NCBI GenBank assembly: GCA_050943415.1
Contig: JBMNPD010000003.1
Location: 3,962 to 67,961 of the forward strand
DNA length: 64,000 bases
From: Candidatus Dojkabacteria bacterium
Lineage (GTDB): Bacteria > Patescibacteriota > Dojkabacteria > SC72
Direction: 5' to 3'
Notes under the pieces: model-generated
Databases searched by the model: none
What the model was told of the DNA's origin: nothing
What the model saw: the letters and a program-made list of their open reading frames with translations, nothing else
Translations under genes and position numbers: made by a program
In this document: positions 1 through 64,000 of the stretch, in pieces
Position numbering within the stretch: position 1 is the stretch's first letter
How the letters are laid out: each line of letters opens with the position of its first letter

Positions 1-849
1 AATTCCATATTATCCCTAAAATCAGCATAAGCCCAATACCATTCCAATTGGTAATACTCCTGCAAATGCTCATCATCCATGCCCTCATTCCTAAAGTTAG
101 GACCAAGAGCATAAATTTTCTCATATCCACCACCTATTAATCTTTTCTGAAACAATTCGGTTGAAATCCTCAGATACAATTCCTGATGAAGAGCATTATG
201 GTAAGTTACAAAAGGAGAAGCATCAGCGCCACCAGTTATCAATTCTAAAACAGGTACTTCTACTTCCATAAAACCTTTCTCGTTTAGAAATTCTCTCTGA
301 ACCTGCCAAAACTTAGCCTTTCTATCAAACATCTCTACCCTTTCTGGAGAAATATTTAAATCCAAGTATCTTCTCCTAAACATCTGTTCCTTGTCCTTTA
401 GCTTTGTAGGTAAAGGACGAATAGCTTTTGCTAAGAGGCGAATTTTATCTGCCATAATTGAAATCTGTCCCGTTTTTGTCTTTCCAATAACACCGTCAAC
501 CTCAATAAAATCTGACACATCTAATAATTCCAAATAATCCCAACCAAGACAACTATTCTGAATATCATCTAATAAAGAGTCCTTTCTAATCATCACCTGA
601 ATCTCTCCACTCTTGTCCTTTATAACAGCGAAAATCAATTTTCCATGCTCTCTCCAAGCTACAATCCTTCCTGCAAGAATTACTTGTTGACCATCGTACT
701 TCTCAAAATTCTGATTTATCTCTGCATTATCATACTCCTTCTTACTTTTCGAAGGAAAAGGATTGATCCCCAACTCCTTTAGCCTCTCCAACTTCTTGAG
801 CCTTATCTCTCTTTGCCCTATTAAATTACTCTTTAAATTCTCTTCCATA
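1..849 (-). CDS. lysS: Lysyl-tRNA synthetase (class II), N-terminal part; the gene runs off the window start
   Basis: Translated by hand from the minus strand. ATG is at 847-849 and the protein begins MEENLKSNLIGQREIRLKKLERLKELGINPFP, with an OB-fold anticodon-binding region, then FRNEGMDDEHLQEY (class II motif 2 region). It is absent from the ORF track because the window edge truncates it. Confidence 0.8.
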
Positions 850-1130
850 TGGCACTAGTATACCTTTAAGTTAGATAAATTGGTAGTCTACGGATAACAA
901 AACTACTCTTTTTTCATATTTATTTAAGATTCTATAAGTTAAAACTAATTCAAAAGTACTGCAACTACCTTAATATATTAATTTCCCACATATAATCTTC
1001 TTTTATATTACATGTGTATAAACAAATAATGTTTGTCTAACACATATTTACCTCCCAAATTTAACTTATAGAATCTTAAATATTTCTAACAAAGCTACCC
1101 AAAACCCAATCTATAAGCTATAATCCAATT

Positions 1131-2426
1131 ATGTTAAAGGTAAACTTACTAGATTCAATAATTGCATTATGTAAAAGAAGAGGAATTATCTATCCTAACT
1201 CCGAAATATACGGAGGGTTAGGTGGCTTCTATGACTACGGTCCTGTTGGAGTAGAAATGAAAAACAACCTCAAACAGTATTGGTGGAAAAACATGGTCAC
1301 AAAACGTGAGAATGTCGTAGGTATAGATGGAACCATAATTACCCACCCAAAAGTATGGGAAGCATCAGGCCATATACAAAACTTTGGAGATGAGGTAGTC
1401 GAATGCAAGAAATGTCATCAGAGATTTAGACCCGAAGATATAGATGGAAAATGTCCTAATTGTGGCAGTAATGATTTCACAGAACCAAGAACATATAATC
1501 TTCTTTTCGAGACAGAGGTAGGTGTTCTAGATGGTGCAAAACTAAAAGCATATCTCAGAGGAGAAGCCTGTCAAACAATTTACTTAGATTTTATGAATGT
1601 TGTAGATAGTACTAGAATGCAAATTCCTTTTGGCATAGCACAGATTGGTAAGGCTTTTAGAAATGAAATTACACCAGGCAGATTAACTTTTAGATCTCGT
1701 GAGTTTGAACAGTGGGATATGCAGTTTTTTGTACACCCTGACGAGATGGAGAAATGGTTTGAATATTGGAAGAAAGAACGAATGGATTTTTACAAGGGTT
1801 TGTACAGAAAGCATGAGAATCTGAGATTTAGACAGCACGAGAAGGACCAATTAGCGTTCTATGCAGAGGATGCTTATGATATTGAGTATCTAGCACCTTG
1901 GGGTTGGGCAGAGAATGAAGGTGTTCACTGGAGAGGTAATTACGATTTAACACAGCATGGAAAGTTCTCAGGAAAAGATCTTTCATATACTGATCCCAGC
2001 ACTGGAGAGAAATATATCCCTTGGATTGTTGAAACTTCAGGAGGTATTGATAGAACATTCTTGATGTTGCTATTTGATGCATACGAAGAAGAGGATTTAG
2101 GTGATGGTAAAAGTAGAACTGTTTTAAAGGTACATAAGGATATAGCAGCGTACAGGGCAGCAATATTCCCACTAGTTGGAAACAAAGAAGAAATTGTTAA
2201 GAAAGGAAGAGATATTTTTGAAAGGTTGTCTGATAATTTTACTGTAGTTTGGGATGGTAGAGGGAATATTGGTAAGAGATATAGATATCAAGATGAGATA
2301 GGTACTCCTTTCTGTATTACTGTTGATTACGAGACTCTTGAGAATGACACTGTTACTGTACGAGATAGAGATAGTATGGAGCAGAAGCGAGTTAAGATAG
2401 AGGATCTTGATGAGGTCTTGAGTTAG
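1131..2426 (+). CDS. glyQS: Glycine--tRNA ligase, single-chain alpha2 type
   Basis: N-terminus IIYPNSEIYGGLGGFYDYGPVGVEMKNNLKQYWW and a Cys4 insertion CKKCHQRF..CPNCG are typical of GlyRS. Confidence 0.9.
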   Translation: MLKVNLLDSIIALCKRRGIIYPNSEIYGGLGGFYDYGPVGVEMKNNLKQYWWKNMVTKRENVVGIDGTIITHPKVWEASGHIQNFGDEVVECKKCHQRFRPEDIDGKCPNCGSNDFTEPRTYNLLFETEVGVLDGAKLKAYLRGEACQTIYLDFMNVVDSTRMQIPFGIAQIGKAFRNEITPGRLTFRSREFEQWDMQFFVHPDEMEKWFEYWKKERMDFYKGLYRKHENLRFRQHEKDQLAFYAEDAYDIEYLAPWGWAENEGVHWRGNYDLTQHGKFSGKDLSYTDPSTGEKYIPWIVETSGGIDRTFLMLLFDAYEEEDLGDGKSRTVLKVHKDIAAYRAAIFPLVGNKEEIVKKGRDIFERLSDNFTVVWDGRGNIGKRYRYQDEIGTPFCITVDYETLENDTVTVRDRDSMEQKRVKIEDLDEVLS

Positions 2427-3073
2427 GTTATTTCTCCTTTTGCATTGTCTCTGTATTTCCTAATTTCCCCATGGTTTCCAGATAGAAGAATATTTGGAAC
2501 TTTCCAACCGTTAAATTCTTCAGGCTTGGTATACTGTGGGTACTCTAATGTTCCGTCTTCAAATGTCTCTTCTTCCAAAGATTGTTCGTTACCTAAAACA
2601 CCTGGTATCAGTCTAGTTATTCCATCTACAAGTGCAAGAGCAGGTATTTCTCCTCCAGAAAGGACATAGTCTCCTATTGAGAATTCATAATCAACTAGGT
2701 AATCATGTACTCTTTGGTCTACTCCTTCATATCTCCCGCAGATTATTATCATATGTAAATCTTTTTCTAAAGAGAATTCTTTTAATCTTTCTTGTACTAA
2801 TTTTTCTCCTTTAGGTGTAGTTATAGCAACTATTGTATTCTCTTTTTTTAATTCATCTACTGCTTTGAATATTGGTTCAACTTTCATTATCATTCCCGGT
2901 CCTCCACCGTACGGGGTATCATCTACTGTTTTATGTTTATCGGTCGTCCACTTTCGTAAATCATGAACATTAATTTCGACTAGGTTATTCTTTCTAGCAT
3001 TATTTACTATACCTACATTTATGTATTCCTCTACTGCTTTAGGGAATATTGTAATTATATCGAATTTAATCAT
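2423..3073 (-). CDS. trmD: tRNA (guanine37-N1)-methyltransferase
   Basis: MIKFDIITIFPKAVEEYINVGIV...TDDTPYGGGPGMIMKVEPI is a SPOUT TrmD signature. It is convergent with glyQS and overlaps it by 4 nt. Confidence 0.9.
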   Translation of the reverse strand: MIKFDIITIFPKAVEEYINVGIVNNARKNNLVEINVHDLRKWTTDKHKTVDDTPYGGGPGMIMKVEPIFKAVDELKKENTIVAITTPKGEKLVQERLKEFSLEKDLHMIIICGRYEGVDQRVHDYLVDYEFSIGDYVLSGGEIPALALVDGITRLIPGVLGNEQSLEEETFEDGTLEYPQYTKPEEFNGWKVPNILLSGNHGEIRKYRDNAKGEIT

Positions 3074-3084
3074 GGTAGATTATA

Positions 3085-3678
3085 CTATATAAATCCTAAT
3101 GCTATTGTTGCCACTCCTAATACAGCATGACTTATACTAACTCCTAACAAATTGTTTGTCTTTCCGTAGGTAACATACCAGAGTAGCCCAATAAAAAAGG
3201 TTATGGTCAAAAGAAATATGTCTTTGTACATGATATGAACAAAGGAGTACAGAACAGATGAAAGAATCAAAGCTGTTTTAGAAGATATTACTTTTGTTGA
3301 TTCAAAGTATTTGAAAATTCCTCTATACAGAAATTCTTGTGCTGGAGATGATGTGAAAATATAGAAGATGTAGAAAGAGAATGTTTCTGTTGGATTAAAT
3401 CTTTGAAATTTAAATGTTTTCAATATTAATACAACTATTATTAAGAATATAGTAAAGTTTGAAATGCTTTTAAGAGATTCTTTCCATTTTTTCTTTGTTA
3501 TCCCTAATTCTTCGTTTTTTACTCCTATGAATCTAAACCCTAAGTATATGAGAATTGCTAATACTACAAGGAAAACAAATTTGTAGTTGTATAGTGGTGG
3601 ATTAAAGAGTATGAGTAGAGGAGTAAATATGTAGATGAAGAGTATTATTATGAAGCTTACGATGTTTTTCTTTTTCAT
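3085..3678 (-). CDS. CPBP family intramembrane metalloprotease (CAAX protease-like)
   Basis: Polytopic membrane protein carrying the CPBP motifs AQEFLYRG (EExxxR), FVH and HAVLGV. Confidence 0.6.
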   Translation of the reverse strand: MKKKNIVSFIIILFIYIFTPLLILFNPPLYNYKFVFLVVLAILIYLGFRFIGVKNEELGITKKKWKESLKSISNFTIFLIIVVLILKTFKFQRFNPTETFSFYIFYIFTSSPAQEFLYRGIFKYFESTKVISSKTALILSSVLYSFVHIMYKDIFLLTITFFIGLLWYVTYGKTNNLLGVSISHAVLGVATIALGFI

Positions 3679-3757
3679 TTTGTTATGATTATACTACCTA
3701 TCATAACAAATTTTTACTATTCCACTTTGACATATCTTTCTCAGACACTCATTTGCC

Positions 3758-3786
3758 TTGTAAAAACATACTATGGGTGGTATATT
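3758..3786 (+). promoter_or_regulatory. Candidate sigma70-type promoter with an extended -10 for the 3839 gene
   Basis: TTGTAA at 3758-3763, a 17 nt spacer, then TGgTATATT at 3778-3786. A strong SD, GAAAGGAGAAAATT, directly precedes the ATG at 3839. Confidence 0.4.
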
Positions 3787-3838
3787 CTTTTCCTAGGATA
3801 GTAAAATTTAGCTCATTGAAAATTGAAAGGAGAAAATT

Positions 3839-4417
3839 ATGGCTATTTTATGGCAAGCAATATATTATGATCACACGATAGGATACACCGAGACTTCAAG
3901 ACTTACTGGTGTAAAACTATCAAAAGGATGGCAAGTTCGTCATTACTCTGGCGATTACACAGATCGCTATAGAGAACATAGTGAGCTAGGAGTAATACGT
4001 ATTAAACCTGATGGGGAAATTTTTGTTCCTCCTAAACTTCAAATAAAAGAAGGAACAATGCTAGAATATGCAACTCTAGCACGTAATCCTAAGCTTCAAG
4101 ATGGTGAACATAATCCTCTACCATATTGTTACAAAAGCATCCGATTTGACGACCCTGAGACTCAGAACGATAAATCTATTCTGTTAAATCTTATATTTGA
4201 TTCGTATCCAAATATGTCAGGAATTAACGATGATTTGCTTAGAGCAACAAGTGTCATTAATCAGGAAGACTCTTATGCTTCCATCAAGGAGAAAGGTTGG
4301 ACTTCAATTGGTTGGGTAATACTCCATATCAAAGACGGTGAATGTCTACAAATAAGAGACTTTCTAAGTTTTTATAATCATTGCGGTGAGCTATACAGCC
4401 AAATACTATCCCACTGA
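3839..4417 (+). CDS. Hypothetical protein (192 aa) with no recognisable domain
   Basis: Clean ORF with a good SD, its own promoter-like element and a downstream bidirectional hairpin. Confidence 0.6.
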   Translation: MAILWQAIYYDHTIGYTETSRLTGVKLSKGWQVRHYSGDYTDRYREHSELGVIRIKPDGEIFVPPKLQIKEGTMLEYATLARNPKLQDGEHNPLPYCYKSIRFDDPETQNDKSILLNLIFDSYPNMSGINDDLLRATSVINQEDSYASIKEKGWTSIGWVILHIKDGECLQIRDFLSFYNHCGELYSQILSH

Positions 4418-4424
4418 CCCACAC

Positions 4425-4456
4425 TAGGGTTCTTCTATTTTCTTAGGAGAACCCTA
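4425..4456. terminator. Hairpin terminator between convergent genes
   Basis: A 9-bp inverted repeat TAGGGTTCT...AGAACCCTA with a 14-nt loop, followed by T-rich sequence on the + strand. Confidence 0.5.
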
Positions 4457-4470
4457 ATATTGTTTATACT

Positions 4471-5088
4471 TCAATTCCTACTAACAAACATACTATCTTC
4501 CAAATACCATCTCCATGGAACATCCTTGTATTCTTCTGCATAATCAATACCTACCCTAGCCTTCTTAATAATATCTTCTTCATTAACCCTAAAACCATCA
4601 TCAACTAAAAATAATTTTGAATTCTTCTTAGTCATATCTTCTCCATACAACTCTCTTGTAATATTCATAGCCTGACATAGTTTACCTGGTCCATTAGTCA
4701 GAGATACAATATCCTCTTTCTTTCTTCTTTCTTTCATAATATCTAAACCATACAGAGGTTCTAAAGCTCTAATAAGTACTACACATGGATTATCTTTCTC
4801 CCCTGTTACAAAATTAAACAAATCATACATATGCGATTTATATACATATACATAACCACCTTCATTAAATTGAATCTCTGTTCTCTTTGTTCTTCTATTC
4901 CCATATGAATGAGAACCTTTATCTTCACCTCCAATATATGCTTCCACTTCAACTACTCTTCCTCCTGTTAGGAAATTATTTTCATCATGAATAAATATCT
5001 TACCTAAACATTCTCTCAAGCAAACAAAAGTATCTTGAAGATAGAAAGAACGAGAAAGGATATTGTCTTTTAATTCTGAAATAGTCAT
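4471..5088 (-). CDS. mpg: DNA-3-methyladenine glycosylase (Mpg/AAG family)
   Basis: GGRVVEVEAYIGGEDKGSHSYGNRRTKRTEIQFNEGGYVYVY matches the AAG-family core VETEAYxGxxDxASHAxxGxTxRN...YVY. Confidence 0.85.
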   Translation of the reverse strand: MTISELKDNILSRSFYLQDTFVCLRECLGKIFIHDENNFLTGGRVVEVEAYIGGEDKGSHSYGNRRTKRTEIQFNEGGYVYVYKSHMYDLFNFVTGEKDNPCVVLIRALEPLYGLDIMKERRKKEDIVSLTNGPGKLCQAMNITRELYGEDMTKKNSKLFLVDDGFRVNEEDIIKKARVGIDYAEEYKDVPWRWYLEDSMFVSRN

Positions 5089-5091
5089 ATC

Positions 5092-5166
5092 TGGTACCGC
5101 TACGGGGAATCGAACCCCGATTGCAGGATTGAGAATCCTGTGTCCTAACCGTTAGACGATAGCGGC
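5092..5166 (-). tRNA. tRNA-Glu (anticodon CUC) with encoded CCA
   Basis: The minus-strand reading folds by eye as a cloverleaf: GCCGCTATCGTCTAACGGTTAGGACACAGGATTCTCAATCCTGCAATCGGGGTTCGATTCCCCGTAGCGGTACCA. The anticodon stem is CAGGA/TCCTG with loop TTCTCAA, giving anticodon CTC. The D-loop TCTAACGGTTAGGAC is typical of tRNA-Glu. The T-arm is GGGGTTCGATTCCCC. Confidence 0.85.
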
Positions 5167-5232
5167 ATATTCGAGTGAGATTTTAACATATAACAAGATA
5201 TTTGAATATAGTTACTACAGGGCCATATTTAT

Positions 5233-5259
5233 TTGACATTCTAGCTCAAGCAATATAAT
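5233..5259 (+). promoter_or_regulatory. Candidate sigma70 promoter for greA
   Basis: TTGACA at 5233-5238, a 15-16 nt spacer, then TATAAT at 5254-5259, about 35 nt upstream of the greA ATG. Confidence 0.5.
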
Positions 5260-5292
5260 ATCCAGTCGATTTAAATTTATAGGTTTGGCAAA

Positions 5293-5754
5293 ATGGACGA
5301 AAATAATATATACCAAACCACCAAATCTGGTTTGGAAAAATTAGTTAACGAACTCAAAGATAGAGAAAAAAATCTTAGAGTCAAAATCGCAAATACCTTA
5401 AATGAAATGAGAAGCCAAGGTGACCTCAGAGAAAATGATGGATATACCATGGCTTTAGAAGAACAAAACATCAATGAGGAGAGAATATTAGAATTGAAAG
5501 AGAAAATAAAGAATGCAAAAGTCATCAAAGACAAAAGTAAAAACAAAGTGGGTATTGGCGACACAGTCATATTAAAGGGTGAGAAAAACTTGAAATATGA
5601 AATAACTAGTGAAGAAGAAGCTAACCCTCTAGAGGGCAAAGTCTCCCATTTATCACCAATAGGTAAATCTGTAATAAACAAGAAAAAAGGTGAAGAAGTA
5701 AAAATAGAGACACCTACTGGAGTAAAAAAATACAAAATAGAGAGCATAGAGTAA
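5293..5754 (+). CDS. greA: Transcription elongation factor GreA
   Basis: An N-terminal coiled coil (GLEKLVNELKDREKNLRVKIANTLNEMRSQGDLRENDGY) and a C-terminal FKBP-like domain (VGIGDTVILKG...KYEITS) match the GreA/GreB family. Confidence 0.85.
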   Translation: MDENNIYQTTKSGLEKLVNELKDREKNLRVKIANTLNEMRSQGDLRENDGYTMALEEQNINEERILELKEKIKNAKVIKDKSKNKVGIGDTVILKGEKNLKYEITSEEEANPLEGKVSHLSPIGKSVINKKKGEEVKIETPTGVKKYKIESIE

Positions 5755-5755
5755 C

Positions 5756-6460
5756 CTACGGATGAATCAATGTCCCATCAGACAAGATATCTTCTAAGGT
5801 ATTTTTCTCTGTAATATTCTTACCACCACATATAAAGAAAGAGATACCCTTGTTAGCACAAAATCTAGAACACTCTTTATCTACAGGAATATTCACATTA
5901 GCCTGATGAGTATCACTATCCGAAATACCAAACAAATTAAAATACTCATTCCAAGAAATATCCTTAATCATATTTGCATTATTATTCTTATTTGGATCTA
6001 CATCATACAAATAATCAATATTTGAAAGCTTCAGTATTCTCTCAGCAGATACAATATCTGCAAATACCGCAGAATCCATATCTGTACTCCACCCAACTCT
6101 TAATCCACCACTAACAACAGAAAAGTTTTCATTGCTCATTAAATATTCATAAGCATCACCTAATTTCTTTGGAACAAATATACTGTCATCATCAATATAT
6201 GCTTTTACAATTTCAGCACTTGTTTGAGTAATTGACATAGCAATACTATGTAAATCATTTTGCTCACTAATACCTGAAGCAACTCTTCTTTGCAATTCCC
6301 TTGAAAGATAACCACCTCCAACTACAATAATCCTTTTACAATACATATCTTTAGTACGATAGTACCAATCCTTAACTTTCTGCAACAAAGAGAAATTAAT
6401 ATTCAAATCCTGATCATACAGAACAGATCCCCCTATTTTCAAAACAATCTGCTCTTCCAC
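5756..6460 (-). CDS. Amino-acid kinase family protein, probably UMP kinase-like
   Basis: VLKIGGSVL...RIIVVGGGYLSREL...GTLI resembles the carbamate/UMP kinase fold. Whether it is PyrH or another family member cannot be settled by eye. Confidence 0.45.
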   Translation of the reverse strand: MEEQIVLKIGGSVLYDQDLNINFSLLQKVKDWYYRTKDMYCKRIIVVGGGYLSRELQRRVASGISEQNDLHSIAMSITQTSAEIVKAYIDDDSIFVPKKLGDAYEYLMSNENFSVVSGGLRVGWSTDMDSAVFADIVSAERILKLSNIDYLYDVDPNKNNNANMIKDISWNEYFNLFGISDSDTHQANVNIPVDKECSRFCANKGISFFICGGKNITEKNTLEDILSDGTLIHP

Positions 6461-6465
6461 TACAA

Positions 6466-7263
6466 TTAAACAGTTAAAATTAAAGATAATGCCAAAAGTA
6501 CATACACAACAGGATAGAGATAATCTGTAAATTTCGTTCTACCTGCAAATCTAAGATTCCAAAAAGAAGTAATCAGATAGAAAGACAACGCTCCAACAGA
6601 TGGAATAACCAATATATTATTATTCCAAACCGCCAACATCGAAAGAGAAACTATTACAGAACTAATTATAGCTATCAAAAATTCCAAACTTCCAAATTTA
6701 TCATGTATTTTCAGTATGGATATTAGCAGAACTAAAGAAGAAACAAAGCTAAGAAATATGAATTCCCACATTGAAAAACCTATACGCAGGTATGAATTTA
6801 GTAACAGATATAAAGTAGTAATACATATGAAGTCAAAGATTGTTCTTGTAGCCAACGCTACAGAGTAATATTTGTTAAGTGAACTTTTCACATTCAAAAA
6901 CAATAGAAGAACGAAAGATACACAAATCACTATCACAAAATGTCCTAAGAGTATATTTCTATTGAAATAGAGAAATAGTAGAAGAGATGTATAGAAAAGT
7001 GCTGGAAGAATGAAATATTGAAAGAATCTTCTCTTTAATGATATTTTCATAACAACATCACTATACTTTGATATTTTCTTTCTTGAATAGAGAATAAATG
7101 TTCTTACAAACCACAATTCTAATATTAGTAGTGCTAATACTCCAAGAATCAAAAGATATTTAAATGATGTTCTTAAGACAGCATAGTTAAAAGCTTCAGT
7201 TACAAAAAGAAGTACAATAATATACAGTATTTCATTTTTCAATTTTAATTTTGTAGCAGACAT
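6466..7263 (-). CDS. Polytopic integral membrane protein of unknown function
   Basis: Eight or more hydrophobic helices and no recognisable motif. Confidence 0.55.
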   Translation of the reverse strand: MSATKLKLKNEILYIIVLLFVTEAFNYAVLRTSFKYLLILGVLALLILELWFVRTFILYSRKKISKYSDVVMKISLKRRFFQYFILPALFYTSLLLFLYFNRNILLGHFVIVICVSFVLLLFLNVKSSLNKYYSVALATRTIFDFICITTLYLLLNSYLRIGFSMWEFIFLSFVSSLVLLISILKIHDKFGSLEFLIAIISSVIVSLSMLAVWNNNILVIPSVGALSFYLITSFWNLRFAGRTKFTDYLYPVVYVLLALSLILTV

Positions 7264-7270
7264 ATCTTAC

Positions 7271-8710
7271 CTAATTAATTTTACCTGAGAATCCAGAAAA
7301 TATTGCAATTGCTAAGATAGACCACCATATACTTACAGTTAGTAAATCACTTACAGCATTTTTAAACATACCTTTTTTAACATAGACAAATATCTCTATG
7401 CATAGCAGAATAAATACAAAGAGTACTATACCTAAACTGATTCCATTCCCAATTGATAGCGAAACTATTGGAATTAATGATTTTCTAGGTTCTTCTTTCT
7501 TAAAATAGTCAGATATATCTAGTTCGGAATCATTTTCGTACTGATCAGCCATACGAATCAATACTCTGTCAGCTACATCTTTTTTAGGAAGTACTACTTG
7601 TATACCCTCTGGAGTTATATTGTATACTGGTATTATCTTTGAACCAGATATTATTTCTACAACTTCAAATTCTCCAGAAACTGTGAACGAAAGCATAAAA
7701 TGATCGTTTTCTTCAGATACTGTTACAGAGTTAACATCTACTTGTGGAGGAGTAGAGTCTATTCTGAATAACACTTTATCTGAATTTATATCTGTTCCTT
7801 TAATATTTGCTTTAATTGTATGGTCTCCCTCTGACCAATCAGCTTCTCTTTTTACTGTCCAATCAGGATTTGTTGTAGTAGCATTACCCACAACATTTTC
7901 TCCTTCATATATCTGAACTGTGTACTCTTCATTAACATTAACTACTTTTCCTGAAACTGCTAAACCTGGATCGTTGTATGTAGTACCGTTTGTTGGAGCA
8001 GATATACTTATACTTTTAATTTGTTCTTCCTTTTGAGTTACGGTTGTTTTAGGTTTAGAGGTTGGTGTAGGTGTTGACTTCGGTGTGGCTGGTGTAGAAG
8101 TTGGAGTAGGATTTGTTGGTTGTGTTGTTGTTGGTGCTGGTGGTGTTGTCTGAGCACTTTCTACTTGGCCTGCTACAGTTCCAAACATCTGAACAACTAA
8201 GGTGGTTTCTTTGCCAAGAAGTTTTCCATTGACTACAGCTATTCCAATATCTTTGTAATTAGCACTAACTATATTGGCCTTATGTGTAGGACTGGCCATC
8301 CAAGCCTCTATAACGCCCTCTGAGGTCTTGAAACCTTTTGCAAGGTTCTCTCCAGCGTATACGTAGTTATACCCTGCTCCACGAATAAATTGCCACGGTG
8401 TTTCTCCATTTGGACCAAAATGATCCCAGTATTGTTTCTCCATCATATCGTTTGCTTTTGCCAAGGCAGCAGATGCTAATCTAGAGTTACTGTTTAACGC
8501 GTTTAAACCCAACTTTGTTCTTTCATTGTTTGTTAATGAAATAATATTTTGAGAAGATATGGCACTAGCAACAGCTTGTTGCATTCCTAGTATGCCTCCG
8601 AAGCTATTTACAAAAATTAGTATGAAAGAGTAAATAACTATAGCTATTTTTCTAAGTAAATACGGTTTGTATGAGTTACCCTTGTTTGGTATTAGACAGT
8701 TTTTTATCAT
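7271..8710 (-). CDS. Membrane-anchored CAP/SCP (YkwD-like) domain protein with a Thr/Pro-rich linker
   Basis: N-terminal TM, CAP domain (NNERTKLGLNALNSNSRLASAALAKANDM...WMASPTHKANI), linker TTPPAPTTTQPTNPTPTSTPATPKSTPTPTSKPKTT, and C-terminal TM helices. Confidence 0.7.
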   Translation of the reverse strand: MIKNCLIPNKGNSYKPYLLRKIAIVIYSFILIFVNSFGGILGMQQAVASAISSQNIISLTNNERTKLGLNALNSNSRLASAALAKANDMMEKQYWDHFGPNGETPWQFIRGAGYNYVYAGENLAKGFKTSEGVIEAWMASPTHKANIVSANYKDIGIAVVNGKLLGKETTLVVQMFGTVAGQVESAQTTPPAPTTTQPTNPTPTSTPATPKSTPTPTSKPKTTVTQKEEQIKSISISAPTNGTTYNDPGLAVSGKVVNVNEEYTVQIYEGENVVGNATTTNPDWTVKREADWSEGDHTIKANIKGTDINSDKVLFRIDSTPPQVDVNSVTVSEENDHFMLSFTVSGEFEVVEIISGSKIIPVYNITPEGIQVVLPKKDVADRVLIRMADQYENDSELDISDYFKKEEPRKSLIPIVSLSIGNGISLGIVLFVFILLCIEIFVYVKKGMFKNAVSDLLTVSIWWSILAIAIFSGFSGKIN

Positions 8711-8789
8711 AGCAATACTATAGTTTATGACATCAAGAGATTATACGCAAGGATAATTAACAAATATTTCTAAACTAAAGGTTAAACTT

Positions 8790-8823
8790 GATAAAAACAG
8801 AGAAGGACTTCAACAGTCCTTCT
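8790..8823 (-). terminator. Rho-independent terminator of hup
   Basis: AGAAGGACT(tcaac)AGTCCTTCT at 8801-8823, followed on the minus strand by CTGTTTTTAT. Confidence 0.6.
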
Positions 8824-8860
8824 CATTACAATTTCTTTGTCTACAAAGAAATACCGGCAA

Positions 8861-9130
8861 TTACTTAACAGCAGCTCTTAAAGCTTTACCTGCTTTAAAT
8901 GCAGGAACCTTTGTTGCTGGAAGTTGAATCTTAGCAAGAGTCTTAGGATTGATTCCTGTTCTTGCAGCTCTTGTTCTGACTTCGAATTTACCGAAACCAG
9001 TAAGAAGTACAGGCTCACCACTCTTCAAAGAATCAGTAATTGCTTCCAATGTTGCATCCAAAGCTGCAGCTGCCTGCTTCTTTGTTAATCCAACAGATGC
9101 AATTCTTTCTACTAAATCTTTCTTTAACAT
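8861..9130 (-). CDS. hup: DNA-binding protein HU
   Basis: 89 aa. MLKKDLVERIA...GFGKFEVRTRAARTGINPKT...AFKAGKALR is the HU/IHF signature. Confidence 0.9.
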   Translation of the reverse strand: MLKKDLVERIASVGLTKKQAAAALDATLEAITDSLKSGEPVLLTGFGKFEVRTRAARTGINPKTLAKIQLPATKVPAFKAGKALRAAVK

Positions 9131-9431
9131 TTTGTGTATAACCTCCTTTCTTAAGTGATATATACAAAAATTTCTTTTATTAAGAAGATTTTAAGTATAT
9201 CCACTCATAAAATAAGAAAAAGAAAGGGAATCGTCAAGGTAGAGTAATATTATGGGGTACACCTATAATTGCAAGAAAATCTCTACTGCTAAAGGATATT
9301 CGAACATATTTAATATACATCAAAAAGTATTGATATATTACATTTACAAAAGGAGATGCAGAAACGCGATTACATCAACCTTTTTGAAACCCCATGTTTT
9401 TTACTTTGAAAATGTTATTACAAAGGTATTA

Positions 9432-9474
9432 CTGTTTAAACAAACAAAGGGAGTACTCAATTTAGTACTCCCCC
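9432..9474 (-). terminator. Rho-independent terminator of rny
   Basis: GGGAGTAC(tcaattta)GTACTCCC at 9449-9472, followed on the minus strand by TTTGTTTGTTT. Confidence 0.65.
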
Positions 9475-9509
9475 TATAGCATTTATTACTAGAAGCCAAC
9501 TACATAAAA

Positions 9510-11033
9510 CTACTTAGCCACCTCGGTTGCTCTAGTTTCTCTAATAACAGTAACCTCTATATTACCTGGGTAGTTTAGTTTTTTCTCAATCTCCTGAGCA
9601 ACATCCTTAGCCATCACTACTGCTTCATCATCAGAAACAAGCTTTGGCTTAACTATTATTCTCACTTCTCTTCCTGCCTTTATTGCAAATACTTCATCAA
9701 TCCTATCTCCACCAATATCTTTTGCAGCACTCTCTATACCCTCAATTCTTTGAATATACTGTTCGTAGCTATCTTTTCTTGCACCAGGTCTAGAACCAGA
9801 TATTGCATCAGCAAGATAAACAACCACAGCTTCAGGACTTTGTGGCTCAACATCTAAATGATGTGCCTCTATTGCATTTACCAACTTCTCATCAAGCATA
9901 TATTTTCTAGCTATTTGACCAGAAATATGATGGTGAGGACTGTCTACTTTATGTGTTAATACTTTACCGACATCATGTAGAAGAGCTGCTCTCTTAACTA
10001 ATGTTGTATCCAAACCTAATTCCGTAGCCAGTACTTCAGCTATTCTAACAACCTCTATAGTGTGAGACATAAGTGATTGCCCATAACTAGTTCTATACTT
10101 CATCTTTCCAATCAATTTCATTAACCCAACATCCATATCTGGCCAATCTGCTTCATCTGCAAGTACTTGTCCATTTTTCTTAATCTCTTGAGCAATATCA
10201 TTCTTTGCTTTCCTAACTGCTTCCTCTATTGAACTTGGATGGATTCTTCCATCACCAATTAATTTATTCATAGCTACATACGCAATCTCTCTTCTTAACG
10301 GATCAAAAGAAGACAAAGCAATTGCATTTGGTGATTCATCTACAATTACATCTACACCTGTTAGCTGTTCAAAAGATCTAATATTTCTTCCCTCTTTTCC
10401 TATGATTCTACCTTTAACCTTGTCATCATCAACTTTGATAACTTTTGTTGTAGTCTCTCCAACATAGTCTGTCACAACTCGTTGCATTGATTCTACAAGT
10501 ATCTTCTGTGCTTTCTCCTCTGCAGTAGCTTCAATATTCTTCTCTGCCTGTCTTATCTTCTGAGCCTCATAGCCTTTCAAGTCCTCATCTATCTCACTCT
10601 TAAGCTTCTCAGTTGCTTCCTCTCTAGACAAACCAGAGATTCTTTCCAATTCTCCCTTTAATTGAGTTCTATCATTCTCTAGCTTTTCATTCATCTCTTT
10701 TAAACTCTTCTCTTTACTCTGCAATTCATTACTTTTATCATCAAGAATCTTAGACCTCTTGTTTAATGCTTTCTCTCTATCTATTAGAATAGATTCATGC
10801 TCAGCATTCTCTTTTCTAATCTCTTTTAGTCTTTTCTCTTCTCTTTCGCGAAGCTCAGATATTTCATCTTCTGCATCACTAAACTTCTTACTCATTATTT
10901 TTTTGGCAGCAGCCTCTATCTCTTCTCTAGGAATATTATTAATATTTACCCATTTAAATACATACCTTAGAAGAGCAATAGTGCCACCTATACTTATTAC
11001 CGCAGTAACAAGCGATGCTATTACTGTTTCCAT
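9510..11033 (-). CDS. rny: Ribonuclease Y
   Basis: N-terminal TM, long coiled coil, KH domain (GRIIGKEGRNIRSFEQLTGVDVIVD) and HD domain (HTIEV...LLHDVGK). Confidence 0.9.
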   Translation of the reverse strand: METVIASLVTAVISIGGTIALLRYVFKWVNINNIPREEIEAAAKKIMSKKFSDAEDEISELREREEKRLKEIRKENAEHESILIDREKALNKRSKILDDKSNELQSKEKSLKEMNEKLENDRTQLKGELERISGLSREEATEKLKSEIDEDLKGYEAQKIRQAEKNIEATAEEKAQKILVESMQRVVTDYVGETTTKVIKVDDDKVKGRIIGKEGRNIRSFEQLTGVDVIVDESPNAIALSSFDPLRREIAYVAMNKLIGDGRIHPSSIEEAVRKAKNDIAQEIKKNGQVLADEADWPDMDVGLMKLIGKMKYRTSYGQSLMSHTIEVVRIAEVLATELGLDTTLVKRAALLHDVGKVLTHKVDSPHHHISGQIARKYMLDEKLVNAIEAHHLDVEPQSPEAVVVYLADAISGSRPGARKDSYEQYIQRIEGIESAAKDIGGDRIDEVFAIKAGREVRIIVKPKLVSDDEAVVMAKDVAQEIEKKLNYPGNIEVTVIRETRATEVAK

Positions 11034-11255
11034 TTTTTTAATTGTTTAAATTTAATAGGTCCTCTATTAAACTATTTGGTGAAAAGATACGGTCGACAAA
11101 CCGTTTTGTAATATTAATAATTGTAATAGTTTCAACACAATATATTTAACAAAATTAATTTATACAGTATCTTTCAGTATTCTAAAAATGTTTAATTACA
11201 GGACTTTCTAATAATACCATGTTTGGGGATAGATGAGAAGAAGAATGAAAATTCC

Positions 11256-12293
11256 TTATATATACTTTCTATTCAATTCCTCTATTATTCTTTGATAATA
11301 TCGTAGATTATGAATAGTTGCTAAAGTCATACCTGTGGCTTCATTAGCTTTTAACATATGATGAACATACGCTCTACTAAAGTTTCTGCATGTATAACAA
11401 TCACAATTTGAATCTATTGGTCTTTTATCTAACGAGTACTCTGAGTTCATAATCTTAAGAACTTCATTCTCCAAATTAGAAGAGTAGAGAGTACCATGTC
11501 TAGCATTTCTAGTAACCAAGACCGTATCAAATACTGTATATCCCAATTTAGAACACTCTCTGATATCCTCTGGCTTTCCAACTCCCATTGCATATTTAAA
11601 TTTATCAGCAGGAGTGTTTTGAACTACTGTTTCCATCTCTTTCTTTACCAAATTACCTTTATTATCCACCACAAAACCACCAAAGTTATATCCATCAAAA
11701 CCGATATTCACCAAAGCTTCTGCACACTCCTTTCTTAAATCAAGATAGTTTGCTCCTTGAACTACACAACTCAGCAACTTTCCTGTTTTCTCTGTTCCTC
11801 CATATTTATTTTCAAAATGATTCTTACATCTTTTAGCCCAAGATACAGTTCTCTCCACTGAGGTTTCTGCTTCTTTTCTAGTTAGACCTGTATCTCTACA
11901 ATCATCTAAAGTAACCAAAATATCTGACCCTATTGCCATTTGGATATCTATGGAACTCTCCGGTGTTAATTCATATACATCACCAGTTGTTGGAGATTTA
12001 AATGTAGCACCATTTTCATGTACTTTTCCTTTCCATTTTTTTGAATGAATAAGAGAGAATACTTGAAAACCCCCTGAGTCCGTTAGAACTATACCTTTCC
12101 AATTCATGAGATTTTTAATACCTCCTAATTTGAGTAGTTTTTCTGTTCCAAAAGTCATTAGTAGATGGAGAGTATTTGTTACTATGGCTTGAGTATTGGT
12201 GTTCTCTAGCTGTTCTGTCGTCAAGTATCTAACTGCTCCTCTAGTAGCATCTGGCATGAATATGTGTTTTTTACCAAAATCTTTTAATTGCAT
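11256..12293 (-). CDS. tgt: Queuine tRNA-ribosyltransferase (tRNA-guanine transglycosylase)
   Basis: LVLTDSGGFQVFSL and the zinc site CDCYTCRNFSRAYVHH. Confidence 0.9.
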   Translation of the reverse strand: MQLKDFGKKHIFMPDATRGAVRYLTTEQLENTNTQAIVTNTLHLLMTFGTEKLLKLGGIKNLMNWKGIVLTDSGGFQVFSLIHSKKWKGKVHENGATFKSPTTGDVYELTPESSIDIQMAIGSDILVTLDDCRDTGLTRKEAETSVERTVSWAKRCKNHFENKYGGTEKTGKLLSCVVQGANYLDLRKECAEALVNIGFDGYNFGGFVVDNKGNLVKKEMETVVQNTPADKFKYAMGVGKPEDIRECSKLGYTVFDTVLVTRNARHGTLYSSNLENEVLKIMNSEYSLDKRPIDSNCDCYTCRNFSRAYVHHMLKANEATGMTLATIHNLRYYQRIIEELNRKYI

Positions 12294-12297
12294 ATAT

Positions 12298-13374
12298 TTA
12301 TATTATCACCATGCTATCACCGTAGCTTAGAAATTTGTAATCATTTTCTAAAGCGTGGTTATATGCTTTTTTAATTAAGTCTTTACCGCCAAAGGAGGAA
12401 ACTAGTAGCATTAAAGTAGAATCAGGCATGTGGAAGTTAGTTATTAGATGGTCTACACATTTCCATTTATAACTAGGATAGATGTAAAGTTCCGTATCTC
12501 CTGTATATTCTGAGATATACCCATCTCTATCTGCAATACTTTCCAAAGTTCTTGCAACTGTTGTACCAAAAGCCCAAATCTTTCCACCATTTTTCTTAGC
12601 CTCATTCACTATTTCTGCTGTTTCTTTAGAAACAGATATCATTTCTTTATGTATCTTGTGATCTTTTATGTTTTCTTCTCTAATTGGGGAGAATGTACCC
12701 CATCCTATCTGTAGTTCTATGAAAGCCTTTCTAACACCTTTTTTCTCGATCTCTGCAAGTATCTCATCTGTTAGGTTTAAACTAGCTGTAGGAGCCGCTA
12801 CAGAGCCTTTTAGATGAGCAAAAACAGTGTTGTACCTCTGATAGTCTTCCTTGGTATCTTCTCTCCTCATATATGGAGGTATTGGGGTATGCCCTATCTT
12901 CTCAAATATATCTTCTCCTTTAATCTTTTCTGTATCTGTATTCAGTATGGTTACTATAAACCCATCTCCTTTTCTCTCTAATACCTGTATTTTAATTTCT
13001 GGATTTTCTATTGAAGTTAGAATATCTTCTAGTTTGACATGTCTAGCACCTTTAACTAGACAGTACCATTTTTGATTCTCCACGTTTTCTACTTCATTCC
13101 TATTATTATCATTGTTCTCTTTGTTTAAAAAGAGTACCTCTATATTCCTACCTTTTTCATTTTGAAAGTATGTTCTTCTTTTTTCAACTTTTGTTTCGTT
13201 CAAAACAATAACATCACCTTTGTTAATATATTTTGGTATTTCTGAATATTTTGCATCTACTAGCTTGTTGTTGGTTCGATTTACTACCAACAGTTTTGTT
13301 GTCCCCCTACCTTTAGGAGGATACTTAGCTATACTGCTTTGTGGTAAGTCATATATGTATTCTGATATTTTCAT
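12298..13374 (-). CDS. queA: S-adenosylmethionine:tRNA ribosyltransferase-isomerase
   Basis: N-terminus MKISEYIYDLPQSSIAKYPPKGRGTTKLLVV and C-terminus HMPDSTLMLLVSSFGG...FLSYGDSMVI. Confidence 0.85.
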   Translation of the reverse strand: MKISEYIYDLPQSSIAKYPPKGRGTTKLLVVNRTNNKLVDAKYSEIPKYINKGDVIVLNETKVEKRRTYFQNEKGRNIEVLFLNKENNDNNRNEVENVENQKWYCLVKGARHVKLEDILTSIENPEIKIQVLERKGDGFIVTILNTDTEKIKGEDIFEKIGHTPIPPYMRREDTKEDYQRYNTVFAHLKGSVAAPTASLNLTDEILAEIEKKGVRKAFIELQIGWGTFSPIREENIKDHKIHKEMISVSKETAEIVNEAKKNGGKIWAFGTTVARTLESIADRDGYISEYTGDTELYIYPSYKWKCVDHLITNFHMPDSTLMLLVSSFGGKDLIKKAYNHALENDYKFLSYGDSMVII

Positions 13375-13522
13375 TCTTGTATTCTATCACAAGTTATCCA
13401 CATTACTATATTAAAGAGATTTTTAGGAAGAATATTGTAGATACAAGGATACTTCTTAATATTTAGCTTATAGCATCTTAACAAAACATTAAAATATGCT
13501 GGATTTTGCTCTCGGGGAGGGG

Positions 13523-13548
13523 TAAACACTATACCTTAAAGGTGTTTA
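13523..13548. repeat. Nested palindrome carrying the recurring motif ACCTTAAAGGT
   Basis: TAAACAC tataCCTTAAAGG GTGTTTA. The 16-mer ACCTTAAAGGTGTTTA recurs with one mismatch at 23612-23627. Confidence 0.4.
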
Positions 13549-13564
13549 AATGCTATCATAGGAT

Positions 13565-14539
13565 ATGCGAAATTTAATAGAAGAACCAGTAAAGGTATTA
13601 TTTCTTGGAACAGGTTGGGAGTCTGTAGAGACTTTGAAAGCTCTCCATTCTGACAGTAGATTTGATGTTATTGGAGCGATAACAACTGTAGATAAGTTAG
13701 TTGGACGTAAGCAGATTGCTACTCCATCTGATGTTAAGGTATTTTGTCTTGAGAATAATATTCCTGTATTTCATACTGAGAATAACAAGGACAGGTATAT
13801 TAAGGCTTTGGAGAAGTTTAAGCCTGAAATGGTTGTATGTAAGGCATTTGGTGAAATTGTACCGAAGGTGTTTTTAGATTATCCTAAGTACGGTTGTATC
13901 AATATTCATTTTTCTATTCTTCCTAAATATCGAGGTGCTGTTCCTATACAGAAAGCTATTTTAGACGGAGAGAAAGAGACAGGCATATCTATAATGTTGA
14001 TGTCTGAAGGGCTTGATGAGGGTGATGTTTTGCATATTGAGAAAGAGGATATTTTAGATACAGATACTAATCTATCTTTGAGAAAAAGATTAGTAAAGAA
14101 AAGTGCTTTGATCTTAGGAAATATTTTAGAAAAATGGGTTAATGGAGAGATAGGTGCTGTTGAACAGGATCACAAGAGTGCTACATACTGTTGGCAGAAA
14201 GATATTTCAAAGGAGAAAGCAGAGATTAAATTGGAGGAACAATCTCCAATTTATATTGAGAGGATGGTGAGAGCTTTTATTCCTTGGCCTATTGCTTGGT
14301 GTAGGATTAATGCAAGTGGAAATAAAGGTTTGGATGGAAAGGTTATGAAGATTTTTGAGGCTGAATTGGTAGAGGTATCTAGTAGTAGAGATGTCGGGAC
14401 TCTTTTTTCAAAGGATGGAATGTTACTGTTTGTAACTATTGATCCTCATATTTGTTTAAGAGTAAAAGAATTACAAATCGAAGGGAAGACCAAGGTTAAG
14501 GAGAAGGATTTCTTAAATGGTTTGGGGAAGAGTCTTTAA
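13565..14539 (+). CDS. fmt: Methionyl-tRNA formyltransferase
   Basis: INIHFSILPKYRGAVPIQKAILDGEKETGISIM matches the Fmt core NxHxSLLPxxRGAAPIQxAIxxGDxETGVTIM. Confidence 0.9.
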   Translation: MRNLIEEPVKVLFLGTGWESVETLKALHSDSRFDVIGAITTVDKLVGRKQIATPSDVKVFCLENNIPVFHTENNKDRYIKALEKFKPEMVVCKAFGEIVPKVFLDYPKYGCINIHFSILPKYRGAVPIQKAILDGEKETGISIMLMSEGLDEGDVLHIEKEDILDTDTNLSLRKRLVKKSALILGNILEKWVNGEIGAVEQDHKSATYCWQKDISKEKAEIKLEEQSPIYIERMVRAFIPWPIAWCRINASGNKGLDGKVMKIFEAELVEVSSSRDVGTLFSKDGMLLFVTIDPHICLRVKELQIEGKTKVKEKDFLNGLGKSL

Positions 14540-14547
14540 TTCTCCTC

Positions 14548-14857
14548 AAAATGTGCAAGCACACAGTAAGCCGAATTCTGTATAACGATGGTTATCTATC
14601 TAAGCGGTTTTAACCTTGCTTCGAGTGGGGGTTGCCACGCAATGTTGTATTACTACAACATCCGGTAGTCTCTTACACTACCATTTCACCCTTACCTACA
14701 AGTAGGCGGTATATCTTTCTGTTGCCCTTTTCTCCAAAAGATCACTCCCCTCCAACTCTCGTTGGCACTCCTCTTGATATGTTCAAGATCGACATGAAGT
14801 CCGGACTTTCCTCATCTACTAAGAGCAGATGCAACCATCTAATGTACTTGCACAGCT
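14548..14857 (-). ncRNA. rnpB: RNase P RNA, bacterial type A
   Basis: Minus-strand read carries P4 5' GAGGAAAGUCCGGACUUC and P4 3' ACAGAAUUCGGCUUA. It also has UAAGGGUGAAAUGGUAGUGUAAGAGACUACC (consensus GGGUGAAAxGGUGCGGUAAGAGCGCACC) and CCCCACUCGAAGCAAGGUUAAAAC (consensus CCCCACCxGGAGCAAGGCCAAAUAGG). The P1 pairing is GUGCAAG/CUUGCAC. A TATAAT-like box sits just 5' of the RNA at about 14859-14866. Ends are within about 10 nt. Confidence 0.9.
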
Positions 14858-14865
14858 ATATTATA

Positions 14866-15768
14866 CTATTTTCCGCTACTTTTTTTAACAATACGGAAAA
14901 TTCCATATATTACCCAGATTGGAGCTGTGAAGACAAGGATATATATTGCTAGTGTAACAAAGACTTTCAAGAAAGAAATATATGCTCTACTTGCATCTTT
15001 TAGAACACCTAATGGTTTCCAAGGAGTATCTTCTAGTGTAGCTCCAGTACTACTCTGCTTTAATGTTATTCTAATCGTTGAGTAATCTGTCTTATTGCTA
15101 TAATAGTCTAGTTGGCTTTGAATACTTTCTATATTTGCTCTAATCTCATTTAATTCTTTGTATACACTAATTGTGTCTGTAACTGTATCTGCTTTTTTAA
15201 GTATTTCCAAAAGTTGCGCTTCTGTATTTTGTGAAGTTTTTAGTCTTGCTTCTAAATCCATAACTTCTTTGGTTACATCTCTCATATCAATAGAGGAGGA
15301 GATGTTTTCACCTTCCATTTCTTTCAATGTCGAGAACACTTTGTCAAAATTCTCTACTGGAATTTTAATTTCCATATTTAGAACTCTTCTGTTTCCTTCT
15401 CCTACATCTACAAGATACATTACCTCTCCATCGTTTTTCTCAGATATTTCCCGTATTTCTTCTTCACTTTTGTTAAAATCATCCACTAATTTGCTAATAT
15501 TTCCTGTTTTTATAATTTTTGTTCTATCTACAGATGAAGTATCTAAACTTTTAGATGTTTCTATACTGTTAGATTCATACGGTGCCACAGCCATTTCATC
15601 ACGGTAGTACATAGGTGTTGATTGTTTTCCAATAGTTGTTTTTGTATATTTATTATCTTTATTTATGCTAAATAACAGTAAGGCTATTATTGGCGTTAGT
15701 AATAGCAGTACACCTATACTAACAATTATTATGAGGATTTTCTTTCTCCTTTCCATATGGATATTCAA
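14866..15768 (-). CDS. Membrane-anchored hypothetical protein with N- and C-terminal TM helices and a central coiled coil (possibly DUF4349-like)
   Basis: Topology only; no catalytic motif seen. Confidence 0.5.
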   Translation of the reverse strand: MNIHMERRKKILIIIVSIGVLLLLTPIIALLLFSINKDNKYTKTTIGKQSTPMYYRDEMAVAPYESNSIETSKSLDTSSVDRTKIIKTGNISKLVDDFNKSEEEIREISEKNDGEVMYLVDVGEGNRRVLNMEIKIPVENFDKVFSTLKEMEGENISSSIDMRDVTKEVMDLEARLKTSQNTEAQLLEILKKADTVTDTISVYKELNEIRANIESIQSQLDYYSNKTDYSTIRITLKQSSTGATLEDTPWKPLGVLKDASRAYISFLKVFVTLAIYILVFTAPIWVIYGIFRIVKKSSGK

Positions 15769-15876
15769 GTGAATTTATTATAAATAATATCCATTACCAT
15801 AGGAGAATACAAGACTAAAAATATTTTCAACAATATGAAAAGTGAAAAATATTGTTTTGGTTTTAGTAGAATAAAA

Positions 15877-16263
15877 CTATCTCTTTGAGAACTGAGGTTT
15901 CTTTCTGGACTTTACATGGGCATATTTCTTCCTCTCAACTTCTCTAGGATCTCTTGTAACAAACTTGTTCTTTCTTAATGTTGGTTTCAAACTTTCATCC
16001 ATTAAGTACAATGCTCTTGCAAGACCTAATTTGATAGCATCTATTTGTCCTTTTACTCCACCTCCACTTACTTTTGCTGTAAAGTAATACTTGTTTTCAA
16101 GTCCAACAACAATTAGAGGTCTGTTAAGCTGTAAATCTACACCTTTTCCAAAGTAATCTTCTATACTTTTACCGTTAACAGTAGAAGTCTTATCTCCATT
16201 ATAGATTCTGACTCTTGCTGTTGATCTTTTTCTTCTTCCTATTCCTTCAAAATATTTCTGCAC
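15877..16263 (-). CDS. rpsI: 30S ribosomal protein S9
   Basis: C-terminus ...YAHVKSRKKPQFSKR. Confidence 0.95.
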   Translation of the reverse strand: MQKYFEGIGRRKRSTARVRIYNGDKTSTVNGKSIEDYFGKGVDLQLNRPLIVVGLENKYYFTAKVSGGGVKGQIDAIKLGLARALYLMDESLKPTLRKNKFVTRDPREVERKKYAHVKSRKKPQFSKR

Positions 16264-16274
16264 TGTTTAAAATA

Positions 16275-16709
16275 TTACAATTTAATCTCAATTGGTTTCT
16301 GAGCTGTATGTTTATGCTCAGAATTCTTATATACAAACAATCTCGCTAATCTTTTATCTCTTAGCTTGTTGTTTGGCAACATATTCTTAACTGCATCTAC
16401 TATTACTTTTCTAGAATCCTTCTTTATTTGTTCATCAAATCTAGTAAACTTTGCTGCACCGGGATATCCTGAGTGTCTGAAGTATGTCTTTTTCAACTCT
16501 TTACCTCTGGTAAGTTTAACATCATCACTGTTTATGACTACTACATAATCTCCACAATCTACTCCTGGTACTATCTCAGGCTTTTCCTTACCTATGAGAA
16601 GAGATGCTATTTTAGTAGCACTTCTGCCTAGTATCTGATCTTTAACATCAATCACATACCATTTTCTTTCTACTTCTTCTTTTTTTGTCCAAACTGTTTT
16701 GTATTTCAT
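16275..16709 (-). CDS. rplM: 50S ribosomal protein L13
   Basis: MKYKTVWTKKEEVERKWYVIDVKDQILGRSATKIASLL. Confidence 0.95.
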   Translation of the reverse strand: MKYKTVWTKKEEVERKWYVIDVKDQILGRSATKIASLLIGKEKPEIVPGVDCGDYVVVINSDDVKLTRGKELKKTYFRHSGYPGAAKFTRFDEQIKKDSRKVIVDAVKNMLPNNKLRDKRLARLFVYKNSEHKHTAQKPIEIKL

Positions 16710-16725
16710 TAATTCTATTATTTAA

Positions 16726-17229
16726 TTAAAGTCCTGATCTAGTATTAGATCTACCTGTTTTCTTAATTACTGCTGTTTTATCTACTCTCTTATCTTTTTC
16801 AAAGCTACTTACATGTTTAGTTTCATTTACTTTCTCTTTTTTCTCATCTTCTTTCTCCTTTTTAGTTACTTTCTTTTTCTTCTCGGTTCCTTTTAGAACA
16901 ACTCTGGATTGTTCAGCATTATCACCTGACCTAAATCCTACTTTTACTACTTTTACTCCAACATCATCTTTAGTAATATACTCTTTAAACTTCTTTATTA
17001 ATTCCTTGTTTCCAAAGACCTCTTCCAGTTTTCTTCTAAATTCCAAAGAATCTTTCTTTGATACTCCTTTATCAATTAAAGAAGAAGCATCTTGTTTCAA
17101 AACCTTTGCTTTTTGAGTTGTAGTTACCAAGCTATTATTCTTAAACAAAGACCTAAGTAGATTCCTTCTTAAAGAATCTCTATGTGACTTCTTTCTACCT
17201 AATTTTGTCCTTTTTACTCTCTTGTACAT
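16726..17229 (-). CDS. rplQ: 50S ribosomal protein L17 with a Lys/Glu-rich C-terminal extension
   Basis: The first 120 or so aa are typical L17 (MYKRVKRTKLGRKKSHRDSLRRNLL), followed by a tail KKKKVTKKEKEDEKKEKVNETK of about 45 aa. Confidence 0.9.
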   Translation of the reverse strand: MYKRVKRTKLGRKKSHRDSLRRNLLRSLFKNNSLVTTTQKAKVLKQDASSLIDKGVSKKDSLEFRRKLEEVFGNKELIKKFKEYITKDDVGVKVVKVGFRSGDNAEQSRVVLKGTEKKKKVTKKEKEDEKKEKVNETKHVSSFEKDKRVDKTAVIKKTGRSNTRSGL

Positions 17230-17230
17230 C

Positions 17231-18199
17231 CTATTTTCCTTTAATATTAATACCGTAATCTGTTAATAGTTCTAAAATTTCATTAAGTGATTTATTTCCA
17301 AATCCTGGTAAATTCAACAACTCTGTTGCTGTAGTATTTCTTAAATCAGCAACTGTTTTAAATCCTCCTGAAAGTAAACCTGTTTTTGATCTCTTTGAAA
17401 TTGGTAATTCCTCTATCTTCCAATTGCCAATTTCATCATTCTCTGATTCAGCTTCTTCTGTAGCTTCTACTTCAACAGTATTAGCTTCTTCCTCAAGAGC
17501 AATTACTTCTTTCTGTGCCATTCCTAATGCAATCATGACTTTACCTGAGAACTCCTGTAATATTTTTGCTGATTCTAAAACCGCATCTTTTGGAAGAATA
17601 CTTCCATCTGTTGTAACTCCTAGTAATACTGCATCCAAGTCTGTTTCCTGTCCTTTTCTAGCTTGTTCTACACTTAGACTTACTCTTTCTATTGGTGAGA
17701 AATCACAATCTAGAGGAATTACTCCTATCTCCTTTCTTTCAGATGCATCTACTGTCTTGTAACCAACACCTGATTCAACTGTAATCTCCATATCTAAAGA
17801 AGCTGAAGCTTCTGTCAATGTTGCAATATGTAAATCCTTATTAACAACTTCTAGGTCTCCTTTTACTTCAATATCACCTGCTTTTACATCTTTCTTACCT
17901 TTTACAGATATTTTACAAACTCGAGGCTCGTCAGAAGCAGTTGCAAACTTAACTTGCTTCAAATTCATAATGATATCAACCATATTCTCTTTAACACCAT
18001 CAACTGTAGTATATTCATGATCTATTCCTTTAATTGTTACTGATGTGATTCCTGTGCCTCTTAAACTAGAGTAAAGTATTCTTCTTAAAGAATTTCCTAA
18101 TGTATGACCGTATCCTCTTGGTAAAGGAGAGATTTCAAAGAGAGCATAATTCTCTTTCTCTTCTTTTATGGTAACTTTTATATCCTTAAATGCTTCCAT
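17231..18199 (-). CDS. rpoA: DNA-directed RNA polymerase subunit alpha
   Basis: Its position between rpsD and rplQ and an alphaNTD/alphaCTD-like sequence. Confidence 0.9.
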   Translation of the reverse strand: MEAFKDIKVTIKEEKENYALFEISPLPRGYGHTLGNSLRRILYSSLRGTGITSVTIKGIDHEYTTVDGVKENMVDIIMNLKQVKFATASDEPRVCKISVKGKKDVKAGDIEVKGDLEVVNKDLHIATLTEASASLDMEITVESGVGYKTVDASERKEIGVIPLDCDFSPIERVSLSVEQARKGQETDLDAVLLGVTTDGSILPKDAVLESAKILQEFSGKVMIALGMAQKEVIALEEEANTVEVEATEEAESENDEIGNWKIEELPISKRSKTGLLSGGFKTVADLRNTTATELLNLPGFGNKSLNEILELLTDYGINIKGK

Positions 18200-18217
18200 T
18201 AGTATTTGTAAAAAAAA

Positions 18218-18829
18218 TTATCTAGAGTAAAACTCAATAATTAAGTTCTCTTTAATACCCTCATCTATTTCATCTCTAATTGGTAACCTAGCTACTTTAC
18301 ATGACTCTCCTTTTCTCTCTATCCATGTAGGAGATTCGAAAAACCTCTCAGAAGGTGCTAATTTTGCTTTTGTTAATTCAACAGAATCTTGTTCACTAAG
18401 TTCATATGAAGGAATATTTAGCCTCTTTCCGTTAACTTTAACATGACCATGTGTTATATATTGTCTTGCAGCTGCTCTTGATGGAGCAAGTCCAGCTAGA
18501 TACAAAACATTATCCAATCTCAATTCTAAAAGTCTTAAAAGCTCCAATCCTTTATCTGTATTAGCTACTTTTGACCTTCTATCAGCCTCTTTGTATACAG
18601 AATGCATTTTCTTCTCTCTTAAGCCGTAAGTTCTTTTAACTTTTTGCTTCTCTCTAAGCTGAATTCCATAGTTTGACAATCTTGCTCTCTTTTTGTTTCC
18701 ATGCTGTCCTGGTGGAAATGGCTTTCTTTGTAACCCACTCTTATCTGAAAAAGACCTTGCACCTTTCAAATGCAAATTAACTCCCTCTCTTCTACTTAAT
18801 TTTTCTTTTGGTCCTGTATATCTTCCCAT
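18218..18829 (-). CDS. rpsD: 30S ribosomal protein S4
   Basis: MGRYTGPKEKLSRREGVNLHLKG with a C-terminal S4 domain. Confidence 0.95.
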   Translation of the reverse strand: MGRYTGPKEKLSRREGVNLHLKGARSFSDKSGLQRKPFPPGQHGNKKRARLSNYGIQLREKQKVKRTYGLREKKMHSVYKEADRRSKVANTDKGLELLRLLELRLDNVLYLAGLAPSRAAARQYITHGHVKVNGKRLNIPSYELSEQDSVELTKAKLAPSERFFESPTWIERKGESCKVARLPIRDEIDEGIKENLIIEFYSR

Positions 18830-18856
18830 TCTGTTTAAATTCTAAATATATATTAA

Positions 18857-19255
18857 CTACTTTCTAGGAATCTTTCTTGGTCTACAACCATTATGTGGAA
18901 TCGGTGTTCGATCTACCAACATTGTTACTCTCAAACCTGCTGAATCTAACCCTTTAACTGCAGCATTTCTACCTGCACCAGGTCCTTTCAAAAACACCTT
19001 AACTTCTCTTAAGCCGTATTTCTTGATTACTTTCTCTGCAACATCAACAGCTGCTTTTGTCGCAGCATACGCTGTACTTCTTTTTGCTCCCTTGAAACCT
19101 ATTCTCGATGGACTTCCCTGTCCTAAGACTTCACCATTTTCATCTGTCAAGCTAATTATTGTATTGTTGAAAGTAGATTGAATTGTAGCAATACCACTTT
19201 GCACATTTTTCTTAGCACTCTTGCTTTTCTTCGTTGTTTTAGATGTTTCTGCCAT
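18857..19255 (-). CDS. rpsK: 30S ribosomal protein S11
   Basis: C-terminus ...TPIPHNGCRPRKIPRK. Confidence 0.95.
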   Translation of the reverse strand: MAETSKTTKKSKSAKKNVQSGIATIQSTFNNTIISLTDENGEVLGQGSPSRIGFKGAKRSTAYAATKAAVDVAEKVIKKYGLREVKVFLKGPGAGRNAAVKGLDSAGLRVTMLVDRTPIPHNGCRPRKIPRK

Positions 19256-19269
19256 ATTTTTATATAGTT

Positions 19270-19653
19270 TTATGTTTTATCTAAAGTTCTCTTTAAACCT
19301 CCTACAGGTTTACTTCTTCCCTTTCTAGTCCTTGCATTATGTCTAGTTCTTTGACCTCTAACAGGAAGACCTAACTTATGTCTAATTCCTCTGTATGCTC
19401 TAATATCTTTCAATCTTTTAATGTTTCTAAACAGATTCTGTCTTAACTCTCCTTCAACCACCAAATCGGTTTCAATATTCTTCCTCACTCTTTCCAACTC
19501 TGCTTCTGACAAATCTTTAACAAAAATATCTTTATCTAAATTACTTTTTTCGCAAATCTTCTTTGCACTAACCTCTCCTATTCCATATATACTAGTTAAG
19601 GAGACCCATAATCTCTTATCATTTGGTATTTCAACACCTGCAACTCTTGCCAT
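19270..19653 (-). CDS. rpsM: 30S ribosomal protein S13
   Basis: MARVAGVEIPNDKRLWVSLTSIYGIG. Confidence 0.95.
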   Translation of the reverse strand: MARVAGVEIPNDKRLWVSLTSIYGIGEVSAKKICEKSNLDKDIFVKDLSEAELERVRKNIETDLVVEGELRQNLFRNIKRLKDIRAYRGIRHKLGLPVRGQRTRHNARTRKGRSKPVGGLKRTLDKT

Positions 19654-19677
19654 TTTTAAGTAACTAAATTAATTAAA

Positions 19678-19794
19678 TTAACCTTGTCTTTGCTTATGCT
19701 TAGGGTTCTTTTTACAATATACATAAACCCTAGCCTTTCTTTTGACTACATAACAATCCGGACATCTTTTTTTTACAGAAGCTCTAACTTTCAT
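19678..19794 (-). CDS. rpmJ: 50S ribosomal protein L36
   Basis: Hand-translated 38-aa ORF missing from the track: [38 protein letters not shown]. Confidence 0.9.
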
Positions 19795-19799
19795 CTTTA

Positions 19800-20027
19800 T
19801 TATAATCTATATGTTATTCTACCTCTTTCTTTATCATAAGGAGTCATCTCAATTCGAACCTTATCTCCTTCTAAAATTCGAATATAGTGCATTCGCATTT
19901 TTCCTGAAAGATAACCTATAACTTCATGTTTCGATCCATTTACATCGATCTCAACAACAAACTGAGTGTTAGGTAGACTTTCCTTCACTACACCATCAAA
20001 TTCAAAAACCTTTTTGCTATCCTTCAT
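19800..20027 (-). CDS. infA: Translation initiation factor IF-1
   Basis: 75 aa with an S1-like fold: ...[32 protein letters not shown]. Confidence 0.95.
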
Positions 20028-20235
20028 TTTTGTTTAATTTCTCCTTTATTTAGAATCTTTCGGATTATATCAAAAGAAGACTACTAATTCAACAAAAAGT
20101 ATCTGAATTGACCCTTATTTCTATACTTGAAAGAAACAAGGAAAGGATACCAAATAACCCGAACTATTACAAGGTTTTTATATTAAATAAAAAGTATCAC
20201 TTAAAAAACAGAACAGCAGCAATCACTTTTAGAAA

Positions 20236-22017
20236 CTACTTAACTGTAACTGATTTCGCTAGATTTCTCGGTCTATCAACATTATTCCCCAATTTAACAG
20301 AAAGGAAATACGAGATTAGTTGGAAAGGAATAGCATTACTAATACTAGAAATATTACCAACCTGTGGTGTCTCAATATATCTATCAAATAGATCCATCTT
20401 ACTAAATTCTTGACTACCGACACCTATTGTAAAAGCACCTCTTGTCTTTACTTGCTCCATAGCACTAATCAAACTAGCGCTATCTTCACTCTCTTTTGGT
20501 GGAATAATACCAAAAACAATCGTTCCTTTCTCCACTAATGCTATAACACCATGTTTTAACTCTCCTGCCGCAAAACCCTCCACATGTTTGTAAGAAACTT
20601 CTTTAATTTTAAGAGCTCCTTCAAACGCGATATATACATTCTCTCCTTTACCTAAAATAAAGGCACTATCTTTGTTTACCATACAGCTTGAAATATCCCT
20701 TATATTCGCAAAGCTCTCTTTAGTAAAAAGCCTTGTTATTTCTTTAGAAAGCTCCTTGATATTCTTCTTTGCTATCCTGTACTTTCCTACAACACTCATG
20801 GCTAAAAGATATCCCCATGCACACTGTGCCGTAAAAACTTTTGTAGACGCAACGCATATCTCAGGACCCGAGTTTGCATAAAACTCAAAATCAGACAGAC
20901 TACTAATGGTAGTACCGTGCATATTAACTATACTGGCAATCTTGCAACCTTTCTCTTTCATTCCTTCAATTGCTTCAATAGTATCTGCTGTCTCTCCACT
21001 TTGTGAGAATGCAATCACAACATCTCCTTTGTTAACAATAGGAAGATATGATCTGAACTCATAGCTTTTAATCTCCCTAGCATCTACATTTGCAATATTT
21101 CTTAAGAAATACGCAACTTGCCCAGCTGCAAACCCTGCAGTACCAGCACCAATAAGGAATACCTTGTTCCTTTTTTTAACCTCATTAACTAATTGTTCTA
21201 AATCTTTCTCTGTGTAGTTTGTAGCAAAAAGCAAAGTTTCTTTCTGGTCTACTATTTCTTTAAGCATGAAATGTTTAAATTTACCTTTTTCAATATTGTT
21301 ATATTGATGCTTCAACTCTTTTACTTCAATTTTTTTCTTCTTATTTTCAAGAACATCAAAAATTTTAATATCCTTTCCATCTATTTCTACCATATCATAA
21401 TTTTCTAGAAATACAGCTTTATTTGTAGCAAACGAAAAAGAAAGCGTGTCTGAGGAAAGATATACACCATCTTTTGCAATACCAATAACTAACGGAGATC
21501 CATTTCTTAAAGCATAAATCTTTCTATCGTCATGACTTAAAATAGCTACTGTATTCCTGCCTTTCAACCTTTTAAACACATCAACAATAGCCTCTTTAAG
21601 AGACATGTTTTCAAGCTCTTGCTCTATTAATCTAACTATTACCTCTGTATCTGTTTGCGAAACAAATTTAACACCTTTTTTAATTAAACCTTGTTTTAAT
21701 TCAGCAACATTCTCAACCATACCATTTTGAGCGAGTGTAAAATTTCCTAATAACGAAAGATGAGGATGGGCATTAATCTTTGTTACACTACCATGTGTAG
21801 CCCATCTAATATGTCCAATACCGATATTTCCTTTCGGTAACTTCCGAAAAGCACCACTCTCCTTAACTTCACCTAAATCTTTGCATTGGTAAATCTTATC
21901 TTTTCCTAATACAGCCACTCCCCACGAGTCATAACCAAGATATTCCAGCCTCTTGAGGCCATCAAAAATAATATTCTTACTCTCTTTAGTTCCAGAGTAT
22001 CCAAAAATAGCACACAT
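20236..22017 (-). CDS. glmS: Glutamine--fructose-6-phosphate aminotransferase
   Basis: MCAIFGYSG (N-terminal Cys nucleophile), two SIS domains, C-terminus ...DRPRNLAKSVTVK. Confidence 0.95.
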   Translation of the reverse strand: MCAIFGYSGTKESKNIIFDGLKRLEYLGYDSWGVAVLGKDKIYQCKDLGEVKESGAFRKLPKGNIGIGHIRWATHGSVTKINAHPHLSLLGNFTLAQNGMVENVAELKQGLIKKGVKFVSQTDTEVIVRLIEQELENMSLKEAIVDVFKRLKGRNTVAILSHDDRKIYALRNGSPLVIGIAKDGVYLSSDTLSFSFATNKAVFLENYDMVEIDGKDIKIFDVLENKKKKIEVKELKHQYNNIEKGKFKHFMLKEIVDQKETLLFATNYTEKDLEQLVNEVKKRNKVFLIGAGTAGFAAGQVAYFLRNIANVDAREIKSYEFRSYLPIVNKGDVVIAFSQSGETADTIEAIEGMKEKGCKIASIVNMHGTTISSLSDFEFYANSGPEICVASTKVFTAQCAWGYLLAMSVVGKYRIAKKNIKELSKEITRLFTKESFANIRDISSCMVNKDSAFILGKGENVYIAFEGALKIKEVSYKHVEGFAAGELKHGVIALVEKGTIVFGIIPPKESEDSASLISAMEQVKTRGAFTIGVGSQEFSKMDLFDRYIETPQVGNISSISNAIPFQLISYFLSVKLGNNVDRPRNLAKSVTVK

Positions 22018-22034
22018 ATCCTTTATACCATTAT

Positions 22035-22172
22035 TTTAGATTTGGGAACTGTTAATTACTTTTTGGAATTGTAGTAATCTTTAGGCAAACAGTATTACCT
22101 GAAGGTATCCGCTGATTGTCTCGATTTCCTTCTCCTCGTAGTAGCTTCCTTACGACTACCCATACGCTTTTA
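22035..22172 (-). ncRNA. Candidate glmS ribozyme (GlcN6P-sensing self-cleaving RNA) in the glmS 5' leader
   Basis: Minus-strand read AAAGCG UAUGG GUAG..CUAC U ACGAGGAGAAGGAAAUCGAGACAAUCAGCGGAUACCUUC. This matches the ribozyme core GACGAGGAUGGAGGUUAUCGAAUUUUCGGCGGAUGCCUCC, with P2 pseudoknot arms GAAGG/CCUUC where the consensus has GGAGG/CCUCC. A 5' A-GCG cleavage-site context is present. Downstream are P3-like (AGG..CCU) and P4-like (GAUUACU..AGUAAUU) hairpins. It ends about 20 nt before the glmS SD AAAGGA. Boundaries are approximate. Confidence 0.6.
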
Positions 22173-22251
22173 TTTTAAATACCCCATTTATATACTACAA
22201 GATATAGCAGCACAGAGCAAATTCGATATTTTAGAATCAGGTTCAACAGAC

Positions 22252-22902
22252 CTACAAATTTAAAACCTTAACAACATTCTTATGAATTTCATCAATTGAA
22301 GGTGATGCATCTACTTCTATCAAAATACCTCTCTTCCTATACTCTTCAAGTATTGGTTGTATCGTCCTATTGTATTCTTTCAATCTTTCTTTAATCTTTT
22401 CAGGCTGATCATCTTCTCTTTTTTCTAATTTAGCAGAGCATTTTGTACAATATCCTTTCTCCTTTTCAGGCTTGTATTTATCATGATATGTAGCAGCACA
22501 TTTAGGACAGTACCATCTAAGTGACATTCTCTCTATTGCAGCCTCTTCACTCAATGTAAAGTGAACGAACTTATCTAATTTTCTACCTTTCTTTTCCAGT
22601 AAATCATCAAAGAGAGGGATCTGTCCAACATCTCTTACTACGGATACAAATGCCCAATTCTTAGTCGGATCATACTTATCCAACCATTTGGGCAACATTC
22701 TATATATTATTTCATTTGGAACAAACTTTCCTTGACTAACATATTTATCAGCTTCTATAGCATCAGAATCATTCTCTAACAACATTTTACGTAACATCTC
22801 TCCTGTACCGATACTCTCAAAATTGTATTGTTCTACTAACAAGTCAACTTGTGTGTCCTTACCACAACCAGAAGGACCATGAAAAAGAAAAGTCGTCTGC
22901 AT
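22252..22902 (-). CDS. adk: Adenylate kinase with a zinc-lid
   Basis: P-loop GPSGCGKDTQ and LID Cys4 CPKC...CTKC. Confidence 0.9.
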   Translation of the reverse strand: MQTTFLFHGPSGCGKDTQVDLLVEQYNFESIGTGEMLRKMLLENDSDAIEADKYVSQGKFVPNEIIYRMLPKWLDKYDPTKNWAFVSVVRDVGQIPLFDDLLEKKGRKLDKFVHFTLSEEAAIERMSLRWYCPKCAATYHDKYKPEKEKGYCTKCSAKLEKREDDQPEKIKERLKEYNRTIQPILEEYRKRGILIEVDASPSIDEIHKNVVKVLNL

Positions 22903-22931
22903 TGATATAAATAATATGTAAATTAAAAAAC

Positions 22932-22944
22932 ACCCTTAAGGTAG
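22932..22944. repeat. REP-like palindrome CCTTAAGG upstream of RAYT-like gene A
   Basis: ACCCTTAAGGTAG, related to ACCTTAAAGGTAT at 23612. Confidence 0.35.
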
Positions 22945-23071
22945 TATGATAATGTTATCACATAGGGCTTAGATGTAGCAAGTTAACAAATTTTTAAGAA
23001 ATTATCGGCTAATTTAATAAAAGAAAATTTGATTTAACCTATTTTTAATAATTACCATATATCATTTAAGA

Positions 23072-23530
23072 ATGAGGACAAGTTTAGAAAAAGATATTAT
23101 TTATCATATATATAACAGAGGAAATAGAAAACAAACTATTTGTTTTACTAGAAAGGATTACGCAAAACTCCTTAATCTATTTTACAAATACTTTGATTAT
23201 CGCTCCTTTAATATTATTTCTCTTTGTATTATGCCCAACCATTTTCATTTGTTGGTTGTCAGAAACAGCAATCTAAACACCGAAAGAGCTATACAGAATG
23301 TCTCTTCTGTATATGCGAAATATATAAATAAAAAATACGGAGTAGTTGGGCATCTATTTCAAGGTACATATAAAAGAAAGAAAGTTACTGATATTGTCTA
23401 TTTTGAGAAGTTAGTTAAATATATTAACAATAATCCTATTGAATTAAGTCCTCACACACCTTTTATCCTCAAAGAAAATAGAAAACTGATTAACTACTAC
23501 AAAATGATTCTTTCTACAGAATCCGAATAA
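23072..23530 (+). CDS. Small HUH-type transposase-like protein (IS200/IS605 Y1 or REP-associated tyrosine transposase family), copy A
   Basis: Motifs YHIYNRGNRK and the HuH box CIMPNHFHLLVV. GHLFQGTYKRKKV carries the presumed catalytic Tyr, compared with the RAYT WQxRFY/IS200 FWARGY context. A paralog is at 40026-40550. Confidence 0.65.
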   Translation: MRTSLEKDIIYHIYNRGNRKQTICFTRKDYAKLLNLFYKYFDYRSFNIISLCIMPNHFHLLVVRNSNLNTERAIQNVSSVYAKYINKKYGVVGHLFQGTYKRKKVTDIVYFEKLVKYINNNPIELSPHTPFILKENRKLINYYKMILSTESE

Positions 23531-23611
23531 AGTAGCTTTTTCCAGCCCATAGAAACTTAAATATTTATGAAATAACTCTAAATAACCCTTACTAGGAGTA
23601 GCAAAACAACC

Positions 23612-23627
23612 ACCTTAAAGGTATTTA
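23612..23627. repeat. REP-like palindrome ACCTTAAAGGTATTTA downstream of RAYT-like gene A, overlapping the secY stop codon
   Basis: Near-identical to 13533-13548 (16 nt, 1 mismatch). Confidence 0.4.
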
Positions 23628-24880
23628 TTATAGCTTCTGACCGTTATCATTGATTCAATTTCTCTTTTTATCTCAAGAACTACACCAACTACAATTAGGA
23701 GGCCAGTCCCAGAAAAGACTGATCTTGGTATCAAACCTGTCTGAACAACAACATCTGGCAAGATAGAAAGAATAGCAAGGAAGATAGCACCTATTGCTGC
23801 CAATCTAAAGCTAACTTTTCGTAAATAATCAGAGGTGTTATCACCTGGTCTTATACCTTGTATAAATGCACCTTGTTTTTGCAAATTCTCTGCTAATTCA
23901 TCTGTTTTGAATACTACGGTTAGATAGAAGAATGAAAAGGCTATGACCAATACAAATATTAAGGAGTTATATATATATGGATTGTTCAACCAATCTAATA
24001 TTTTCTGCATAAAATCAGTTAATCCTTGATTATAGTTTTTACTTACAAGAAATTTTCCTATTAGCTGAGGGAATGAAATAAATGCCATAGCAAAGATTAC
24101 TGGCATTACTCCTGACTGAGTAGGCTTTATTGGAATATAGCTTTCCATTGCACCACCTGTTCTTACTCTTCTAGAATACTGTACTTTTACTCTCCTTTCA
24201 GCTTGTGTGACAAAAACAACGGATACTATTAAGAATATTGAAAATACTGTAAATACAATTTTTTGGCCAACATCCATTGTCATAAAATTTGTCCTTATGG
24301 TACCAGGTATTCCTGAGAGGATTCCAAGCATGATTAGATATGATGATCCTCCACCTAAACCACTCTCGGATATTAACTCTCCAAACCACATCATTACTAC
24401 AGAGCCAGCTGTTAATGTTGCAGACATTGCTACGAGTTCTAATGCTCCTAGTTGTGGTATTAATCCCATTGCAAGTAATGAGGAGTATATTACAAATGAT
24501 TGTAAGATGGCTAAGGGAACTGTTGCAAGTCTTGTATACATTGATATTTTTCTTCTTCCCTCTAGTCCTTCTTTTTGTAACTCTTCTAGTTTAGGAATTA
24601 CTGTAGCTAATAATTGGAAGATGATTGAAGCGTTAATATATGGTGTCAAACCTATTGCAACAATTGATGCTGTTTCTAATACTCCTCCCGAAACAGTAGA
24701 GAGTACTTCTCCTACTCCTGTTCCTTCAAACAGCTGTCTTATGGCATCTGCAGGGATTCCTGAAACTGGTATAGCAGAAAGTACTCTGTATACAACCATG
24801 ATCATCAACGAGTAGAGTATTTTTTTTCTAATTTCCTCTGTTTTCCAAATGGACTTTAATTTTTCTATAAATTTGTTCAT
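23615..24880 (-). CDS. secY: Preprotein translocase subunit SecY
   Basis: Ten TM helices and N-terminus MNKFIEKLKSIWKTEEIRKKILYSLMIMVVYRV. Confidence 0.95.
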   Translation of the reverse strand: MNKFIEKLKSIWKTEEIRKKILYSLMIMVVYRVLSAIPVSGIPADAIRQLFEGTGVGEVLSTVSGGVLETASIVAIGLTPYINASIIFQLLATVIPKLEELQKEGLEGRRKISMYTRLATVPLAILQSFVIYSSLLAMGLIPQLGALELVAMSATLTAGSVVMMWFGELISESGLGGGSSYLIMLGILSGIPGTIRTNFMTMDVGQKIVFTVFSIFLIVSVVFVTQAERRVKVQYSRRVRTGGAMESYIPIKPTQSGVMPVIFAMAFISFPQLIGKFLVSKNYNQGLTDFMQKILDWLNNPYIYNSLIFVLVIAFSFFYLTVVFKTDELAENLQKQGAFIQGIRPGDNTSDYLRKVSFRLAAIGAIFLAILSILPDVVVQTGLIPRSVFSGTGLLIVVGVVLEIKREIESMITVRSYNKYL

Positions 24881-24891
24881 TTTCTTCGAGA

Positions 24892-25335
24892 TTATTTAAT
24901 AACCCCACCAGACTTTTTTATTTTTTCAATGGCAGTAGTAGATAATTCAATTCCTTCTATTGTTAATTTCTTCTTCAAATCTCCATTTCCAAGGATTTTG
25001 ATTTTTTTAGAATTCTTTTTAACAATTCCTTTACTCTTCAAATTTTCTGGACTTACAGTATCTCCTGATTCGAAATATTTCTCCAATGTTCCTACATTTA
25101 CGGCACTTGCTTCCTCTTTGAACTTTCTATTAAATCCTTTATATTTTGGCATTCGTCTAAAGAATGGTACATTTCCTCCTTCAAAGAATTGCAATGATTT
25201 ATGTCCTGATCGTGATTTTTGTCCTTTTGTTCCTCTTCCTACAGTATGTCCTCCGACTCCTGATCCATAGCCTCTTCCAAGTCTTTTTGATTTCATTATT
25301 CTATTTTTTCTTTTTGGTATATTCTCTAAATTCAT
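24892..25335 (-). CDS. rplO: 50S ribosomal protein L15
   Basis: KRLGRGYGSGVGGHTVGRGTKGQKSRSG. Confidence 0.95.
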   Translation of the reverse strand: MNLENIPKRKNRIMKSKRLGRGYGSGVGGHTVGRGTKGQKSRSGHKSLQFFEGGNVPFFRRMPKYKGFNRKFKEEASAVNVGTLEKYFESGDTVSPENLKSKGIVKKNSKKIKILGNGDLKKKLTIEGIELSTTAIEKIKKSGGVIK

Positions 25336-25976
25336 TACTTTTCTTTACTTACTTTAGCTTTCTTATCTGTTTTCTTTTGAAATTTTTCTTTTCTTGATGC
25401 TTTTTCTTTCTTATGTTCTTTTCTCTTTTTATCTTCTTTTGCTTTCTTTTCTTTGTCAGCGGCTTCTTTGAGCTCGATTCTATCTCTCATCTTTGTCATT
25501 CTGCTCAGTACTCTGTCACTTCTCAATGCTTTTAGTGCTTTAAATGTGCAGTATGCATTTCCATTTGGATCAGGACTTCCTAGAATTTTGCCGTATACAT
25601 TATCCACACCAGCCATCTCTAGTACTGTTCTTACGGATGAACCAGCAATTACTCCTGTACCTGGTCTTGCAGGTCTTAGCAAAACTATTGAAGCTCCATC
25701 TTTCATCAACATCTCATGTGGAATGGTATCTCCAACAAGCTGTATTTTAGTTGCATATTTAGAAGCTAATCTTTCTCCTTGTTCTACAGCACCTCTTACA
25801 TCAGCACCTCTTCCTAATGCTACACCTACTGTACCGTGTCTATCACCTACCACAACTACAGTACTGAATCGCAATCTTTTACCACCTTTAGTTACTTTTG
25901 CAACTCTTCTTATTGGTAACGATTTCTTATCGTACATTTTTCTTTCTTTGTTGTTTTTTCTAATTTTCTCGTCCAT
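25335..25976 (-). CDS. rpsE: 30S ribosomal protein S5 with a Lys-rich C-terminal tail
   Basis: RVAKVTKGGKRLRFSTVVVVGDRHGTVGVALG, then the tail KEAADKEKKAKEDKKRKEHKKEK.... There is no L30 gene between S5 and L15. Confidence 0.95.
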   Translation of the reverse strand: MDEKIRKNNKERKMYDKKSLPIRRVAKVTKGGKRLRFSTVVVVGDRHGTVGVALGRGADVRGAVEQGERLASKYATKIQLVGDTIPHEMLMKDGASIVLLRPARPGTGVIAGSSVRTVLEMAGVDNVYGKILGSPDPNGNAYCTFKALKALRSDRVLSRMTKMRDRIELKEAADKEKKAKEDKKRKEHKKEKASRKEKFQKKTDKKAKVSKEK

Positions 25977-25985
25977 GTTTTTATT

Positions 25986-26312
25986 TTAAATTTTAATATC
26001 TTGTTTTCTCAATTCCTCTACAAATTCTTGTATTAATCCATGGTATTTGTAACCACTTCTATCAAATACTAACGAATCAAATTTCTTAGCTTCTTTTCCA
26101 AATTTCTTAGCCATATCTAATATATCTTTGCCATTTTTCTTTGACATAAATGACTTAATTACAGTGTTTTTGTCATCATCTGCTATTCCTGCATAGAAAT
26201 ATTTGTTGCTTTTGAATACAAATACTCTTGGCTTCTCAGAAGTACCACTTAGATTCTTTCTAATGTGTGCTTTTCTTCTTATTCTTTTTTCTTTTTTAGT
26301 TGTTTTTGACAT
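25986..26312 (-). CDS. rplR: 50S ribosomal protein L18
   Basis: KRIRRKAHIRKNLSGTSEKPRVFVFKSNKYFYAGI. Confidence 0.9.
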   Translation of the reverse strand: MSKTTKKEKRIRRKAHIRKNLSGTSEKPRVFVFKSNKYFYAGIADDDKNTVIKSFMSKKNGKDILDMAKKFGKEAKKFDSLVFDRSGYKYHGLIQEFVEELRKQDIKI

Positions 26313-26335
26313 CTTCTTAGTTATATATTTTTATC

Positions 26336-26875
26336 TTACTTAACACTTGATTTAGAACTCTTTCTTCTAACATACTCACCTTCGTATCGTATTCCTTTTC
26401 CTTTGTAAGGTTCTGGTTTTCTAATTTCTCTAATTGCTGCTGTAAATTCTCCTACTTTCTGTTTATCGTAACCTTTAATTGTAATCTTAGTTTCTTCTGG
26501 AACTTCTATTGTTATTCCTTCTGTTGGTTCTATCTTTACAGGATGGTTCCAACCTAAGCTCATAACTAATGTTTGTCCTTCCATTCTTGCTCTGTAACCA
26601 ACTCCTACTAATTCTAATTTTTTCTCGAATCCATTTTTTACTCCTTCGATTGCATTTTTAATCATCATTCTGTATGTACCGTGATTTGATTTTGACTGTT
26701 TCTCATCATTTTCTCTAGCAACTGTTACCTCTCCATTTTCAATATTACAAGATATGCCTTCTGGTAATGTAATTTTTAGTTCACCTAAAGGACCTGTTAC
26801 AGTAACTTCATTCTCTATCACTACTACTTCTACTCCTTCTTCAATTTTAATTGGTTCTAATCCTACTCTTGACAT
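26336..26875 (-). CDS. rplF: 50S ribosomal protein L6
   Basis: MSRVGLEPIKIEEGVEVVVIENEVTVTGPLG. Confidence 0.95.
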   Translation of the reverse strand: MSRVGLEPIKIEEGVEVVVIENEVTVTGPLGELKITLPEGISCNIENGEVTVARENDEKQSKSNHGTYRMMIKNAIEGVKNGFEKKLELVGVGYRARMEGQTLVMSLGWNHPVKIEPTEGITIEVPEETKITIKGYDKQKVGEFTAAIREIRKPEPYKGKGIRYEGEYVRRKSSKSSVK

Positions 26876-26881
26876 ATTTCA

Positions 26882-27259
26882 TTACCAAACTTCACATATT
26901 AATTCACCACCAAGGTTTCTGCTTTTTGCTAATGCTCCAGACATGAGACCTTCTGATGTACTGATTATGGAGATTCCTCTTCCATTCATCACTGGTTTAA
27001 TTTCTTTCTTTGACACATAGATTCTTTGACCAGGCTTACTTATTCTAGTCAATTTTGTTAATACTGACTCGTTGTTTTCATAGAGCAACTCTACTTCTAT
27101 TGTGTTTCCATTCTCTTCGTAGTTCCCTATCATTTTTTCATTCTTTAATACTTCAAGAATAGCCCTGTTCATATTTGTATTAACAACAAGGACTGTGTCT
27201 TTCTTTCTCATTATTCCATTTTGTATTCTTGCTAGTAAATCTGCTATTAAATCGTTCAT
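26882..27259 (-). CDS. rpsH: 30S ribosomal protein S8
   Basis: MNDLIADLLARIQNGIMRKKDTVLV. Confidence 0.95.
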   Translation of the reverse strand: MNDLIADLLARIQNGIMRKKDTVLVVNTNMNRAILEVLKNEKMIGNYEENGNTIEVELLYENNESVLTKLTRISKPGQRIYVSKKEIKPVMNGRGISIISTSEGLMSGALAKSRNLGGELICEVW

Positions 27260-27275
27260 TTTTATATTTATAAAA

Positions 27276-27470
27276 TTACCATATAGATTTTTTTACTCCA
27301 GGTACTTTTCCTTCGCTGGCTAATTGTTTAAAACATATTCTACAAATTCCATAATGTCTGAGATATCCTCTTGCCCTTCCACAAATCTCGCACCTATTAT
27401 ACACTCTAGTGCTAAATTTAGACTTCTTTTTTAATGCTTTTGCTTTGTATTCTTTAGCTGTTGTTGACAT
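27276..27470 (-). CDS. rpsZ: 30S ribosomal protein S14 type Z (zinc-binding)
   Basis: [39 protein letters not shown] prefer the second Met (27470) as the start, because the first Met at 27491 would overlap the rplE 3' end. Confidence 0.85.
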
Positions 27471-28008
27471 CTTTTCTAAAAGGGAATCCAAATTTATCTA
27501 AAAATAACTTCGCTTCTTTATCATTTTCTGCAGTTGTTACTAATGTAACTTCTAAGCTTCTTATCTTTGTAACATTATTAGGATCAATTTCTACAAAAAC
27601 TGTGTGATCTTCTATTCCAATTGTGTAGTTACCATGTCCATCGAATGATTTTGTGCTTAATCCTCTAAAGTCTTTTGTTCTTGGCAATACAACATTTACT
27701 AATTTGTCAAAAAACTCCCACATTCTCTGTCCTCTTAAAGTAACAGATGCTCCAATCTCCATTCCTTCTCTTATTTTAAATGCAGAGACTGCTTTCTTTG
27801 CTTTGTTAATAACTGGTTTCTGTCCAGAAATTTTAGCAAGTATTTCAACAATTTCATCCATTGCGGCTTTATTTGTAAGACTCTCTCCTGCTCCTACATT
27901 TATAACTATCTTCTTCAGAGTAGGTACTTGCATAATGGACTGATATTTGTTCTCTTCCATTATCTCTTTCTTAATTCTTTTGTTGTATTCGTCTAATAGT
28001 CTTGCCAT
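27454..28008 (-). CDS. rplE: 50S ribosomal protein L5
   Basis: [29 protein letters not shown]. Confidence 0.95.
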
Positions 28009-28010
28009 TT

Positions 28011-28406
28011 TTATTTTTTAGTTTCTTTCTTAATTTTTTTATTATCTTTTTTAGTTTCTTTTTCTTCTTTCTTTTCTACTTTTGTTTCTTTTTTAGTAGT
28101 TACGATATCTTTTCCACACTTCTTACATACTCTAATAATTTCTTCTCCTTCCTTTCTTAATCCAACTCTTGTAGGTTTACCACATAAAGGACATACAAAC
28201 ATTACTTTAGAGATAGGGAAAGGTTTCTCTATTGTTAAGATTTCAGAAGTTCTTGTTCTTCCATCCCCCTTTAGATGTCTCTTGTACAGATTTAAGCCCT
28301 CTACAACAAGAGTTCTCTTCTTAGGGTTTAGAGCAACAACAGTTCCTCTTTTCCCTGCTTCTTTTCCGTATAGTATTTTTACTGTATCTCCTTTTCTAAT
28401 TTTCAT
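28011..28406 (-). CDS. rplX: 50S ribosomal protein L24 carrying a Cys4 zinc-ribbon insertion and a Lys-rich tail
   Basis: N-terminal KOW domain MKIRKGDTVKILYGKEAGKRGTVV, then CPLCGKPTRVGLRKEGEEIIRVCKKCG, then the tail KKETKVEKKEEKETKKDNKK. Confidence 0.9.
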   Translation of the reverse strand: MKIRKGDTVKILYGKEAGKRGTVVALNPKKRTLVVEGLNLYKRHLKGDGRTRTSEILTIEKPFPISKVMFVCPLCGKPTRVGLRKEGEEIIRVCKKCGKDIVTTKKETKVEKKEEKETKKDNKKIKKETKK

Positions 28407-28415
28407 TGTTTTTAT

Positions 28416-28787
28416 TTATAATACTTCTGGTGCTAAAGAAACTATTTTATCAAAACCTCTTTCTTTTAGTTCTCTAGCAACAGGACCAAATATACGACTT
28501 CCTTTAGGTGTTTTATTTTTCATATCAATTAAAACCACTGCATTATCATCAAATCTTATGTAGGAACCATCTTTTCTTCTATGTTCTTTGTTTGTTCTTA
28601 CTATTACTGCTTTATGCATTTCATGATCTTTAACTCCTGCATGTGGTATTGATTTCTGTATAGAAACAGTAACCACATCTCCTATTCCTGCATATCTTCT
28701 ATTAGAAGCACCTGGTATACCTATAACTTTGGCTTCTCTTGCTCCGCTGTTATCTGCTACTGTAAGTATTGTTTCTTTCTGTACCAT
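28416..28787 (-). CDS. rplN: 50S ribosomal protein L14
   Basis: [24 protein letters not shown]. Confidence 0.95.
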
Positions 28788-28788
28788 A

Positions 28789-29043
28789 TTAATCTTTCTT
28801 AATTACTACCCATCTTATTTTCTTTGAAAGAGGTTTACTCTCTCTAATTGTTACTTTATCTCCTATATTTAGTTCTTCATCTGTTCTAGCAAAGAAAACT
28901 TTCTTCCTTTTAACAACCTTTTTGTAAACAGGATGCGCTTCTAACCTATCAACTCTTACTTTAACGGTTTTATCCATCTGATTTCCTATCACAACTCCCT
29001 CTATTATTCTTTTGTTGCTTTTTCTTGTATTATTTTTTTCCAT
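28789..29043 (-). CDS. rpsQ: 30S ribosomal protein S17
   Basis: [30 protein letters not shown]. Only 49 nt separate it from rplP, and there is no L29 ORF. Confidence 0.9.
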
Positions 29044-29092
29044 ATTATTAATAACGGCTTGTATTTTATCAATTATTTATGTTATTCACAAG

Positions 29093-29506
29093 CTAAATCT
29101 CTTGTCTTGATACAAATTTTGTCTTAACTGAAAATTTATGTCCGGCCAATCTCAAAGCTTCTTTACAAGTTGTTTCGTCCAAACCTCCTATCTCTAGTAA
29201 CATAGTTCCTGGCAAAACTACTGCTACATATCCCTCTACAGCTCCTTTTCCACCTTGCATTTTACTGTTAATTGCTCTCTGGGTATAGGATTTATGTGGA
29301 AAGATTTTTATCCATACTTTACCTTTTCTTTTTGTATAGTTAGAAACTGCTCTTCTTGCCGCTTCTATTTCCCTTGCATTAATCCAACCACACTCTATAG
29401 ATTTGAGTCCATATTCACCAAAAGTTACTTTATTGTTTACAGTAGCAACTCCTTTCATTTTTCCTCTAAATTCTTTTGGATGTTTTCTTTTTTTAGGCTG
29501 TAACAT
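29093..29506 (-). CDS. rplP: 50S ribosomal protein L16
   Basis: MLQPKKRKHPKEFRGKMKG... Confidence 0.95.
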   Translation of the reverse strand: MLQPKKRKHPKEFRGKMKGVATVNNKVTFGEYGLKSIECGWINAREIEAARRAVSNYTKRKGKVWIKIFPHKSYTQRAINSKMQGGKGAVEGYVAVVLPGTMLLEIGGLDETTCKEALRLAGHKFSVKTKFVSRQEI

Positions 29507-29523
29507 ATTTATTACTTAATATT

Positions 29524-30171
29524 TTATTCTTCATAATCAACATCATTTTTTTCTCCTTTGTATATCCAAACTTTTACTCCCATAAGTCCTGCGTCCATTG
29601 TTTGTGCTACTTCGTATGCATAATCAACATCTGCTCTTAAAGTTTGTGCAGGAACAGAACCTGCTGTAGTTTTTACAGTTCTAGCTTGGCTAGCATTATT
29701 AATTCTTCCTGACACCCATATTTTCAATCCTTTAGCTCCTGCTGCCATTATTTTTTCTTTTGCACTTGCAGCAAGTAATTTAGATGGTTGTCTTCTTTCA
29801 ATTCCATCTGCAATGGTTCTTGCAACAATTCTTGCTGACAAATCTGCTTTTCCAACCTCTTTTACTTTCAATTCTACATTTGTTTTCAATTTCTTAGACA
29901 ACTCTTTCTGAAGTAAATCTATTCCTTCTCCACCTCTTCCTATAGCTACACCAGGTTTTGCAACATATGCTAATACTTCGACTTTACCTGCATATCTATT
30001 TATCTTTACTGCATCCAACCCTGCATTTTTCATAACTTCCCTAACTCTATTTTTAATCATCAAATCCTCTTTTAACAATTTTGGGTAATCTTTTTTATGT
30101 GAATACCAAACAGAATCCCATGTTCTGTTTATTCCCATTCTAATTGCTTTTGGATGTACTTTTCTTCCCAT
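29524..30171 (-). CDS. rpsC: 30S ribosomal protein S3
   Basis: MGRKVHPKAIRMGINRTWDSVWYS with a KH domain. Confidence 0.95.
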   Translation of the reverse strand: MGRKVHPKAIRMGINRTWDSVWYSHKKDYPKLLKEDLMIKNRVREVMKNAGLDAVKINRYAGKVEVLAYVAKPGVAIGRGGEGIDLLQKELSKKLKTNVELKVKEVGKADLSARIVARTIADGIERRQPSKLLAASAKEKIMAAGAKGLKIWVSGRINNASQARTVKTTAGSVPAQTLRADVDYAYEVAQTMDAGLMGVKVWIYKGEKNDVDYEE

Positions 30172-30173
30172 AC

Positions 30174-30515
30174 TTACTTTACTTTTAATTCTAAATTAAT
30201 ATGTGATCTTCTTTTACTAATTCGAGACACTCTTCCTCTTGAAGCAAATCTCGTTCTTTTCAATGTTCTTGCCCCGTCAACTGTTATACTTTTTATTACT
30301 AAAGCATCTTTATCTACTCCATGAATATCCCTAGCACTAGCTATTGCAGAAAGTAATGCTTTCTTAACAGATAGTGCACCTTTCTTGTTTACTAATTCTA
30401 AAACATTTAATGCTTCCTCAACTTCTTTTCCTCTTATCATGTCTACTACCAACCTTAACTTTAGAGGTGATTCTGCAATATTTCTAATTGTAATTTTTAC
30501 TTTTTTTTCTTCCAT
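30174..30515 (-). CDS. rplV: 50S ribosomal protein L22
   Basis: Its position and L22-like sequence. Confidence 0.9.
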   Translation of the reverse strand: MEEKKVKITIRNIAESPLKLRLVVDMIRGKEVEEALNVLELVNKKGALSVKKALLSAIASARDIHGVDKDALVIKSITVDGARTLKRTRFASRGRVSRISKRRSHINLELKVK

Positions 30516-30532
30516 AATATTTTTAATTATAT

Positions 30533-30838
30533 TTACGCTTCAAATCTACCACTGCTACCGTATACTTTAGATAGTTTACCTTTCTTAGCATGACCTTTAA
30601 ATTTTCTAGTAGGAGCAAATTCTCCTAATCTATGGTTAATCATTGACTCTGCTACTAAAACTTCCTCAAATTTTTTTCCATTGTGTACCAAGAACTTTAA
30701 TCCAACCATTTCTGGTGTAATTGTAGAAGATCTTGCCCATGTCTTTATTGGAGACATATTGCCAGCATCTCTAGCATTCTTCACTTTCTTCATCAATTTT
30801 TCGTCTGTATATGGTCCTTTCTTTAATGATCTCGACAT
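30533..30838 (-). CDS. rpsS: 30S ribosomal protein S19
   Basis: [19 protein letters not shown]. Confidence 0.95.
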
Positions 30839-30855
30839 ATTTTAGTTAATATAAT

Positions 30856-31707
30856 TTATTTCTTTGCAAACGGTCTAGTTTTAGGTCTTCTTCTCCTGAT
30901 TATGAACTTCTCTGTCTTAGCATTTCTTCTTGTTCTAGTACCAATTCTATGACCCCAAATATCTTTTGCTTTTCCACCAGTCTGACCTTTTCCTTCACCA
31001 CCACCGTGTGGGTGTTCTGCTGGATGCATAGCCATTCCTCTTACTTCTGGTCTCCAACCTAGATTTCTTTTTCTTCCTGCTTTACCCAATTTGACATTTA
31101 ATTTCTCCTCATTTCCAATTTGTCCAACTGTTGCCATACAATCTGCAAATACAAGTCTAATTTCACCTGATGGCATTTTAATTTGTACATACTTTCCTGT
31201 TGGATCAACACCTTGAACAATTGCTGTCTGTCCTGCAGATCTTGCAAATACAGCTCCTCTACCTGGCACATTCTCAACACAGTGAACATATGTACCTGAT
31301 GGAATATTCTTTATCCTCATAGCATTACCAGGTAAAATGTCTACCTGTTCTCCTGATATAACTGTACTTCCCTCTTTCAAATCTCTAGGTGCAATGATAT
31401 ATCTTTTCTCACCATCAGCATATGTCAAAAGAGCTAAATATGCTGTTCTATTTGGATCAAAGTAGAGTCCTGTAACTTTCGCAGGTATATCAAATTTATT
31501 TCTTTTAAAATCAACTATCCTGATTCTTCTCTTAAAACCACCACCTCTATGTCTTACTGTTATCCTACCTTGATTGTTTCTACCTGCACTTTTTTTCTTA
31601 GGAATAGTTAAAGATTTAGGACCAGAGCCTTTCTTTAACATGCTCCTATCTTCTAATCTTGTTTTTCTTCTTGTCGAAGTTGTAGGTTTAAATTTTTTTA
31701 TTGCCAT
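30856..31707 (-). CDS. rplB: 50S ribosomal protein L2
   Basis: ...MHPAEHPHGGGEGKGQTGG. Confidence 0.95.
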   Translation of the reverse strand: MAIKKFKPTTSTRRKTRLEDRSMLKKGSGPKSLTIPKKKSAGRNNQGRITVRHRGGGFKRRIRIVDFKRNKFDIPAKVTGLYFDPNRTAYLALLTYADGEKRYIIAPRDLKEGSTVISGEQVDILPGNAMRIKNIPSGTYVHCVENVPGRGAVFARSAGQTAIVQGVDPTGKYVQIKMPSGEIRLVFADCMATVGQIGNEEKLNVKLGKAGRKRNLGWRPEVRGMAMHPAEHPHGGGEGKGQTGGKAKDIWGHRIGTRTRRNAKTEKFIIRRRRPKTRPFAKK

Positions 31708-31710
31708 ATT

Positions 31711-32004
31711 TTAGCCTTTCAAAAACTCATCTATCTTATCTCCTTTTTTAAGTGTCACTATCATTTTAACTTTATCGGACTCTCTTCTTTGCTTGTATGT
31801 TTTGTAGTCTCTCTTCATCTTTCCAGGTTTGACTACACTGTTTACATCTACTACTTTAACCTTATATTTAGTTTCTACTGCTTTCTTTACCTCTATCTTG
31901 TTATATCCTCTTGCAACTGCAAATACATACTTGTTATCTGCATTTGCCATAGCATAGGTTTTCTCCGAAATCACTGGTTTTATTACTATCTTTTTATTTT
32001 CCAT
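31711..32004 (-). CDS. rplW: 50S ribosomal protein L23
   Basis: Its position and L23-like sequence. Confidence 0.9.
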
Positions 32005-32611
32005 TTGTTAATCTTTTTTCTAAAATATCTACGATCTCGTTATCTACATATACTAGATTTGATGTTATTAAATGTTTTGCATTTACTTTCTCTGCTGTTA
32101 TTACTTTAGCTTTTTCTGAATTTCTTATCTTTTTGCTTAAATCTTCATTATTACTAATCATCAATATTTTCTTTTTATCTTCTTTAGCTTCTTTTCTAAT
32201 ATTTTCAGCAGATTTCTCTGTACTGTTTACAAACTGTAGTTGTTCTTTTCTTAATCTTTCAGAAAGCATTATACATACCGCCTTTCGAATCATCTTTTTG
32301 TTTAATTTTCTACTATAATTCTTGTCAGAAACATTACCAAAGGTAACTCCTCCACCTACCCATATTGGGGATCGAGATGAACCGTGTCTTGCTCTTCCTG
32401 TTCCTTTTTGCCTCCAAGGTTTCTTCCCACCTCCTGAGACTTCCGATCTAGATTTTACATTAGCTGTTGCTTTTCTCTCATTGTTTCGGTAGACATAGAG
32501 TACTTGAGCTAAAAGATCGGCATTGTATGGAACTTCCCACACTGCTGGATTTAGCTTCTGTTCTACTTTCTTTTCTTCTTTTTTTGTTTTCTTAACTTCT
32601 TTCTTTTCCAT
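31994..32611 (-). CDS. rplD: 50S ribosomal protein L4 with a Lys/Glu-rich N-terminal extension
   Basis: ...[34 protein letters not shown]. Confidence 0.95.
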
Positions 32612-32612
32612 A

Positions 32613-33197
32613 TTATTCAGAATATATTGCTACTAAATCACCATTTGATCCAGGTACTGGACCTGAGACCAATATATAGTTATCTTTAATATCTACTATC
32701 TCTTTATTTAACAATGTAACTGTATCTCCTCCTTTTCTACCTGCCATCTTCTTGCCTTTTAATACTCTACCTGGAGTCGTACCTGCACCTATTGATCCTG
32801 GTGCTCTATGTCTATCGGATTGTCCATGTGTTTTAGGACCTCCCGCAAAGCCCCATCTCTTAACAACTCCTGCAAAACCTTTTCCTTTAGACACTCCTTT
32901 TACTGAAACTTTATCTCCAATTGTAAAAATGTCTGATTTAACTTCATCTCCTATCTGTACTTCATCTTTTAATGAACCTTTAAAATATCCTGTTTGAGCA
33001 GGAACTCTCTTAGCAACTTTGTATTTACCAATCATAGCTTTGGTTGGTTTTCTTTTTTCACCAATTCCTAATTCAAAACCTTCCTTCTCTACAAAAGAGA
33101 GAATACAACCTTCTACATCAACAACAGTAACAGGAACAACCTTGCTGTCCTTAAAAACTCTTGTCATTCCTTTTTTTATTCCTATTAATGCTTTCAT
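32613..33197 (-). CDS. rplC: 50S ribosomal protein L3
   Basis: I prefer the start at the internal Met ([15 protein letters not shown]), which matches the L3 N-terminus. The track ORF extends 16 codons further upstream to 33245. Confidence 0.9.
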
Positions 33198-33207
33198 ATA
33201 ATTTTTA

Positions 33208-33519
33208 TTACTGAATACCAATATCAACACCAGCAGGCATCTCAAGTCTCTGAAGAGAATCTATGGTCTTCGGTGTTGGATCGATAATATCAATTAGCCT
33301 CTTATGAGTATTAATCTCAAAGTGTTCCATTGAGCTCTTGTAAATAAATGGTGACCTTGTAACTGCAACTTTCCTCTTTTTTGTTGGAAGAGGTATTGGT
33401 CCTGCTACTTTAGCACCTGTGCTTATAGCTGTCTCTATGATACTTTTAGCAGATCTATCAACTACTACTGAATCATATCCTTTTAATTTTACTCTGATCT
33501 TTGCAGTTAAATTTGCCAT
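33208..33519 (-). CDS. rpsJ: 30S ribosomal protein S10
   Basis: [24 protein letters not shown]. Confidence 0.95.
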
Positions 33520-33552
33520 TCTATTTAAAAGAGCTAAATTAAATTATTAAGT

Positions 33553-33580
33553 AACAGAGGGCAGATTACTACCCTCTGTT
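33553..33580 (-). terminator. Hairpin between tuf and rpsJ (tuf terminator/attenuator)
   Basis: ACAGAGGG(cagattacta)CCCTCTGT with an 8-bp stem, then a moderately U-rich tail on the minus strand. Confidence 0.5.
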
Positions 33581-33589
33581 TTAACTTAC

Positions 33590-34765
33590 TTACTTTAACA
33601 CCTCCGTTACAATTCCTTGTCCAACTGTCTGGCCTCCTTCTCTAATAGCGAATGAGACTCCTTTTTCGATCGCAACTGGTGCCATCAATTTGACAGTAAA
33701 CTCAGTATTATCACCAGGGGCAACCATCTCTGTACCTTCTAGTAATATTACTTCTCCAGTAACATCAGCAGTTCTGATGTAGAACTGTGGTTTGTAACCT
33801 GATACAAATGGAGTATGTCTACCACCCTCTTCTTTGCTTAAAACATATACTTCTGCTTTAAAGTCTGTGTGTGTAGAGATGCTACCAGGAACTGCTAATA
33901 TCTGTCCTCTCTGTACATCCTCTCTCTTCAAACCTCTTAGTAAAATACCAACATTATCTCCTGCCTGACCTTCGCTTAATGTTTTGTTAAACATTTCTAC
34001 TCCAATTACTGCTGTCTTCTGTGCTTTTCTACCCATTCCCAAAACTTCAACCTCATCACCAACTTTAACAATACCTCTCTCTATTCTTCCTGTTACAACT
34101 GTACCTCTTCCTTCAATTGAGAAGATATCTTCTATAGGCATCAAGAATGGTTTCTCTGTATCTCTCTCTGGTAGAGGAATATATTCATCAACAGCTTTCA
34201 TAACTTCTCGCATTGCTGCTGCACCTTCCTCTTCTCCCTTAAATGCTTTCAATGCATCACCTTCAATCATTGGACAATCTGGATCATATCCATACTTCTT
34301 CAACAAATCCTGAATATCTGACTTAATCAATTCTAAAAGCTCAGGGTCTGGTTTTCCAAATGTATTGATAAATACAACAATCTTAGGTACACCTACCTGC
34401 TTTGCAAGTAAGATATGCTCCTTTGTCTGAGGCATAGCACCATCACTAGAAGAAACTACTAAAATAGCTCCATCCATCTGAGCTGCTCCTGTGATCATAT
34501 TCTTAATGTAGTCTTTGTGACCTGGACAATCTACCAAAGCGTAGTGTCTGTTCTCTGTTTCAAACTCAACGTGTGCAACTGCAATAGTGATTTCTTTTGC
34601 TCTCGCTTCTGGATCTTTATCCAACTTATCAATCATTCGATCAGCATCACTAGCATCTGCTGTGAATGTTCTAAGAATACCACGAACAAATGTTGTCTTA
34701 CCGTGATCGATATGACCCAAAGTTCCGATATTCATATGTGGCTTTGTTCTATTAAATTCTGCCAT
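33590..34765 (-). CDS. tuf: Elongation factor Tu
   Basis: [17 protein letters not shown] and the C-terminal beta-barrel domains. Confidence 0.97.
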
Positions 34766-35054
34766 GAATATATTTATTAAAAATTAAATACAATATTATT
34801 ATATTGCAAAGTTCTCTTTTAAGAACCTGCGATGAATACTATCAAAAAGTTCGAAGTAATGCAAGACCTTTAGCATCAATAAATATGTTCTTTAAGCAAT
34901 TGTATTACAAATAAGAAAAAAAGCATTATCTAATTTAGTAATTCACCTAATTTTACTACCTACTCATCAGAGCTTTTACTACAAAGAGAAAAAATGACTT
35001 TAAGATTCATTTTATATATACTGGAAAGAAGATAACAAAACAAAGTACAAAGAT

Positions 35055-36407
35055 ATGCCTAAATACAAAGCAATATGTATAGACCTAGACCAAACAATTG
35101 CCAATACAGAAGATTATCAGTATAGTTCTGACAACAAAGACAAATACAGAGATACTGCTGAATGGCATCTATACCAATACCTTAAACCACATTTAAAAGT
35201 TATATCTTGGCAAACTTTTATAGATGTCTATCAACTATCAAAGAATCAGGTAAAAGAAATTCTCAAAGGGAAAGCTGCCAGTCACAGCAGATATCTATAT
35301 ATACAGAAAGTACTTGAAAATCTAAATTGCAGATTTAGACCCGACCTCGTATACGATGCAACTAACATTTATTGGAACTATATTCTTTCTAATATGCAAC
35401 TTTTTCCTGAAGTATTAACAACACTTCAAGCTATAAAAAGAGAAGGAATCACAATTATGGTTGTAACAGATTTGACAGCAGACATTCAGATACTAAAGTT
35501 AAAGAAATTAAATATAAATCAATATATAGATTATTTAGTCACATCAGAGGAAGCAGATGCTGACAAACCAAATCCTCAAGTTGGTACTTTAATTTCAAAG
35601 AAGCTAGGAATTAACAGAGAAGACATTCTTATGATTGGGAATAACCCCAAGACCGACATTCAGTTGGCACATAATATAAAAATGGATTCTGTGCTTTTTG
35701 ATTTTTATAGCAAGTATCCTCCTGCAGAGCGAAATAATCCCACTTTTTATACAACTAATTTTAAAGATATATTAATATTTATGGATATCAAAGAAAGGAC
35801 ATATACTGACCAAAAGCTTGTTGTCTTTGACATGATTGGCACTTTAACTACAGACCCACGCCTTATTTCCCATGTTTTTCTTTCTACATTCCCAAATATG
35901 GATAGAGATTTAGTGAAGAAACATTACAAGGAGTATAAGGTTAACAATATTGATAGAGAAACATTTTGGAAGAATATAGGAATCACAGACTTTGAAGAAG
36001 CGGAAAAGAAATTTCTTAACAAAATAGAGTTAAGAAATGGTATTATTGAATTACTCATACAGATGAAGCAAAAGCACAAACTTGCGATACTTTCTAATAT
36101 TTCTAAGGAATGGGGAGCATTCTTGTCTAATAAATACGGATTTAAGAATATCTTTGATGAAATTGTTTTTAGTGGAGATTATCATGTAAAGAAACCTGAC
36201 TACCAAATTTACAAAATTCTTGTAGACAAATTTCCAGAAATATCTCCTGAAAATGTTTTCTTTGTTGATGATGACTTAGAAGACCTAAAATCAGGGAAAG
36301 ATTTCTTAATGAAAACAATATGGATAAAAAGTGACCAAGTTTCCACCAATTATATCCCTGATTATGTAATAGATCACATATCAGAAGTAAATAATATTGT
36401 TACTTAA
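35055..36407 (+). CDS. Tandem HAD-superfamily hydrolase (two HAD-like domains fused)
   Basis: Domain 1 has motif [12 protein letters not shown]. Domain 2 has motif [13 protein letters not shown], motif [10 protein letters not shown], and K...[11 protein letters not shown]. Confidence 0.65.
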
Positions 36408-38506
36408 ACTTTCTTTCCAGCAATCTCTTCAGCAACATTTTTAGGTACTTCAGCATAGTGAGAAGGTTCCATAGTTGCACTACCTCTACCACTAGTTAGA
36501 GATCTTAATTCACTTGTATAACCAAATAGTTCTGAAAGAGGTACCATTGCAGTTATTCTACTAATACCACTACCCAAACTCTCTGTACCTTGTATCTGCC
36601 CTCTCTTGCTACTTAAAGATCCAGTAACATCACCCATATGATTATCAGGTGTATCAACATCAACTTTCATAATTGGTTCCAAGAGTATTGGATCACCCAT
36701 TTTGCAACCCTCTTTAAATGCCATAGATCCTGCAATCTTAAAAGCTGCCTCAGATGAGTCTACATCGTGATATGATCCGTCATATACAGTAACTTTAATA
36801 TCTACAACTGGATATCCTGCTACAACTCCTGATTTCATAGCTTCCTCTACTCCTTTCTGGATAGCAGGTATGAATTCTCTAGGAATTGCACCTCCTTTAA
36901 CTTCGTTTATGAACTCAAAACCCTTACCTTTCTCATTAGGTTCTAATTTCAACCAACAGTGACCGTACTGACCCTTACCACCTGACTGCTTAATATATCT
37001 ACCCTCTGATTGTTCTACAACATTCTTAATAGTTTCTTTGTAAGCTACTTGAGGTTTACCAACATTTGCTGCAACATTAAATTCTCTTTTTAACCTATCA
37101 ACAATAATATCCAAATGTAGTTCACCCATTCCAGATATGATTGTTTGACCAGTTTCTATATCAGATTTAACTGTAAAAGTAGGATCTTCTTTAGTTAATC
37201 TTGCTAAAGCCTCAGACATTTTCTCTTCATCAGACTTTGTAGCAGGTTCAATAGCTTCAGATACAACAGGCTCTGCAAAATCTATCTTTTCAAGAATAAT
37301 AGGGTGAGATTCATCACAGAGAGTATCTCCTGTTATGGAATCTTTCAAACCTACAATTGCTCCGATATCTCCTACTTTCAAAGAATCTACTTCTTCTCTA
37401 TCATCAGCATGCATTAAGATTAATCGACTTGCTCTCTCTTTTATACCTTTTGTAGAGTTCAATACATATGAACCTGAATTTATCTTTCCTGAATAGATTC
37501 TAAAATATGAAAGGTTACCAATATGAGGATCGTTTACTATCTTAAATACTAAACCAGAGAAAGGTTCACTCTCTTCTGCTTTTCTTTCCTCTTCTTCATT
37601 TGTCTTAGGGTTAACTCCTTTAACTGCTTCTTTATCAAGAGGAGAAGGTAAACATATTGTAATGTAATCTAAAAGAGTCTTTGACATAGCAGTTCTAGAA
37701 TCACCTCCAAGAACAGGGAAGATGCTTCCACTTAAAGTTCCTTTGCGTAAAGCTGCAAACAACTCTTCCTCTCCTAATTCATCTCCAGCAAAATATTTTT
37801 CCATCAATGCATCATCCTGCTCTGCAAGTACTTCTACCAAAATATTCCTTAACTCATCAACTTTGCCTTTAATATCATCAGGTATTGGACACTCTATCAA
37901 ATCAGGAGTATCTGTGCCCTCATACTTATACGCTTTCATCTTTACCAAATCTACATATCCACAAAGATCCTGTTCTTTACCTATTGGATATGTTACAGCA
38001 ACTGCCTTGTTACTTAACCTATACTTAATTGTCTCAAAACTGTTTTCAAAGCTACCACCAATCAAGTTAATCTTGTTCATAAAGCAAATTCTAGGAACTT
38101 TATACTTGTTTGCTTGTCTCCATACAGTCTCAGACTGAGGCTCTACACCTTTCCTACCATCAAAGATAACTACTGCACCATCTAATACTCGCAAAGATCT
38201 TTCTACTTCTGCTGTAAAGTCTACATGACCCGGTGTATCAATGATGTTAATTCTATATTTATCACCATTATGCTCCCAGAAACAGGTTACCGCAGCAGAC
38301 ATAATTGTAATTCCTCTTTCCTGCTCCTGTTCCATAAAGTCAGTAGTAGCCTCACCTTCATGGGTTTCCCCGATTTTATGTACCTGACCTGTAAAATACA
38401 GTAATCTCTCAGTAGTAGTAGTCTTACCAGCATCGATATGAGCGATAATACCAATGTTTCTTACCTTATCTAAAGGCATTTGTACATTATACGTATTTTT
38501 ATCCAT
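36404..38506 (-). CDS. fusA: Elongation factor G
   Basis: [27 protein letters not shown], five-domain length. Confidence 0.97.
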
Positions 38507-38555
38507 AAAATTTACTATATAAATTAACCTGCAAAACAGTTGTGATTATACAGAA

Positions 38556-40016
38556 CTAATTGATATTAGACAACAACTTCAATGCCTCTTCTGTCACAGA
38601 GTTATCTAAATCATACTCTACAGCTTTCTCAAAAGCAGTCTTCGCAGCTTGAGAATCACCACTTTCAACACTATACCTTCCAAGAAGAAGATAGTACTTA
38701 GAATTATATTTATCCAATCCTCCTAATTCATTAAGCACTGAATTAGCTTCAGTTAAATTCTCATTCTTAAGAAGAATCTTTCCTTTCCAATACAGATACT
38801 CCTTTTTCTCCTCATCAGTAAGAGCAATTTTCTTTAATTGCTCCAAATAGTAATCAATCTTGTTGAATTCATTCAATTCATAATTACTTCTGATACCTAA
38901 TAAATAAAGGAAAGCACTCTGAGAAGAAGTTAGCATATTTGTCACACTCTCAGCAGCTTTCAAATACTGTTTGTTTCTCAAAAGGAATAGTATATATTCA
39001 TCAGCTAAATCTTTAATAATATTCTTTCCTGCGTAACTTACAGAAGTTGAATAATATTTCATAGCGGAGTCCAAATCGTTCTTTCTAACATACGCCCTAG
39101 CCATAACCCAAGCAATATCTGTTTGCATATAACCCAAATTCAGCGATTTCTCCAAAACTTCCAATCCTTTATCATACTGACCCGATTCAACATATCCTCT
39201 ACCTAAATAGTACAAACCTTCAACATATTCAGAAAGTTCCTCAACTCGAGGTTCCAAAATACTTACAGCTAAAGAAGGATAACCGTTGTTTAAAAACACG
39301 CGAGCAAGCTTAGTGGAATTAAACTTCGTATCCGTATCCAACGACTGCAAAACTTTACTAAACTCTTCATAATATAGCTTAAACTTATCAGATGCTGCAA
39401 CCTCCTTTAGAGTATTTTCTGCCTTACCGTAATCTGACAATGAGTAGATATATGATCTTAACAAAGTTGCCTCTATTAAATCATCGCCACTGTAACCATC
39501 TAATTCAAACTGCCTCTTTGCTTCCTCAACCCTACTAACATTTAACAAAGACTTCCCAAGCATCAAATCTGCATTCATATTCTCCACTCCTAAACCAATT
39601 CCTTTCTGATATATATCCTTTGCCTTTTCAAATTCTTTGTTTTCATAGTAATAATTACCAACCATCACATACAATCGAGATTTATCTGTTGCAGATAGTG
39701 CATTTGCTGATTTTTCAACAATTCCCAATGCATCTGCGCTACGATTTTTCAATAACAAAATCTTAATAATACCCTCGTAAGCTGCAATATCTGTTGGAAC
39801 TACTTTTGTAGCATCATAATACTTGTTAATTGCAGAAACATACTCGTGTGCTTCAAAACTTCTCTGTGCCTCACTCAATTTTACGCTGTAATCATCACGT
39901 TGTTCCTGAGTAACACGCCTATCCAACCACCACCAAACAAACAATCCGACCAAAACACAAAAAAGAAGTGCTATTGGAGCCCAAACCTTTAACCTTTTCT
40001 TAACCAAATCATTCAT
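38556..40016 (-). CDS. Membrane-anchored TPR-repeat protein
   Basis: N-terminal TM, then repeated Ala/Tyr-pattern TPR-like helices along the whole length. Confidence 0.6.
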   Translation of the reverse strand: MNDLVKKRLKVWAPIALLFCVLVGLFVWWWLDRRVTQEQRDDYSVKLSEAQRSFEAHEYVSAINKYYDATKVVPTDIAAYEGIIKILLLKNRSADALGIVEKSANALSATDKSRLYVMVGNYYYENKEFEKAKDIYQKGIGLGVENMNADLMLGKSLLNVSRVEEAKRQFELDGYSGDDLIEATLLRSYIYSLSDYGKAENTLKEVAASDKFKLYYEEFSKVLQSLDTDTKFNSTKLARVFLNNGYPSLAVSILEPRVEELSEYVEGLYYLGRGYVESGQYDKGLEVLEKSLNLGYMQTDIAWVMARAYVRKNDLDSAMKYYSTSVSYAGKNIIKDLADEYILFLLRNKQYLKAAESVTNMLTSSQSAFLYLLGIRSNYELNEFNKIDYYLEQLKKIALTDEEKKEYLYWKGKILLKNENLTEANSVLNELGGLDKYNSKYYLLLGRYSVESGDSQAAKTAFEKAVEYDLDNSVTEEALKLLSNIN

Positions 40017-40025
40017 ACATACAGT

Positions 40026-40550
40026 TTACCACAAATCAAGAAATTGGGAATCAAACCCACCATCTTTTGCAAGGTTTAACTTAGGTAACACCTCCTTTAT
40101 ATATAACCACCTATATTTCTTATTCTTATTACATAATCTATCCTTAACAGGGTTGTTTTTAATATATTCCAACAAATTATCAAAATCATTACTATACAAG
40201 ATCTCACGACATTTGAAAGTACCTTGAAAAAGAGAACCACAGAGTCCATGTCTTCTGTTATAGTACATACTATATGCTGTCATACTTTTATGCATCATTC
40301 TAGAAATATCACTCTTACTAGCACCCAACTTTAGAATTAGATGGTAGTGATTTGGCATTATACAGTAAGATAAAATAGAGACATCTAAAGTTTTTTCGGC
40401 TCTACGTAGACAACGGATAAAGTTGTTGTAATCTTTAACATCTAGACATATTCTGCACTTTCTATGACCACGATTATAAACATGGTATATGCCAAATTTT
40501 CTATAATCTTTTATCCTTTTACTATCTGACATTGTTAATATAATAAACAA
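40026..40550 (-). CDS. Small HUH-type transposase-like protein (IS200/RAYT family), copy B, with Phe at the presumed catalytic Tyr position
   Basis: IYHVYNRGHRK and the HuH box CIMPNHYHLILK. It has GSLFQGTFKCREI where copy A has GHLFQGTYKRKKV. Confidence 0.6.
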   Translation of the reverse strand: MFIILTMSDSKRIKDYRKFGIYHVYNRGHRKCRICLDVKDYNNFIRCLRRAEKTLDVSILSYCIMPNHYHLILKLGASKSDISRMMHKSMTAYSMYYNRRHGLCGSLFQGTFKCREILYSNDFDNLLEYIKNNPVKDRLCNKNKKYRWLYIKEVLPKLNLAKDGGFDSQFLDLW

Positions 40551-40578
40551 TAATTATTAAAATAAGATTAACTAACAA

Positions 40579-40598
40579 GGTCTAACCTAGGTTAAACC
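40579..40598. repeat. REP-like hairpin palindrome (copy 1) upstream of RAYT-like gene B
   Basis: GGTCTAACCTAGGTTAAACC; the core TAACCTAGGTTA is a perfect palindrome. Confidence 0.5.
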
Positions 40599-40732
40599 TA
40601 ACACATTACGAAGCTTAATCTAACAATATTCCCTACAAATGGAGTTCATATTCATCAATGATTTTTAATATTATTTGCACAGACACTTTCTCTATACTGG
40701 AAGCGAATTCCCTTCTATTTTACTTGCCAACA

Positions 40733-40752
40733 GGTTTAACCTAAGTTAAACC
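40733..40752. repeat. REP-like hairpin palindrome (copy 2), direct repeat of 40579-40598
   Basis: GGTTTAACCTAAGTTAAACC, with 8-bp arms GGTTTAAC/GTTAAACC. Confidence 0.5.
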
Positions 40753-40774
40753 TCGCGCATGTTGGTACAAGAGT

Positions 40775-41719
40775 ATGGTAAAATATTTCTACATTATTAT
40801 GAAGAAGTTTTTATTTTTTTTGTTTGTTGCTGTTGTTTTCGTCATAGGATTAAGGTTTTCTAATGTTGGCAAGGTTGTAAATGCCACAGCAGATAGCAAT
40901 TTCAACCTGCTTTTGGAACAGCTATACGGTATTACAGCACAGGAGGTTAAAAGTTCTCCATATATCAAACTCATTACTATTAATTATGAAGGCGACATAG
41001 GTACTTTCTTCACAAATAAGCCATCACCTGTACTTGCCCTTGTAGATCTTAATTATCCTTTAAGCAACAAGAATATTTTGATTTCAACTTCACCTATTAA
41101 CTCACTGTACAACAACACTTTTATAAATGTACAATCATATACTTCTACAATTGATGAACTAACACTAGAAATTCCATTTACTTCAGAGATTAAAGGTTCT
41201 GTTTTATGCTCAAAACTAGAAAGAAAAGAGATTGAACAAACAGGAGTTTTAGGCTTAATGTCTCAGAAAATCAAAAGAACTTACAAAGGTGAGGAATTAA
41301 TAGCTGAAGAAATTATTGAACAGACTACACTAAGAGAACCTAGGCCTCAGATTGTCATAATAAAAGGGCCTAACGACACTCCTGATTCTGTTCCACAAAG
41401 AGGGTACAACTGTCCTTACTGGGAAGCATATATCGATAATATATCTGCTTCGGAGGAGGAGAAACAATGGCTTAAATTTACAATGAGGTTAGAATCTGGT
41501 TGTAACGCTGAAAGTAACAAAGCTTTCTATAAGGGACTTTTTCAATGGGATCCTTGTCTTTGGTACTCTTTATACCCAAATGACAATATTTTTGATGGTG
41601 AAAAGCAAATTCAGAGAACCATAGAGAAAGTTCGTGCTGGTGCAAATCCCAAAAAAATGTGGCCAGCTGTCTACAAAAAATATGTTGAACAGTATGGTGA
41701 ATTAAGCTGGTTACAGTAA
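40775..41719 (+). CDS. Secreted or membrane-anchored protein with a lysozyme-like (SLT/lytic transglycosylase-like) C-terminal domain
   Basis: N-terminal signal/anchor; RLESGCNAESNKAFYKGLFQW resembles the SLT ES...A.S..GA.GLMQ catalytic motif. Confidence 0.45.
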   Translation: MVKYFYIIMKKFLFFLFVAVVFVIGLRFSNVGKVVNATADSNFNLLLEQLYGITAQEVKSSPYIKLITINYEGDIGTFFTNKPSPVLALVDLNYPLSNKNILISTSPINSLYNNTFINVQSYTSTIDELTLEIPFTSEIKGSVLCSKLERKEIEQTGVLGLMSQKIKRTYKGEELIAEEIIEQTTLREPRPQIVIIKGPNDTPDSVPQRGYNCPYWEAYIDNISASEEEKQWLKFTMRLESGCNAESNKAFYKGLFQWDPCLWYSLYPNDNIFDGEKQIQRTIEKVRAGANPKKMWPAVYKKYVEQYGELSWLQ

Positions 41720-43717
41720 CTATCTGTAGCTGTAGTATTCACAAATTTCCTGAGGTATTTCCCCTAAAAACCTAGAAGGTAGTTGAGAACCGTATCCATC
41801 TCTAGTTAATCTCGTTTCGGCAAAAGTCATAAATAGTTTTTGTTTTGCACGTGTTATTCCTACATAGCAAAGTCTTCTCTCTTCTTCTAACTCAGCTTCA
41901 TCAACAAAAGCTCGAGAGTGTGGTAACAAACCTTCTTCCATACCTATCATAAACACATAATCAAACTCTAAACCTTTTGAAGAATGTAAAGTCATCAGAT
42001 TCAAATAATTATTTGTCCCATCTTGATTTTTCTCTTGCTCCTGTTCAATTAAATTTACCTCGTTTAAGAAAATCTCTAAACTTTTCAACCCATGCTTTGA
42101 AGAGTATGATGTTGCAACATTTTTCAACTCTTGAATATTCTCTTTCTGCATCTCAGCTTGTTCAGAACCATCATCAAATGATTTTACATATTTCGTATTT
42201 ACCAGAATACTTTCTATAATTTCAATCAATGTCTGTTTCTTAGACATGAAGTATAAATGACCAAACAAGTTGATGAGATTTGAATATTTTATCCATTTTT
42301 CCTGAATAGTTTCTATTTTATTAATATCAAAAGTTAATTCTTTTGCAAACTCTTGATTTAAGACAGCATACGCTCCCACCAATAATTCCCCTACTGTTAG
42401 ACCTACTTCCTTAGCCATAGAATGTATGTCGGCTACAGCTTTTGGCCCTATCTTTCTACTAGGTACATTTATGATTCTGTCTAAACTTAATTCATCTTTT
42501 AGATTAAAACAAAACCGAAGATAACTGATAATGTCCTTAATTTCTTTACGCTCATAGAATCTAAATCCTCCTACAAGTTTGTAAGGCAAGCCACTCTTTA
42601 GTAAAGCTTCTTCTATTGCTCTTGATTGATAGTTCGTTCTATATAGAACGGCTATATTTTTCAAAGGAATCATTTGCTGACTTAAACTCCTTATCTTCTC
42701 AACCACATATGATGATTCATCTTCTTGATCAGCTGCTTGATATACAGTTATTTTCTCCCCTTCATTATTATCTGTCCACAAAACTTTATCCACTCTACTA
42801 TTGTTCTGCTTAATCACACTCACAGCTGCTTCTATGACATTTTTTGTAGAACGATAGTTCTGTTCTAATTTAACAACAGAAACATTTTCAAAATCATTCT
42901 CAAATGATTGTATATTTTTAATATCAGCACCTCTCCAAGCATATATTCCTTGATCATCATCACCTACTACACATATATTTTTATGTTTAGCTGAAATAAT
43001 TTTGGCAAACATATACTGAGCATTGTTTGTATCTTGATATTCATCAATCAACATATATTTGTATTGCTCCTGATATTTATCTCGTACCTTTTCATTTTCA
43101 TCTAAAAGTTTTACTGTTAGATAAAGGAGATCACTAAAATCTACAGAGTTTTGTGCAAGTAGTTGTTTCTGATATTGAGGATATATATCTGCAACAATAT
43201 CTTCTATGTAGCCAGAGTGATGATAACCAAACTGCTCAGGAGAAATCATTTCATTTTTCGCAGCTCCTATGAAATATGCTATTGATTTAGGTTTTATCTG
43301 TTTAATATCTATCTCTCTTTCTAACAGAATTTCTTTAATAATATTTTCACTATCATCAGTATCATATATTGAGAAATTGTTAGTCAAACCAACTTCTTTT
43401 GCATTGCTCCTCAATATCATTGCCCCTATTGAATGAAATGTTCCTATTGTTGGAAAACCTTTCTTGTCAAATCCCAAATCTTTAAGTAAAGAGAGCACTC
43501 TCTCTTGCATCTCACCAGCTGCTTTTTTAGTAAATGTTACTGCCATAATATTTCTAGGATTAACATTTTTAGCAGTAATAAGATAAGCAATTCTATTAGT
43601 AATAACTCTGGTTTTGCCAGAACCTGCTCCAGCAAAGACTAAGAGAGGTCCTTCTGTACAGAGAACAGCTTTCTTTTGTTCAGGATTTAATCCCTTTAAA
43701 ATACCATCTGTATTCAT
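41720..43717 (-). CDS. pcrA: ATP-dependent DNA helicase, UvrD/PcrA family
   Basis: LNPEQKKAVLCTEGPLLVFAGAGSGKTRVITNRIAYLI (motifs Q/I), DEYQDTN (motif II), and later UvrD-type motifs. Confidence 0.9.
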   Translation of the reverse strand: MNTDGILKGLNPEQKKAVLCTEGPLLVFAGAGSGKTRVITNRIAYLITAKNVNPRNIMAVTFTKKAAGEMQERVLSLLKDLGFDKKGFPTIGTFHSIGAMILRSNAKEVGLTNNFSIYDTDDSENIIKEILLEREIDIKQIKPKSIAYFIGAAKNEMISPEQFGYHHSGYIEDIVADIYPQYQKQLLAQNSVDFSDLLYLTVKLLDENEKVRDKYQEQYKYMLIDEYQDTNNAQYMFAKIISAKHKNICVVGDDDQGIYAWRGADIKNIQSFENDFENVSVVKLEQNYRSTKNVIEAAVSVIKQNNSRVDKVLWTDNNEGEKITVYQAADQEDESSYVVEKIRSLSQQMIPLKNIAVLYRTNYQSRAIEEALLKSGLPYKLVGGFRFYERKEIKDIISYLRFCFNLKDELSLDRIINVPSRKIGPKAVADIHSMAKEVGLTVGELLVGAYAVLNQEFAKELTFDINKIETIQEKWIKYSNLINLFGHLYFMSKKQTLIEIIESILVNTKYVKSFDDGSEQAEMQKENIQELKNVATSYSSKHGLKSLEIFLNEVNLIEQEQEKNQDGTNNYLNLMTLHSSKGLEFDYVFMIGMEEGLLPHSRAFVDEAELEEERRLCYVGITRAKQKLFMTFAETRLTRDGYGSQLPSRFLGEIPQEICEYYSYR

Positions 43718-43727
43718 TGAAATATGT

Positions 43728-44903
43728 TTAAATCTTTTTTAGATATCTTGATACTATCCAACCTTCTGATTCTAATCCAAACTTTACTCTACACCAACCA
43801 TCTTTTTCTTCTAAAAGTATGAAAACTGAGCCTTCATCAACAGTTTCTAAAATTTTACAACTACTCCACTGACACTCTCTAATATTTACAAATCCATACT
43901 TTGGAGATACTACTTCTACTAATGAATTATCTCCTTTTACAATATTCAACACAATATCAAATGAAGAATCTTCAAAAGGCTGATCGTTAAATTTAAGAAG
44001 AACAAAAGACTCTTTCGCTTCTCCTATTTTAACTTTAGCCTCCATTTCAAATGATAGTTCAACACTTTCATTTGGTAGTATAACTTTGTCAGAGATACTT
44101 ACTGGCCTACTAAAACTCTCCCAAACTTGATTAATTGCAAATCCACTATTTTTCCCACTTGCAGTTGCAATATATATAGGGTCTTTATCTGTAAACCATA
44201 CAAAATCATTCATATTTGTTACAGTTAAAGTAACTTTTGATCTTTCCAATACTTTTACTTCTTTTGAATACTGTAAGTTCTCTATTTTAGCTTTATATTT
44301 CAGATCATTTACTTTTTTCCCTTTCCAATCAGAAAAAAGTTCTTTGACTGATTTTAAAAATTCACCTGTAGCTGGTTTGAATGAAATAGCTGAAATATCT
44401 TTATCATTCTTTTTAATATCCAAAGTTATTGCCTCTATTTCAGTAATATTCCACTTAGTAGATAGTTCATCTACTATTTCTTTAAGAGAAGATTTTGCTC
44501 TACTGGTCATTACTGGATTATTTGATAGGTAACCAATTAGAATTACTCCATTAGCACCTTCTATACCTGCATCCGCTTCTATATATCCTGATTTTCCTTG
44601 ATAGATCAAACCACTTTCATCTAAGAGATATGTGTATGGCAAATCTCTCAAATGTAATCTTGTGATAGAGTAGTAGTAGAGAAATTTAACCCATTTAGCA
44701 GGATCTCTAGAAAGTACAGGAGATACTGTATTTACAGGTGTTACCAATATTTTGTTTGGTTCTGAATATGTTTGAGAAGTTTTATCTAAAAGTGATGTGT
44801 CGAATTTTTGTGAAGTAACTGAGTAAAAAGAGAAAGCATCTACTACAGACGGAAGTGATAACATAATTATTACTAAAAAAATCGATAATAGGAATTTTTT
44901 CAT
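43728..44903 (-). CDS. Secreted protein with a C-terminal bacterial SH3 (SH3b) domain and a possible degenerate Amidase_2/PGRP-like N-terminal domain
   Basis: Signal peptide MKKFLLSIFLVIIMLSLPSVVDA. DLPYTYLLDESGLIYQGKSGY resembles the PGRP DIGYNFLIGxDGxVYEGRGW region. C-terminus GFVNIRECQ..CKILETVDEGSVFILLEEKDGWCRVKF is an SH3b domain. Confidence 0.5.
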   Translation of the reverse strand: MKKFLLSIFLVIIMLSLPSVVDAFSFYSVTSQKFDTSLLDKTSQTYSEPNKILVTPVNTVSPVLSRDPAKWVKFLYYYSITRLHLRDLPYTYLLDESGLIYQGKSGYIEADAGIEGANGVILIGYLSNNPVMTSRAKSSLKEIVDELSTKWNITEIEAITLDIKKNDKDISAISFKPATGEFLKSVKELFSDWKGKKVNDLKYKAKIENLQYSKEVKVLERSKVTLTVTNMNDFVWFTDKDPIYIATASGKNSGFAINQVWESFSRPVSISDKVILPNESVELSFEMEAKVKIGEAKESFVLLKFNDQPFEDSSFDIVLNIVKGDNSLVEVVSPKYGFVNIRECQWSSCKILETVDEGSVFILLEEKDGWCRVKFGLESEGWIVSRYLKKI

Positions 44904-44950
44904 GCTCTTATTGTACCATCTATTTAGATGATTTGGGATATTTTTAATTT

Positions 44951-45967
44951 TTACTGTTCTTCTAACAAATATGGAACAGGAAGATCTCCTTCATCTTCAA
45001 TCTCACTTTTCTCTAAGAATTCTTCTGAAACAGCACAGATATAGTAATTGATAGTTGCCAGATATTCATTCCCTACAAAATCTTTTACCTTAACATCTGA
45101 ATTGATTATATATGCAGGGAATATATATCCGTGTGAGAAATTTTTGAATAAATATGTAGAGACAAGCTGTTTAGGATCATCTTGAACTATTTCTATAGAG
45201 GACTGCTGTATTGGATTTTTTTCATAATAGCTCTCATTTATACTCATATACTTGCCAAAAATCCTCTTTGTATTTATAAGATTTTTAGGATTCACAGGAA
45301 GATATGCAGAGTATTTAATAATTGACGATGTGTCATAAAGAAAGATATTAAACTGATATAGATTACCTGAGCTATCTACAAGAAGTTTGTACGCATCTGA
45401 ATCTATTTCAAGAGAACCAAACCGAAAATCTCCAATACTATATTTTCCTGAATATATATAATTACCATCAGAATCTTTGGAAACATTAATTTCATCAACC
45501 TGACAATTAAAATAATCTCTAAAGAAGTCTACAACAGCGTTTTGGTCTACAATTTTTATTCCTAAATCTGTTTTCTCACGAGAAGTTAGACTTAAAATAC
45601 CCATATCATAATTGTATCCAACTAAAACTGTACCAAAATTCCAACTAGCAGAGTATTCTGATTCAGCAATTTTAGTAAAATCTGGATTCAACTTTTCAAT
45701 TAAATCTTCAATTGATGCCTTACTTGCTTTGATTCTATATACAGGGACATATTCATTTTGAAAAAGTGACTGTTTAGATGGTATTGTTTTTATACTGTAT
45801 ATATTCTGAGCTACAAATGGTTCAACAAATACTTTATTATTAACTATAGAAGAAGCACGTTGCTCTTTTTTATGTTTGGCAACAAGAAGAAAAATTGTAA
45901 CAAGGACCAGTCCTAGAATTACTCCTGCTAGAATAAACCATTTGTATTTTTTAAAAAAGTTTTTCAT
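44951..45967 (-). CDS. Membrane-anchored (signal-anchor) extracytoplasmic protein, function unknown
   Basis: I prefer the start at the second Met (MKNFFKKYKWFILAGVILGLVLV) at 45967. The track start at 46042 would overlap the upstream gene. Confidence 0.5.
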   Translation of the reverse strand: MKNFFKKYKWFILAGVILGLVLVTIFLLVAKHKKEQRASSIVNNKVFVEPFVAQNIYSIKTIPSKQSLFQNEYVPVYRIKASKASIEDLIEKLNPDFTKIAESEYSASWNFGTVLVGYNYDMGILSLTSREKTDLGIKIVDQNAVVDFFRDYFNCQVDEINVSKDSDGNYIYSGKYSIGDFRFGSLEIDSDAYKLLVDSSGNLYQFNIFLYDTSSIIKYSAYLPVNPKNLINTKRIFGKYMSINESYYEKNPIQQSSIEIVQDDPKQLVSTYLFKNFSHGYIFPAYIINSDVKVKDFVGNEYLATINYYICAVSEEFLEKSEIEDEGDLPVPYLLEEQ

Positions 45968-45974
45968 ATTTAGA

Positions 45975-48500
45975 TTATCTACAAAAACGAATAGAAGACG
46001 CAACCATGCTACCACATGCACTTGATACGGCCCCTCCAACATTTCGAGCTAAATCAGCGAGTTCTCCTTCAGAGCAACCTCTAGAAAGGAAGTATGATTT
46101 TGTCGAAGTTGCAGTTACACACTGTCCATCTACCATGAATTTGTAATGTCCACCATTGCCTGAAAGTAAATCTGCTCCCCATTCACGTACTACAGACGGA
46201 GCTCCTCCCCCATTTCTTCCTTGTACTTGATGTAGAAGTTCATGAGTAAATAGTTTTGAAAGAGTGACATTAGATTGCTTAGCTAACTTATCACCTTTAC
46301 AATAAATTTTATCAGCACTGTAACACCACGCCCAGTCAATACTAGCACACATACGATGTCCAGGACATGTGACAAGTTCTAACTTAGTTCCAAGTCCCAT
46401 ACTTGCTGCTACTTGGTCATAAATTTCCTCTATTGATCCAGAAAAGATTGGAACATCAGCATCTAGATCTTCAAAAAAGAAGTCTCCTCTTCCACTATCA
46501 AATATACTAAACCCCTCACAAGTAACTACTTCTACAGGAGAGATATGGGAATTTACAGATAAAAATGCAGAACTTCCAAAAATAAACTTGAAGAAAAGTA
46601 CCATTACAAGTAATACCCCAACAGAAACAAAAGCTAATGTCTTGGTTACTGCTTTCATTGTTGGCTCTGCTAACTTTGTAGCAACTCTCGTAGCAGTACC
46701 TGTTGCAATATTTCCAACTATATTCCCCAATGGCCCACCAACAACACTCCCTATGACACGATTTATTGCCTTTCCTAATAGCTGCATACCACCTTTTTCT
46801 ACCCATTCTTTTAAAATCTCTCCGGCAAATTTCTTGAATGCATCACTTTGAATTAGAAGATTAGCAATCTGTTCTCTAGATTTCCTTCCTATCTTTGAAT
46901 CAAAATACATTGACACTTTGTTTTGCCATCGTTGGATAGTATTAAATCGATATGCTAAATTACTTAATCTCTCATTCTTTTTTATAAATTCAATTAAAGC
47001 TTGGGCCTGTTCTTGAGAGAGTATTGATAAGACACTCTCCATATATGCGTCATTTATCTTTCCTTTGTCGTTATATAGTCTAGTCATATCAAATCCTTGA
47101 ATACTATTCCCAAACTTATTTTGAAATTTATTCATATTTTCGTAGACTTGGTAGGCATATAGCTCTCCATTCATTAAAGATTTAACACGTACAAGAGGGA
47201 TCCTATAATAGAATTTAAGCAACCGTTCATTAAATCTTTGAGCATATTGTGATCTCGATGTTTTTGCTATTTTGAAATTAATATCTGCTCCGTTAATATT
47301 AATCTTGTTAAACCCACGCACTCCACCTTCACTTAATGTTCTGCTTGCTCCATAATCTACGGGATTGAACCAATGTTTATTTGAACGATTAAAGAAGTTT
47401 CCTGTTATGAAAAGATCACCTGCTTGAATTTGACCAGTACCCTTAAGAGAAGACCAGAAACCATCCATCCTACCGGCAAAAGCTGCAGCTCTCATACTTC
47501 CTGACATACTTCTATTTGCATACATTAATTTTATTTCCTTTTCTAACGCTTTTATTTTCTCTTTTTTATTTGGATCATTACTGTTTTTTAATCTGTTAAC
47601 CTCGTCTTTATATCTTCTAATCTCCATACTATTTTTCCGTTCACTTGTTTTTCTTTGTTCATTCGTTAATGAAGAATCTATATATCGCCGCGAAAGATAA
47701 TAATTTTGTGCCTTTAACATATCACCAGCACTTTCTGCTTCTACTGCCTTGTCACGTATTTCTTGACCCTCAACAAAGACATATACATTTTTGTCATATA
47801 ATAAAGACTTTTTTTCTTTTGTATCTTTTGCTTTCTCTATCCAATTCTTATATTCACCGAATTTTTTTTTAGCTTCTTCTTCTGAACCGTATCTCTCTAT
47901 GAAGTCTGCCAAGGTATATGATTTATTTGGATCTATTAAATGCTTATCTATTAATTGCTCTATCCTTTCTTCTGTACTTATCGCTTTAGCAGAATCAAAG
48001 TTTTCTATTTGCTTCAATCTATCAAATGCTCCATGTAGGTTTGACATAGCTAGAACTGTTTCCTTATCCAATCCATGTTTTTTAGCCCACATACTACCTA
48101 GCAACGCCTGTATTTCATCACCAGCCCAGAAAGCTTTGTTAACTTTTCTGTTCGCTTCATATTTTGTAAATGTTTTATCTAAGAAGCCTGTAGGATCTTT
48201 TAATGCTTTTGGTATATCTTTGGCATTGAGCTTCACTTTATTCCGTTTTCCTTCTCCGTATTTAACACTAAGTAAATCGTAGTTAACAACATCTTCAAAT
48301 GCGTCCATTGTTGATTTGTTTACAAACAGGAGAGGATTTTCAAGTGTAGCAACAAGAGCATCTGCAAATTCAGAGGTACCATCTATGCCTGTGACCTTTA
48401 CTGGTTTAACCTTTGCAGGATGTTTTTTTGTTTCTGCAAAAATAAAATCATATATGGAACCCAAAGCATCTTTATACTGTTTAGGTTTCTCTTTAGCCAT
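45975..48500 (-). CDS. Large bitopic protein (841 aa): about 620-aa cytoplasmic region, one TM, about 190-aa Cys-rich extracytoplasmic domain with an HExxH motif
   Basis: No signal peptide. TM at LAFVSVGVLLVMVLFFKFIFG. C-terminal domain has LFTHELLHQVQGRNGGGAPSVVREWGADL, i.e. HExxH plus a downstream Glu, which is gluzincin-like, and 10 or more Cys. No Walker motifs. Confidence 0.5.
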   Translation of the reverse strand: MAKEKPKQYKDALGSIYDFIFAETKKHPAKVKPVKVTGIDGTSEFADALVATLENPLLFVNKSTMDAFEDVVNYDLLSVKYGEGKRNKVKLNAKDIPKALKDPTGFLDKTFTKYEANRKVNKAFWAGDEIQALLGSMWAKKHGLDKETVLAMSNLHGAFDRLKQIENFDSAKAISTEERIEQLIDKHLIDPNKSYTLADFIERYGSEEEAKKKFGEYKNWIEKAKDTKEKKSLLYDKNVYVFVEGQEIRDKAVEAESAGDMLKAQNYYLSRRYIDSSLTNEQRKTSERKNSMEIRRYKDEVNRLKNSNDPNKKEKIKALEKEIKLMYANRSMSGSMRAAAFAGRMDGFWSSLKGTGQIQAGDLFITGNFFNRSNKHWFNPVDYGASRTLSEGGVRGFNKININGADINFKIAKTSRSQYAQRFNERLLKFYYRIPLVRVKSLMNGELYAYQVYENMNKFQNKFGNSIQGFDMTRLYNDKGKINDAYMESVLSILSQEQAQALIEFIKKNERLSNLAYRFNTIQRWQNKVSMYFDSKIGRKSREQIANLLIQSDAFKKFAGEILKEWVEKGGMQLLGKAINRVIGSVVGGPLGNIVGNIATGTATRVATKLAEPTMKAVTKTLAFVSVGVLLVMVLFFKFIFGSSAFLSVNSHISPVEVVTCEGFSIFDSGRGDFFFEDLDADVPIFSGSIEEIYDQVAASMGLGTKLELVTCPGHRMCASIDWAWCYSADKIYCKGDKLAKQSNVTLSKLFTHELLHQVQGRNGGGAPSVVREWGADLLSGNGGHYKFMVDGQCVTATSTKSYFLSRGCSEGELADLARNVGGAVSSACGSMVASSIRFCR

Positions 48501-48512
48501 ACTTTAATCAAA

Positions 48513-49871
48513 CTATTTAAACATACTACCAATTAATGGTATTCCTGACAGACTTGTTTTGACGGCAGTTGCTGTGTCTCCTACTTGTTTTGACACTGTA
48601 GGAGGAACTATGACAGCTGCCATAGCAGGAGCATTTGCAGCAGCGTATATTGCAACTATTTTAACAACTGCAAGCATAAATCCACCAACCTTTCCATCTA
48701 CAGCTTCTTCACCCGCTAATGATGTTGGAAATGCCAATGTTATTCCTTTTGACTCTGCATAATAAGGTAGGTTAACAATTGCATATGCTATCGGGAAAAC
48801 TAATACATTTCTTAAAGCGGACTTAAATATATTTATAGTTGATGCTTCATTGCCTGGTAATGCACCAGCAAATATAGCCAATGGAGCAAATATTACACTC
48901 ATTATTATTCCTAAATATGCTTTTAAAAGAGTAATCCAAAGCTTTACCATACCCCAGAAGACAATTCCTATGGGAATTAAAGTTAACAAAAGACCAATGA
49001 TACCAACTGTGGTAGCAGTCCCACTTTTAAACACACCCGCGATTGTAAGTATAACAGTGACTAAAGAATTAGTACCAGAAAACAATTTAAAAGTAAAACC
49101 TGTCTTACTAAAGAAATTACCAAACATGGTAATTGGATTCGTTATCTTCACTCCTTCACCCATTTCAGGACCTCCATATAGCAAAATCTGAACAAGCTTC
49201 ATAATGAGGGCTCCAATGTCTATAATCAAACCTATGATTGCAAAACTAAATGTTACAAGTACCAAAGCTACAACTACTTTAGGGATAGAATTACCTACAG
49301 TAACCATTATCTGACCTCCTATCTTATGTCTAAACATAATCATAAAACCAATAGCTATCATTATTACTACAAATCCTGTATACGCTATATTTCTAGTAGT
49401 CATCCACAGGACATCCACTTTCGAATTTCGTAAATCTGTATATCCTGCAGCGTATGTACTATTAGAATCCGCATATCCAGGTACCCACTGTTGTGCCAAA
49501 TGAGCAGGAACATCTACAGTTGGGACACTATTAAACAAGGAATATACTGCTTTCTCACTTGTTTCTAACAGACCCATTTTTGCAGAATCTGGAATAGTAG
49601 GATCATTCATAACTCTCTCCCCTCCTCTTGTACACGAAGGACAAGTTTCCATTAACATAGTTTCTAAACCACCATAGATTTGTTTAGCTATGAATTGTGA
49701 AATATTTTCACCCTTAACATCCGCGAATTTTTCTACTTTGTCTATTAGTTCAACCCAACCTGCAGTAGTATCTAGTACCTCTACTTCCTGAGCATAGGCT
49801 GTTTCTGAAATTGTACTAAATAGAAGAAACGAAAACAGAAAAGTTATAATCAATTTCTTTAGTTTAATCAT
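48513..49871 (-). CDS. Polytopic membrane protein with a cleavable signal peptide and about 130-aa extracytoplasmic N-domain; VirB6/TrbL-like topology
   Basis: Signal LIITFLFSFLLFSTISETAYA, a CPSC-containing soluble domain, then about 7 TM helices. The family assignment rests on topology only. Confidence 0.4.
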   Translation of the reverse strand: MIKLKKLIITFLFSFLLFSTISETAYAQEVEVLDTTAGWVELIDKVEKFADVKGENISQFIAKQIYGGLETMLMETCPSCTRGGERVMNDPTIPDSAKMGLLETSEKAVYSLFNSVPTVDVPAHLAQQWVPGYADSNSTYAAGYTDLRNSKVDVLWMTTRNIAYTGFVVIMIAIGFMIMFRHKIGGQIMVTVGNSIPKVVVALVLVTFSFAIIGLIIDIGALIMKLVQILLYGGPEMGEGVKITNPITMFGNFFSKTGFTFKLFSGTNSLVTVILTIAGVFKSGTATTVGIIGLLLTLIPIGIVFWGMVKLWITLLKAYLGIIMSVIFAPLAIFAGALPGNEASTINIFKSALRNVLVFPIAYAIVNLPYYAESKGITLAFPTSLAGEEAVDGKVGGFMLAVVKIVAIYAAANAPAMAAVIVPPTVSKQVGDTATAVKTSLSGIPLIGSMFK

Positions 49872-49895
49872 TTACTCTTAATAATAATTTATATT

Positions 49896-51350
49896 TTACA
49901 ATTTATAATATTTAGAAGACCTTTTAATAGCTTCCTGTGTTACTCTCCAATACTTATCAAAATTAGATGGGAAATCCTGCCCGGGAGCACTATCTGTTTT
50001 GCTTTGAAAGAACCTTAACATTGTAGGTGAATCATCCCATAAGCACCACACACCAATTTCTAAACGTGTTTCTACTACTATTGCTTTACAGGGTGTAGCA
50101 ACAAAGTGCATCAAGGAATCTTCTGAATTACTAGATATTACTTTTTTCTTAGATGCTTGCTGAGGAGAAAGAGTTGCCTTATGTAGATATGTCATAGCTG
50201 CTGTAGCACAACCTTCAGCTTCACACTCATATGGATCTCCAAATATTGAAGACATTTCAATCATTATATTTACTGGTCCAGTACAATCTCCTGTAGGACC
50301 AACATCTTCACAATCTTCATCTCCTTCTTCGCATTTTATACCGTGACAAGCATTCCATTCTGCTCTACTAAATGAATCCTCAAATACTCCTTTAATTCTA
50401 GCAACAATTTTCCAACACGCAGTTTCTAGGCCGTAATTCATTTCTGTTCTTAGATTCCCAACATCTAAGCAGCCATCTTCTGGTTCTATATCATACTTAT
50501 CTCCTCCTGGTATTTGTTGACGCCAATATAGTCCATCTTCATTATCAGAAGCCACATAGTTACTTTTGCCACCATTAAAATCCGATACGGCTACTTCTGG
50601 AGCACAAAATGTTTTCGGATCATGATCAGCATTTTTGATAATATACTCTCCTGATTCTAAAAGTTCAGTTATCTTTGGGTAAGCAATGAGTGATCCCTTA
50701 ACCATGAATTGCTGTCTTACTGTACCATCTATATTCTTTCGAAAAGTTTCTGCTTCTTTTGGTGCAAGAGCTCTACTTTGAGCAGCTTCGTCCAACACTT
50801 CTCCACTAGAATTGTAAGAAGGATCCCTAGAAGTAATTGTTTTTGTACTATTTTCAAAACCATCTTGACCTAACCAATATCCTAATGGATAAGTTACTTC
50901 TACTAATTGTATCTCTGCATCTTTATCGACAATGACATCTCCACCTACTACCGTACCATCTTTGTAGTCAATAGTACCAGTACCATCTGAACATAAAAGA
51001 GTATCTGATTCTAGTCGATTTGCCACGCTATAACCTCTTTTGCATGACCAAGCTGTTCCCCTGCCCACTATACTACTGGACCCTAAAACAACTTCTGTAA
51101 TATCTACTGTTTCCGAAGCAGGTAGTATCGTAACCTTCATACCATTTTCTTCTGGAAGTATCTTTTCTTCTACTACCTTAGATTTTACTCCACCACAACT
51201 TGTACATTCTTCTGTAGATATTACTTTTATCTCAGTAGCCTTTGTTCCTATATTGATTCTGTTTGTAATTTTTACAACAAAGAAAGAAAACGTTACTAAC
51301 ATTATTAAGAAATAGAGACCTTTTTTGTTTTTTCTTCTTGGTTGCATCAT
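49896..51350 (-). CDS. Secreted Cys-rich protein (484 aa), unknown function
   Basis: N-terminal anchor/signal LYFLIMLVTFSFFVV, more than 20 Cys, an acidic Cys cluster EEGDEDCEDVGPTGDCTGP...YECEAEGC. Confidence 0.5.
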   Translation of the reverse strand: MMQPRRKNKKGLYFLIMLVTFSFFVVKITNRINIGTKATEIKVISTEECTSCGGVKSKVVEEKILPEENGMKVTILPASETVDITEVVLGSSSIVGRGTAWSCKRGYSVANRLESDTLLCSDGTGTIDYKDGTVVGGDVIVDKDAEIQLVEVTYPLGYWLGQDGFENSTKTITSRDPSYNSSGEVLDEAAQSRALAPKEAETFRKNIDGTVRQQFMVKGSLIAYPKITELLESGEYIIKNADHDPKTFCAPEVAVSDFNGGKSNYVASDNEDGLYWRQQIPGGDKYDIEPEDGCLDVGNLRTEMNYGLETACWKIVARIKGVFEDSFSRAEWNACHGIKCEEGDEDCEDVGPTGDCTGPVNIMIEMSSIFGDPYECEAEGCATAAMTYLHKATLSPQQASKKKVISSNSEDSLMHFVATPCKAIVVETRLEIGVWCLWDDSPTMLRFFQSKTDSAPGQDFPSNFDKYWRVTQEAIKRSSKYYKL

Positions 51351-53218
51351 AGATTATTAACCATTTTACCTTTATATCTCTTATTTTTGCCTGATTTAAA
51401 GTATATTACACTTCCCACAACAATTAAAGTAAAAGATGCTAACAAAGCGTAAATCATATCCTCTACCACTCCCGTTTTTGGTATTGAGCCACTTGTAGCA
51501 GTAATGTTTTCATTTGATGTTGTCGATATTGACGGATTGCTTACAGGTAAAGATGATCCATCTGTTGCTCCAACTATACCGTAATTTGTTAATTTTGGAA
51601 TTTTACTTGTAGATGTACTTGTTGGAATTGATGATATATCTTTCAGATCTACATCTATATCTATACTTTCCACATCTTTCATCGTTGTTGTTTGTGTTTT
51701 AACATCAAATGTTGTCATTATATCCAAAGTTATTCTATCTGGAGATGTATATTCAAAATATTTAGTACCATCTTCACTCCAACTGTTTGATACTGTTAGG
51801 GTAAATAGGCCAGCATCTCCTATTAGTGTAGCAATCGGAAGACTTTTACCTAATGTACCAGTTTCGTCAGTATCTTCTATACTTGCTATCAAAATTCCTT
51901 CTCCATGTGATGGCATGTTGCTAAATTTTCCTTTTATGCTCTTAAATGCAGGAGGTGAACTTAATGTTGCAAACGAGTCTATACTGTATTTAGCACCGTT
52001 ATTATCGTAAGTATTTTGTCCTGATTTTATTTCATAGTAATATGTTGTTTCTGGTTGTAGCTTTGATACATCAACATAGTGTACATAGTATTCTCCTTGT
52101 GATACTAAACCATCTCTAGTATCTTTAGCTGTACTGTTTAAGTTTGACTTACTTGTTCCATAATTTACAGATCCTTTTTCTTTTTCTTTTGAAACCCAGA
52201 TCACTGTAAATCCAGTATCTGTAAGATTCGTTACTTTTACACTCTTCTCTCCTGTAACTGTAGTTGTTACTGGTGATACTGCCTTAGTAGAGAGATTTTC
52301 CCAAGGTAATTGGTGAACTATTCTGTATATCCTTTTAAAAGTTTCTTCCTTTGGTTCAGGAGTTGGTGCAGGCGTGGGGGTTGGCGCTGGTCTAGGAACG
52401 GGTGTTGGTGTAGGAGTCGGTATCTCGTCATATGCAACTAGTTTTGCTCCATCAGGTATAAACGAATACATATCTGTTCTTTCTGCCAATGCTAGAGTAT
52501 TTGATGCTGTTAATTGTCCATCGTTATTAAAGAGTGATGAATATACCCCTTCTACTACTGCTCCTCTATTTGTTTCTGAGATTGCTACTATGGTTATGCT
52601 CGTAGTATTTGAGATTGTAACTAGACTTTTATCAGAGATGCTTCTTAAGGATGCTAGATCTATCAACCAAGTTCCTTTGTCTTCTTTTACTACAGCAGAG
52701 ACAGGGTATGTTGATTTGTCACTTAGTATTGCATAGATTATTGGGTTGTCTCCTGATTTCATTGTAATAGATCCAAATATTGGGTGTGGTGTTACTTGTT
52801 GTGGTGTAATAGATGGTGTGGTGAATGTGAACTTTTTACCTCCTTGTGCTGCATATTTGTCTGTCCCAGAAAGAATTGTAAAATCATATGTAGTGCCTTG
52901 TTCTAGGTTATCTACAGTTACATAGTGAGTTAGTTTTCTTCCTGAACCTCTTGTGTCTGTTACTTGTGATTTTTGTGTTCCGTTTTGGTATACAATTACA
53001 CCTCCTGTTAGTGGTGAGTCTGTTATCCATGAAATGTTTATGGAATTGGTAGTTATATCACTAACTACTACATTTTTTGGTTGTGTGTCAGCTGAAGCGT
53101 TGATAATTATTTGAACCACCTTGTATGTTGCAAACAGTAGTATTGGTAATCCTATGATGAGGATTGTTAATACTATATTGTTTTTAGTTCTTCTCTTAGG
53201 AAGTTGAGCAATTTTCAT
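51347..53218 (-). CDS. Cell-surface protein with two FN3-like domains, a Pro/Thr linker and a C-terminal sortase-type sorting signal (IPKTG)
   Basis: FN3-like VVVSDITTNSINISWITDSPLTGGVIVYQ...TTYDFTIL and VTNLTDTGFTVIWVS...TTYYYEIK. Linker PTPTPTPVPRPAPTPTPAPTPEP. C-terminus SIPKTG + VVEDMIYALLASFTLIVVGSVIYF + KSGKNKRYKGK is a tripartite sorting signal. Confidence 0.6.
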   Translation of the reverse strand: MKIAQLPKRRTKNNIVLTILIIGLPILLFATYKVVQIIINASADTQPKNVVVSDITTNSINISWITDSPLTGGVIVYQNGTQKSQVTDTRGSGRKLTHYVTVDNLEQGTTYDFTILSGTDKYAAQGGKKFTFTTPSITPQQVTPHPIFGSITMKSGDNPIIYAILSDKSTYPVSAVVKEDKGTWLIDLASLRSISDKSLVTISNTTSITIVAISETNRGAVVEGVYSSLFNNDGQLTASNTLALAERTDMYSFIPDGAKLVAYDEIPTPTPTPVPRPAPTPTPAPTPEPKEETFKRIYRIVHQLPWENLSTKAVSPVTTTVTGEKSVKVTNLTDTGFTVIWVSKEKEKGSVNYGTSKSNLNSTAKDTRDGLVSQGEYYVHYVDVSKLQPETTYYYEIKSGQNTYDNNGAKYSIDSFATLSSPPAFKSIKGKFSNMPSHGEGILIASIEDTDETGTLGKSLPIATLIGDAGLFTLTVSNSWSEDGTKYFEYTSPDRITLDIMTTFDVKTQTTTMKDVESIDIDVDLKDISSIPTSTSTSKIPKLTNYGIVGATDGSSLPVSNPSISTTSNENITATSGSIPKTGVVEDMIYALLASFTLIVVGSVIYFKSGKNKRYKGKMVNNL

Positions 53219-53266
53219 TATGAAATATGATACCTTTTAATGGAGTCTGTGACAATGTTCCTCTAT

Positions 53267-53554
53267 TTATTCTTTTTCGGTAGTATCTTTTTTGATTCCA
53301 GTGATTATTCCGTTTACCACAGATATTGCTGCTCCTATCCCTCTTACTGGTTTTATTATTAGTGTATTTATTTCGTTTAATGTTTCTGTTATGGATGTAA
53401 TTGATGTTTGTAGGTCTTTGATTATGGGTTCTGTTTTTGATACTGTATCTCTGCTTTCTTTAAGTAGCATTGCTAAGTAGTAGAGTACTACACATAGCAT
53501 TATTGTTAGTATTGATACTATTATCATCCAAAATATTGGTGGTACTGTTTCCAT
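53267..53554 (-). CDS. Small bitopic membrane protein (95 aa)
   Basis: N-terminal TM IFWMIIVSILTIMLCVVLYYLAMLL, then a polar helical tail. Confidence 0.45.
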   Translation of the reverse strand: METVPPIFWMIIVSILTIMLCVVLYYLAMLLKESRDTVSKTEPIIKDLQTSITSITETLNEINTLIIKPVRGIGAAISVVNGIITGIKKDTTEKE

Positions 53555-53577
53555 TGTTTTTCAATTTAACAAGTTAT

Positions 53578-56500
53578 TTACATACTTTTACTGTTAGCAC
53601 ATTTACCATTATGTGTTCCTCCTTCATGCCAGAGAAGGGAACCACAGTTGGTATCTTTTGGTTCGAATTTGTTAATACGGATGAAGTAGCCATTACTAGA
53701 ACTGATGGGGTAATCGAATCCGTATTCTTGACCATCGGTTAGTTGTAAGCCTTCGTATTTACCTTTAGAAGTGGGCCACCATGAGATGTTGTTAGCTGTT
53801 AAACCTTCTACTTTGTTGATACTATCTAACAAACTACGTGCGGTATATATCTGTGAATAACCGTGAACACCTACTAAGTTCCAACCTGCACTAAGGTTTA
53901 TTGGAACACTGCTAGTTATTTTATGACCAGGTATACTTACTTCAGTGGTATTAGTTGTATATATGAGATAGCCTCTACCTGGAGTTACACTGAAGTCTTC
54001 GCCTGTAACTTCTCCATTTACATATCCAATACCTTTCCATCTACCGTCAGAGAAGTAAGAGAAGTGTTCAACTCGAGCTCCTTTGTTAATTAACCATTTA
54101 AGTAGACTAGATGCCTTGGTATATTCATCGTCATCTAGTTTAGGTATGTAATCAAAGGATATGAGGTTGACTCCTTGTTTAAGGTTGAGGGTCATTACAT
54201 CTGCACTTTTTTTGTATTTGATATCTAAAGCATCTGATTTTAGTACATAGTCTTCTCCTACTTTAGGGTTGTCAGGATCTGCAGGGAATTGGAGACCGGC
54301 TACACCATTCATTTCAATATAGAAGATACGAAGATTGTTTTCTCCTCCTTCTACTTTTTCATTTTCAATTAGACCATTTACTTCCATATCATAGAAACCG
54401 TATTCTGGAAGATATGTGATGTAGCCACTACCTGTAGCATTTATTTCTGAAGATTGATCATTAACACCAAGGACAGAGTCAGAAATACCATGAGCATCCC
54501 CTTTATCTTGGACTAAAGGTTTACCTAAGCAATCTACAAACTCATCATCACTCTCTTTTGTACATTCGGTAAATCGTTTACTAAGGGAAGTTACTGCTTC
54601 AATTCTTTCGCTAACAAGAGAAGAAACTGTTGTAGGATTATTACTATCTCTTGCTTGTTGGATAGAATTGTTAAGCGCTAAAACTTCTTCTCCTGCAGTA
54701 TTCGACAGATATGTAATTAAAACGTTATAATTTTCAACATAACCATCAGGTGTGGTAACAGACTTTAACTTGATTTCTATTGGTTCTTGATCATATTTAC
54801 ATTCGATAACAATATTATCACAAGCATCTTTTTCACAGACAACCTCTTTAAACGCCATAATCTTTTGTATTTCCTCATTTGTTAAAATTTTACTTGGTTT
54901 GTCTGTCTCTTTCCCGTCATCTTGTACAATCTCTGTTGTTTGACCATTTTGTGCAACCTCCTCTTTGTTAATAAAACCACAATCTTGTCTCTCACCTGCT
55001 TTACAATCATTATACTTAATTACATTTTTATTATGATTTTCTCTTAAAATACTCAACTCTTCAAGAGTAATTTTGTCCTTTTCTAGAAGTTCAGAAAAAG
55101 CTACACCTAAATTAGGATATGACTCCAATTCTATTGTTTCCTTTAACATATCAGAATTTACATTTTTAAGGTCAAGATCAAATGTACCATTATCATTGTA
55201 TACTAAAACCATATCTTTATCCCCTACTTTAAAAGGTATTTGTTTCTTATCATCAACAACAGTTTCTATACTTTCTTTCTGTAAGTTGAAAAAATTATCT
55301 ACTGCTTCTTCACTGTATTGATTGCTAGTTAATAATTTTGAAGCAAACTCCGTACGATACACAATATTTTTTGATTGAATTTTTATACTACACCAATTTT
55401 CAAATTGACTGCCAATACATACAGTACAATCTCCACCACATTGTTTTTTAATGACGTTTTGAGTTTCTTTATCAAAAATATCCAACGACAATCCATCAAT
55501 TGTAAAATCCCCTTTTTCATCCGTTTTAACATCTGCAACCCTATAAGGTTGTTTTCCACTCTCTGTTATAGCGGCTATACTTACACATTTACCTCCATTA
55601 CAAACTTGACCACTTCCACATTGAACACCTGCACAAGCATCATATGCACCGATCTGAATAGGTTTACCTGGAGTTATATATATAGGTTTATAAGTACAAA
55701 CATTATTTTTATCACATTTTTCAATAGTTTCCCTTACTGTCACATTATCACTTTGTGTATTATATCCAGCAATTGCATTCGCATTTCCAACAAGGACTGT
55801 CTGCTTCATTGCTGGATCCATATTATTATTGCCTGCAAGACCCATATAATCTAACACTGCATTATCTATTACCCCTCCTTTTTCATTAGCTAACAACCTT
55901 GCAACATTTCCGTATCCTATTTCCTTCATTTTTTCATCTGCTTTCTTTCTATATTCTGCAGCCTCTTCTTCACTTAAATTTTCATCATTAGCCTTCTCTA
56001 ATGCTTCGAACAATGGTGTTGTATGTGCTGGTGTAATCCAACTTGGAATATTAAATTTATTTGCAGGTTGAGTTTGAGAACTAGAAGTTTGTCCAGAAGA
56101 TCCTTCATCTCTTTGCTCTCCTTCTTCCGAATTATTAACTGTTCCAGTATCAACTGTATCAGTACCAGGTCCCCCTGATTCAAGAGAAACAACTGCTTCT
56201 TTATTGGTAGATTCTGTGACTTTATTATAAATAGCAGTCAACAAACCACTTGTTAATCCACCTAGAATGGTATTAGTAATTATCATATTAGTAGGAGTTG
56301 GTGTTTCATTATTTACATCTCCCTCCTCGTTCGCACGCACACTCTTAATAAAGTTATCCTCATTCATACTTAAATCCTTCTCCCATTCATCACTAACTAC
56401 TAGATCTGGATATGCTATTGAGCTATTTCCATAAACCCAATCATAGGGATCACTCAATGTATAGTTCTCATATTGTGCATACGCTTTAATCATATCCTGA

Positions 56501-57300
56501 CCCTCTTCTACTATTATTGGTTCTCCCTCTATTGTTCTAATGTTATTACCATCTAAATACCAACTACCATTATCTGCGGTAACACTACTGTAATATATTG
56601 ATTCTTTATCCAAATAACCATTTACAAACTTAATATATACTATTGAATCATTTACATAGTTTCCTTTATCATTAACTACCTTACCAAAGATAGGGGCCGG
56701 AGCTTTCACCTCTCTATTTAATGTATAGAAAGTTGCACTCTTGTTAATATCCTTCTTCCAACTAATCAAACCATCTCCTACTCTAAAGTAATACTCCTTG
56801 TTAGCATCCAAATTCTTTAATGTTACATGGTGTGTAAAATAATTACCAAATCTTCTTACCTTCACACTATCACAATCGTAGTTACTAGTATCTACTACAA
56901 AATCTTCACTAACCTTAGCTTTTTCGTTAAAATCGTCTACACATTTCTTCTCTGCTTTTGCTATATCCCTATCATCATAGGCCACATCTGCGCCTATCCA
57001 ACTTAAAGGACCAGGAAGAATGCTATCCTTCTCCTTATAATACACTACTCCTCGCATAGGATAGTTAGTCATCCAAGAGACTGTAAAAGATGTATCTGTG
57101 ACATTAGTTAATCTTACATCGTGTGGCTTGAAAAATATTGATAAAAATAGCTGAAAGCCTAAATACAACACTAACACTACACCCAACAGTATTCCAAAGA
57201 TTTTTGATACTTTCTTTAAAATTCTCTTTGCTTTCTCTCCTCTATACTTATTCTTATCAATATTTTCTGTATATGCAAAACCACTTATCTGATTATCCAT
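53578..57300 (-). CDS. Giant surface protein (1240 aa) with an N-terminal TM anchor, an FN3-like domain and multiple Cys-rich modules
   Basis: TM ILLGVVLVLYLGFQLFLSIFF. FN3-like LTNVTDTSFTVSWMTNYPMRGVVYY...KEYYFRV. Cys-rich GAYDACAGVQCGSGQVCNGGKCVS and CGGDCTVCIGSQFENWCS. Confidence 0.55.
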   Translation of the reverse strand: MDNQISGFAYTENIDKNKYRGEKAKRILKKVSKIFGILLGVVLVLYLGFQLFLSIFFKPHDVRLTNVTDTSFTVSWMTNYPMRGVVYYKEKDSILPGPLSWIGADVAYDDRDIAKAEKKCVDDFNEKAKVSEDFVVDTSNYDCDSVKVRRFGNYFTHHVTLKNLDANKEYYFRVGDGLISWKKDINKSATFYTLNREVKAPAPIFGKVVNDKGNYVNDSIVYIKFVNGYLDKESIYYSSVTADNGSWYLDGNNIRTIEGEPIIVEEGQDMIKAYAQYENYTLSDPYDWVYGNSSIAYPDLVVSDEWEKDLSMNEDNFIKSVRANEEGDVNNETPTPTNMIITNTILGGLTSGLLTAIYNKVTESTNKEAVVSLESGGPGTDTVDTGTVNNSEEGEQRDEGSSGQTSSSQTQPANKFNIPSWITPAHTTPLFEALEKANDENLSEEEAAEYRKKADEKMKEIGYGNVARLLANEKGGVIDNAVLDYMGLAGNNNMDPAMKQTVLVGNANAIAGYNTQSDNVTVRETIEKCDKNNVCTYKPIYITPGKPIQIGAYDACAGVQCGSGQVCNGGKCVSIAAITESGKQPYRVADVKTDEKGDFTIDGLSLDIFDKETQNVIKKQCGGDCTVCIGSQFENWCSIKIQSKNIVYRTEFASKLLTSNQYSEEAVDNFFNLQKESIETVVDDKKQIPFKVGDKDMVLVYNDNGTFDLDLKNVNSDMLKETIELESYPNLGVAFSELLEKDKITLEELSILRENHNKNVIKYNDCKAGERQDCGFINKEEVAQNGQTTEIVQDDGKETDKPSKILTNEEIQKIMAFKEVVCEKDACDNIVIECKYDQEPIEIKLKSVTTPDGYVENYNVLITYLSNTAGEEVLALNNSIQQARDSNNPTTVSSLVSERIEAVTSLSKRFTECTKESDDEFVDCLGKPLVQDKGDAHGISDSVLGVNDQSSEINATGSGYITYLPEYGFYDMEVNGLIENEKVEGGENNLRIFYIEMNGVAGLQFPADPDNPKVGEDYVLKSDALDIKYKKSADVMTLNLKQGVNLISFDYIPKLDDDEYTKASSLLKWLINKGARVEHFSYFSDGRWKGIGYVNGEVTGEDFSVTPGRGYLIYTTNTTEVSIPGHKITSSVPINLSAGWNLVGVHGYSQIYTARSLLDSINKVEGLTANNISWWPTSKGKYEGLQLTDGQEYGFDYPISSSNGYFIRINKFEPKDTNCGSLLWHEGGTHNGKCANSKSM

Positions 57301-57362
57301 AACACATGGCAGTCAAATTATATGTACATATATATAACTAAATCCAAGAGAAAAAGTCAAAC

Positions 57363-58346
57363 TTAATCATGGATTAACACATAATCACCTTTTTCAAAAA
57401 TACCATACAAATATTTTGCATCCTCTACTAGCATTCGTATACATCCACCACTAATCCGTTTACCAATATTACTTTCAGACTCTACCCACCTACTACCATC
57501 AGATCTGGGTATCCATATCAATCCGTGTAAACCATACCAAGTCGATTTAGTAGGTTCATAGTAAAACGCCATCCAGTAAGGCATATATTTATTACCTGGT
57601 GCTATCGGTTGTAAACCCTTATCCACTATCTTGAATACACCTCTTACTGATGAATCTTCTCTAGCACCTGAAAGGAATATTTCTCTAACAACTACACCAT
57701 CAATCCAGACATAAAGCTTTTGTTGAGTATTATCTACTTCTATATATTTGTATGCAAACTTTCCATCAGTTGAAGCTGTCATTATAGATGGAATCTCTAC
57801 AATTATGTCATGCTCACCACTACGATATTTAGTATTTAATGAATTGTAAACAACAGTATAATTAGGAACATACTCTGAAATTCTACTGAGGTATTCTCCT
57901 TTTGAGTTTTTGACTAATTCTTTTTTCGAATACAAAGGAGAAAAATATTTCTCTACATCTGAGTGCACCCATGTGTTAAATAGGTCTTTAGATATGTCTC
58001 CATCTTGAATCATCTTAAGAAACTTTTCGTTTTCTAACTTTTTGCAAAAATCCATATAACAGAAAAGAATATTGTAATTTGGACTATCTGTGACTCCAAC
58101 AACTTCTGTAGTACTAGCAGAAGCTACTGTAGGAATTAATGTCTCTACTTCCACCTCCTTTATATCCTCTTGTATGTATTTCACTAAATCTTCGTTCCTA
58201 TTCTTAGAAAGCATTAAAAGACCTATCAGTAACATTGCAAAGGACCAAATACACAAAACAAAAATAAGAAGATTCTTACTTTCCAACAATCCTTTAGAAA
58301 GAAATTTCATAGCAAATAATGTATATGAAAAAACCGTATATTTCAA
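57363..58346 (-). CDS. Membrane-anchored L,D-transpeptidase (YkuD domain) protein
   Basis: N-terminal TM. C-terminal YkuD catalytic motifs GLHGLIW and SGGCIRM (His/Cys dyad). Confidence 0.75.
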   Translation of the reverse strand: MKYTVFSYTLFAMKFLSKGLLESKNLLIFVLCIWSFAMLLIGLLMLSKNRNEDLVKYIQEDIKEVEVETLIPTVASASTTEVVGVTDSPNYNILFCYMDFCKKLENEKFLKMIQDGDISKDLFNTWVHSDVEKYFSPLYSKKELVKNSKGEYLSRISEYVPNYTVVYNSLNTKYRSGEHDIIVEIPSIMTASTDGKFAYKYIEVDNTQQKLYVWIDGVVVREIFLSGAREDSSVRGVFKIVDKGLQPIAPGNKYMPYWMAFYYEPTKSTWYGLHGLIWIPRSDGSRWVESESNIGKRISGGCIRMLVEDAKYLYGIFEKGDYVLIHD

Positions 58347-58547
58347 GAAAAAACAACTAATCTGCCTAAAATATCCACATAATTAAGACCTTGTAAATTA
58401 ACTACAAAGTTAGATCTAAATTCGGACAAATAGATGAAATGAGAGTTTTTTAACTCATAGCATCTTAAATATTGGTTAAATATATTGAAATTAGATCCTA
58501 TTGTAGAGCCTTTTCTTCTGTCTCGAAGGTAGTATATAATACATGAT

Positions 58548-59285
58548 ATGCAAAAGTACTATATTAGGCATAAGCTATCATTAGGTGATATTACATACCT
58601 ATCAGATTCTGATAGTAGAAATGTAATCGCTCAAAACTTGCTCGATATCGAAGATATTGTAGAAATAGAAACATATGAAAAGAGGTTTCTTGCTCAAGTT
58701 ACTAATATTCAAAAGAATTCAGTAGAGGTTGAGATCATTGAAGATTTAGGAGAAAGGGAATCTGAATATGTTCCAAATATTACAATTATTCAATCATTGA
58801 GTAATGATTCTAAATTTAATTACTTCATTGAGAAGAGCGTAGAGATTGGTATAGAACGAATTATTCCAGTTGAAACCAAGTATTCTTTGAAAAGCGTAAA
58901 GAAAGCACAGAAGGATTATGAGTATTGGAATAAGTTGGTTAAAGATGCCACTGAGCAGTCTAGAAATATATTTCCTACGATAATAGATAAACCTATACAT
59001 ATTTCTGAATTGAATGAAAAGAATATTGTTAAAGATTCTGTAAGAATTTGCTTAGCAACAGAGGTTGATAATTCTAAATATTTGTCAGATTTGGTTAAGG
59101 AGTTAGACTTTTCTAAACCAGTATATATTGCTATTGGTCCCGAGAGTGGTTGGGATATTTCTGATATAGATATTTTTAAGAGGCTAGGTTTTGATTTTGT
59201 TAAATTAAAAGGTAATATTTTGCGAACTGAAACAACTGGTTTAGTGATTGGTAGTATAATTAAGTATATTAAAGGAGATATTTAA
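58548..59285 (+). CDS. rsmE: 16S rRNA (uracil1498-N3)-methyltransferase
   Basis: PUA-like N-terminus and SPOUT C-terminus ...IAIGPESGWDISDIDIFKRLGFDFVKLKGNILRTETTGLVIGSII. Confidence 0.75.
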   Translation: MQKYYIRHKLSLGDITYLSDSDSRNVIAQNLLDIEDIVEIETYEKRFLAQVTNIQKNSVEVEIIEDLGERESEYVPNITIIQSLSNDSKFNYFIEKSVEIGIERIIPVETKYSLKSVKKAQKDYEYWNKLVKDATEQSRNIFPTIIDKPIHISELNEKNIVKDSVRICLATEVDNSKYLSDLVKELDFSKPVYIAIGPESGWDISDIDIFKRLGFDFVKLKGNILRTETTGLVIGSIIKYIKGDI

Positions 59286-60313
59286 TGAAAAAGAAAAAGA
59301 GAAGTAACTACAAAAAAGGAAGAGAGAAGTTTACAAACAGAACAATTCCTACGAAGTATTATACAAAGGATGATATTTTCTTTTCTCGTATGGCTAGTAT
59401 TTTGATGGTATCTAAGGGTAAGGTTAGGAGTGTTTTTTCACACAGACCAATTACAACTATACGGTTAAATTCTTTAAAAGGTGATGTTAGGGAAACAGAG
59501 GAGATATTGAAGAGAAAGGGTTTTGATTTAGAAGAGGTTACTTGGGCAAAGAATACTTTTTTTGTTTTGAACAGAGATAAGTCTGTAGTTTCTCAGACTG
59601 AGGAGTACAGTGATGGTAAGTACTATATTCAGAATCTTTCTAGTATTCTTGCTGTTACTGTTTTAAATCCTAAGGCTAAAGAAAAAATTTTAGATATGTG
59701 TGCTGCACCAGGTAGTAAGACTACATATATTGCTGATTTGACTGGTGGAAAGGCTCAGATTTTAGCTAATGATTCTGATATGAAGAGGGTTGGAGATTTA
59801 CAATCTGTTGTTAATCAGTTTGGTGATGAGAGTATTAAGGTTACTTTGAGTGATGGTAGAGATTTTGGTAAGAAGTACCCTATTTATTTTGATAATGTAC
59901 TTCTTGATGCTCCTTGTAGTGGAGAGGGGTTGATTTATATGAATGGTCCTAGGCCTTTGAGGTATTGGAGTATGGATAAGGTTAAGAGGAGTGTGTTTTT
60001 ACAGAAAGATTTGATTGTTTCTGCATTTAAAACACTGAAGCATGGTAAGAGTATGGTTTATTCTACTTGTACATTAGAGCCTGAAGAGAATGAAGGAGTT
60101 GTTTCTCATCTTTTGAATCTATTTCCTAATGCGAGGATTGAGAAGATACCAATTGTAGAAAGTAAGGAGTTTGGTGAGTACAGAGAATTTGTTAAGCCCG
60201 GAATTAAGAAATGGAGTGGTCATGTATATTGCCCTGAAGTAGTAGACACTATTAGGATTATTCCTAATGCTAAGATGATGGGCTTCTATATTGCTAAGAT
60301 ATTTAAGGAGTAG
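59285..60313 (+). CDS. RsmB/NOP2/Sun-family RNA cytosine-C5-methyltransferase (no NusB-like N-domain)
   Basis: SAM motif I DMCAAPGSKT, motif IV DAPCSGEG and the second catalytic Cys TCT (YSTCTLEPEENE). Start overlaps the rsmE stop (ATGA). Confidence 0.75.
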   Translation: MKKKKRSNYKKGREKFTNRTIPTKYYTKDDIFFSRMASILMVSKGKVRSVFSHRPITTIRLNSLKGDVRETEEILKRKGFDLEEVTWAKNTFFVLNRDKSVVSQTEEYSDGKYYIQNLSSILAVTVLNPKAKEKILDMCAAPGSKTTYIADLTGGKAQILANDSDMKRVGDLQSVVNQFGDESIKVTLSDGRDFGKKYPIYFDNVLLDAPCSGEGLIYMNGPRPLRYWSMDKVKRSVFLQKDLIVSAFKTLKHGKSMVYSTCTLEPEENEGVVSHLLNLFPNARIEKIPIVESKEFGEYREFVKPGIKKWSGHVYCPEVVDTIRIIPNAKMMGFYIAKIFKE

Positions 60314-60365
60314 TTGTCCGACATTATCGGACAACTTACTATTTACCTCAATAGATTGGTAAACT

Positions 60366-62459
60366 CTATTTCTTCTCCAATCCTTTCATACTCAACTTGA
60401 TTTTGCCCTGATTATCTATTCCAACTATCTTTACCTTAATAATATCTCCCTCATTGATAAACTTTCTAACATCTTTAACAAATTCATCAGATATTTCTGA
60501 CACATGAAGAAGACCAGAAATGCCTGGTGCTAAATCTACAAATCCACCGTAAGGCATAATTGATGCTACCTTACCTTCATAGATTTCTCCTATCTGTGGT
60601 ACAAAGTTATATCCTCCAATAATCCTTGATGCTTCATCTATAGATTCCTTAGAAGAACTATAGATATTAACTGTACCATCTTCATCAATTTCAATTTCTG
60701 CTCCTGTTCTTTCCGAAAGTTCACGAATATTCTTTCCTCCAGGGCCAATTATCTCACCAATCTTGTCTGTAGGAACCTTAATCTGTACAACTCTAGGTGC
60801 ATACTGAGACATCTCTTCTCTTGGCTTTGAAATAGCTTCAGCCATTTTTGCAAGAATCTTCAATCTTGCATCCTTTGACTGTTTGAATGTCTGCTTTACA
60901 ACCTCCATACTCAAACCCTTTGTCTTAGTATCCATCTGTACTGCAGTTACTCCCTTATCTGTTCCTGTAATCTTAAAATCCATATCACCATAGAAATCTT
61001 CAACATCTCTCATATCTGTCAAAACTTTAAAACTTCCATCTTCTCCTGTTATCAATCCACAAGCAACACCAGCAACAGCATTCTTTAGTGGAACTCCTGC
61101 TGTCATCAAAGACATAGTAGATCCACAAGCAGAAGCCATTGAGCTTGATCCATTCTCACCTTGTATTTCACTCATAACTAACATCGTGTATGGGAATTCT
61201 TCCTCAGATGGAATTACTGGCCACAAAGCTTTCTCTGCTAACATTCCATGACCAATAGCTCTTCTACTTGGAGCTAGTTTAACTCTCTCTGCTTCTCCAT
61301 ATGCAAATGGTAAATCGTTGTAAAAATGCATATATCTCTGCTCTCTCTCGCCCTCCATATCATCTACCAATCTAACATCTTTCAAACTACCCAAGGTTGT
61401 TACTGTTAATGTCTGAGTAACACCTCTGGTAAACAACGCAGAACCGTGTACTCTAGGTAGAAGATCTACTTCAGTAGCCATTTCTCTAATCTCATCTGTT
61501 TTCCTGCCATCTGCTCTTACATCATCTTCTAATATGAGTTTTCTAAGAGCTTTTTTCTGTAAAGTATCGTATGCTTCATCCATAGCTAATTTAGAGTACT
61601 TACCCTCTAGTTTTTCATACAATTCATTTTTGCTTGCTTCGTGTACAGTCCTGTCACCTACACCATTTTTTAGATTCTCTGCAATTTTCTTCTCACCAAG
61701 AATTTCTAAGACAGCATCTACTACCTCATCTTCAAGAGCATATGATGTATATGTTTTTTCCTTAGGTTTAACCAATTTCAAAAATTCATTCTGTGCTTTA
61801 ATCCATTCATCCATCAGAGTTAATGATTTCTCCATACCCTCGAAAATCTTCTCTTCTTCTACTTCGTATGCACCTGCATCAATCATTGTAAATGTTTTAC
61901 CATCACCTGCTACAACATAGTTCATTCTCTCCTCCTCAGATGTTAAATCCATTGATTTCATGACATTCAAAATATTTTCATTAGCATCAAGGCCCATTCT
62001 TACAGCTCCAAGAGGTCCTTCAAACGGTGCTTTCGAATTCATCAAAGCCAAGGATACTGCATTTATTGCTAAAAGTGCTGGATCATTCTCATTGTCATAT
62101 GACATAACAGTAACAATCACACTCACTTCATCTTTGTAATCATGTGGAAATCTAGGTCTAACAGCTCTATCTATCATTCTTGCTTTAAGAATTGCATCAT
62201 CACTTGGAAATCTTTCTCTTTTAACAAATCTGGATCCACTTATCTTTCCTGATGCATAGAATTTTTCAATGTATTCAACAGAAAGAGGAAAGTAATCTGT
62301 TTCTCCAGTTGCTTCCTTTGTATTTACATTTACAGTAATTACTGTATCTCCCATTCTTGCTAGGATAGATGATTGAGATTTTAGAGCCAACTTTCCAGTT
62401 TCAAAGGAGCATTTTGTTCCTTCTATCTCAAACTCGTATTTTTTCTCGTTAAATAACAT
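60366..62459 (-). CDS. pnp: Polyribonucleotide nucleotidyltransferase (PNPase)
   Basis: Two RNase PH domains, then KH (IGPGGKNIRELSERTGAEIEI) and S1 (GEIYEGKVASIMPYGGFVDL) domains. Confidence 0.95.
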   Translation of the reverse strand: MLFNEKKYEFEIEGTKCSFETGKLALKSQSSILARMGDTVITVNVNTKEATGETDYFPLSVEYIEKFYASGKISGSRFVKRERFPSDDAILKARMIDRAVRPRFPHDYKDEVSVIVTVMSYDNENDPALLAINAVSLALMNSKAPFEGPLGAVRMGLDANENILNVMKSMDLTSEEERMNYVVAGDGKTFTMIDAGAYEVEEEKIFEGMEKSLTLMDEWIKAQNEFLKLVKPKEKTYTSYALEDEVVDAVLEILGEKKIAENLKNGVGDRTVHEASKNELYEKLEGKYSKLAMDEAYDTLQKKALRKLILEDDVRADGRKTDEIREMATEVDLLPRVHGSALFTRGVTQTLTVTTLGSLKDVRLVDDMEGEREQRYMHFYNDLPFAYGEAERVKLAPSRRAIGHGMLAEKALWPVIPSEEEFPYTMLVMSEIQGENGSSSMASACGSTMSLMTAGVPLKNAVAGVACGLITGEDGSFKVLTDMRDVEDFYGDMDFKITGTDKGVTAVQMDTKTKGLSMEVVKQTFKQSKDARLKILAKMAEAISKPREEMSQYAPRVVQIKVPTDKIGEIIGPGGKNIRELSERTGAEIEIDEDGTVNIYSSSKESIDEASRIIGGYNFVPQIGEIYEGKVASIMPYGGFVDLAPGISGLLHVSEISDEFVKDVRKFINEGDIIKVKIVGIDNQGKIKLSMKGLEKK

Positions 62460-62532
62460 GTTTGTTTAAATAAATTTATATTAAAGCACAGGTTAATCAC
62501 CTATGTATTTTAAATGGAAAGTTGTTACAAAG

Positions 62533-62549
62533 AAAGGGTGTCTCCCTTT
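62533..62549 (-). terminator. Hairpin in the rpsO-pnp intergenic region (attenuator/processing-site candidate)
   Basis: AAAGGG(tgtct)CCCTTT, 2 nt after the rpsO stop, with a weak U-tract on the minus strand. Analogous to the E. coli rpsO t1/RNase III region. Confidence 0.35.
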
Positions 62550-62550
62550 T

Positions 62551-62814
62551 TTAAATTTTTAGCTTCTTGCTTAATGCATCAAATCTTTCAGCTTCATTAC
62601 TTTTCAAATACTGCATCAATCTTCTTCTCTTACCTACCATCTGAAGTAAACCTCTTCTAGAGTGGTTGTCTTTTTTATGTGTTTTCAAATGTTCTGTAAG
62701 GTTGTTTATCTGTTTAGTTAACAGTGCAATCTGTACTTCTGGCGAACCAGTATCACCCTCATGGAGTGCATACTTCTTTATTACTTCAATTTTTTCTGCG
62801 TTACTTAGTGCCAT
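62551..62814 (-). CDS. rpsO: 30S ribosomal protein S15
   Basis: [33 protein letters not shown]... Confidence 0.95.
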
Positions 62815-62912
62815 ATATTTAGGTTAGCATTATATTTTTATATTTACAAGAGATTTTATACTCTAATGTATAAGGTGAGTATTGTATAATTTTATAGGCT
62901 GTTTGTCAATAA

Positions 62913-63827
62913 TTACGGTTTGTAACCAACCTCTCTTTTAAAAACAGAGGCTTCTTTTCCAAAGAATACTTCTGATATTTTAGTATATTTTATATCATAT
63001 GCTATTACTAATGATGGATTGATATCGTTGTAAAGACGTAAGTCTCTGTGATGTGAAATTGCAGAATTACCATCAGTGCCAGACAAGTCTTTACCTACAC
63101 CAATTACTCCACCATATATCTCTACGCCATCTCGGATCAGTTTGTCTCCATCTACAAAAGGTACTAATATTTGATTACCTGCATAAAGATAACCTTCAAT
63201 ATAGTCATAACCTACTACATTTGCACTTCTATATTCTCCTTGTAATATCTCTATGTTCTCCCTAGCTACAAACATACAACCATTTAAACCAACCTTATCA
63301 CTAGTTACATTAGGATTGATGAGTATATTACCTTCGGTCATAAATAATATGGTTTTGTCGCAAACATAATCTGATGGAATAACTATATCTTCGGAACTAT
63401 ACATTATACATTTGGAACCAACAGAACAAGCATTTATGTCTGTTATTTCTACTACTCCCTCTTGTTTCTTGCTTAGGTTCTTTTTTAAGGTGTCATAGTA
63501 TTGTTCTGGTCTGTTATTGGTATCAATTACATTGGTTGCTCTTGCACTTGTTTTGTTTGCTTCTATTATATTTCTAATGAAGTTAGAAGAAGAAGAAATT
63601 ATTTCACTACCTATTTTTAATTCTGACTTCAGGGCATTGGTTATTGTTTGAATTCCTCCTATATTGTAATAATAGTCATCAACCGAAGAAAGATCCTTTG
63701 CGTTAGTTAGTATGTTACCTTTACTGTATAGTGTTCCACCTTTAGTGGAAATCCATGGGTCTAGATTTACGCTATTATTAGAAGATGTTGTATAGTTGCA
63801 AGCTTGATCAAAAGCAGTAATATACAT
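62913..63827 (-). CDS. Hypothetical protein (304 aa or more), Gly/Asn/Ser-rich, possibly beta-helix-like
   Basis: ORF with an in-frame stop at 63936-63938, so it is complete within the window. Start codon uncertain. No motif recognised. Confidence 0.4.
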   Translation of the reverse strand: MYITAFDQACNYTTSSNNSVNLDPWISTKGGTLYSKGNILTNAKDLSSVDDYYYNIGGIQTITNALKSELKIGSEIISSSSNFIRNIIEANKTSARATNVIDTNNRPEQYYDTLKKNLSKKQEGVVEITDINACSVGSKCIMYSSEDIVIPSDYVCDKTILFMTEGNILINPNVTSDKVGLNGCMFVARENIEILQGEYRSANVVGYDYIEGYLYAGNQILVPFVDGDKLIRDGVEIYGGVIGVGKDLSGTDGNSAISHHRDLRLYNDINPSLVIAYDIKYTKISEVFFGKEASVFKREVGYKP

Positions 63828-64000
63828 ATCTATAGCTCCACCTTCGTTTGAGGATATACCTACATCTGAATTATCAATAACGGGAGTGGTATTAATGTTA
63901 AGATAATCCCATTGATTTGGATTTCTAGGATTGCCTATCTCTGCTTCTGGTGGTGTACCTGCATTTAAAGTTATACTGTTTGGATTGTTTGCTATAGTTA

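Follow-up and report, generated by a model that had tools for sequence, protein, structure and literature searches.

The glmS ribozyme has been ascribed to 'many Gram-positive bacteria', and GlcN6P, held in a preformed pocket, serves as the cofactor for its cleavage (PMC5473149). In the B. subtilis ribozyme, P2.1 is formed by C38-G55 and G39-C54, A37 takes part in a triple, A56 pairs with U61 and G67 contacts A-1; a role has also been assigned to IL4, and a contact between L4 and P1 is important for yield (PMC11602151). In the Thermoanaerobacter tengcongensis (Tte) ribozyme, P2.2 runs from C2-G56 to C5-G53 with A6 bulged and P2.1 joins residues 28-30 to 43-45, while mutations of A6 rescue mutations of C4, C5 and G53 through bulge shifts, with activity retained in vitro (PMC7125110). 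In Bacillus, the cleaved glmS mRNA is degraded by RNase J1, a 5'-to-3' exonuclease (PMC10810187). Here we describe an RNA encoded in a 64,000-nucleotide stretch of Candidatus Dojkabacteria DNA (the window), which shares with the ribozymes of Rfam family RF00234 (B. subtilis, B. cereus, B. anthracis, T. tengcongensis) its site in the glmS 5' UTR, the A/GCG cleavage motif (the slash marking the scissile bond), the P2.2-P2-P2.1 double pseudoknot on P1, P3 with P3.1, and P4 with an A-rich IL4. We conclude that this leader is very probably a genuine, compact glmS ribozyme-riboswitch common to its clade, with cleavage and dependence on GlcN6P predicted from its membership of the family and its invariant active site.

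A covariance-model search of the whole 64-kb window against 4227 Rfam families returned a full-length match to RF00234 (model positions 1-167) at 22045-22179 on the minus strand, scoring 42.6 bits (E=1.4e-6 for that search), above the gathering score of 37. Besides this RNA, Rfam models matched only RNase P RNA and one tRNA in the window. The margin over the gathering score is 5.6 bits and the score is the second-lowest in the clade (lowest 42.5), a modest value due to the absence of P4.1/L4 and the shortness of P1 (see below). The match lies on the same strand as the GlmS ORF and its 3' end is about 30 nt upstream of it. A first-pass annotation, made from the letters alone, had placed a candidate glmS ribozyme in this leader at 22035-22172, and both the identification and, in essence, the coordinates are borne out: the functional RNA extends on the minus strand from ~22185 (the predicted transcript start) or 22168 (A-1) to 22048 (the end of P3.1) or 22044. 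Its minus-strand sequence from 22185 to 22040 reads GGGGUAUUUAAAAUAAAA/GCGUAUGGGUAGUCGUAAGGAAGCUACUACGAGGAGAAGGAAAUCGAGACAAUCAGCGGAUACCUUCAGGUAAUACUGUUUGCCUAAAGAUUACUACAAUUCCAAAAAGUAAUUAACAGUUCCCAAAU, the slash again standing for the cleavage site, and the predicted 3' cleavage product, from G22167 on, opens GCGUAUGGG.

The downstream gene (20236-22017, minus strand) encodes a 593-aa glutamine--fructose-6-phosphate aminotransferase (GlmS), with Pfam GATase_6/7 and two SIS stretches. The ORF begins Met-Cys, as required of an N-terminal-nucleophile amidotransferase, and proteins 52-96% identical to it carry the names GlmS or Dojkabacteria. Its start codon is 151 nt 3' of A-1, and the same spacing is 149-160 nt in relatives with the compact RNA. 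In the window and in the 96%-identical locus L072, the glmS cassette is part of the secY...rpoA cluster, flanked by adk and infA. The nearest genome by GlmS is a Dojkabacteria metagenome-assembled genome (69% identity). The impression of the first-pass annotation that the genome is CPR-like is upheld by SecY (23615-24880), which has 100% identity to a protein named Candidatus Dojkabacteria at NCBI; all named proteins among its best 120 matches (74-100% identity) are Candidatus Dojkabacteria. The CPR assignment thus holds on a marker that is independent of glmS.

To place the element among its relatives, glmS loci were gathered blind to the RNA, by tblastn-confirmed scans of genome and metagenome contigs and by exact-protein look-ups (52-96% identity); the scans yielded few close relatives and most came from the look-ups. 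One locus with 21 nt upstream (L028) and two without the 5' end of the gene (L002 and L025) were left out. RF00234 scored above gathering, with 42.5-67.6 bits, in the window and at every one of the 18 scanned Dojkabacteria-type glmS loci whose leader can be read. Far from being restricted to the window's genome, the element is conserved across the Dojkabacteria glmS clade. The genes beside glmS are adk and infA in the window and L072, and elsewhere Zn_peptidase_2, DNA_alkylation, DUF4256, KTI12 and LemA. Since the RNA is attached to glmS in all 19 cases while its neighbours differ this widely (at least five different gene neighbourhoods), it travels with glmS and not with the neighbourhood. 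No glmS ribozyme was found at 11 glmS loci from other lineages (36-44% identity), even at E up to 0.5, several of these being labelled CPR or DPANN (Saccharibacteria, Jacksonbacteria, Pacearchaeota). Five further non-clade glmS loci, scanned at the gathering score only, gave no glmS ribozyme match, and an Anaerolineae locus (L022) has a canonical glmS ribozyme before glmS at 52.8 bits. Within the CPR, the element is confined in this sample to the Dojkabacteria GlmS clade.

Helices were mapped onto the RNA by residue numbering, using B. subtilis positions from PMC11602151 and T. tengcongensis core positions from PMC7125110. Across 14 distinct compact RNAs (13 sequences in an earlier version of the covariation test), the pseudoknotted canonical fold has 93.6% of cells paired, against 24-49% after sliding the partners by 1-3 columns. 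Changes on both sides have occurred in 22 pairs, where the slid controls show 3-8, and neither the percentage paired nor the covariation score is attained in any of 500 shuffles. RNAalifold, working from the alignment alone, recovers P1, P2 and P3.

All coordinates of the RNA that follow are on the minus strand. P1 is formed by GGUAGU (22160-22155) with GCUACU (22145-22140), six pairs, some of them G-U, 97.4% paired and with four of the six changed on both sides; it is much shorter than the consensus and is without the tetraloop-receptor extension. Its central GUAG/CUAC pairing (22159-22156 with 22144-22141) is the hairpin that the first-pass annotation had proposed as P1, and the GAAGG and CCUUC arms that it had singled out (22132-22128 with 22105-22101) are indeed P2, which is 100% paired in 14/14 RNAs with four of five pairs switching between G-C and A-U. 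Inside P2 (22101-22132) lie the 3' strand of P2.1, an A-U pair (22121/22115), the 3' strand of P2.2 (22114-22110) and G22109, the equivalent of the B. subtilis G67 that contacts A-1. P2.1 pairs C-G-A (22138-22136) with U-C-G (22124-22122) in 100% of cells with no pair changed, and the A that precedes it is invariant in 14/14; such invariance means that covariation speaks neither for nor against this pairing, the letters of which are canonical. The P3- and P4-like hairpins expected downstream are also present (22100-22083 and 22079-22054). P3 pairs 22100-22095 with 22088-22083 (96.4% paired, three of six pairs changed on both sides), and its loop ACUGU (22093-22089) is the 5' strand of the pseudoknot P3.1, closed by ACAGU at 22052-22048 (94.3% paired, three of five pairs changed on both sides, for example from C-G to U-A and from G-C to A-U). 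The P4 stem joins 22079-22073 to 22060-22054 (87.8% paired, five of seven pairs changed on both sides) and is capped by a 12-nt A-rich loop, ACAAUUCCAAAA (22072-22061), in which the two IL4 strands are joined directly.

The predicted scissile linkage falls between A-1 (22168) and G1 (22167), as aligned to the AGCG of RF00234, in agreement with the A-GCG context recognised earlier (A/GCG at 22168/22167-22165). AGCG is invariant in all clade RNAs, as are the C2-G and G3-C pairs of P2.2. The core strand ACGAGGA (22139-22133) is likewise invariant and supplies the equivalents of B. subtilis A37, C38, G39, A40 and G41. Taken together, the active-site and cofactor-pocket nucleotides that do not vary in the clade are, in B. 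subtilis numbering, A-1, G1, C2, A37-C38-G39-A40-G41, U53-C54-G55 and G67, corresponding in the window (U53 aside) to 22168, 22167, 22166, 22139-22135, 22123, 22122 and 22109. A 39-nt string read from the sequence, ACGAGGAGAAGGAAAUCGAGACAAUCAGCGGAUACCUUC (22139-22101), spans this region. The first-pass annotation had described the core as matching the conserved one almost residue for residue; every string it quoted is present, but the match is not quite of that kind, since canonical C4, C5, A6 and G53 (Tte numbering) are replaced.

These replacements concern P2.2. In its canonical register (C4-G54, C5-G53, A6 bulged) the helix fails, the opposed letters being A·A, G·G or C·A, with canonical G53 being A throughout the clade and canonical A6 being U (Tte numbering). 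Erosion of P2.2 was considered and ruled out, as moving the bulge by one position restores five pairs in 13/13 RNAs. The bulge is at position 5 in nine of these (UAU type) and at position 4 in four (GCU type), and L086, which has ACU, fits the position-4 type by eye. In the window the 5' strand is C2 G3 U4 (A5 bulged) U6 G7 (22166-22161), pairing with C A G C G at 22114-22110. The clade is a natural instance of the P2.2 bulge rearrangement described in PMC7125110. Other core letters depart from the consensus as well: canonical G36 is U, C4/C5 are U/A, and the equivalent of B. subtilis A68 is A or G.

The second departure lies at the periphery. P4.1, one of the eight consensus helices, and the L4 GNRA tetraloop are absent in 14/14 compact RNAs; in the window, 6 nt take the place of the model's 24. 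The A-rich IL4 strands are retained, as ACAA...AAAA in the window and as ACAAA...ACAAAG in most relatives. With P1 at six pairs and P4.1/L4 missing, the clamp between L4 and its receptor in P1 cannot form. Because that contact matters for yield in B. subtilis, the activity of the window's RNA at physiological Mg2+ could drop unless the loss is compensated. P4.1 is accessory and not catalytic, so that the RNA is a variant and still a glmS ribozyme.

Could the RNA be a glmS-type ribozyme whose cofactor requirement has changed, either cleaving independently of GlcN6P or using another amino sugar, so as to act in constitutive processing or as a sensor of another metabolite? A few active-site mutations abolish the GlcN6P requirement (work cited in PMC11602151), and the clade's core does differ, in the change of G36 to U, in the rearranged P2.2 and in the A or G at the A68 equivalent. 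The pocket residues are nevertheless invariant (P2.1 U-C-G, the A-C-G triple, and the equivalents of G1, C2 and G67), and the RNA accompanies glmS in 19/19 cases across at least five neighbourhoods. GlcN6P being the product of GlmS, this constant linkage is the signature of feedback, and we consider a changed cofactor improbable.

Alternatively, the leader might be a catalytically dead relic that survives only as a folded 5' UTR, serving for instance to stabilise the mRNA or to bind a protein. Genome reduction in the CPR often erodes regulatory elements, and the loss of P4.1/L4, the short P1 and a score that is lowest but one in the clade would all suit such a history. A relic would however be hard to reconcile with the invariance of AGCG at the cleavage site and of every named active-site nucleotide, or with the maintenance by compensatory changes of the two core pseudoknots and P3.1 while GlmS diverged to 52% identity; we regard this explanation as very improbable. 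An accidental likeness in AT-rich intergenic DNA, for which the modest bit score and an unexceptional single-sequence fold (MFE z = -0.75, a value that is uninformative here since MFE ignores pseudoknots and the fold is pseudoknotted and AU-rich) might be cited, is refuted by an E-value of 1.4e-6, computed over all families and the full window, for a match directly before glmS, and by its recurrence in 18 independent relatives with strong covariation.

Upstream alignment provides a promoter for the ribozyme-bearing transcript. The relatives share TTGACC, a spacer of 16-17 nt and TG-TAATAT, and a promoter scanner independently reports it at the position given by the alignment, as TTGACC-17-TAATAT in L076 and as TTGACC-16-TAATAT in L082. 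The window has a degraded copy, below the scanner's threshold and assigned by alignment only: a predicted sigma-70-type glmS promoter at 22220-22192 (minus strand) with a -35 TTGCTC (22220-22215), a 17-nt spacer ending in TG (22199-22198) and a -10 TAGTAT (22197-22192). Placing the transcript start 7 nt downstream of the -10 element gives a predicted start at ~22185, at an invariant GG, and a 5' leader of ~17-18 nt to A-1, GGGGUAUUUAAAAUAAAA (22185-22168). A UAUUUAAnAU block in this leader, just 5' of the cleavage site, is conserved in the clade. The corresponding TATTTAAnAT was considered as a -10 element and rejected, because the longer alignment shows the conserved promoter upstream of it and the block inside the transcript. 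A scan found no terminator-like site, and read-through from adk may add to glmS transcription. On the other side of the cassette, infA has its own strong promoter-like site (20092-20064, 10/12 matches with TG), which probably insulates the downstream ribosomal genes from the decay of glmS mRNA.

With fold, core invariance and attachment to glmS established above, regulation can be pictured by analogy with the family. Transcription would begin at ~22185 from the cassette's own weakened promoter, perhaps supplemented from adk. The RNA would then adopt the fold indicated by covariation, a core of P2.2, P2 and P2.1 in a double pseudoknot on P1, buttressed by P3, P3.1 and P4. As GlmS product accumulates, GlcN6P is expected to bind the preformed pocket as catalytic cofactor, with cleavage between A22168 and G22167, an expectation drawn from the family and the invariant active site. 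Cleavage would shed a triphosphorylated leader of ~17 nt, bearing the 2',3'-cyclic phosphate expected of the family, and leave a glmS mRNA with a 5'-hydroxyl end; by analogy with RNase J1 in Bacillus, this mRNA would be degraded and GlmS synthesis would fall, closing a negative feedback loop. The window encodes decay enzymes of Gram-positive style, RNase Y (9510-11033) and PNPase (60366-62459). A Pfam scan of 29 window ORFs detected no RNase J, and a full-text literature search for the glmS ribozyme together with RNase J in the CPR found no linking paper.

RNAalifold also proposes an additional closing helix, which we term P0, between a 5'-terminal GGG(R), which is GGGG in the window (22185-22182), and a (Y)CCC following P3.1, there UCCC (22047-22044, minus strand). 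Of its cells, 52/56 (92.9%) are paired over four pairs, and both end pairs switch type. In the controls, the observed values are attained in 8/500 and 17/500 shuffles, sliding by -1 gives 89%, and a flank-swap permutation gives 301/5000. The evidence for this pairing of the 5' GGG with CCC after P3.1 is no more than suggestive. A further-reaching possibility, which we hold to be rather doubtful, is that of a naturally minimised ribozyme in which P0 would replace the lost P4.1/L4-P1 clamp, with the UAUUUAAnAU leader running alongside the fold, and would keep the triphosphorylated 5' end base-paired until cleavage, triggered by GlcN6P, frees the 17-nt leader. If this reading of P0 were true, ribozyme folding, 5'-end protection and mRNA decay would be coupled in a manner not described for Firmicute ribozymes.

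The compact ribozyme before glmS takes the glmS ribozyme-riboswitch into the Candidate Phyla Radiation. What appears to be new is the lineage and the trimmed architecture; the element is of a known RNA class and no new kind, the family being textbook material and the curated Rfam model already detecting the RNA. A full-text literature search, with a scope to which McCown et al. 2011/2012 and the Rfam full alignment did not belong, found no paper tying the glmS ribozyme to the CPR or Patescibacteria. At least one reduced-genome CPR lineage would appear to keep RNA-level metabolite feedback on amino-sugar synthesis, which by analogy would imply a Bacillus-like route of mRNA decay dependent on 5'-OH ends. 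To RNA biochemists, the clade presents an evolution-tested version of 121 nt, without the L4-P1 clamp and with the P2.2 bulge shifted, the latter being a naturally occurring parallel to rearrangements hitherto known from mutational scans only (PMC7125110).

Set beside the known systems, the window form is shorter, at 121 nt against 142 nt for the B. cereus ribozyme from A-1 to the end of P3.1. Unlike the RF00234 examples, its host belongs to the CPR and is not Gram-positive, and its predicted 5' leader is only ~17 nt. The Anaerolineae ribozyme (L022) is canonical in architecture with long insertions, again unlike the window form. A fuller-length ribozyme is that of L085 (NPID01000250.1, 67.6 bits), at the base of the clade with a GlmS 55% identical, which shares the core letters, AUCAGCGG and the shifted P2.2 bulge among them. 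It keeps a P1 of 9-11 pairs and a P4.1 hairpin (CUGGA/UCCAG) with a GAAA-containing loop, both wanting in the window form, and is the most divergent of the scanned clade members that retains the long P1 and P4.1. With this single fuller-length example as the basis, the compact form would seem to have arisen within the clade by secondary reduction. [quoted passage not shown] Those variants are said to add stems within the core, whereas the Dojkabacteria clade deletes peripheral elements instead.

The ribozyme-glmS cassette lies between adk and infA (window 20236-23530), where it splits a secY-adk-infA-rpmJ-rpsM-rpsK-rpsD-rpoA cluster that is conserved apart from this insertion; the observation covers the window and the glmS loci L072 and L073. 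An IS200-like Y1 transposase ORF is found between secY and adk (23072-23530, + strand). In the 96%-identical relative, the gene arrangement around the cassette matches that of the window. More distant relatives carry the cassette at other sites, adjoining Zn_peptidase_2, DNA_alkylation and other genes, so the ribozyme and glmS have relocated as one unit. Several relatives have a tRNA gene directly 3' of glmS (L026 2712-2785, L027 2740-2813, L074 3024-3097 and L002 2753-2826), while the window has no tRNA gene at this position and infA is there instead.

The predicted promoter of the cassette (22192-22220) was compared with its counterparts in two relatives, L076 (997-1025) and L082 (995-1022). 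The cassette's own promoter degraded following its move into the ribosomal cluster: in the window the -35 element TTGACC has become TTGCTC and the -10 element TAATAT has become TAGTAT. A Shine-Dalgarno-like AAAGGA precedes the glmS start codon in the window, in place of the SD-less CUACACAAAUAUG of most relatives; it was gained in the same period as the promoter decayed. Downstream, glmS and infA are separated by 208 nt, and this gap contains a site that strongly resembles an extended -10 promoter (20064-20092, - strand; TTGAAT, 17 nt, TG-TATAAT; 10/12 matches), which suggests that infA-rpmJ-rpsM and the following genes are transcribed independently of glmS. Separately, in a locus from a MAG labelled Saccharibacteria (L020), glmS is preceded by a long hairpin (1028-1143) that looks perfect. 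This hairpin gave many weak matches to microRNA precursors (27-32 bits), every one far below gathering, and is probably merely a strong inverted repeat.

Elsewhere, the window encodes PNPase (60366-62459, - strand) and an RNase Y with RNase_Y_N, KH and HD domains (9510-11033, - strand). For a CPR genome, this is an mRNA decay machinery of Gram-positive style; RNase J was not seen within the 64 kb. The class A bacterial RNase P RNA (14552-14850, - strand; 158 bits) is a reduced form, as fits a reduced genome: its length is just 299 nt, compared with 367 positions in the model, and it wholly lacks two segments of the model, one of 42 positions and one of 24. A co-directional run of large ORFs of 841, 452, 484 and 363 aa (45975-48500, 48513-49871, 49896-51350 and 44951-46042, all - strand) had no Pfam match at E<=1e-5. 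Two adjoining ORFs (623 and 1240 aa) carry purple-acid-phosphatase N-terminal and fn3 domains, and together with the run may represent lineage-specific surface proteins.

Within the transcript itself, a 5' leader block upstream of the cleavage site, UAUUUAAnAU (22171-22181; columns 5-14 of the alignment of clade RNAs), is kept across the clade and looks like a -10 element. To our knowledge, known glmS ribozymes require almost nothing 5' of A-1, the nucleotide preceding the cleavage site.

Follow-up and report, generated by a model that had tools for sequence, protein, structure and literature searches.

HUH Y1 endonucleases combine a His-hydrophobic-His motif on β3 with a single catalytic tyrosine on the C-terminal helix αD. 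TnpA-Y1 proteins of class 2 carry the signature Y---NP, whereas those of class 1 carry Y---Q, and subclass 2.1 is marked by the motifs NH[YF]H and 'FQ' (PMC6006769 Table 1). Among the class 2 proteins are the RAYTs, including E. coli TnpA-REP (YafM; PDB 4ER8; PMC6006769), whose active site is formed by H59/H61, Y115 and N119 (PMC3479197). RAYTs are single-copy, vertically inherited genes (PMC5581495) and are flanked by REP/REPIN or BIME sequences that are dispersed in many copies over the genome. The TIRYTs, which correspond roughly to subclass 2.1, form TIRtrons, in which a Y1 gene is accompanied by TIRs; the 3' repeat overlaps the ORF, some TIRs are self-complementary and the repeats need not be dispersed (Di Nocera et al. 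2013, PMC3733652). The TnpA proteins of IS200/IS605 elements (IS608, ISDra2, IS200) belong to class 1.1; they have Y---Q, are often accompanied by tnpB, and occur in multiple near-identical copies with subterminal repeats flanking the gene.

Here we describe two genes of this kind, Y1_A and Y1_B, in a 64,000-nt stretch (hereafter the window) of contig JBMNPD010000003.1 from a Candidatus Dojkabacteria bacterium (CPR; assembly GCA_050943415.1). Of the genome itself only the 64-kb window was analysed, and of its relatives 12-20 kb per genome; the conservation counts for the family refer to 52 aligned relatives. A tblastn search found Y1_A and Y1_B to be the sole Y1 copies in the window. The genes and their neighbours are:

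22252..22902, minus strand: adk, divergent from Y1_A
22903..23071: divergent spacer of 169 bp between adk and Y1_A
23072..23530, plus strand: Y1_A, 152 aa, a class-2 TnpA-Y1 (RAYT-like HUH nuclease), antisense between secY and adk
23615..24880, minus strand: secY, convergent with Y1_A across a spacer of 84 bp
38556..40016, minus strand: gene for a TPR-repeat protein of 486 aa, between Y1_B and fusA, its position kept in orthologous loci
40026..40532, minus strand: Y1_B, a class-2 TnpA-Y1 of 168 aa from the ATG at 40532

A preliminary description of this DNA had reported the ORFs at 23072-23530 (+) and 40026-40550 (-), and both exist; the latter is the mechanical ORF from a TTG (174 aa), and the database call and the orthologues agree on the ATG at 40532 as the start. 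It was also right that the two genes are inverted relative to each other, about 16.5 kb apart, and flank secY through rpsJ, tuf, a HAD gene and fusA. The 486-aa TPR gene lies inside the same bracket and was missing from its list.

That the two are paralogues of the HUH Y1, RAYT-like family was confirmed. Both exceeded the gathering threshold of 23 bits for Pfam PF01797 (Y1_Tnp), the core shared with the IS200/IS605 TnpA proteins (50.5 bits for Y1_A and 35.8 bits for Y1_B), and they share the motifs quoted earlier and 38% identity over 116 aa (E = 2e-28), with no similarity at the DNA level detected in the 64-kb window. Neither reached the equivalog cut-off of 80 bits for the RAYT family NF047646 (NCBIfam REP_Tyr_transpos), Y1_A scoring 39 bits and Y1_B 68.4 bits. 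Against NCBIfam transpos_IS200, with a cut-off of 55 bits, Y1_A scored 17.9 bits and Y1_B gave no match. A profile of the family matched TnpA-REP (4ER8, E = 1.9e-9) and the TnpA of ISDra2. The AF2 model of Y1_B (pLDDT 89.9, pTM 0.84) showed a β-α-β-β-α-β-α core with the HUH motif on strand 62-69 and the tyrosine on helix 114-130; its best Foldseek match was again 4ER8 (E = 5e-9), with which it shares the fold (TM 0.67), followed in ranks 2-30 by the ISDra2, IS608 and IS200 TnpA transposases. Compared to TnpA-REP, the Y1 genes are only about 19% identical, have 'FQ' instead of 'WQ' at the motif and lack the C-terminal extension with E161. An NJ tree placed the A clade apart from the B clade. 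Y1_B and the B clade match subclass 2.1 in NH[YF]H, FQ and the spacing of about 60 aa from HUH to the tyrosine, but the C-terminal HTH/DnaA_C-like domain of that subclass is absent, as there is no second Pfam domain in either Y1_A or Y1_B (152 and 168 aa).

The columns of the HUH histidine pair, the tyrosine and the asparagine were invariant (52/52) and are present in both proteins. They align to H59/H61, Y115 and N119 of TnpA-REP 4ER8, so that the active-site layout is shared down to the asparagine metal ligand, and the tyrosine column aligns to Y132 of ISDra2, the residue named in the title of PDB 2XO6 ('Y132F mutant'). By alignment, Y1_A has H57-F-H59 (23240-23248), Y117 (23420-22) as the catalytic tyrosine and N121 (23432-34) as the metal ligand, and Y1_B has H62-Y-H64 (40349-40341), Y123 (40166-64) and N127 (40154-52). 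The tyrosine motif reads YINNNP in Y1_A and YIKNNP in Y1_B, with N in 52/52 and P in 51/52 relatives, and the two proteins thus match the class-2 Y---NP signature together with the NH[YF]H and 'FQ' motifs of subclass 2.1. The preliminary description had taken another aromatic residue, the one in LFQGT(Y/F)K, for the catalytic tyrosine and had suggested from its replacement that Y1_B was domesticated or inactive. The difference is real, Y100 (23369-71) in Y1_A against F106 (40217-15) in Y1_B, but this column is split evenly among the 52 relatives (26 F / 26 Y) and corresponds in profile alignments to 4ER8 and 2XM3 to F98 (WQPRF98W) of the active E. coli TnpA-REP, not to Y115. The suggestion was wrong because the wrong residue was used. 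The misreading is a tempting one, and the catalytic tyrosine of this subfamily is that of YIxxNP, not the LFQG(x)[Y/F] aromatic. From their sequences both Y1_A and Y1_B look catalytically intact, and since each has the full set (HUH, a tyrosine on the αD helix and an asparagine at +4), binding and cutting of ssDNA are predicted.

Few gene junctions in bacteria are as well conserved as that of secY and adk. Orthologues of Y1_A occupied this same locus on the opposite strand in L001, L003/4, L005, L134 and L141, with identities of 70, 55, 48, 45 and 43%, and synteny of the locus extended over 6 genomes. The identity of Y1_A dropped steadily across the relatives with the falling identity of the neighbouring genes. 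All ORFs of the A clade were full length (148-156 aa) with catalytic and core residues invariant in every member, even though the clade spans genomes with secY identity down to 72%. This distribution indicates that Y1_A became fixed in its antisense position at secY/adk before the divergence of the sampled Dojkabacteria and has stayed there across a broad clade of them. The earlier placement of the gene at this junction on the opposite strand was correct, although what is seen there is an ancient and fixed insertion rather than a recent one. A search of the Y1_A flanks for a TIR or hairpin found none; the spacer at 22903..23071 is without a TIR and without a palindrome, and neither the 22-nt repeat motif described below nor a TIR was found at any A-type locus examined. 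On the adk strand the spacer contains a TGTGATAAC-like box, which is conserved in the orthologous spacers.

Y1_B precedes the co-directional TPR-fusA-tuf-rpsJ genes by 9 bp. Orthologues were found between the G5 gene and TPR-fusA in L012 and L014 (65 and 63% identity), giving synteny over 3 genomes; the locus is kept in close relatives only, and the genes of P0127, P0124 and P0125 are at other places. A 22-nt, CCTAGG-centred bipartite repeat flanks Y1_B in three copies, two upstream and one overlapping the 3' end of the ORF:

40072..40093: 3' repeat, about +439, within the end of the Y1_B ORF (codons for VLPKLNL)
40578..40599: proximal upstream repeat, -67 from the Y1_B ATG, AGGTTTAAC-CTAG-GTTAGACCT, with one arm mismatch
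40732..40753: distal upstream repeat, about -221 from the Y1_B ATG, AGGTTTAAC-TTAG-GTTAAACCT

These were the only 3 matches to the motif in the window, where 0.04-0.18 were expected by chance, and the consensus was AGG-N5-CYTARG-N5-CCT. The distal repeat, 22 bp upstream of the divergent gene for the G5 protein, is a perfect palindrome with 9-bp arms and folds as ssDNA into a hairpin of -7.4 kcal/mol (z = -4.3). The hairpin of the proximal repeat is marginal (-3.4 kcal/mol, z = -1.4). The 3' repeat, which precedes the start of the TPR gene by 56 bp, showed no hairpin fold on its own (z about 0) and stands in an inverted-repeat relation to the upstream copies; between the arms that bracket Y1_B (40059-40093 and 40732-40766), complementarity is 80% over a length of 35 nt. 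The offsets of about -220, -67 and +440 recurred unchanged in L012 and L014 despite differing arm sequences, and at several repeat sites the arm changes preserved complementarity. B-clade genes in other contexts were also accompanied by the motif or a TIR, namely in L135 (a perfect 27-nt TIR), L139 and L140, and at distant B-clade loci the 11-nt halves were more direct-repeat-like than complementary. Because only one of the three window repeats is a clearly stable ssDNA hairpin and the distant halves are closer to direct repeats, recognition of the repeats as hairpins is no more than a possibility.

The inverted-repeat flanks of Y1_B and the B clade resemble those of TIRtrons, and in Y1_B the resemblance includes the overlap of the 3' repeat with the ORF and partly self-complementary repeats. 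The sequence differs, since the TIRtron motif is GGGGWSAS, and the bracketing applies to Y1_B, while Y1_A has no TIRs at all. The likeness to the subterminal repeats of IS200/IS605 elements is likewise seen in Y1_B only. Low copy number, divergent copies and vertical inheritance are shared by both genes with the RAYTs, but REP/REPIN or BIME arrays were not found in the window, the related loci or the public scans. Beyond the three copies at Y1_B there was no repeat family in the 64-kb window, about 140 kb of related loci held none except beside B-clade genes, and scans of public collections for the repeat gave chance matches only. With no dispersed REP/TIR family in the scanned sequence, support is lacking here for the mobilisation of REPINs across the genome, the classical role of RAYTs.

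It is likely that Y1_A and Y1_B are vertically inherited, domesticated class-2 TnpA-Y1 paralogues in an inherited placement, Y1_B with its cognate repeats. They would be anciently diverged HUH ssDNA endonucleases from the family of RAYT/TnpA-REP and TIRYT, each probably a single-copy gene that descended vertically within Candidatus Dojkabacteria and no longer an active insertion sequence. Their predicted activity is to bind ssDNA and to cut it via a 5'-phosphotyrosine intermediate. Y1_B would retain cognate cis elements in a TIRtron/REPtron layout and most likely recognises its three repeats, and Y1_A would be without cognate repeats, fixed antisense at secY/adk. The presence of such genes at both ends of the str-S10-spc cluster would then be an inherited arrangement and neither a recombination substrate nor the scar of a rearrangement. 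On this reading the pair represents no new kind of system, rather an ordinary but tidy example of domesticated transposases in CPR. With repeats kept at one paralogue and absent from the other, the pair offers, within one small genome, a convenient natural comparison for RAYT/TIRYT-like function after mobility is lost.

The preliminary description had instead combined the Y in Y1_A and F in Y1_B of LFQGT(Y/F)K with the inverted genes that bracket the cluster, and proposed a catalytically dead, domesticated copy B in a pair that mediates or records an inversion of the ribosomal/EF block. This is barely credible, as the evenly split column equals F98 of an active enzyme, not Y115, and Y1_B keeps Y123, H62/H64 and N127. 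The copies have no nucleotide similarity, which leaves nothing for recombination to act on, order and orientation were the same in all relatives examined at both ends, an outcome that the preliminary description itself had named as refuting, and the secY-to-fusA block is co-linear with its flanks (adk-infA-rpoA downstream). A recent arrival of active IS200/IS605-type insertion sequences at the cluster edges is highly improbable too. Pfam Y1_Tnp is built on IS200/IS605, and the inverted and palindromic repeats that flank Y1_B are like IS200 ends, but the tyrosine motif is Y---NP of class 2 and not Y---Q of class 1.1, and the transpos_IS200 score of 17.9 bits is far from 55. There is no tnpB, the neighbours being adk/secY and G5/TPR; the window has no near-identical copies, the two present being 38% identical, and the syntenically fixed positions are kept down to 43% identity. 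Y1_A could also be a functionless, decaying remnant, kept since its deletion would harm secY or adk expression. Faster evolution than that of its neighbours (45-70% vs 63-90% identity) and the lack of cognate repeats fit such a remnant, but it is very unlikely given full-length ORFs of 148-156 aa with invariant catalytic and core residues across an A clade with secY identity of only 72%, and given the strong deletion pressure on genomes of about 0.67 Mb.

The 22-nt repeats may be read in another way, as duplex operators rather than ssDNA substrates of the transposition type, with either an autoregulating Y1_B or some unrelated dimeric regulator bound to them. Promoter control by the sites would then extend to the divergent G5 and Y1_B genes and to TPR-fusA. 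Every site in the window precedes a start codon, that of G5, Y1_B or TPR, by 22-56 bp, the blocks AGG, CYTARG and CCT recur at 11-bp, one-helical-turn spacing, inner bases of the repeat sites are not always complementary, and hairpin folding is poor at two of the three. We nevertheless consider operators unlikely, though worth serious consideration. The 3' arm in L135 is found where two genes converge and not upstream of a start, arm changes at several sites preserve complementarity, and the motif accompanies Y1 genes of the B clade in four neighbourhoods unrelated to one another, which ties it to the Y1 gene rather than to the regulation of fusA or G5. Operators are compatible with domesticated paralogues and cognate repeats if Y1_B itself is the binder. 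A more specific proposal is doubtful, namely that Y1_A serves the host throughout the lineage as a domesticated HUH ssDNA nuclease, in a role linked to its position in the ribosomal-protein supercluster. Candidate roles would be the processing of ssDNA exposed at a very highly transcribed region or the insulation of secY from adk transcription. If true, a host function would explain why an intact antisense nuclease gene is kept in genomes of about 0.67 Mb, and it could explain why B-clade paralogues are repeatedly found beside translation genes (fusA, rpsF and thrS-infC).

Two ORFs of the Y1 transposase family are present, as described, in the window, which comes from a contig of Candidatus Dojkabacteria (CPR/Patescibacteria):

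Y1_A (ORF A): 23072-23530, + strand, 152 aa
Y1_B (ORF B): 40026-40550, - strand, 174 aa when counted from TTG

In the database call, as in all close orthologues, the Y1_B frame begins with the ATG at 40532, which gives 168 aa, and residue numbering follows this form. Both proteins scored above the gathering score of 23 for Pfam Y1_Tnp (PF01797), with 50.5 bits for Y1_A and 35.8 bits for Y1_B, and they were 38% identical to each other across 116 residues (E = 2e-28). Proteins of both loci are entered in the database as 'MAG: transposase [Candidatus Dojkabacteria bacterium]', and Rfam gave no match at either locus. The genes are inverted relative to each other and bracket secY, the spc and S10 ribosomal-protein genes, tuf, a HAD gene (+) and fusA, as the preliminary description had stated, together with a 486-aa TPR gene that was absent from its list. 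No further Y1 copies were found by tblastn in the 64-kb window.

It had been proposed that Phe replaces the catalytic Tyr in Y1_B and that this copy is inactive. A family alignment, first of 42 and later of 52 members, showed that two HUH His, one Tyr and an Asn four residues beyond the Tyr are invariant, and both copies retain all of them:

Y1_A: H57, H59, Y117, N121
Y1_B: H62, H64, Y123, N127

A phmmer search of the PDB with either single sequence returned nothing relevant, so a family profile was needed. The profile matched E. coli TnpA-REP (4ER8, E = 1.9e-9) and ISDra2 TnpA (2XM3). The family motif 'vkYihlNP' aligned with VDY115IYIN119P of TnpA-REP and with QKY132IE of ISDra2, for which the PDB title of 2XO6 reads 'Y132F mutant'. 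In TnpA-REP, Y115, H59/H61 and N119 together form the active site, and H123 and E161 complete the metal coordination (Messing et al., PMC3479197). The column flagged as catalytic lies instead in the motif 'lFqgrf', which aligned with IWQPRF98W of TnpA-REP; it holds 26 F and 26 Y among the 52 members and is F throughout the B clade (the Y1_B-type proteins), whereas the true catalytic column, Y123 in Y1_B, is Y in 52/52. The Y/F difference therefore corresponds to F98 and is no sign of inactivation.

The AlphaFold2 model of Y1_B was confident (pLDDT 89.9, pTM 0.84) and has the Y1 core β-α-β-β-α-β-α, with the HUH motif on strand 62-69, Y123 and N127 on the last helix (114-130), and F106 at the entry of β4. 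Its top structural match was TnpA-REP with a bound REP hairpin (E = 5e-9, TM 0.67); the transposases of ISDra2, IS608 and IS200 came next. Given the invariant residues, the profile, the model and the structural matches, both copies look catalytically competent. The Pfam scores, the TnpA-REP profile match and the structural match also upheld the assignment to RAYT-like HUH Y1 proteins. Y1_A and Y1_B are members of Pfam Y1_Tnp and, by their defining features, of class 2 TnpA-Y1, all of which share the signature Y---NP (Quentin et al., PMC6006769, Table 1). Within this class, subclass 2.1 has the motifs NH[YF]H and 'FQ' (Quentin et al., PMC6006769, Table 1) and a C-terminal HTH domain, which Y1_B lacks. 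An identity as an IS200/IS605 element was rejected, since the Y---Q motif, the copy number and the NCBIfam score of such elements were all missing from Y1_A and Y1_B. Neither gene is demonstrably a RAYT in the strict sense, as both fell below the NCBIfam cut-off and dispersed REPs were not found in the window or the related loci.

Every orthologue of Y1_A occupies the secY-adk junction, on the strand opposite to these two genes, and the usual infA-rpmJ-rpsM-rpsK-rpsD-rpoA-rplQ follows.

Orthologues of Y1_A in relatives (protein; locus; identity to Y1_A)
P0002; L001; 70%
P0003; L003/L004; 55%
P0006; L005; 48%
P0010; L134 (671-kb contig); 45%
P0011; L141; 43%

Identity drops steadily with phylogenetic distance, from 70 to 45% for Y1_A, from 85 to 72% for secY and from 83 to 63% for adk. 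No hairpins or TIRs were detected around Y1_A and five orthologues, and the positive controls worked. No account of a Y1 gene fixed within the ribosomal-protein cluster of CPR bacteria came up in a literature search; the conserved secY/Y1/adk arrangement may be unreported so far, but it is a new instance of a known phenomenon. On the adk strand, a TGTGATAA(C)-like box at 22950-22962 resembles an extended -10 element and recurs in the orthologous adk-Y1_A spacers (L001, L003 and L005), some 50 nt ahead of adk. Parted from secY by Y1_A, adk may therefore be served by a promoter of its own.

The Y1_B orthologues in L012 and L014 were 65% and 63% identical, a divergence similar to that of the neighbouring TPR, G5 and L4 genes, and the gene order was that of the window: UvrD helicase, a G5-protein gene on the opposite strand, Y1_B, TPR, fusA, tuf and rpsJ. 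More distant B-clade genes occupy other neighbourhoods:

P0127: between an rsmD-like gene and spoU-recG
P0124: upstream of rpsF
P0125: adjoining an M50 peptidase

Among the B-clade paralogues of other genomes, the one in L139 (1006-1923) lies directly upstream of rpsF, and the one in L135 (6030-10453) is separated from a thrS-infC-rpmI-rplT-pheST cluster by about 1.1 kb, two genes beyond it. This proximity to translation genes could be a coincidence in small, translation-rich CPR genomes.

The preliminary description had also suggested that the inverted pair could mediate inversion of the ribosomal block or mark a past rearrangement. The synteny comparison showed that the block is not inverted in the relatives compared, the outcome that the description itself had named as speaking against the proposal, and comparison of the orthologous loci gave no evidence for a recent insertion or inversion at either one. 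Within the window, adk and the alpha-operon genes downstream run co-linear with the whole block, and an NJ tree split the proteins into an A-type and a B-type clade, both represented in several genomes. Because of this synteny, co-linearity and clade structure, Y1_A and Y1_B are old paralogues in an inherited arrangement. Furthermore, by blastn the two loci had no meaningful similarity at the nucleotide level, and the pair therefore offers no substrate for homologous recombination. Of the original observation, the genes and their family assignment stood, but the catalytic-residue assignment, the inactivation and the inversion did not.

Y1_B is accompanied by three copies of a 22-nt bipartite element centred on CCTAGG (positions relative to the Y1_B ATG):

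40732-40753: -221, upstream spacer
40578-40599: -67, upstream spacer
40072-40093: +439, within the 3' end of the ORF

These were the only matches in the window, where chance would give 0.04 for the specific pattern and 0.18 for the generic one (AGG-N5-CYTARG-N5-CCT, one mismatch allowed). The outer pair, I3, extends to 35-nt arms with 80% complementarity. Except for I3, a whole-window search for repeat families gave low-complexity or chance pairs only; of the further copies and REP arrays sought in the 64 kb, there were just the two Y1 genes and the repeats at Y1_B. The element recurs in L012 and L014 at each of these three offsets, but its arms differ in sequence, for example AGGTTCTAC-CTAG-GTAGAACCT and AGGGTGAAC-CTAG-GCTCACCCT. 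The CCTAGG-core element was also retained at P0127, P0124 and P0125 despite their other neighbourhoods, and at P0127 it forms a 27-nt terminal inverted repeat with no mismatches, the 3' arm of which runs into the end of the ORF. It was absent from all A-type loci and, in about 200 kb of Dojkabacteria DNA, occurred solely beside B-clade Y1 genes. Scans for the palindrome outside the source genome gave chance matches only: at least 118 scattered single matches in unrelated taxa among public genome contigs, with none in Dojkabacteria and no genome with more than one site among the 80 listed, and three short unrelated metagenome contigs without a Y1 gene. An unrelated 1.1-kb metagenome contig (L136, GC 49.5%) ends in a tandem array (1047-1101) of the 11-mer AGGTTTAACCT, a half-unit of the palindrome; this is probably coincidental because the contig has no Y1 gene.

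Reading all repeats as hairpins with compensatory changes was rejected, as scoring and folding of all 14 instances supported only some sites. As ssDNA, only the -221 site gave a hairpin of clear stability (-7.4 kcal/mol, z = -4.3); at -67 the hairpin was marginal, and the +439 site did not fold. At the distant loci the two 11-nt halves were more like direct repeats than complementary arms. The element is a bipartite inverted repeat, which may be read as a hairpin or as a duplex. The -67 repeat was itself the sole terminator-like match. The upstream box TTTTAATAATTA, considered as a paralogue-specific signal, did not exceed chance, with 7 matches where 4.5 were expected, and is probably a generic -10-like element; a sigma-70 promoter scan gave fewer matches than shuffled sequence and was uninformative.

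TIRs that extend into the 3' end of the gene and TIRs with partial self-complementarity have been described for TIRtrons/REPtrons (Di Nocera et al., PMC3733652). The repeat layout of Y1_B matches in both respects and the TIRtron definition fits, but the TIR motif is different. By analogy with HUH Y1 enzymes (PMC3479197, PMC6006769), Y1_A and Y1_B would bind ssDNA and cleave it by way of a 5'-phosphotyrosyl intermediate formed at the αD Tyr, the metal being held by the HUH His and the Asn. The repeats flanking Y1_B are most probably the sites that it recognises. In the more distant past, B-clade genes may have moved together with their TIRs as units, one of them then becoming fixed, in this lineage, upstream of TPR-fusA; Y1_A would have lost its flanking repeats or never had them. 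That genomes of about 0.67 Mb have kept Y1_A, every catalytic residue included, speaks for a function in the host, which has also been proposed for RAYTs in general (PMC5581495).

The ribosomal cluster has other unusual features. Inside the supercluster, the stretch between adk and infA holds glmS (20236-22017, -) and its glmS ribozyme leader (Rfam RF00234, 22045-22179, -, 42.6 bits); since adk is directly followed by infA in 5/5 related genomes, the gene and its ribozyme are a lineage-specific insertion. A 450-aa gene with two HAD-hydrolase domains (35055-36407, +) lies between tuf and fusA on the opposite strand and is a second, species-specific insertion, because fusA is directly followed by tuf in L012 and L014. 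Upstream of fusA (36404-40532, -), the conserved TPR gene and Y1_B take the place of rpsL-rpsG, and tblastn with E. coli S12 and S7 queries found no homologues in the 64 kb, a result to be taken as no more than a lead. In this lineage, the str operon seems to have been split. The gap between rpsQ (S17) and rplP (L16) at 29043-29093 is 49 bp, with no room for rpmC (L29), and measures 48-58 bp in all five relatives covering the region (L001, L003, L005, L134 and L141). S5 and L15 abut at 25335 without rpmD (L30), whose absence is a known CPR trait. Elsewhere in the window, a bacterial class A RNase P RNA (14552-14850, -, 158 bits) lies between fmt and a DUF4349 gene, just downstream of rpsI, and a tRNA is located at 5095-5166 (-).

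Follow-up and report, generated by a model that had tools for sequence, protein, structure and literature searches.

A conserved envelope gene array of Candidatus Dojkabacteria that may form part of a divergent T4SS-like apparatus

In a 64-kb window, by which we mean the whole stretch of DNA analysed, from a Candidatus Dojkabacteria (CPR/Patescibacteria) bacterium, a class of ultrasmall bacteria, nine minus-strand genes form a compact array directed at the cell envelope. We propose, with a probability of roughly 60%, that this array encodes an unannotated and very divergent membrane, wall and surface module of a T4SS-like apparatus such as Patescibacteria have (monoderm, MPF-FATA-derived), with a VirB6-like channel protein and a partner bearing an exchangeable candidate wall-cutting enzyme at its core, and, as part of that explanation, that p3 to p9, with p2 in many lineages, make up a chromosomal operon passed on vertically in Candidatus Dojkabacteria. 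The array would then be a T4SS-derived module for wall breaching and adhesion, its ATPase presumably being encoded elsewhere.

Results

Nine co-directional genes at a fixed chromosomal site

Nine ORFs, p1 to p9, are present on the minus strand between 43728 and 58346 and are followed by a helicase gene:

57363-58346, minus strand: p1, L,D-transpeptidase of YkuD type, anchored by an N-terminal TM
53578-57300, minus strand: p2, 1240-aa surface protein, optional member of the cluster
53267-53554, minus strand: p3, 95-aa helical protein with a single TM, core
51347-53218, minus strand: p4, 623-aa surface protein with two FN3-type domains, core
51470-51484, minus strand: IPKTG motif of p4, residues 579-583, from the translation
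49896-51350, minus strand: p5, 484-aa Cys-rich protein, N-terminally anchored or secreted, core
48513-49871, minus strand: p6, 452-aa polytopic membrane protein, putatively of divergent VirB6/TrbL type
45975-48500, minus strand: p7, 841-aa bitopic protein, core
45978-46553, minus strand: p7 ectodomain, residues ~650-841, gluzincin-like HExxH...E domain
44951-45967, minus strand: p8, 338-aa protein, N-terminal TM and ~300-aa ectodomain
43728-44903, minus strand: p9, secreted protein with a PGRP/amidase_2-like N-domain, a beta-rich middle and a C-terminal SH3b domain, core
41720-43717, minus strand: pcrA/uvrD-type helicase (Pfam UvrD-helicase, 6e-93)

Recomputed from the coordinates, the gaps from p1 to p4 are 62, 23 and 48 nt, p4 and p5 overlap by 4 nt, the gaps from p5 to p9 are 24, 12, 7 and 47 nt, and pcrA follows p9 co-directionally 10 nt downstream; the co-directional layout and the junctions agree with the initial annotation (gaps of 7-62 nt, one 4-nt overlap, 10 nt to pcrA). 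The start of p8 is that of the 338-aa form, as gene callers choose in locus L001, and the longest ORF extends to 46042. No minus-strand terminator-like sites were found within the array. Housekeeping genes surround the cluster, whose place on the chromosome, with rsmE on one side and pcrA on the other, is fixed. A gene for an IS200-type transposase is found 3 kb away from the array.

Gene order is conserved across the class

Gene order in relatives had been named beforehand as the check on whether the array is a random accretion of surface genes. The order recurs in ~80 loci, each from a different species-level genome, and synteny proved very strong, which argues against accretion and for a conserved, envelope-directed unit, as first proposed. 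By tblastn, in loci with enough flanking sequence, p3-p4-p5-p6-p7-p8-p9-pcrA is collinear in 43 of 44 on the downstream side and in 52/52 on the upstream side. The downstream count refers to p6<p7<p9<pcrA; the 44th locus (L078) was recovered by HMM, such that p7 orthologs come next after p6 in 44/44 loci (43 by tblastn, L078 by HMM), while p9 is present in 44/44 with pcrA next after it in every one. Upstream, p3 and p4 orthologs are found in all 52 loci, an ortholog or same-position homolog of p5 is found throughout, and 49 loci have an ORF of 313-363 aa at the p8 position, flanked by p7 and p9. Identity of the fast-diverging p5, p7 and p8 drops to 20-30%, whereas pcrA holds 65-88%; order, orientation and spacing hold across 43-52 independent loci, even where protein identity is as low as 20-35%.

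The conserved unit is the seven genes p3-p9 plus pcrA. p2 is optional, occurring in 33 of the 52 loci with enough upstream sequence (about two thirds). The L,D-transpeptidase p1, which the initial annotation had counted as part of the unit, is present in just 2 of the 52 loci with enough upstream sequence (here at least 4.2 kb) and in 3/83 loci overall by tblastn; it is a lineage-specific addition, a recent neighbour adjacent to the conserved cluster and no component of it.

Surface and wall proteins

Most of the original domain calls were borne out, namely the Ldt of p1, the FN3 domains of p2 and p4, the IPKTG of p4, the SH3b of p9, the HExxH of p7 and the polytopic nature of p6. p1 matches YkuD (PF03734, E 5e-12, scoring 46.9 bits where the cut-off is 23.4), and its C-terminal region has an SGGCIRM motif that includes the catalytic Cys. 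p2 has one TM at 37-55 as an N-terminal anchor, an FN3-type Pur_ac_phosph_N domain (Pfam, 1.4e-9), 21 Cys, a long middle region with Cys residues and, at the C-terminal end, a conserved domain with the pattern YG.DFPIS..NGYFVRI...C.S..W..GG...G.CG. p3 has one TM at 7-25 and a weak, sub-threshold Pfam match to DUF948; it has no PrgI or VirB3 match.

p4 combines an N-terminal TM with an fn3 domain (4e-11) and a Pur_ac_phosph_N domain (7e-18; both Pfam), the two being separated by a Pro/Thr-rich linker. Its tail is built as in an LPXTG-type protein, with a pentapeptide (IPKTG, 579-583), a largely hydrophobic stretch of 24 residues and a basic end (KSGKNKRYKGK). The sorting signal reported earlier is therefore present, but it is restricted to one subclade: the motif [IT]P[KENQ]TG is common to 23 p4 orthologs there, and the [IT]PxTG tail is found only in forms of ~610-650 aa and is absent from the shorter forms of ~520-545 aa, which terminate in ...LLSDYGI. 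The p5 gene lies directly upstream of the VirB6-like p6 gene. Its product has 15 Cys, of which 7 are invariant and an 8th nearly so across 65 orthologs, and no relatives of p5 were found in Pfam or the PDB, even with a profile search.

p6 is a putative VirB6/TrbL-type protein

p6, the best-conserved gene of the cluster, encodes a polytopic protein whose N-terminal part comprises a signal peptide and an ectodomain. Its predicted fold superposes best on TrwI (7o3v/8rt9) and DotA (9ngy), over 214-233 residues at 12-16% identity. The Pfam TrbL model PF04610 matches neither p6 nor 21 relatives even at E<=1, and 3 of 42 distant family members match it at E 5e-4 to 5e-3, under the 25.9-bit cut-off. 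In canonical T4SS loci of Patescibacteria, three distant members, P0265, P0253 and P0276 (profile E ~1e-47), sit immediately behind PF18895 T4SS pilin arrays and a gene for a giant protein, and P0265 is also near PrgI and a TraC-like VirB4. In the L087 locus, the genes that come next encode a 984-aa protein of N-cytoplasmic/TM/M23 layout, a bitopic protein of 334 aa, the VirB3-like PrgI and a TraC-like VirB4. p6 thus has the build of a VirB6-type polytopic membrane subunit, with family members inside T4SS gene clusters, and two independent fold searches and this genomic context agree with the earlier label "VirB6/TrbL-like". On its modelled fold and its family context, we take p6 to be a divergent VirB6/TrbL-type protein.

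p7 has an exchangeable ectodomain

p7 is predicted to be N-in/C-out, with a cytoplasmic helical N-domain of ~620 aa, one TM at 622-640 and a Cys-rich ectodomain of ~190 aa; it has no signal peptide and 9 Cys, and AF2 gives a poor, mainly helical model. The ectodomain carries HELLH at residues 753-757. In alignment it is swapped between lineages: of 45 orthologs, Pfam assigns Peptidase_M23 to 21 and CHAP to 2, and the remainder, the window included, are of the HExxH...E type. No PF01551 (HxxxD ... HxH) match was found in the window p7, nor any SLT-type VirB1 homolog among the hydrolase domains of its orthologs. H753, E754, H757, Q760 and E773 are invariant across 10 HExxH-type ectodomains; the sole matches, to the M9 collagenase zinc helix (ColH/ColG, E 0.2-0.9) and to eCIS_core (E 0.012-0.27), are weak and non-significant. 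Because the HExxH ectodomain occupies the position of the orthologs' M23/CHAP hydrolases, a wall-cutting role is plausible, in keeping with the initial suggestion of a possible metallopeptidase in wall remodelling, and the domain is a candidate wall-cutting enzyme.

Dojkabacteria have, in the same genomes, a second module near dnaA that comprises a 233-aa Cys protein, a VirB6-like protein and a p7-like protein without hydrolase. The p7 N-domain is homologous to this partner protein (hhalign probability 96.6%, E 5e-10) and otherwise matches nothing known. p6 and p7 are thus a functional pair that occurs twice in these genomes.

p8 and p9

p8 is fast-evolving, with its position and size kept and no invariant column in the alignment. 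It has the topology, size and position of a VirB8-like bitopic protein, without a sequence signal for VirB8, and Pfam, profile searches of the PDB and hhalign against the 334-aa protein of L087 gave no relatives. At the sequence level, no homology was detected between p7 or p8 and the proteins of like build beside virB4 in that locus.

p9 matches SH3_3 in Pfam (1.3e-7), and its profile also matches lysozyme SH3b at 1.2e-5. A profile of 48 orthologs further matches PGRP-SD (1.2e-4), PGRP-I-beta (3e-4) and ~20 further PGRP/amidase chains, a likeness that Pfam alone missed. Of the earlier description as SH3b/amidase-like, the SH3b domain and a PGRP/amidase_2-like fold stand and the amidase enzyme does not, there being no His or Cys among the invariant or near-invariant columns of residues 1-200 that could supply conserved zinc ligands. 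The N-domain looks like a binding domain rather than an enzyme, and p9 is a probable wall anchor.

ATPase, pilin and sortase genes

Neither a VirB4- nor a VirD4-type ATPase, nor a VirB3/PrgI, was found among the Pfam-scanned ORFs of the 64-kb window, the larger of which are housekeeping genes or have no Pfam hit. PF18895 VirB2-like pilin arrays are absent from cluster and window, and the sortase TLxTC motif is absent from all genuine window ORFs of at least 100 aa, so the Pfam scan and the motif search both bear out the first impression that the window has no VirB4/VirD4, pilin or sortase. Among the called genes around p6 homologs and paralogs in the Dojkabacteria loci examined, there was no VirB4, VirD4/coupling protein, VirB3/PrgI, VirB2-like pilin or sortase within 10 kb of either VirB6-like module. 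To our knowledge, VirB4 is a hallmark of every T4SS. Two Dojkabacteria genomes are listed as VirB4-positive in Table S1 of a recent survey (PMC12102498), and from this published presence we infer that a VirB4-type ATPase is encoded elsewhere in the genome.

Discussion

How might such a module work? We propose that p6 forms an oligomeric membrane platform or channel, as its VirB6-type fold and family context suggest, and that p7 docks on its cytoplasmic side via the conserved N-domain and positions a peptidoglycan hydrolase outside the membrane, where it would open a wall. This may be the wall of the cell itself, as the apparatus assembles, or that of a host where the two meet. With its PGRP-like and SH3b domains, p9 may bind peptidoglycan and so fix the complex in the wall. 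More speculatively, p5 could be a distal or tip component, analogous by position to VirB5 or IcmX, and p8 has the position and topology that a VirB8-like bitopic scaffold would have. The anchored, FN3-bearing p2 and p4 may mediate contact with a partner cell, like the adhesins of Gram-positive conjugation, and energy would come from the VirB4-type ATPase encoded elsewhere. Several findings count against a T4SS reading: there is no VirB4 in cis, p7 and p8 lack homology to the L087 proteins, no known family matches p3, p5, p8 or the p7 N-domain, and the housekeeping neighbourhood is one that a core cell-envelope function would have.

That last point leads to the alternative that survives best, if an unlikely one: an autonomous housekeeping machine of the envelope that serves the growth or remodelling of the wall, division or the anchoring of a surface layer, and in which a VirB6-like scaffold has been co-opted with no role in secretion or on a host. 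Wall-directed domains do dominate (M23/CHAP/HExxH, PGRP-like, SH3b and, in this lineage, Ldt), the cluster is universal in the class at its rsmE-pcrA site, and the lack of an ATPase in cis would be as expected. But the p6 family occurs inside bona fide T4SS loci of other Patescibacteria, large FN3 surface proteins, and the speed at which p5, p7 and p8 diverge, fit an interaction surface better than core wall synthesis, and the hydrolase domain is swapped between lineages.

It is less probable again that the array encodes a stand-alone attachment and wall-lysis organelle working without a T4SS ATPase, with the p5-p6-p7 core as a passive conduit or, on a host cell, a lytic anchor. One operon does combine extracellular hydrolases with adhesin-like proteins and domains that bind peptidoglycan, and neither of the two paralogous p6/p7 modules has VirB4 within 10 kb; against this, no host is known for the lineage, and every characterised VirB6 that we know of works with VirB4. 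Dojkabacteria genomes are, moreover, reported to encode VirB4 (PMC12102498).

A non-functional remnant of a prophage or integrative conjugative element, with p6 ConG/TcpH-like and p7 either tape-measure-like or CwlT/PrgK-like, is very improbable and is largely refuted by the class-wide fixed synteny, the site being identical across ~80 divergent genomes. With its long helical region, hydrophobic segment and, in orthologs, C-terminal M23, p7 resembles tape-measure proteins and Gram-positive conjugation hydrolases; the transposase gene nearby would also fit. Yet the nine proteins have no PHROG matches, there is no integrase, relaxase, capsid or tail gene, the genes are all intact, and the array does not differ in GC content from the remainder of the window. 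The idea that unrelated surface-protein genes came together by chance, favoured solely by the lack of recognisable families for p3, p5 and p8, is refuted by the conserved order, orientation and spacing and deserves almost no weight.

Comparison with known systems

The proposed T4SS-like module has likenesses to four kinds of known system. The p9 N-domain profile matches ~20 PGRP structures of the PGRP/amidase_2 family (e.g. Drosophila PGRP-SD, 2rkq) over the central beta-alpha core, but p9 lacks the conserved His/His/Cys zinc site and is fused to beta-rich middle and SH3b domains. With the VirB6/TrbL family (TrwI of R388; DotA of Legionella Dot/Icm) p6 shares the signal peptide, the N-terminal extracytoplasmic domain and the long TM-helix bundle; it differs in lacking a Pfam TrbL hit, no VirB5 homolog is recognised, and the host is monoderm.

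Gram-positive conjugation modules have gene orders such as PrgH-PrgK-PrgL with the adhesins PrgB/PrgC in pCF10, ConG-CwlT in ICEBs1 and TcpH-TcpG-TcpC in pCW3. Like the array, they combine a VirB6-like polytopic protein, an anchored multidomain wall hydrolase (a candidate in the array), a bitopic protein of ~330-360 aa and LPXTG-type wall-anchored adhesins. As far as we know, they always have an adjacent VirB4 and coupling protein and are located on mobile elements. Their hydrolases are SLT/CHAP/NlpC proteins with an N-terminal TM, whereas p7 has a 620-aa cytoplasmic domain, and no sequence homology of p7 or p8 was detected.

The closest comparison is with the patescibacterial T4SS, which is MPF-FATA-like (Quinonero-Coronel et al. 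2025, PMC12102498) and, according to reviews, essential in Southlakia epibionticum (PMC12857230, PMC11665869). The array differs from it in having no VirB4, TrsD, PrgI/VirB3, VirD4 or VirB2-like pilin array in cis, in adding the counterpart-less p3, p5 and p9 and the FN3 proteins p2 and p4, and in lying between rsmE and pcrA rather than beside virB4, with a second paralogous module near dnaA. In that survey VirB6 was HMM-detectable in only ~480 proteins from 3,035 genomes, "extreme sequence divergence" being suspected, and M23-domain wall hydrolases were found to occur in these systems (PMC12102498). What the two share is a monoderm CPR host, a chromosomal location and the lack of a relaxase; in L087, a large membrane-anchored M23-type hydrolase is followed by a bitopic protein of ~334 aa, an arrangement like that of p7 and p8. 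Above all, p6 belongs to a sequence family whose genes lie beside pilin arrays, PrgI and VirB4. The initial annotation had seen here a candidate undescribed system that matched no textbook one; that was overstated, since the p6 family ties the array to the monoderm-type T4SS already described in Patescibacteria (PMC12102498).

Gene array in the window

All nine co-directional minus-strand genes proposed in the initial annotation (p1 to p9, from 58346 down to 43728) are present as open reading frames, as judged by ORF calling and translation. For p8, a membrane-anchored protein, we take the start at 45967, which gives a 338-aa form and is the start picked by gene callers on the identical contig L001. 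With this form of p8 the junctions from p1 to p9 measure 62, 23, 48, -4, 24, 12, 7 and 47 nt. A terminator scan found no terminator-like sites on the minus strand inside the array, and a promoter scan was uninformative, returning fewer sites than shuffled sequence. Beyond p9 the array runs into pcrA, on which a G5-domain protein converges.

Genes following p9 in the window
41720-43717, minus strand: pcrA, separated from p9 by 10 nt
40775-41719, plus strand: 314-aa protein with a weak G5-domain match, convergent with pcrA

By tblastn, 45 of 83 loci (44 of 80 related species genomes) have a homolog of the G5-domain protein placed and oriented as in the window. The remainder of the 64-kb window is housekeeping: a ribosomal protein operon, EF-G, EF-Tu, PNPase, S15, RsmB and RsmE, as well as Tgt, QueA, Fmt, GlmS and RNase Y. 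As first proposed, no VirB4/VirD4-type ATPase is present among the scanned ORFs, and the window has no recognisable sortase, the TLxTC motif being absent from every genuine ORF of at least 100 aa. Between a TPR protein and the G5-domain protein lies a gene for a 174-aa IS200-like Y1 transposase domain protein (40026-40550, minus strand; Pfam Y1_Tnp, 1e-8), which is also found on the identical Logan contig L001. Outside the cluster, a protein of 479 aa (7271-8710, minus strand), matched to the CAP (cysteine-rich secretory protein) domain at E 1e-19, is a further secreted-protein candidate, and two minus-strand ORFs, at 62913-63827 (304 aa) and 6466-7263 (265 aa), have no Pfam match.

Conservation across relatives

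The closest homologs of p6, a VirB6/TrbL-like polytopic protein, are labelled Candidatus Dojkabacteria, and a scan of one genome per species returned 325 stretches with a p6 relative, nearly all of them from Dojkabacteria/WS6 MAGs, a group that abounds in anaerobic digesters. We mapped the window proteins by tblastn and ORF calling onto 80 of these 325 loci, counting downstream genes in the 44 loci with at least 8.5 kb past the p6 start and upstream genes in the 52 loci with at least 4.2 kb. p6, p7, p9 and pcrA are collinear in 43 of the 44 by tblastn, the last locus (L078) being recovered by HMM, and pcrA is the next co-directional gene after p9 in 44 of the 44 loci with enough sequence. This linkage may stem from functionally meaningful co-transcription or simply from the synteny of a compact genome. 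Upstream, p3 and p4 are both present in 52 of 52 loci. tblastn detects p5 in 41 of these 52 loci; the remaining ones have an ORF of the same size at its position, and these ORFs align, with seven invariant cysteines and an eighth nearly so. An ORF of 313-363 aa fills the p8 position between p7 and p9 in 49 loci, diverging so fast that the ortholog alignment has zero invariant columns. p2 occurs in 33 of 52 loci and the L,D-transpeptidase gene p1 in 2 of 52. The conserved order begins with rsmB and rsmE, pointing away from the cluster, continues with p2 (where present), p3, p4, p5, p6, p7, p8, p9 and pcrA in one direction, and ends with the G5-domain protein facing pcrA.

Protein identity drops as low as 20-35% in the cluster genes and holds at 65-88% in pcrA; gene order has therefore been held over a long divergence. 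A lack of synteny in relatives had been named at the outset as the sign of a random accretion of surface genes. The order is kept in relatives, which settles that the array is not such an accretion.

Some cluster-bearing records carry other taxonomic labels. 'Binchicken' co-assembly MAGs titled 'uncultured Candidatus Saccharibacteria bacterium' (L004, L010, L012-L014 and about 30 more) show a Dojkabacteria-type cluster and synteny, and for this reason the Saccharibacteria label is probably wrong. A few short cluster-bearing contigs are binned as Clostridia, Caldisericales, Prolixibacteraceae, Gammaproteobacteria or Lysobacteraceae, likely through mis-binning.

p6 and a divergent VirB6-type family

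p6 has a signal peptide and multiple TM segments in a hydropathy scan, and no sequence match in Pfam, NCBIfam or the PDB, even when 22 family members were scanned or a profile was used. Modelled with AF2 from 22 sequences, p6 comes out all-helical, at moderate confidence (pLDDT 68). When this model was searched with Foldseek, the top three matches were TrwI/VirB6 chains (probability 0.93-0.99, target TM about 0.5), with DotA sixth. Among 42 distant family members the commonest Pfam match is TrbL/VirB6, seen in 3 members at sub-threshold E-values of 5e-4 to 5e-3. On the contigs we inspected, each of three distant members comes directly after an array of PF18895 T4SS pilins plus a giant protein.

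Distant p6-family loci in other Patescibacteria
L087: 135-12004
L089: 2863-11902
L090: 1590-11845

In these loci the p6-family proteins (614-667 aa, without Pfam annotation) come after 4-6 PF18895 pilin genes and a 1178-1450-aa protein. L087 continues with a 984-aa protein (helical cytoplasmic N-domain, hydrophobic region, C-terminal M23), then an N-terminally anchored protein of 334 aa, the VirB3-like PrgI and a fragment of a TraC-like VirB4. We conclude that p6 is a member of a divergent VirB6-type family serving patescibacterial T4SS. Across 3,035 genomes, HMMs have picked up just 480 VirB6 proteins, and extreme divergence is suspected in some classes (PMC12102498). The p6 family is very large and unannotated, comprising 3,735 representatives of 50%-identity clusters in an exhaustive HMM search (E<=1e-3); it plausibly fills part of this detection gap, and many CPR T4SS loci may have their 'missing' VirB6 among its members. 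p6 contains just two cysteines, both in a CPSC motif (residues 77-80; window 49632-49643) of its N-terminal extracytoplasmic domain, CPxC being the majority consensus of the family, not invariant.

p7 and its exchangeable ectodomain

p7 has no signal peptide, a single TM segment at about residues 622-640 and a C-terminal domain outside, and its first ~620 residues are therefore cytoplasmic. The ectodomain differs between orthologs: Peptidase_M23 is found in at least 21 of 45, CHAP in 2, and 13, including the window, have a Cys-rich ectodomain with HE[LVM]xHxxQ ... (R)EWGA(D/E), the motif reading HELLH in p7 itself. H753, E754, H757, Q760 and E773 (window numbering) are invariant in ten HExxH-type ectodomains, a set that, read from the alignment, is the gluzincin active-site pattern. 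Database matches of this ectodomain are weak, to the zinc helix of M9 collagenases (E 0.2-0.9) and to eCIS_core/DUF4157 (E 0.012-0.27). A wall-hydrolase role is plausible for the window ectodomain on positional grounds, because the HExxH domain takes the place of two known classes of peptidoglycan hydrolase.

Enlarged CHAP-type p7 genes (about 1,165 aa), with CHAP in place of M23 or HExxH
L019: 5142-8651
L029: 11223-14711

In both of these loci the ORF after p7 is only 145-175 aa, as against the usual ~335 aa of p8. The AF2 model of p7 is poor (pLDDT 53), with a mostly helical N-domain, and we disregarded its Foldseek matches, which were generic helical bundles. p7 has no Walker A motif, a PDB sequence search with it gave no meaningful match, and hhalign of its profile against the 984-aa protein of L087 found no homology beyond the M23 HxH motif.

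A second, dnaA-proximal module

A paralogous module lies near dnaA-rnpA-yidD-yidC-jag. It was found via weaker p6 matches (L077, L083) and via a search of p6-family cluster representatives (P0192 in L085, P0213 in L092).

Loci with the second module
L092 (contig JBMNHA010000001.1): 7349-14709
L085: 9279-14254
L083: 1182-5557
L077: 654-5704

Wzy_C comes first, then a secreted protein of 233 aa that contains cysteines, then a single VirB6-like protein or a pair of them (589-878 aa), and last a protein of 626-771 aa; the 233-aa, VirB6-like and last proteins have no Pfam match. With hhalign, 130 residues of the last protein align with the N-terminal domain of p7 (probability 96.6%, E 5e-10); it also has a late TM segment as in p7, the hydrolase head being absent. 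The two modules are found together in single genomes (ACOX06_02100 and ACOX06_01410 on one 750-kb contig; L011 and L077 in one MAG) and share parts, so the triad of secreted Cys protein, VirB6-like protein and p7-like protein is the recurring core. No VirB4 lies within 10 kb of either module in the loci examined.

Surface proteins, p9 and orphan members

Most of the first domain calls hold up. p1 matches Pfam YkuD above threshold, and p2 and p4 each have a TM anchor first and an FN3-type domain straight after (Pfam); translation confirms HELLH in p7 and, in p4, an IPKTG motif ahead of a hydrophobic segment with a basic tail. This LPXTG-like tail is found only in the subclade containing the window, whereas other clades stop at a conserved ...LLSDYGI. 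p2, p5 and the ectodomain of p7 are all rich in cysteine. The C-terminus of p9 matches SH3b domains, as had been called, by both Pfam and profile search, and a profile of 48 p9 orthologs matches about 20 PGRP/amidase_2 structures over residues ~55-135 (best 1.2e-4). Because the ortholog alignment has no conserved His or Cys in the first 200 residues, the PGRP-like domain is probably peptidoglycan-binding and not catalytic. A G....GK[ST] string inside this domain is taken as coincidence.

A Pfam and NCBIfam scan of all nine proteins left p5-p8 without a match, profile searches with p5, p6 and p8 gave nothing meaningful, and all p5 and p8 orthologs, run against Pfam at lenient thresholds, returned scattered noise only. 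A Roadblock/LC7 match of p8 (E 0.003) was judged noise. A homolog search with p8 found 2 close relatives only, and hhalign of its profile against the 334-aa protein of L087 showed no homology. Neither the dnaA-proximal module nor the T4SS loci of other Patescibacteria gave any match to HMMs of p2, p3, p4, p5, p8 and p9. p3, p5 and p8 have no recognisable relative in these searches, and several cluster proteins are true orphans.

Interpretation

The analysis establishes the conservation and topologies, the VirB6-type fold and family context of p6, the existence of a paralogous module, the swapping of hydrolase domains, and the PGRP-like and SH3b domains of p9. We favor the reading, at a probability of roughly 0.6, that the cluster is a wall-spanning, host- or partner-facing module of Dojkabacteria T4SS-like machinery with its ATPase in trans. 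p2 and p4 would then mediate adhesion, p5 may sit at the tip, p8 could act as a scaffold, p7 would cut either the cell's own wall or that of a host, and the module would be coupled to VirB4.

The foremost competitor is a housekeeping wall-remodelling complex; the YkuD, PGRP-like and SH3b domains could belong to one, and we consider it unlikely beside the T4SS context of the p6 family. An attachment and lysis organelle independent of any ATPase would sit readily with the lack of a nearby VirB4, and seems to us distinctly improbable. Equally doubtful is a version in which the p5-p6-p7 triad is a self-contained, T4SS-descended machine independent of VirB4, a VirB6-based conduit driven or gated from the cytoplasm by a bitopic partner that cuts peptidoglycan via an exchangeable hydrolase head. 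Such a machine is thinkable because the triad occurs twice per Dojkabacteria genome, neither copy with VirB4 within 10 kb. If it were real, the invariant 10-nt linkage of the window copy to the PcrA helicase would hint at nucleic-acid traffic, for example host DNA or RNA taken up by an organism unable to make nucleotides. A mobile-element remnant is very hard to credit (none of the nine proteins has a PHROGs match, and a prophage origin was therefore dropped), and chance juxtaposition of genes whose order is so widely kept is harder still.

p5, p7, p8, p9 and the FN3 proteins are concrete candidates for parts that the T4SS has been missing, those that span the wall and touch the host. In a whole class, a VirB6-type gene travels with seven fixed partners, one of them with a modular wall-hydrolase head, and not with VirB4. 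Two paralogous modules per genome and hydrolase domains swapped between lineages offer a natural experiment on whether parts of the module can function independently of the ATPase. For research on Patescibacteria or T4SS, the cluster yields candidate envelope parts of an essential machine of unknown function.

Comparison with known type IV secretion systems

Most Patescibacteria have a chromosomal, relaxase-less T4SS whose VirB4 is nested in the monoderm MPF-FATA class (Quinonero-Coronel et al., PMC12102498). Its components frequently lie close to dnaA, homologs of VirB8 and VirB1 are seldom found, some VirB1 candidates have M23, and at least two Dojkabacteria genomes are scored VirB4-positive in Table S1 (PMC12102498). 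According to reviews, in the one species tested, Southlakia epibionticum, the T4SS is essential for epibiotic growth, its function being unknown (PMC11665869, PMC12857230). The cluster shares with patescibacterial T4SS a VirB6-type protein, a large anchored protein with a putative hydrolase domain, and a ~335-aa protein that is bitopic, and like Gram-positive conjugation modules it adds wall-anchored adhesin-like proteins. It stands apart from patescibacterial T4SS in that VirB4, VirB3, VirD4 and pilins are missing in cis, four to five of its conserved genes have no counterpart, and it is fixed beside pcrA. The initial annotation saw here a candidate for an undescribed system matching no textbook one; p6 ties the cluster to a recognised T4SS, on present evidence it is not categorically new, and the cluster as such is undescribed as far as the searched literature shows. 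Because VirB4, the defining component, is absent from the locus, we do not file it as 'a T4SS'; it is a T4SS-derived module.

Follow-up and report, generated by a model that had tools for sequence, protein, structure and literature searches.

The gene g841 raises the question of what a protein does that carries a very large N-terminal part, a transmembrane (TM) helix and a Cys-rich, HExxH-containing head, and on which substrate this head would act. It occupies 45975..48500 on the minus strand of the window, i.e. the whole 64,000-nucleotide stretch of DNA that was analysed, and runs from an ATG start over 841 amino acids to the stop codon. An earlier reading made from the letters alone (the sequence-only reading) had already recognized an 841-aa ORF at this position, which our analysis bears out, and had left the strand unstated. 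At NCBI the product is labelled 'hypothetical protein ACOX6Q_01210 [Candidatus Dojkabacteria bacterium]'. A HMMER scan assigned it to a family of 186 representatives at 50% identity, and the genomes with family members are named Candidatus Dojkabacteria only. The restriction of the family to Dojkabacteria, the repeated swapping of a cassette and the co-variation of the neighbouring gene g363 all lie beyond what the sequence-only reading had noted.

The layout proposed earlier, with no signal peptide, a single TM helix and about 190 extracytoplasmic residues, is supported by the sequence: the N-terminal part of about 615 residues leads into a single strong TM helix, behind which 191 Cys-rich residues make up the C-terminus. 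The N-terminus is not hydrophobic (the top Kyte-Doolittle 19-mer within the first 60 residues reaches 0.88), and the sole strongly hydrophobic stretch lies at residues 615-650 (KD up to 2.66, with its core at 621-649), so that the caution of the sequence-only reading about a wrong TM prediction was not borne out. The membrane region (residues 581-650; 46551..46760, minus strand) comprises a Gly-rich hydrophobic segment at 582-600, a K-rich loop (KLAEPTMKAVTK) and the TM helix at about 621-649; residues 591-650 form one continuous helix in the AF2 model, and a weak, sub-threshold match to SseC (E=0.01) covers residues 558-622. The Gly-rich stretch is weaker in g841 (KD 1.25); in many homologues it is a truly hydrophobic segment and could, by its hydropathy, form a second TM helix. 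On the flanks of the TM helix, residues 601-620 contain one Arg and three Lys, and the following 22 residues are acidic or neutral. Cysteines are distributed just as unevenly: among about 100 family representatives the Cys density is 0.01-0.05 per 100 aa on the N-terminal side of the TM helix versus 4.2-4.3 on its C-terminal side, for both head types. In g841 itself we count nine, all within 661-840 and none in 1-660, where 'ten or more' had been claimed for the ectodomain. Compared with 0.89 Cys per 100 aa in the cytoplasmic proteins of the source genome, the N-terminal domain is far more Cys-depleted and thus atypical. Based on the positive-inside rule together with the scarcity of Cys before and their richness after the TM helix, g841 is probably oriented N-in/C-out, as the cytoplasmic N-domain and outside C-terminus of the sequence-only reading would have it, and appears to be a bitopic membrane protein with an extracytoplasmic Cys-rich head. 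Insertion of the Gly-rich segment as a second TM helix, which would place the N-domain outside, is unlikely because about 600 residues would lie there without a signal peptide.

The N-terminal domain (residues 1-580; 46761..48500, minus strand) is predicted to be all-alpha, basic, Cys-free and probably cytoplasmic, with 101 K+R against 76 D+E and an all-alpha AF2 secondary structure whose pLDDT is mostly 70-90. Alignments show that the first ~60 residues (Y..LGSIYDFIF...KVKPVKVTG...ENPLLFVN) are the best-conserved part of the family, and family, PDB and fold searches with the N-domain returned no matches. With its long all-alpha region, hydrophobic segments rich in Gly and a peptidase at the C-terminus, g841 resembles phage tail tape-measure proteins in layout (cf. 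phage T5 Pb2), and the top matches in BFVD, although non-significant, are tape-measure or minor tail proteins. The idea that g841 is a domesticated protein of this kind, whose long helical body and hydrophobic segments would be followed by a muralytic domain at the C-terminus, is nevertheless close to refuted: every BFVD match has an E-value above 0.04, a probability below 0.25 and a TM-score of about 0.1, neither g841 nor any neighbour matches a PHROG, and no relatives of g841 were found among 50,697 phage records, the plasmids of PLSDB or IMG/VR. Moreover, the flanking genes are housekeeping genes with an order that is conserved in every genome. Since synteny holds and phage, plasmid and IMG/VR relatives are missing from these collections, g841 is, as judged from sequence comparison, a core chromosomal gene and not part of a mobile element. 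The order RsmB-RsmE, operon, PcrA-G5-TPR is kept wherever contigs reach (about 25 loci), and g841 is a single-copy, strictly syntenic operon member in every locus examined.

Directly behind the TM helix follows the juxtamembrane joint SHISPVEVVTC (residues 651-661; 46518..46550, minus strand; consensus SHxxPxEVVxC), which is kept in both head types with P655 invariant and at which, or within a few residues of which, homology between the head types stops. The extracytoplasmic catalytic head (residues 684-841; 45978..46451, minus strand) is gluzincin-like, and our alignment of 43 diverse homologous domains (23-85% identity to the g841 domain) revealed a strictly conserved putative active site. 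HELLH (residues 753-757; 46230..46244, minus strand), the proposed zinc-binding and catalytic motif with H753, E754 and H757, is invariant in 43/43 sequences, and so is E773, the proposed third zinc ligand, within REWGAD (residues 772-777; 46170..46187, minus strand). E773 lies 16 residues past H757 (15 intervening), a spacing shorter than in thermolysin or M1. Also invariant are Y786, F788 and C734, while Q760, W774, G775, A776, C726, C809 and C829 are conserved in at least 90% of the sequences, which results in the signature HExxHxxQ ... EWGA(D/E) ... NGG.Y.F plus conserved cysteines. C726, C734, C809 and C829 could form disulfides, since the head is Cys-rich and would lie outside the membrane. 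From composition, an HExxH would be expected about 0.01 times in g841 by chance; the invariance across 43 domains is more decisive, and on these sequence grounds the motif is not a chance occurrence. A role restricted to signalling or scaffolding, the other option of the sequence-only reading, is not favoured, as the catalytic residues are invariant.

Structure prediction and remote homology searches of the C-terminal domain, which the sequence-only reading had suggested as a check against a non-peptidase module, suggested a possible zincin-like fold. In the AF2 model, for which 28 sequences were aligned, residues 681-841 have a pLDDT of 85-95; strands at 707-735 precede the helix with HExxH (744-763, pLDDT ~90), and the consecutive helix (769-780) carries E773. 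The only high-probability fold match is the minigluzincin selecase (Foldseek, 4qhi_C: probability 0.98, rmsd 2.0 A over 76 columns), which stands out on probability and rmsd alone, with an E-value of 1.9 and 18% identity. The gluzincin-like site proposed earlier, HExxH plus a Glu 16 residues later, is thereby supported by invariant residues and a predicted helix-helix arrangement of high pLDDT, together with the candidate fold match to selecase. Minigluzincins (selecase, proabylysin, projannalysin) and the catalytic cores of the M48/M56 integral-membrane metallopeptidases would share with the predicted head a small zincin core, a short sheet, the HExxH helix and a further helix, whereas the g841 head is probably extracytoplasmic, is rich in Cys, exceeds them by about 50 residues, comes after a TM anchor in the chain and has its own invariant EWGA(D/E)...NGG.Y.F signature; minigluzincins are described as minimal scaffolds in literature that PMC4559962 cites. 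Other likenesses are confined to the HExxHxxQ-type motif. PF13699 (eCIS_core/DUF4157) was not detected in the g841 head and reached sub-threshold scores in 8/43 relatives (best E 0.04), and the head profile 'LFRHELvHqiQ' aligned with 'LFRHEYTHYLQGR' of ColH, a clostridial collagenase of family M9, at E 0.11; all of these matches are sub-threshold and cover about 25 residues around the motif, and hence are no evidence for membership. The head, which is covered by no Pfam, NCBIfam or PDB family, is therefore predicted to be a previously unclassified gluzincin-like zinc metallopeptidase that probably binds zinc, and would represent a new conserved catalytic domain.

A comparison of g841 orthologues revealed that the same slot can hold an M23/LytM or CHAP domain instead of HExxH. 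Peptidase_M23 was found in 7/8 alternative heads tested (P0003-P0010; best E 2.2e-7), one M23-type orthologue being MCK9368744.1, 'M23 family metallopeptidase [Candidatus Dojkabacteria bacterium]', and further orthologues have a CHAP head or M23 plus CHAP. PF01551 (Peptidase_M23) does not match g841 even at E up to 10, and hhalign alignment of HExxH heads with M23 heads is limited to the 17-residue joint; as no homology between the two extends beyond the joint, the head exchange represents replacement and not divergence. In a forced alignment with M23, H785 came up as a candidate HxH residue and was rejected, since it is Gly in P0002. M23/LytM enzymes use HxxxD/HxH on a beta scaffold (the LAS beta-fold), in contrast to HExxH plus Glu on helices in the g841 head. 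M23-type orthologues nonetheless have the N-domain, TM helix, joint, operon position, Cys density and head length (about 206 aa past the TM helix) in common with the HExxH type; in both, the head would be an outward-facing zinc peptidase that can be exchanged by recombination. To our knowledge, classical M23 enzymes lack a 580-residue cytoplasmic domain. On the N-domain tree, the head type changes at least 22 times, and within the pairs P0011/P0012 and P0043/P0084 the identity is 93% as far as the joint, beyond which the proteins are unrelated. Related genomes repeatedly exchange the g841 head, usually together with g363. Elsewhere, proteins from archaeal-looking contigs carry the HExxH domain in fusion with NlpC/P60 plus SLT and also with a GDSL hydrolase.

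The downstream gene g363 (44951..45967, minus strand) encodes an N-terminal TM anchor followed by about 300 extracytoplasmic residues. With its orthologue-supported ATG at 45967, it comprises 338 aa and starts 7 nt past the g841 stop. The gene comes in two classes, of which the H-class allele is present here, and in every locus possessing g363 the class corresponds to the head type. The g363 tree separates the head types with one Fitch change, compared to a mean of 3.8 and a minimum of 2 in 500 label shuffles, while seven control genes show head-type changes at the null level. Within a class, g363 proteins are 25-72% identical over their full length and matches across classes are short and marginal, although the two classes are homologous to each other (hhalign 99.2%, E 1.9e-19). 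In the pair L031/L032, the exchanged DNA block consists of exactly the head and g363. Repeated cassette exchange with a strictly co-varying partner is the usual mark of direct protein-protein specificity or conflict, and g363 is most likely the cognate partner of the head, presumably as an inhibitor or regulator. Part of the co-variation could be due to hitch-hiking, since g363 is 7 nt from the head and the two classes are too diverged to recombine.

Such an arrangement calls to mind polymorphic toxins (CdiA-CT/CdiI, Rhs, LXG-T7SS), in which a conserved N-terminal part and a junction motif are likewise followed by exchanged, non-homologous enzymatic C-termini, and an adjacent downstream gene co-varies and encodes a protein facing the enzyme's compartment. 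Wall-targeting effectors with extracytoplasmic immunity proteins are known from Tse1/Tsi1 and TelC/TipC. Along these lines, the g841 head might be a wall-degrading weapon or feeding tool against a host or competitor and g363 a membrane-anchored immunity protein; the head would be shown at the contact site or freed by cutting at the joint, with the N-domain and TM helix as the delivery or anchoring part. The sharp junction, the many exchanges of unrelated enzymatic C-termini, at least three kinds of head (HExxH, M23, CHAP) and the perfect co-variation of g363 on the enzyme's side of the membrane all fit, and the HExxH domain is common to archaeal-looking genomes, where the NlpC/P60 plus SLT fusions occur. 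Archaea reportedly attack bacteria with peptidoglycan hydrolases (PMC12352652), and CPR bacteria are thought to be episymbionts according to a passage of 10.1101/2025.01.22.634366. We nevertheless hold an effector-immunity module to be rather unlikely. Unlike polymorphic toxins, g841 belongs to the core genes, occurs in single copy and lies in a fixed, housekeeping-like and not accessory neighbourhood, its two or three head kinds contrast with dozens in toxin families, and the g363 classes are mutually homologous. Neither orphan cassettes nor a silent M-type copy exist within the 64-kb window, and no secretion system was found nearby. Furthermore, the head is tethered to the producer's membrane by a linker of about 35 residues, and unless cleaved off it would reach no further than the wall of the producer itself, and the loci L029 and L030 have active-looking heads although g363 is absent.

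A broader version, which we consider possible, if on balance improbable, is that head and g363 together form an ancient balanced two-gene polymorphism of a wall cutter and its cognate inhibitor or immunity protein within a core envelope operon of Dojkabacteria, acting as a determinant of host range or conflict of a CPR lineage and not as a housekeeping autolysin. At least two non-homologous enzyme types, a new gluzincin family that archaeal-looking, possibly DPANN, genomes also have and M23 either alone or combined with CHAP, would then be shuffled among species via recombination at the conserved juxtamembrane joint, and the module would set which partner or host wall the ultra-small epibiont opens, or would serve to discriminate kin from competitors.

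The genes around g841 bear on the substrate. Upstream, g484 and g623 (49896..53218, minus strand) are conserved operon members: g484 is an N-terminally TM-anchored Cys-rich ectoprotein with 15 Cys, and g623 combines an N-terminal TM anchor and two fn3-like domains with a C-terminal IPKTG motif, behind which come a TM segment and a basic tail; in the closer relatives the motif reads (I/T)P(K/N)TG. Downstream, g391 (43728..44903, minus strand) is secreted, has a C-terminal bacterial SH3 domain (SH3_3) and is found in every locus reaching that far; products of the operon include SH3_3, YkuD and G5 proteins. The sequence-only reading had proposed a membrane-tethered metallopeptidase that processes or anchors the neighbouring surface proteins, i.e. 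one maturing, shedding or anchoring g1240, g623 and g484. Minimal zincins and some M23 enzymes do cut proteins, throughout the lineage g841 shares its operon with large surface proteins of the fn3 and Cys-rich kinds, and the g623 tail needs some processing enzyme. The tether and the gluzincin-like site of that proposal stand, given the invariant residues and the fold; a surface protein as the substrate is improbable. The interchange with M23/CHAP and the fusion to NlpC/P60 plus SLT indicate murein, and many g623 orthologues lack the LPXTG-like tail although their g841 has the same head. Moreover, co-variation would be expected of a protease and a substrate dedicated to each other, and g484 and g623 do not co-vary with the head type, which makes such a substrate less likely.

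The gene just upstream of g841, g452 (48513..49871, minus strand), is present in every locus; its product starts with a signal peptide and has about 130 aa of ectodomain and six or more TM helices, a layout compatible with a VirB6/TrbL-like protein. Together with g841 and g363 it produces the order polytopic protein, hydrolase-bearing protein, N-terminally anchored ectoprotein, which resembles the prgH ... prgK-prgL order of monoderm type IV secretion systems (T4SS). Wall hydrolases of such systems, namely PrgK (pCF10), TraG (pIP501) and CwlT (ICEBs1), are likewise TM-anchored, outward-facing and modular (LytM, SLT, CHAP, NlpC/P60) and are encoded beside polytopic or bitopic proteins, and the archaeal-context HExxH relatives with NlpC/P60 plus SLT are alike. 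The g841 head could hence be the wall-opening hydrolase of a T4SS-like or other trans-envelope machine, an analogue of VirB1, PrgK or CwlT with g452 as a VirB6-like channel, g363 as a VirB8-like component and the ATPases encoded elsewhere. We regard this as very improbable. TrbL/VirB6 (PF04610) matched 1/15 g452 orthologues weakly (E=0.0017) and none of the other 14, the g452 profile has no match in the PDB, and a g363 profile search returned no VirB8-like or NTF2-like protein, for which co-variation with the hydrolase type would also be unexpected of a structural component. The known hydrolases have a short N-terminus, in contrast to the 580-residue cytoplasmic domain of g841, and adjoin VirB4/T4CP ATPases on mobile elements, which g841 does not; we know of no VirB1-like hydrolase with a 600-residue cytoplasmic domain. 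The operon contains no ATPase of any kind, and neither VirB4, T4CP, VirB3 nor another secretion ATPase was detected in the window (Pfam, 29 ORFs that include most of its large ones) or the ~25 syntenic loci, and a search for Walker A in g841 found none, in agreement with the earlier statement that Walker motifs are absent. T4SS genes are reported for Dojkabacteria in a passage of 10.1101/2025.01.22.634366, with VirB1 homologues poorly linked to virB4.

We favour, at slightly better than even confidence, that g841 is an extracytoplasmic peptidoglycan peptidase with g363 as its cognate membrane-anchored partner. Three independent lines place the head in a wall context and make peptidoglycan the suggested target: the equivalence of its slot with M23/CHAP, the NlpC/P60 plus SLT fusions, and the operon content (SH3_3, YkuD, G5). 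Since M23 and zincin domains also cleave proteins, domain equivalence is no proof of a peptidoglycan substrate. As a wall peptidase, g841 would keep its ~580-residue, all-helical, Cys-free N-domain in the cytoplasm, and the Gly-rich segment and the single TM helix would take the chain across the membrane, leaving the joint and then a head of about 160 residues outside. There, zinc would be held by H753 and H757 plus E773 of the next helix, with E754 as the general base and Y786 as a candidate transition-state stabiliser. The likeliest substrate would be the peptide part of peptidoglycan, the cell's own wall being cut close to the membrane, possibly for growth or division, or in order to open the wall for a surface structure from the same conserved operon, whose products include surface proteins with fn3 domains, an ectoprotein rich in Cys, a polytopic membrane protein and an SH3 protein that binds the wall. 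g363 would most likely act as an inhibitor or regulator that is exchanged together with the head.

The coupling of a cytoplasmic module to a tightly controlled outer peptidoglycan hydrolase is an idea shared with FtsEX-EnvC, PcsB, RipC and CwlO, systems for the transmembrane control of wall hydrolases. This is a pure analogy: g841 has no ABC ATPase and no similarity to them in sequence or fold, and would consist of one polypeptide plus one partner. Most CPR/Patescibacteria have never been cultured, and the g841 locus is a lineage-wide seven-gene envelope operon that may provide an enzymatic handle on the building, remodelling or breaching of cell walls by these bacteria. The head and the g363 ectodomain are both small and soluble, and cognate as well as non-cognate pairs are set by the sequence data.

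The 841-residue protein g841 is encoded by a real ORF with an ATG start (45975..48500, minus strand), annotated at NCBI as "hypothetical protein ACOX6Q_01210" of a Candidatus Dojkabacteria (CPR/Patescibacteria) MAG. In agreement with the sequence-only reading, it has no signal peptide, the first 60 residues not being hydrophobic (maximum 19-mer Kyte-Doolittle score (KD) 0.88), and a single TM helix, the only segment above the TM threshold (residues 615-650, core 621-649, KD up to 2.66); a Gly-rich stretch at 582-600 is more weakly hydrophobic (KD 1.25). The charge pattern fits an N-in/C-out orientation, because one Arg and three Lys lie in the 20 residues ahead of the helix (601-620) and the stretch behind it is acidic or neutral. 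Cysteines number nine rather than the "ten or more" first counted, and all lie within residues 661-840. The N-domain of the window's protein (46761-48500, minus strand, ~600 residues) contains none, at an expectation of 5.5 (P(0) ~0.004 for this protein alone); the density is 0.01-0.05 per 100 aa across ~100 family representatives and 0.89 per 100 aa in cytoplasmic housekeeping proteins of the window. A Foldseek search of the N-domain against the PDB returned helical noise only.

The head following the TM helix is conserved and probably an active zincin. Its HELLH motif (residues 753-757) is followed by REWGAD (772-777), and E773 lies 16 residues past H757, as had been read. The HExxH motif is present in 59 representatives. 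Across 43 aligned head domains, whose identity to that of the window is 23-85%, C734, H753, E754, H757, E773, Y786 and F788 are invariant, and Q760, W774, G775, A776, C726, C809 and C829 are conserved in at least 90%. From 28 HExxH-type sequences, AlphaFold2 gave a full-length model with a pLDDT of 85-95 throughout residues 681-841; it places HExxH in a helix (744-763), E773 in the following helix (769-780) and strands (707-735) ahead of both. This predicted layout is the zincin/gluzincin arrangement, from which we infer the metal-site geometry, and among Foldseek matches in the PDB the minigluzincin selecase (4qhi_C) stands apart (probability 0.98, rmsd 2.0 Å over 76 columns), despite an E of 1.9. 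Together with the charge pattern, the invariant HExxH and E773 and the modelled layout support the proposed metallopeptidase and its topology. Sub-threshold, motif-level matches linked the head profile to the ColH/ColT collagenase "LFRHEYTHYLQGR" (E 0.11) and eight of the 43 head domains to eCIS_core/DUF4157 (best E 0.04).

Neither the whole protein nor either half nor the family profile gave anything above threshold in searches of Pfam, NCBIfam, PHROGs or PDB sequences. A word-index homologue search recovered only nine relatives, and 186 (E up to 1e-3) came from exhaustively scanning 1.84 billion cluster representatives with HMMER. All source names that identify a lineage are Dojkabacteria; the remaining members have unspecific MAG labels ("Saccharibacteria", "Patescibacteria" or "bacterium") and the same synteny where their contigs reach. 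Several HExxH-type members are longer (1,090-1,280 aa), with an insertion of ~250 residues.

Orthologues of g841 have in common the entire N-domain, the TM helix and a juxtamembrane joint of 11 residues (SHxxPxEVVxC), and most of them carry another head domain. Seven of eight alternative heads tested match Peptidase_M23 (best E 2.2e-7), and further orthologues have CHAP, or M23 plus CHAP. In a third head type, CHAP lies at the C-terminus, past an HxH motif interpreted as an M23 module (P0072), or after the TM helix with ~380 intervening residues (P0023). HExxH and M23 heads are alike in length (~206 aa after the TM helix) and cysteine density (4.2-4.3 per 100 aa). Since the joint alone aligns in profile-profile comparison, the sequences indicate replacement of one head by the other rather than divergence. 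The possibility that HELLH is a disguised M23 "xxHL" motif was ruled out by this comparison, the alignments and the AlphaFold2 model.

Such replacement has occurred repeatedly. By parsimony, at least 22 head-type changes are needed on a neighbour-joining tree computed from the N-domain and TM helix (83 representatives, 590 columns); clustering of the library at 50% identity makes head types look more random than they are and leaves sister pairs and breakpoints unaffected. The HExxH-type P0011 and the M23-type P0012 are 93% identical over residues 1-660 and unrelated thereafter, as are P0043 and P0084 over residues 1-716, and many more cross-type pairs have N-domain identities of 45-74%. At the DNA level, homology between L029 and L030, the loci of P0011 and P0012 in related genomes, ends at codon ~654 and restarts just past the stop codon. 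Both loci lack g363, the gene otherwise downstream of g841, and have the SH3 gene directly after g841; here the head was swapped alone, with catalytic motifs intact in both. Between loci L031 and L032, homology ends at codon ~716 and restarts at the SH3 gene; the exchanged block is exactly head plus g363. The same gap, spanning head plus g363, separates the window from its nearest M23-type relative, L026, whereas the window and the HExxH-type L004 are collinear from end to end.

The downstream gene g363 (44951..45967, minus strand), 7 nt from g841, follows the head type. Its homologues form two classes, with full-length identities of 25-72% (H) and 29-59% (M) and only marginal BLAST matches across classes; hhalign still shows the classes to be homologous (99.2%, E 1.9e-19, 15% identity over 309 columns). 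Wherever g363 is present, an HExxH head goes with the H class and an M23 head with the M class. One change separates the head types on the tree of g363 homologues, compared with a mean of 3.8 and a minimum of 2 in 500 label shuffles, and the head-type signal in trees of the g841 N-domain, g391, g452, g484, g623, PcrA and the G5 gene is at null values. The window's g363 scores 0.39 against that of L026, where flanking genes score 0.71-0.82, and 0.48-0.52 against more distant HExxH genomes. Tight linkage alone could maintain part of this co-variation. On these patterns, we propose g363 as a cognate partner of the head and, most likely, a membrane-anchored inhibitor or regulator. In the main rival explanation, the head would attack the wall of a host, as a weapon or for feeding, and g363 would be its immunity protein; the polymorphic-toxin-like genetics fit this, but a core, single-copy, ATPase-less and tethered protein fits it poorly.

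The substrate of the HExxH head is, by analogy, most likely the peptide moiety of peptidoglycan, because the head occupies the same slot as, or is associated with, M23, CHAP, NlpC/P60 and SLT, which are peptidoglycan hydrolase domains. Beyond the g841 family, the HExxH domain occurs, for example, in N-anchored ~470-aa proteins, in a protein of 1178 aa that also has NlpC/P60 and SLT, and in one of 1180 aa with a GDSL hydrolase (P0136). Two of these proteins, P0137 (L024 8001-11537) and P0143 (L025 6698-8116), lie on contigs that look archaeal, possibly DPANN, because RadA/Rad51, RPA (Rep_fac-A_C) and GatD are encoded there, as is TRAM; in one protein, the HExxH domain is joined to an N-terminal TM helix, NlpC/P60 and SLT. 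These occurrences suggest that a module aimed at the wall was transferred between domains of life. Processing of the neighbouring surface proteins, an earlier proposal for g841, is possible and disfavoured, as the domain equivalences argue for the cell wall and these proteins do not co-vary with head type.

For g841, motifs, conservation and the fold prediction are shown, as are synteny, head swapping and co-variation; we infer a wall hydrolase whose N-domain would remain in the cytoplasm while the TM helix and joint hold a zinc peptidase, stabilised by disulfides, on the external side of the membrane. There, the head would cut peptidoglycan peptides locally, under the control of g363, and serve growth or division or let the surface structure of the operon pass the wall. 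Conservation in the family is highest at the extreme N-terminus (Y..LGSIFDFIF...KVKP.K.TG...ENPLLFVN) of the Cys-free helical domain of 580 residues, and this stretch resembles a docking motif. Membrane-anchored wall hydrolases are already known as a kind; the novelty lies in the catalytic family and the architecture, in the repeated exchange of cassettes and in a partner that co-varies, and the findings give directly testable predictions.

The operon is tight (gaps of 7-47 nt or short overlaps, minus strand), in the order (YkuD), g1240 (fn3), g623 (fn3, IPKTG tail), g484 (Cys-rich), g452 (signal peptide plus polytopic), g841, g363 (N-anchored ectoprotein), g391 (SH3_3) and PcrA. The same order is found between RsmB/RsmE and PcrA/G5/TPR in ~25 loci of other genomes, wherever the contig extends. 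In a genome scan of 20 loci, envelope genes are 21-81% (mostly 21-50%) and PcrA 65-88% identical to the window's. No phage, plasmid or viral-contig relatives of g841 were found; from this and the synteny, we conclude that the operon is a vertically inherited core envelope cluster and neither a mobile element nor a prophage remnant. As the sequence-only reading had noted, Walker A is absent from g841, and no ATPase was found in the operon or among the 29 window ORFs scanned with Pfam. The conserved polytopic g452 (48513-49871, minus strand), with a signal peptide, a ~130-aa ectodomain and invariant motifs such as GFMIMFRHKIGGQ, received no family assignment. One weak TrbL/VirB6 match (E 0.0017) among its 15 orthologues was the sole basis for regarding g841 as a T4SS hydrolase, a reading that failed its defining test, the signature VirB4 being absent from the ORFs scanned. 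A tape-measure reading of g841 likewise failed its defining tests.

The surface protein g623 (51347-53218, minus strand) has two fn3/Pur_ac_phosph_N-like domains, a Pro/Thr linker and a C-terminal IPKTG, hydrophobic segment and basic tail, by sequence an LPXTG-like sortase signal; no sortase was found among the window ORFs scanned. Among the orthologues compared (L001-L007), closer relatives retain (I/T)P(K/N)TG and more distant ones end in "...LLxDYG(I/V)" instead. In one M23-type lineage, a KilA-N domain gene (L001 4354-5190, L002 126-956) is inserted between the orthologues of g1240 and g623, in the opposite orientation. Two wall-related genes flank the operon: a YkuD L,D-transpeptidase gene (57363-58346, minus strand), found in no locus but the window's and that of its closest relative, L004, and a G5-domain protein gene (40775-41719, plus strand), whose C-terminus (…YKGLFQWDPCLW…) resembles a putative transglycosylase-like motif. 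Between the TPR and G5 genes lies an IS200-like Y1 transposase gene (40026-40550, minus strand), at the same position in L026 (8547-9053) and missing from most other syntenic loci. Elsewhere in the window, a CAP/SCP-domain protein of 479 aa (cysteine-rich secretory protein family; 7271-8710) and a DUF4349 protein (14866-15768), both on the minus strand, are likely envelope or secreted proteins.
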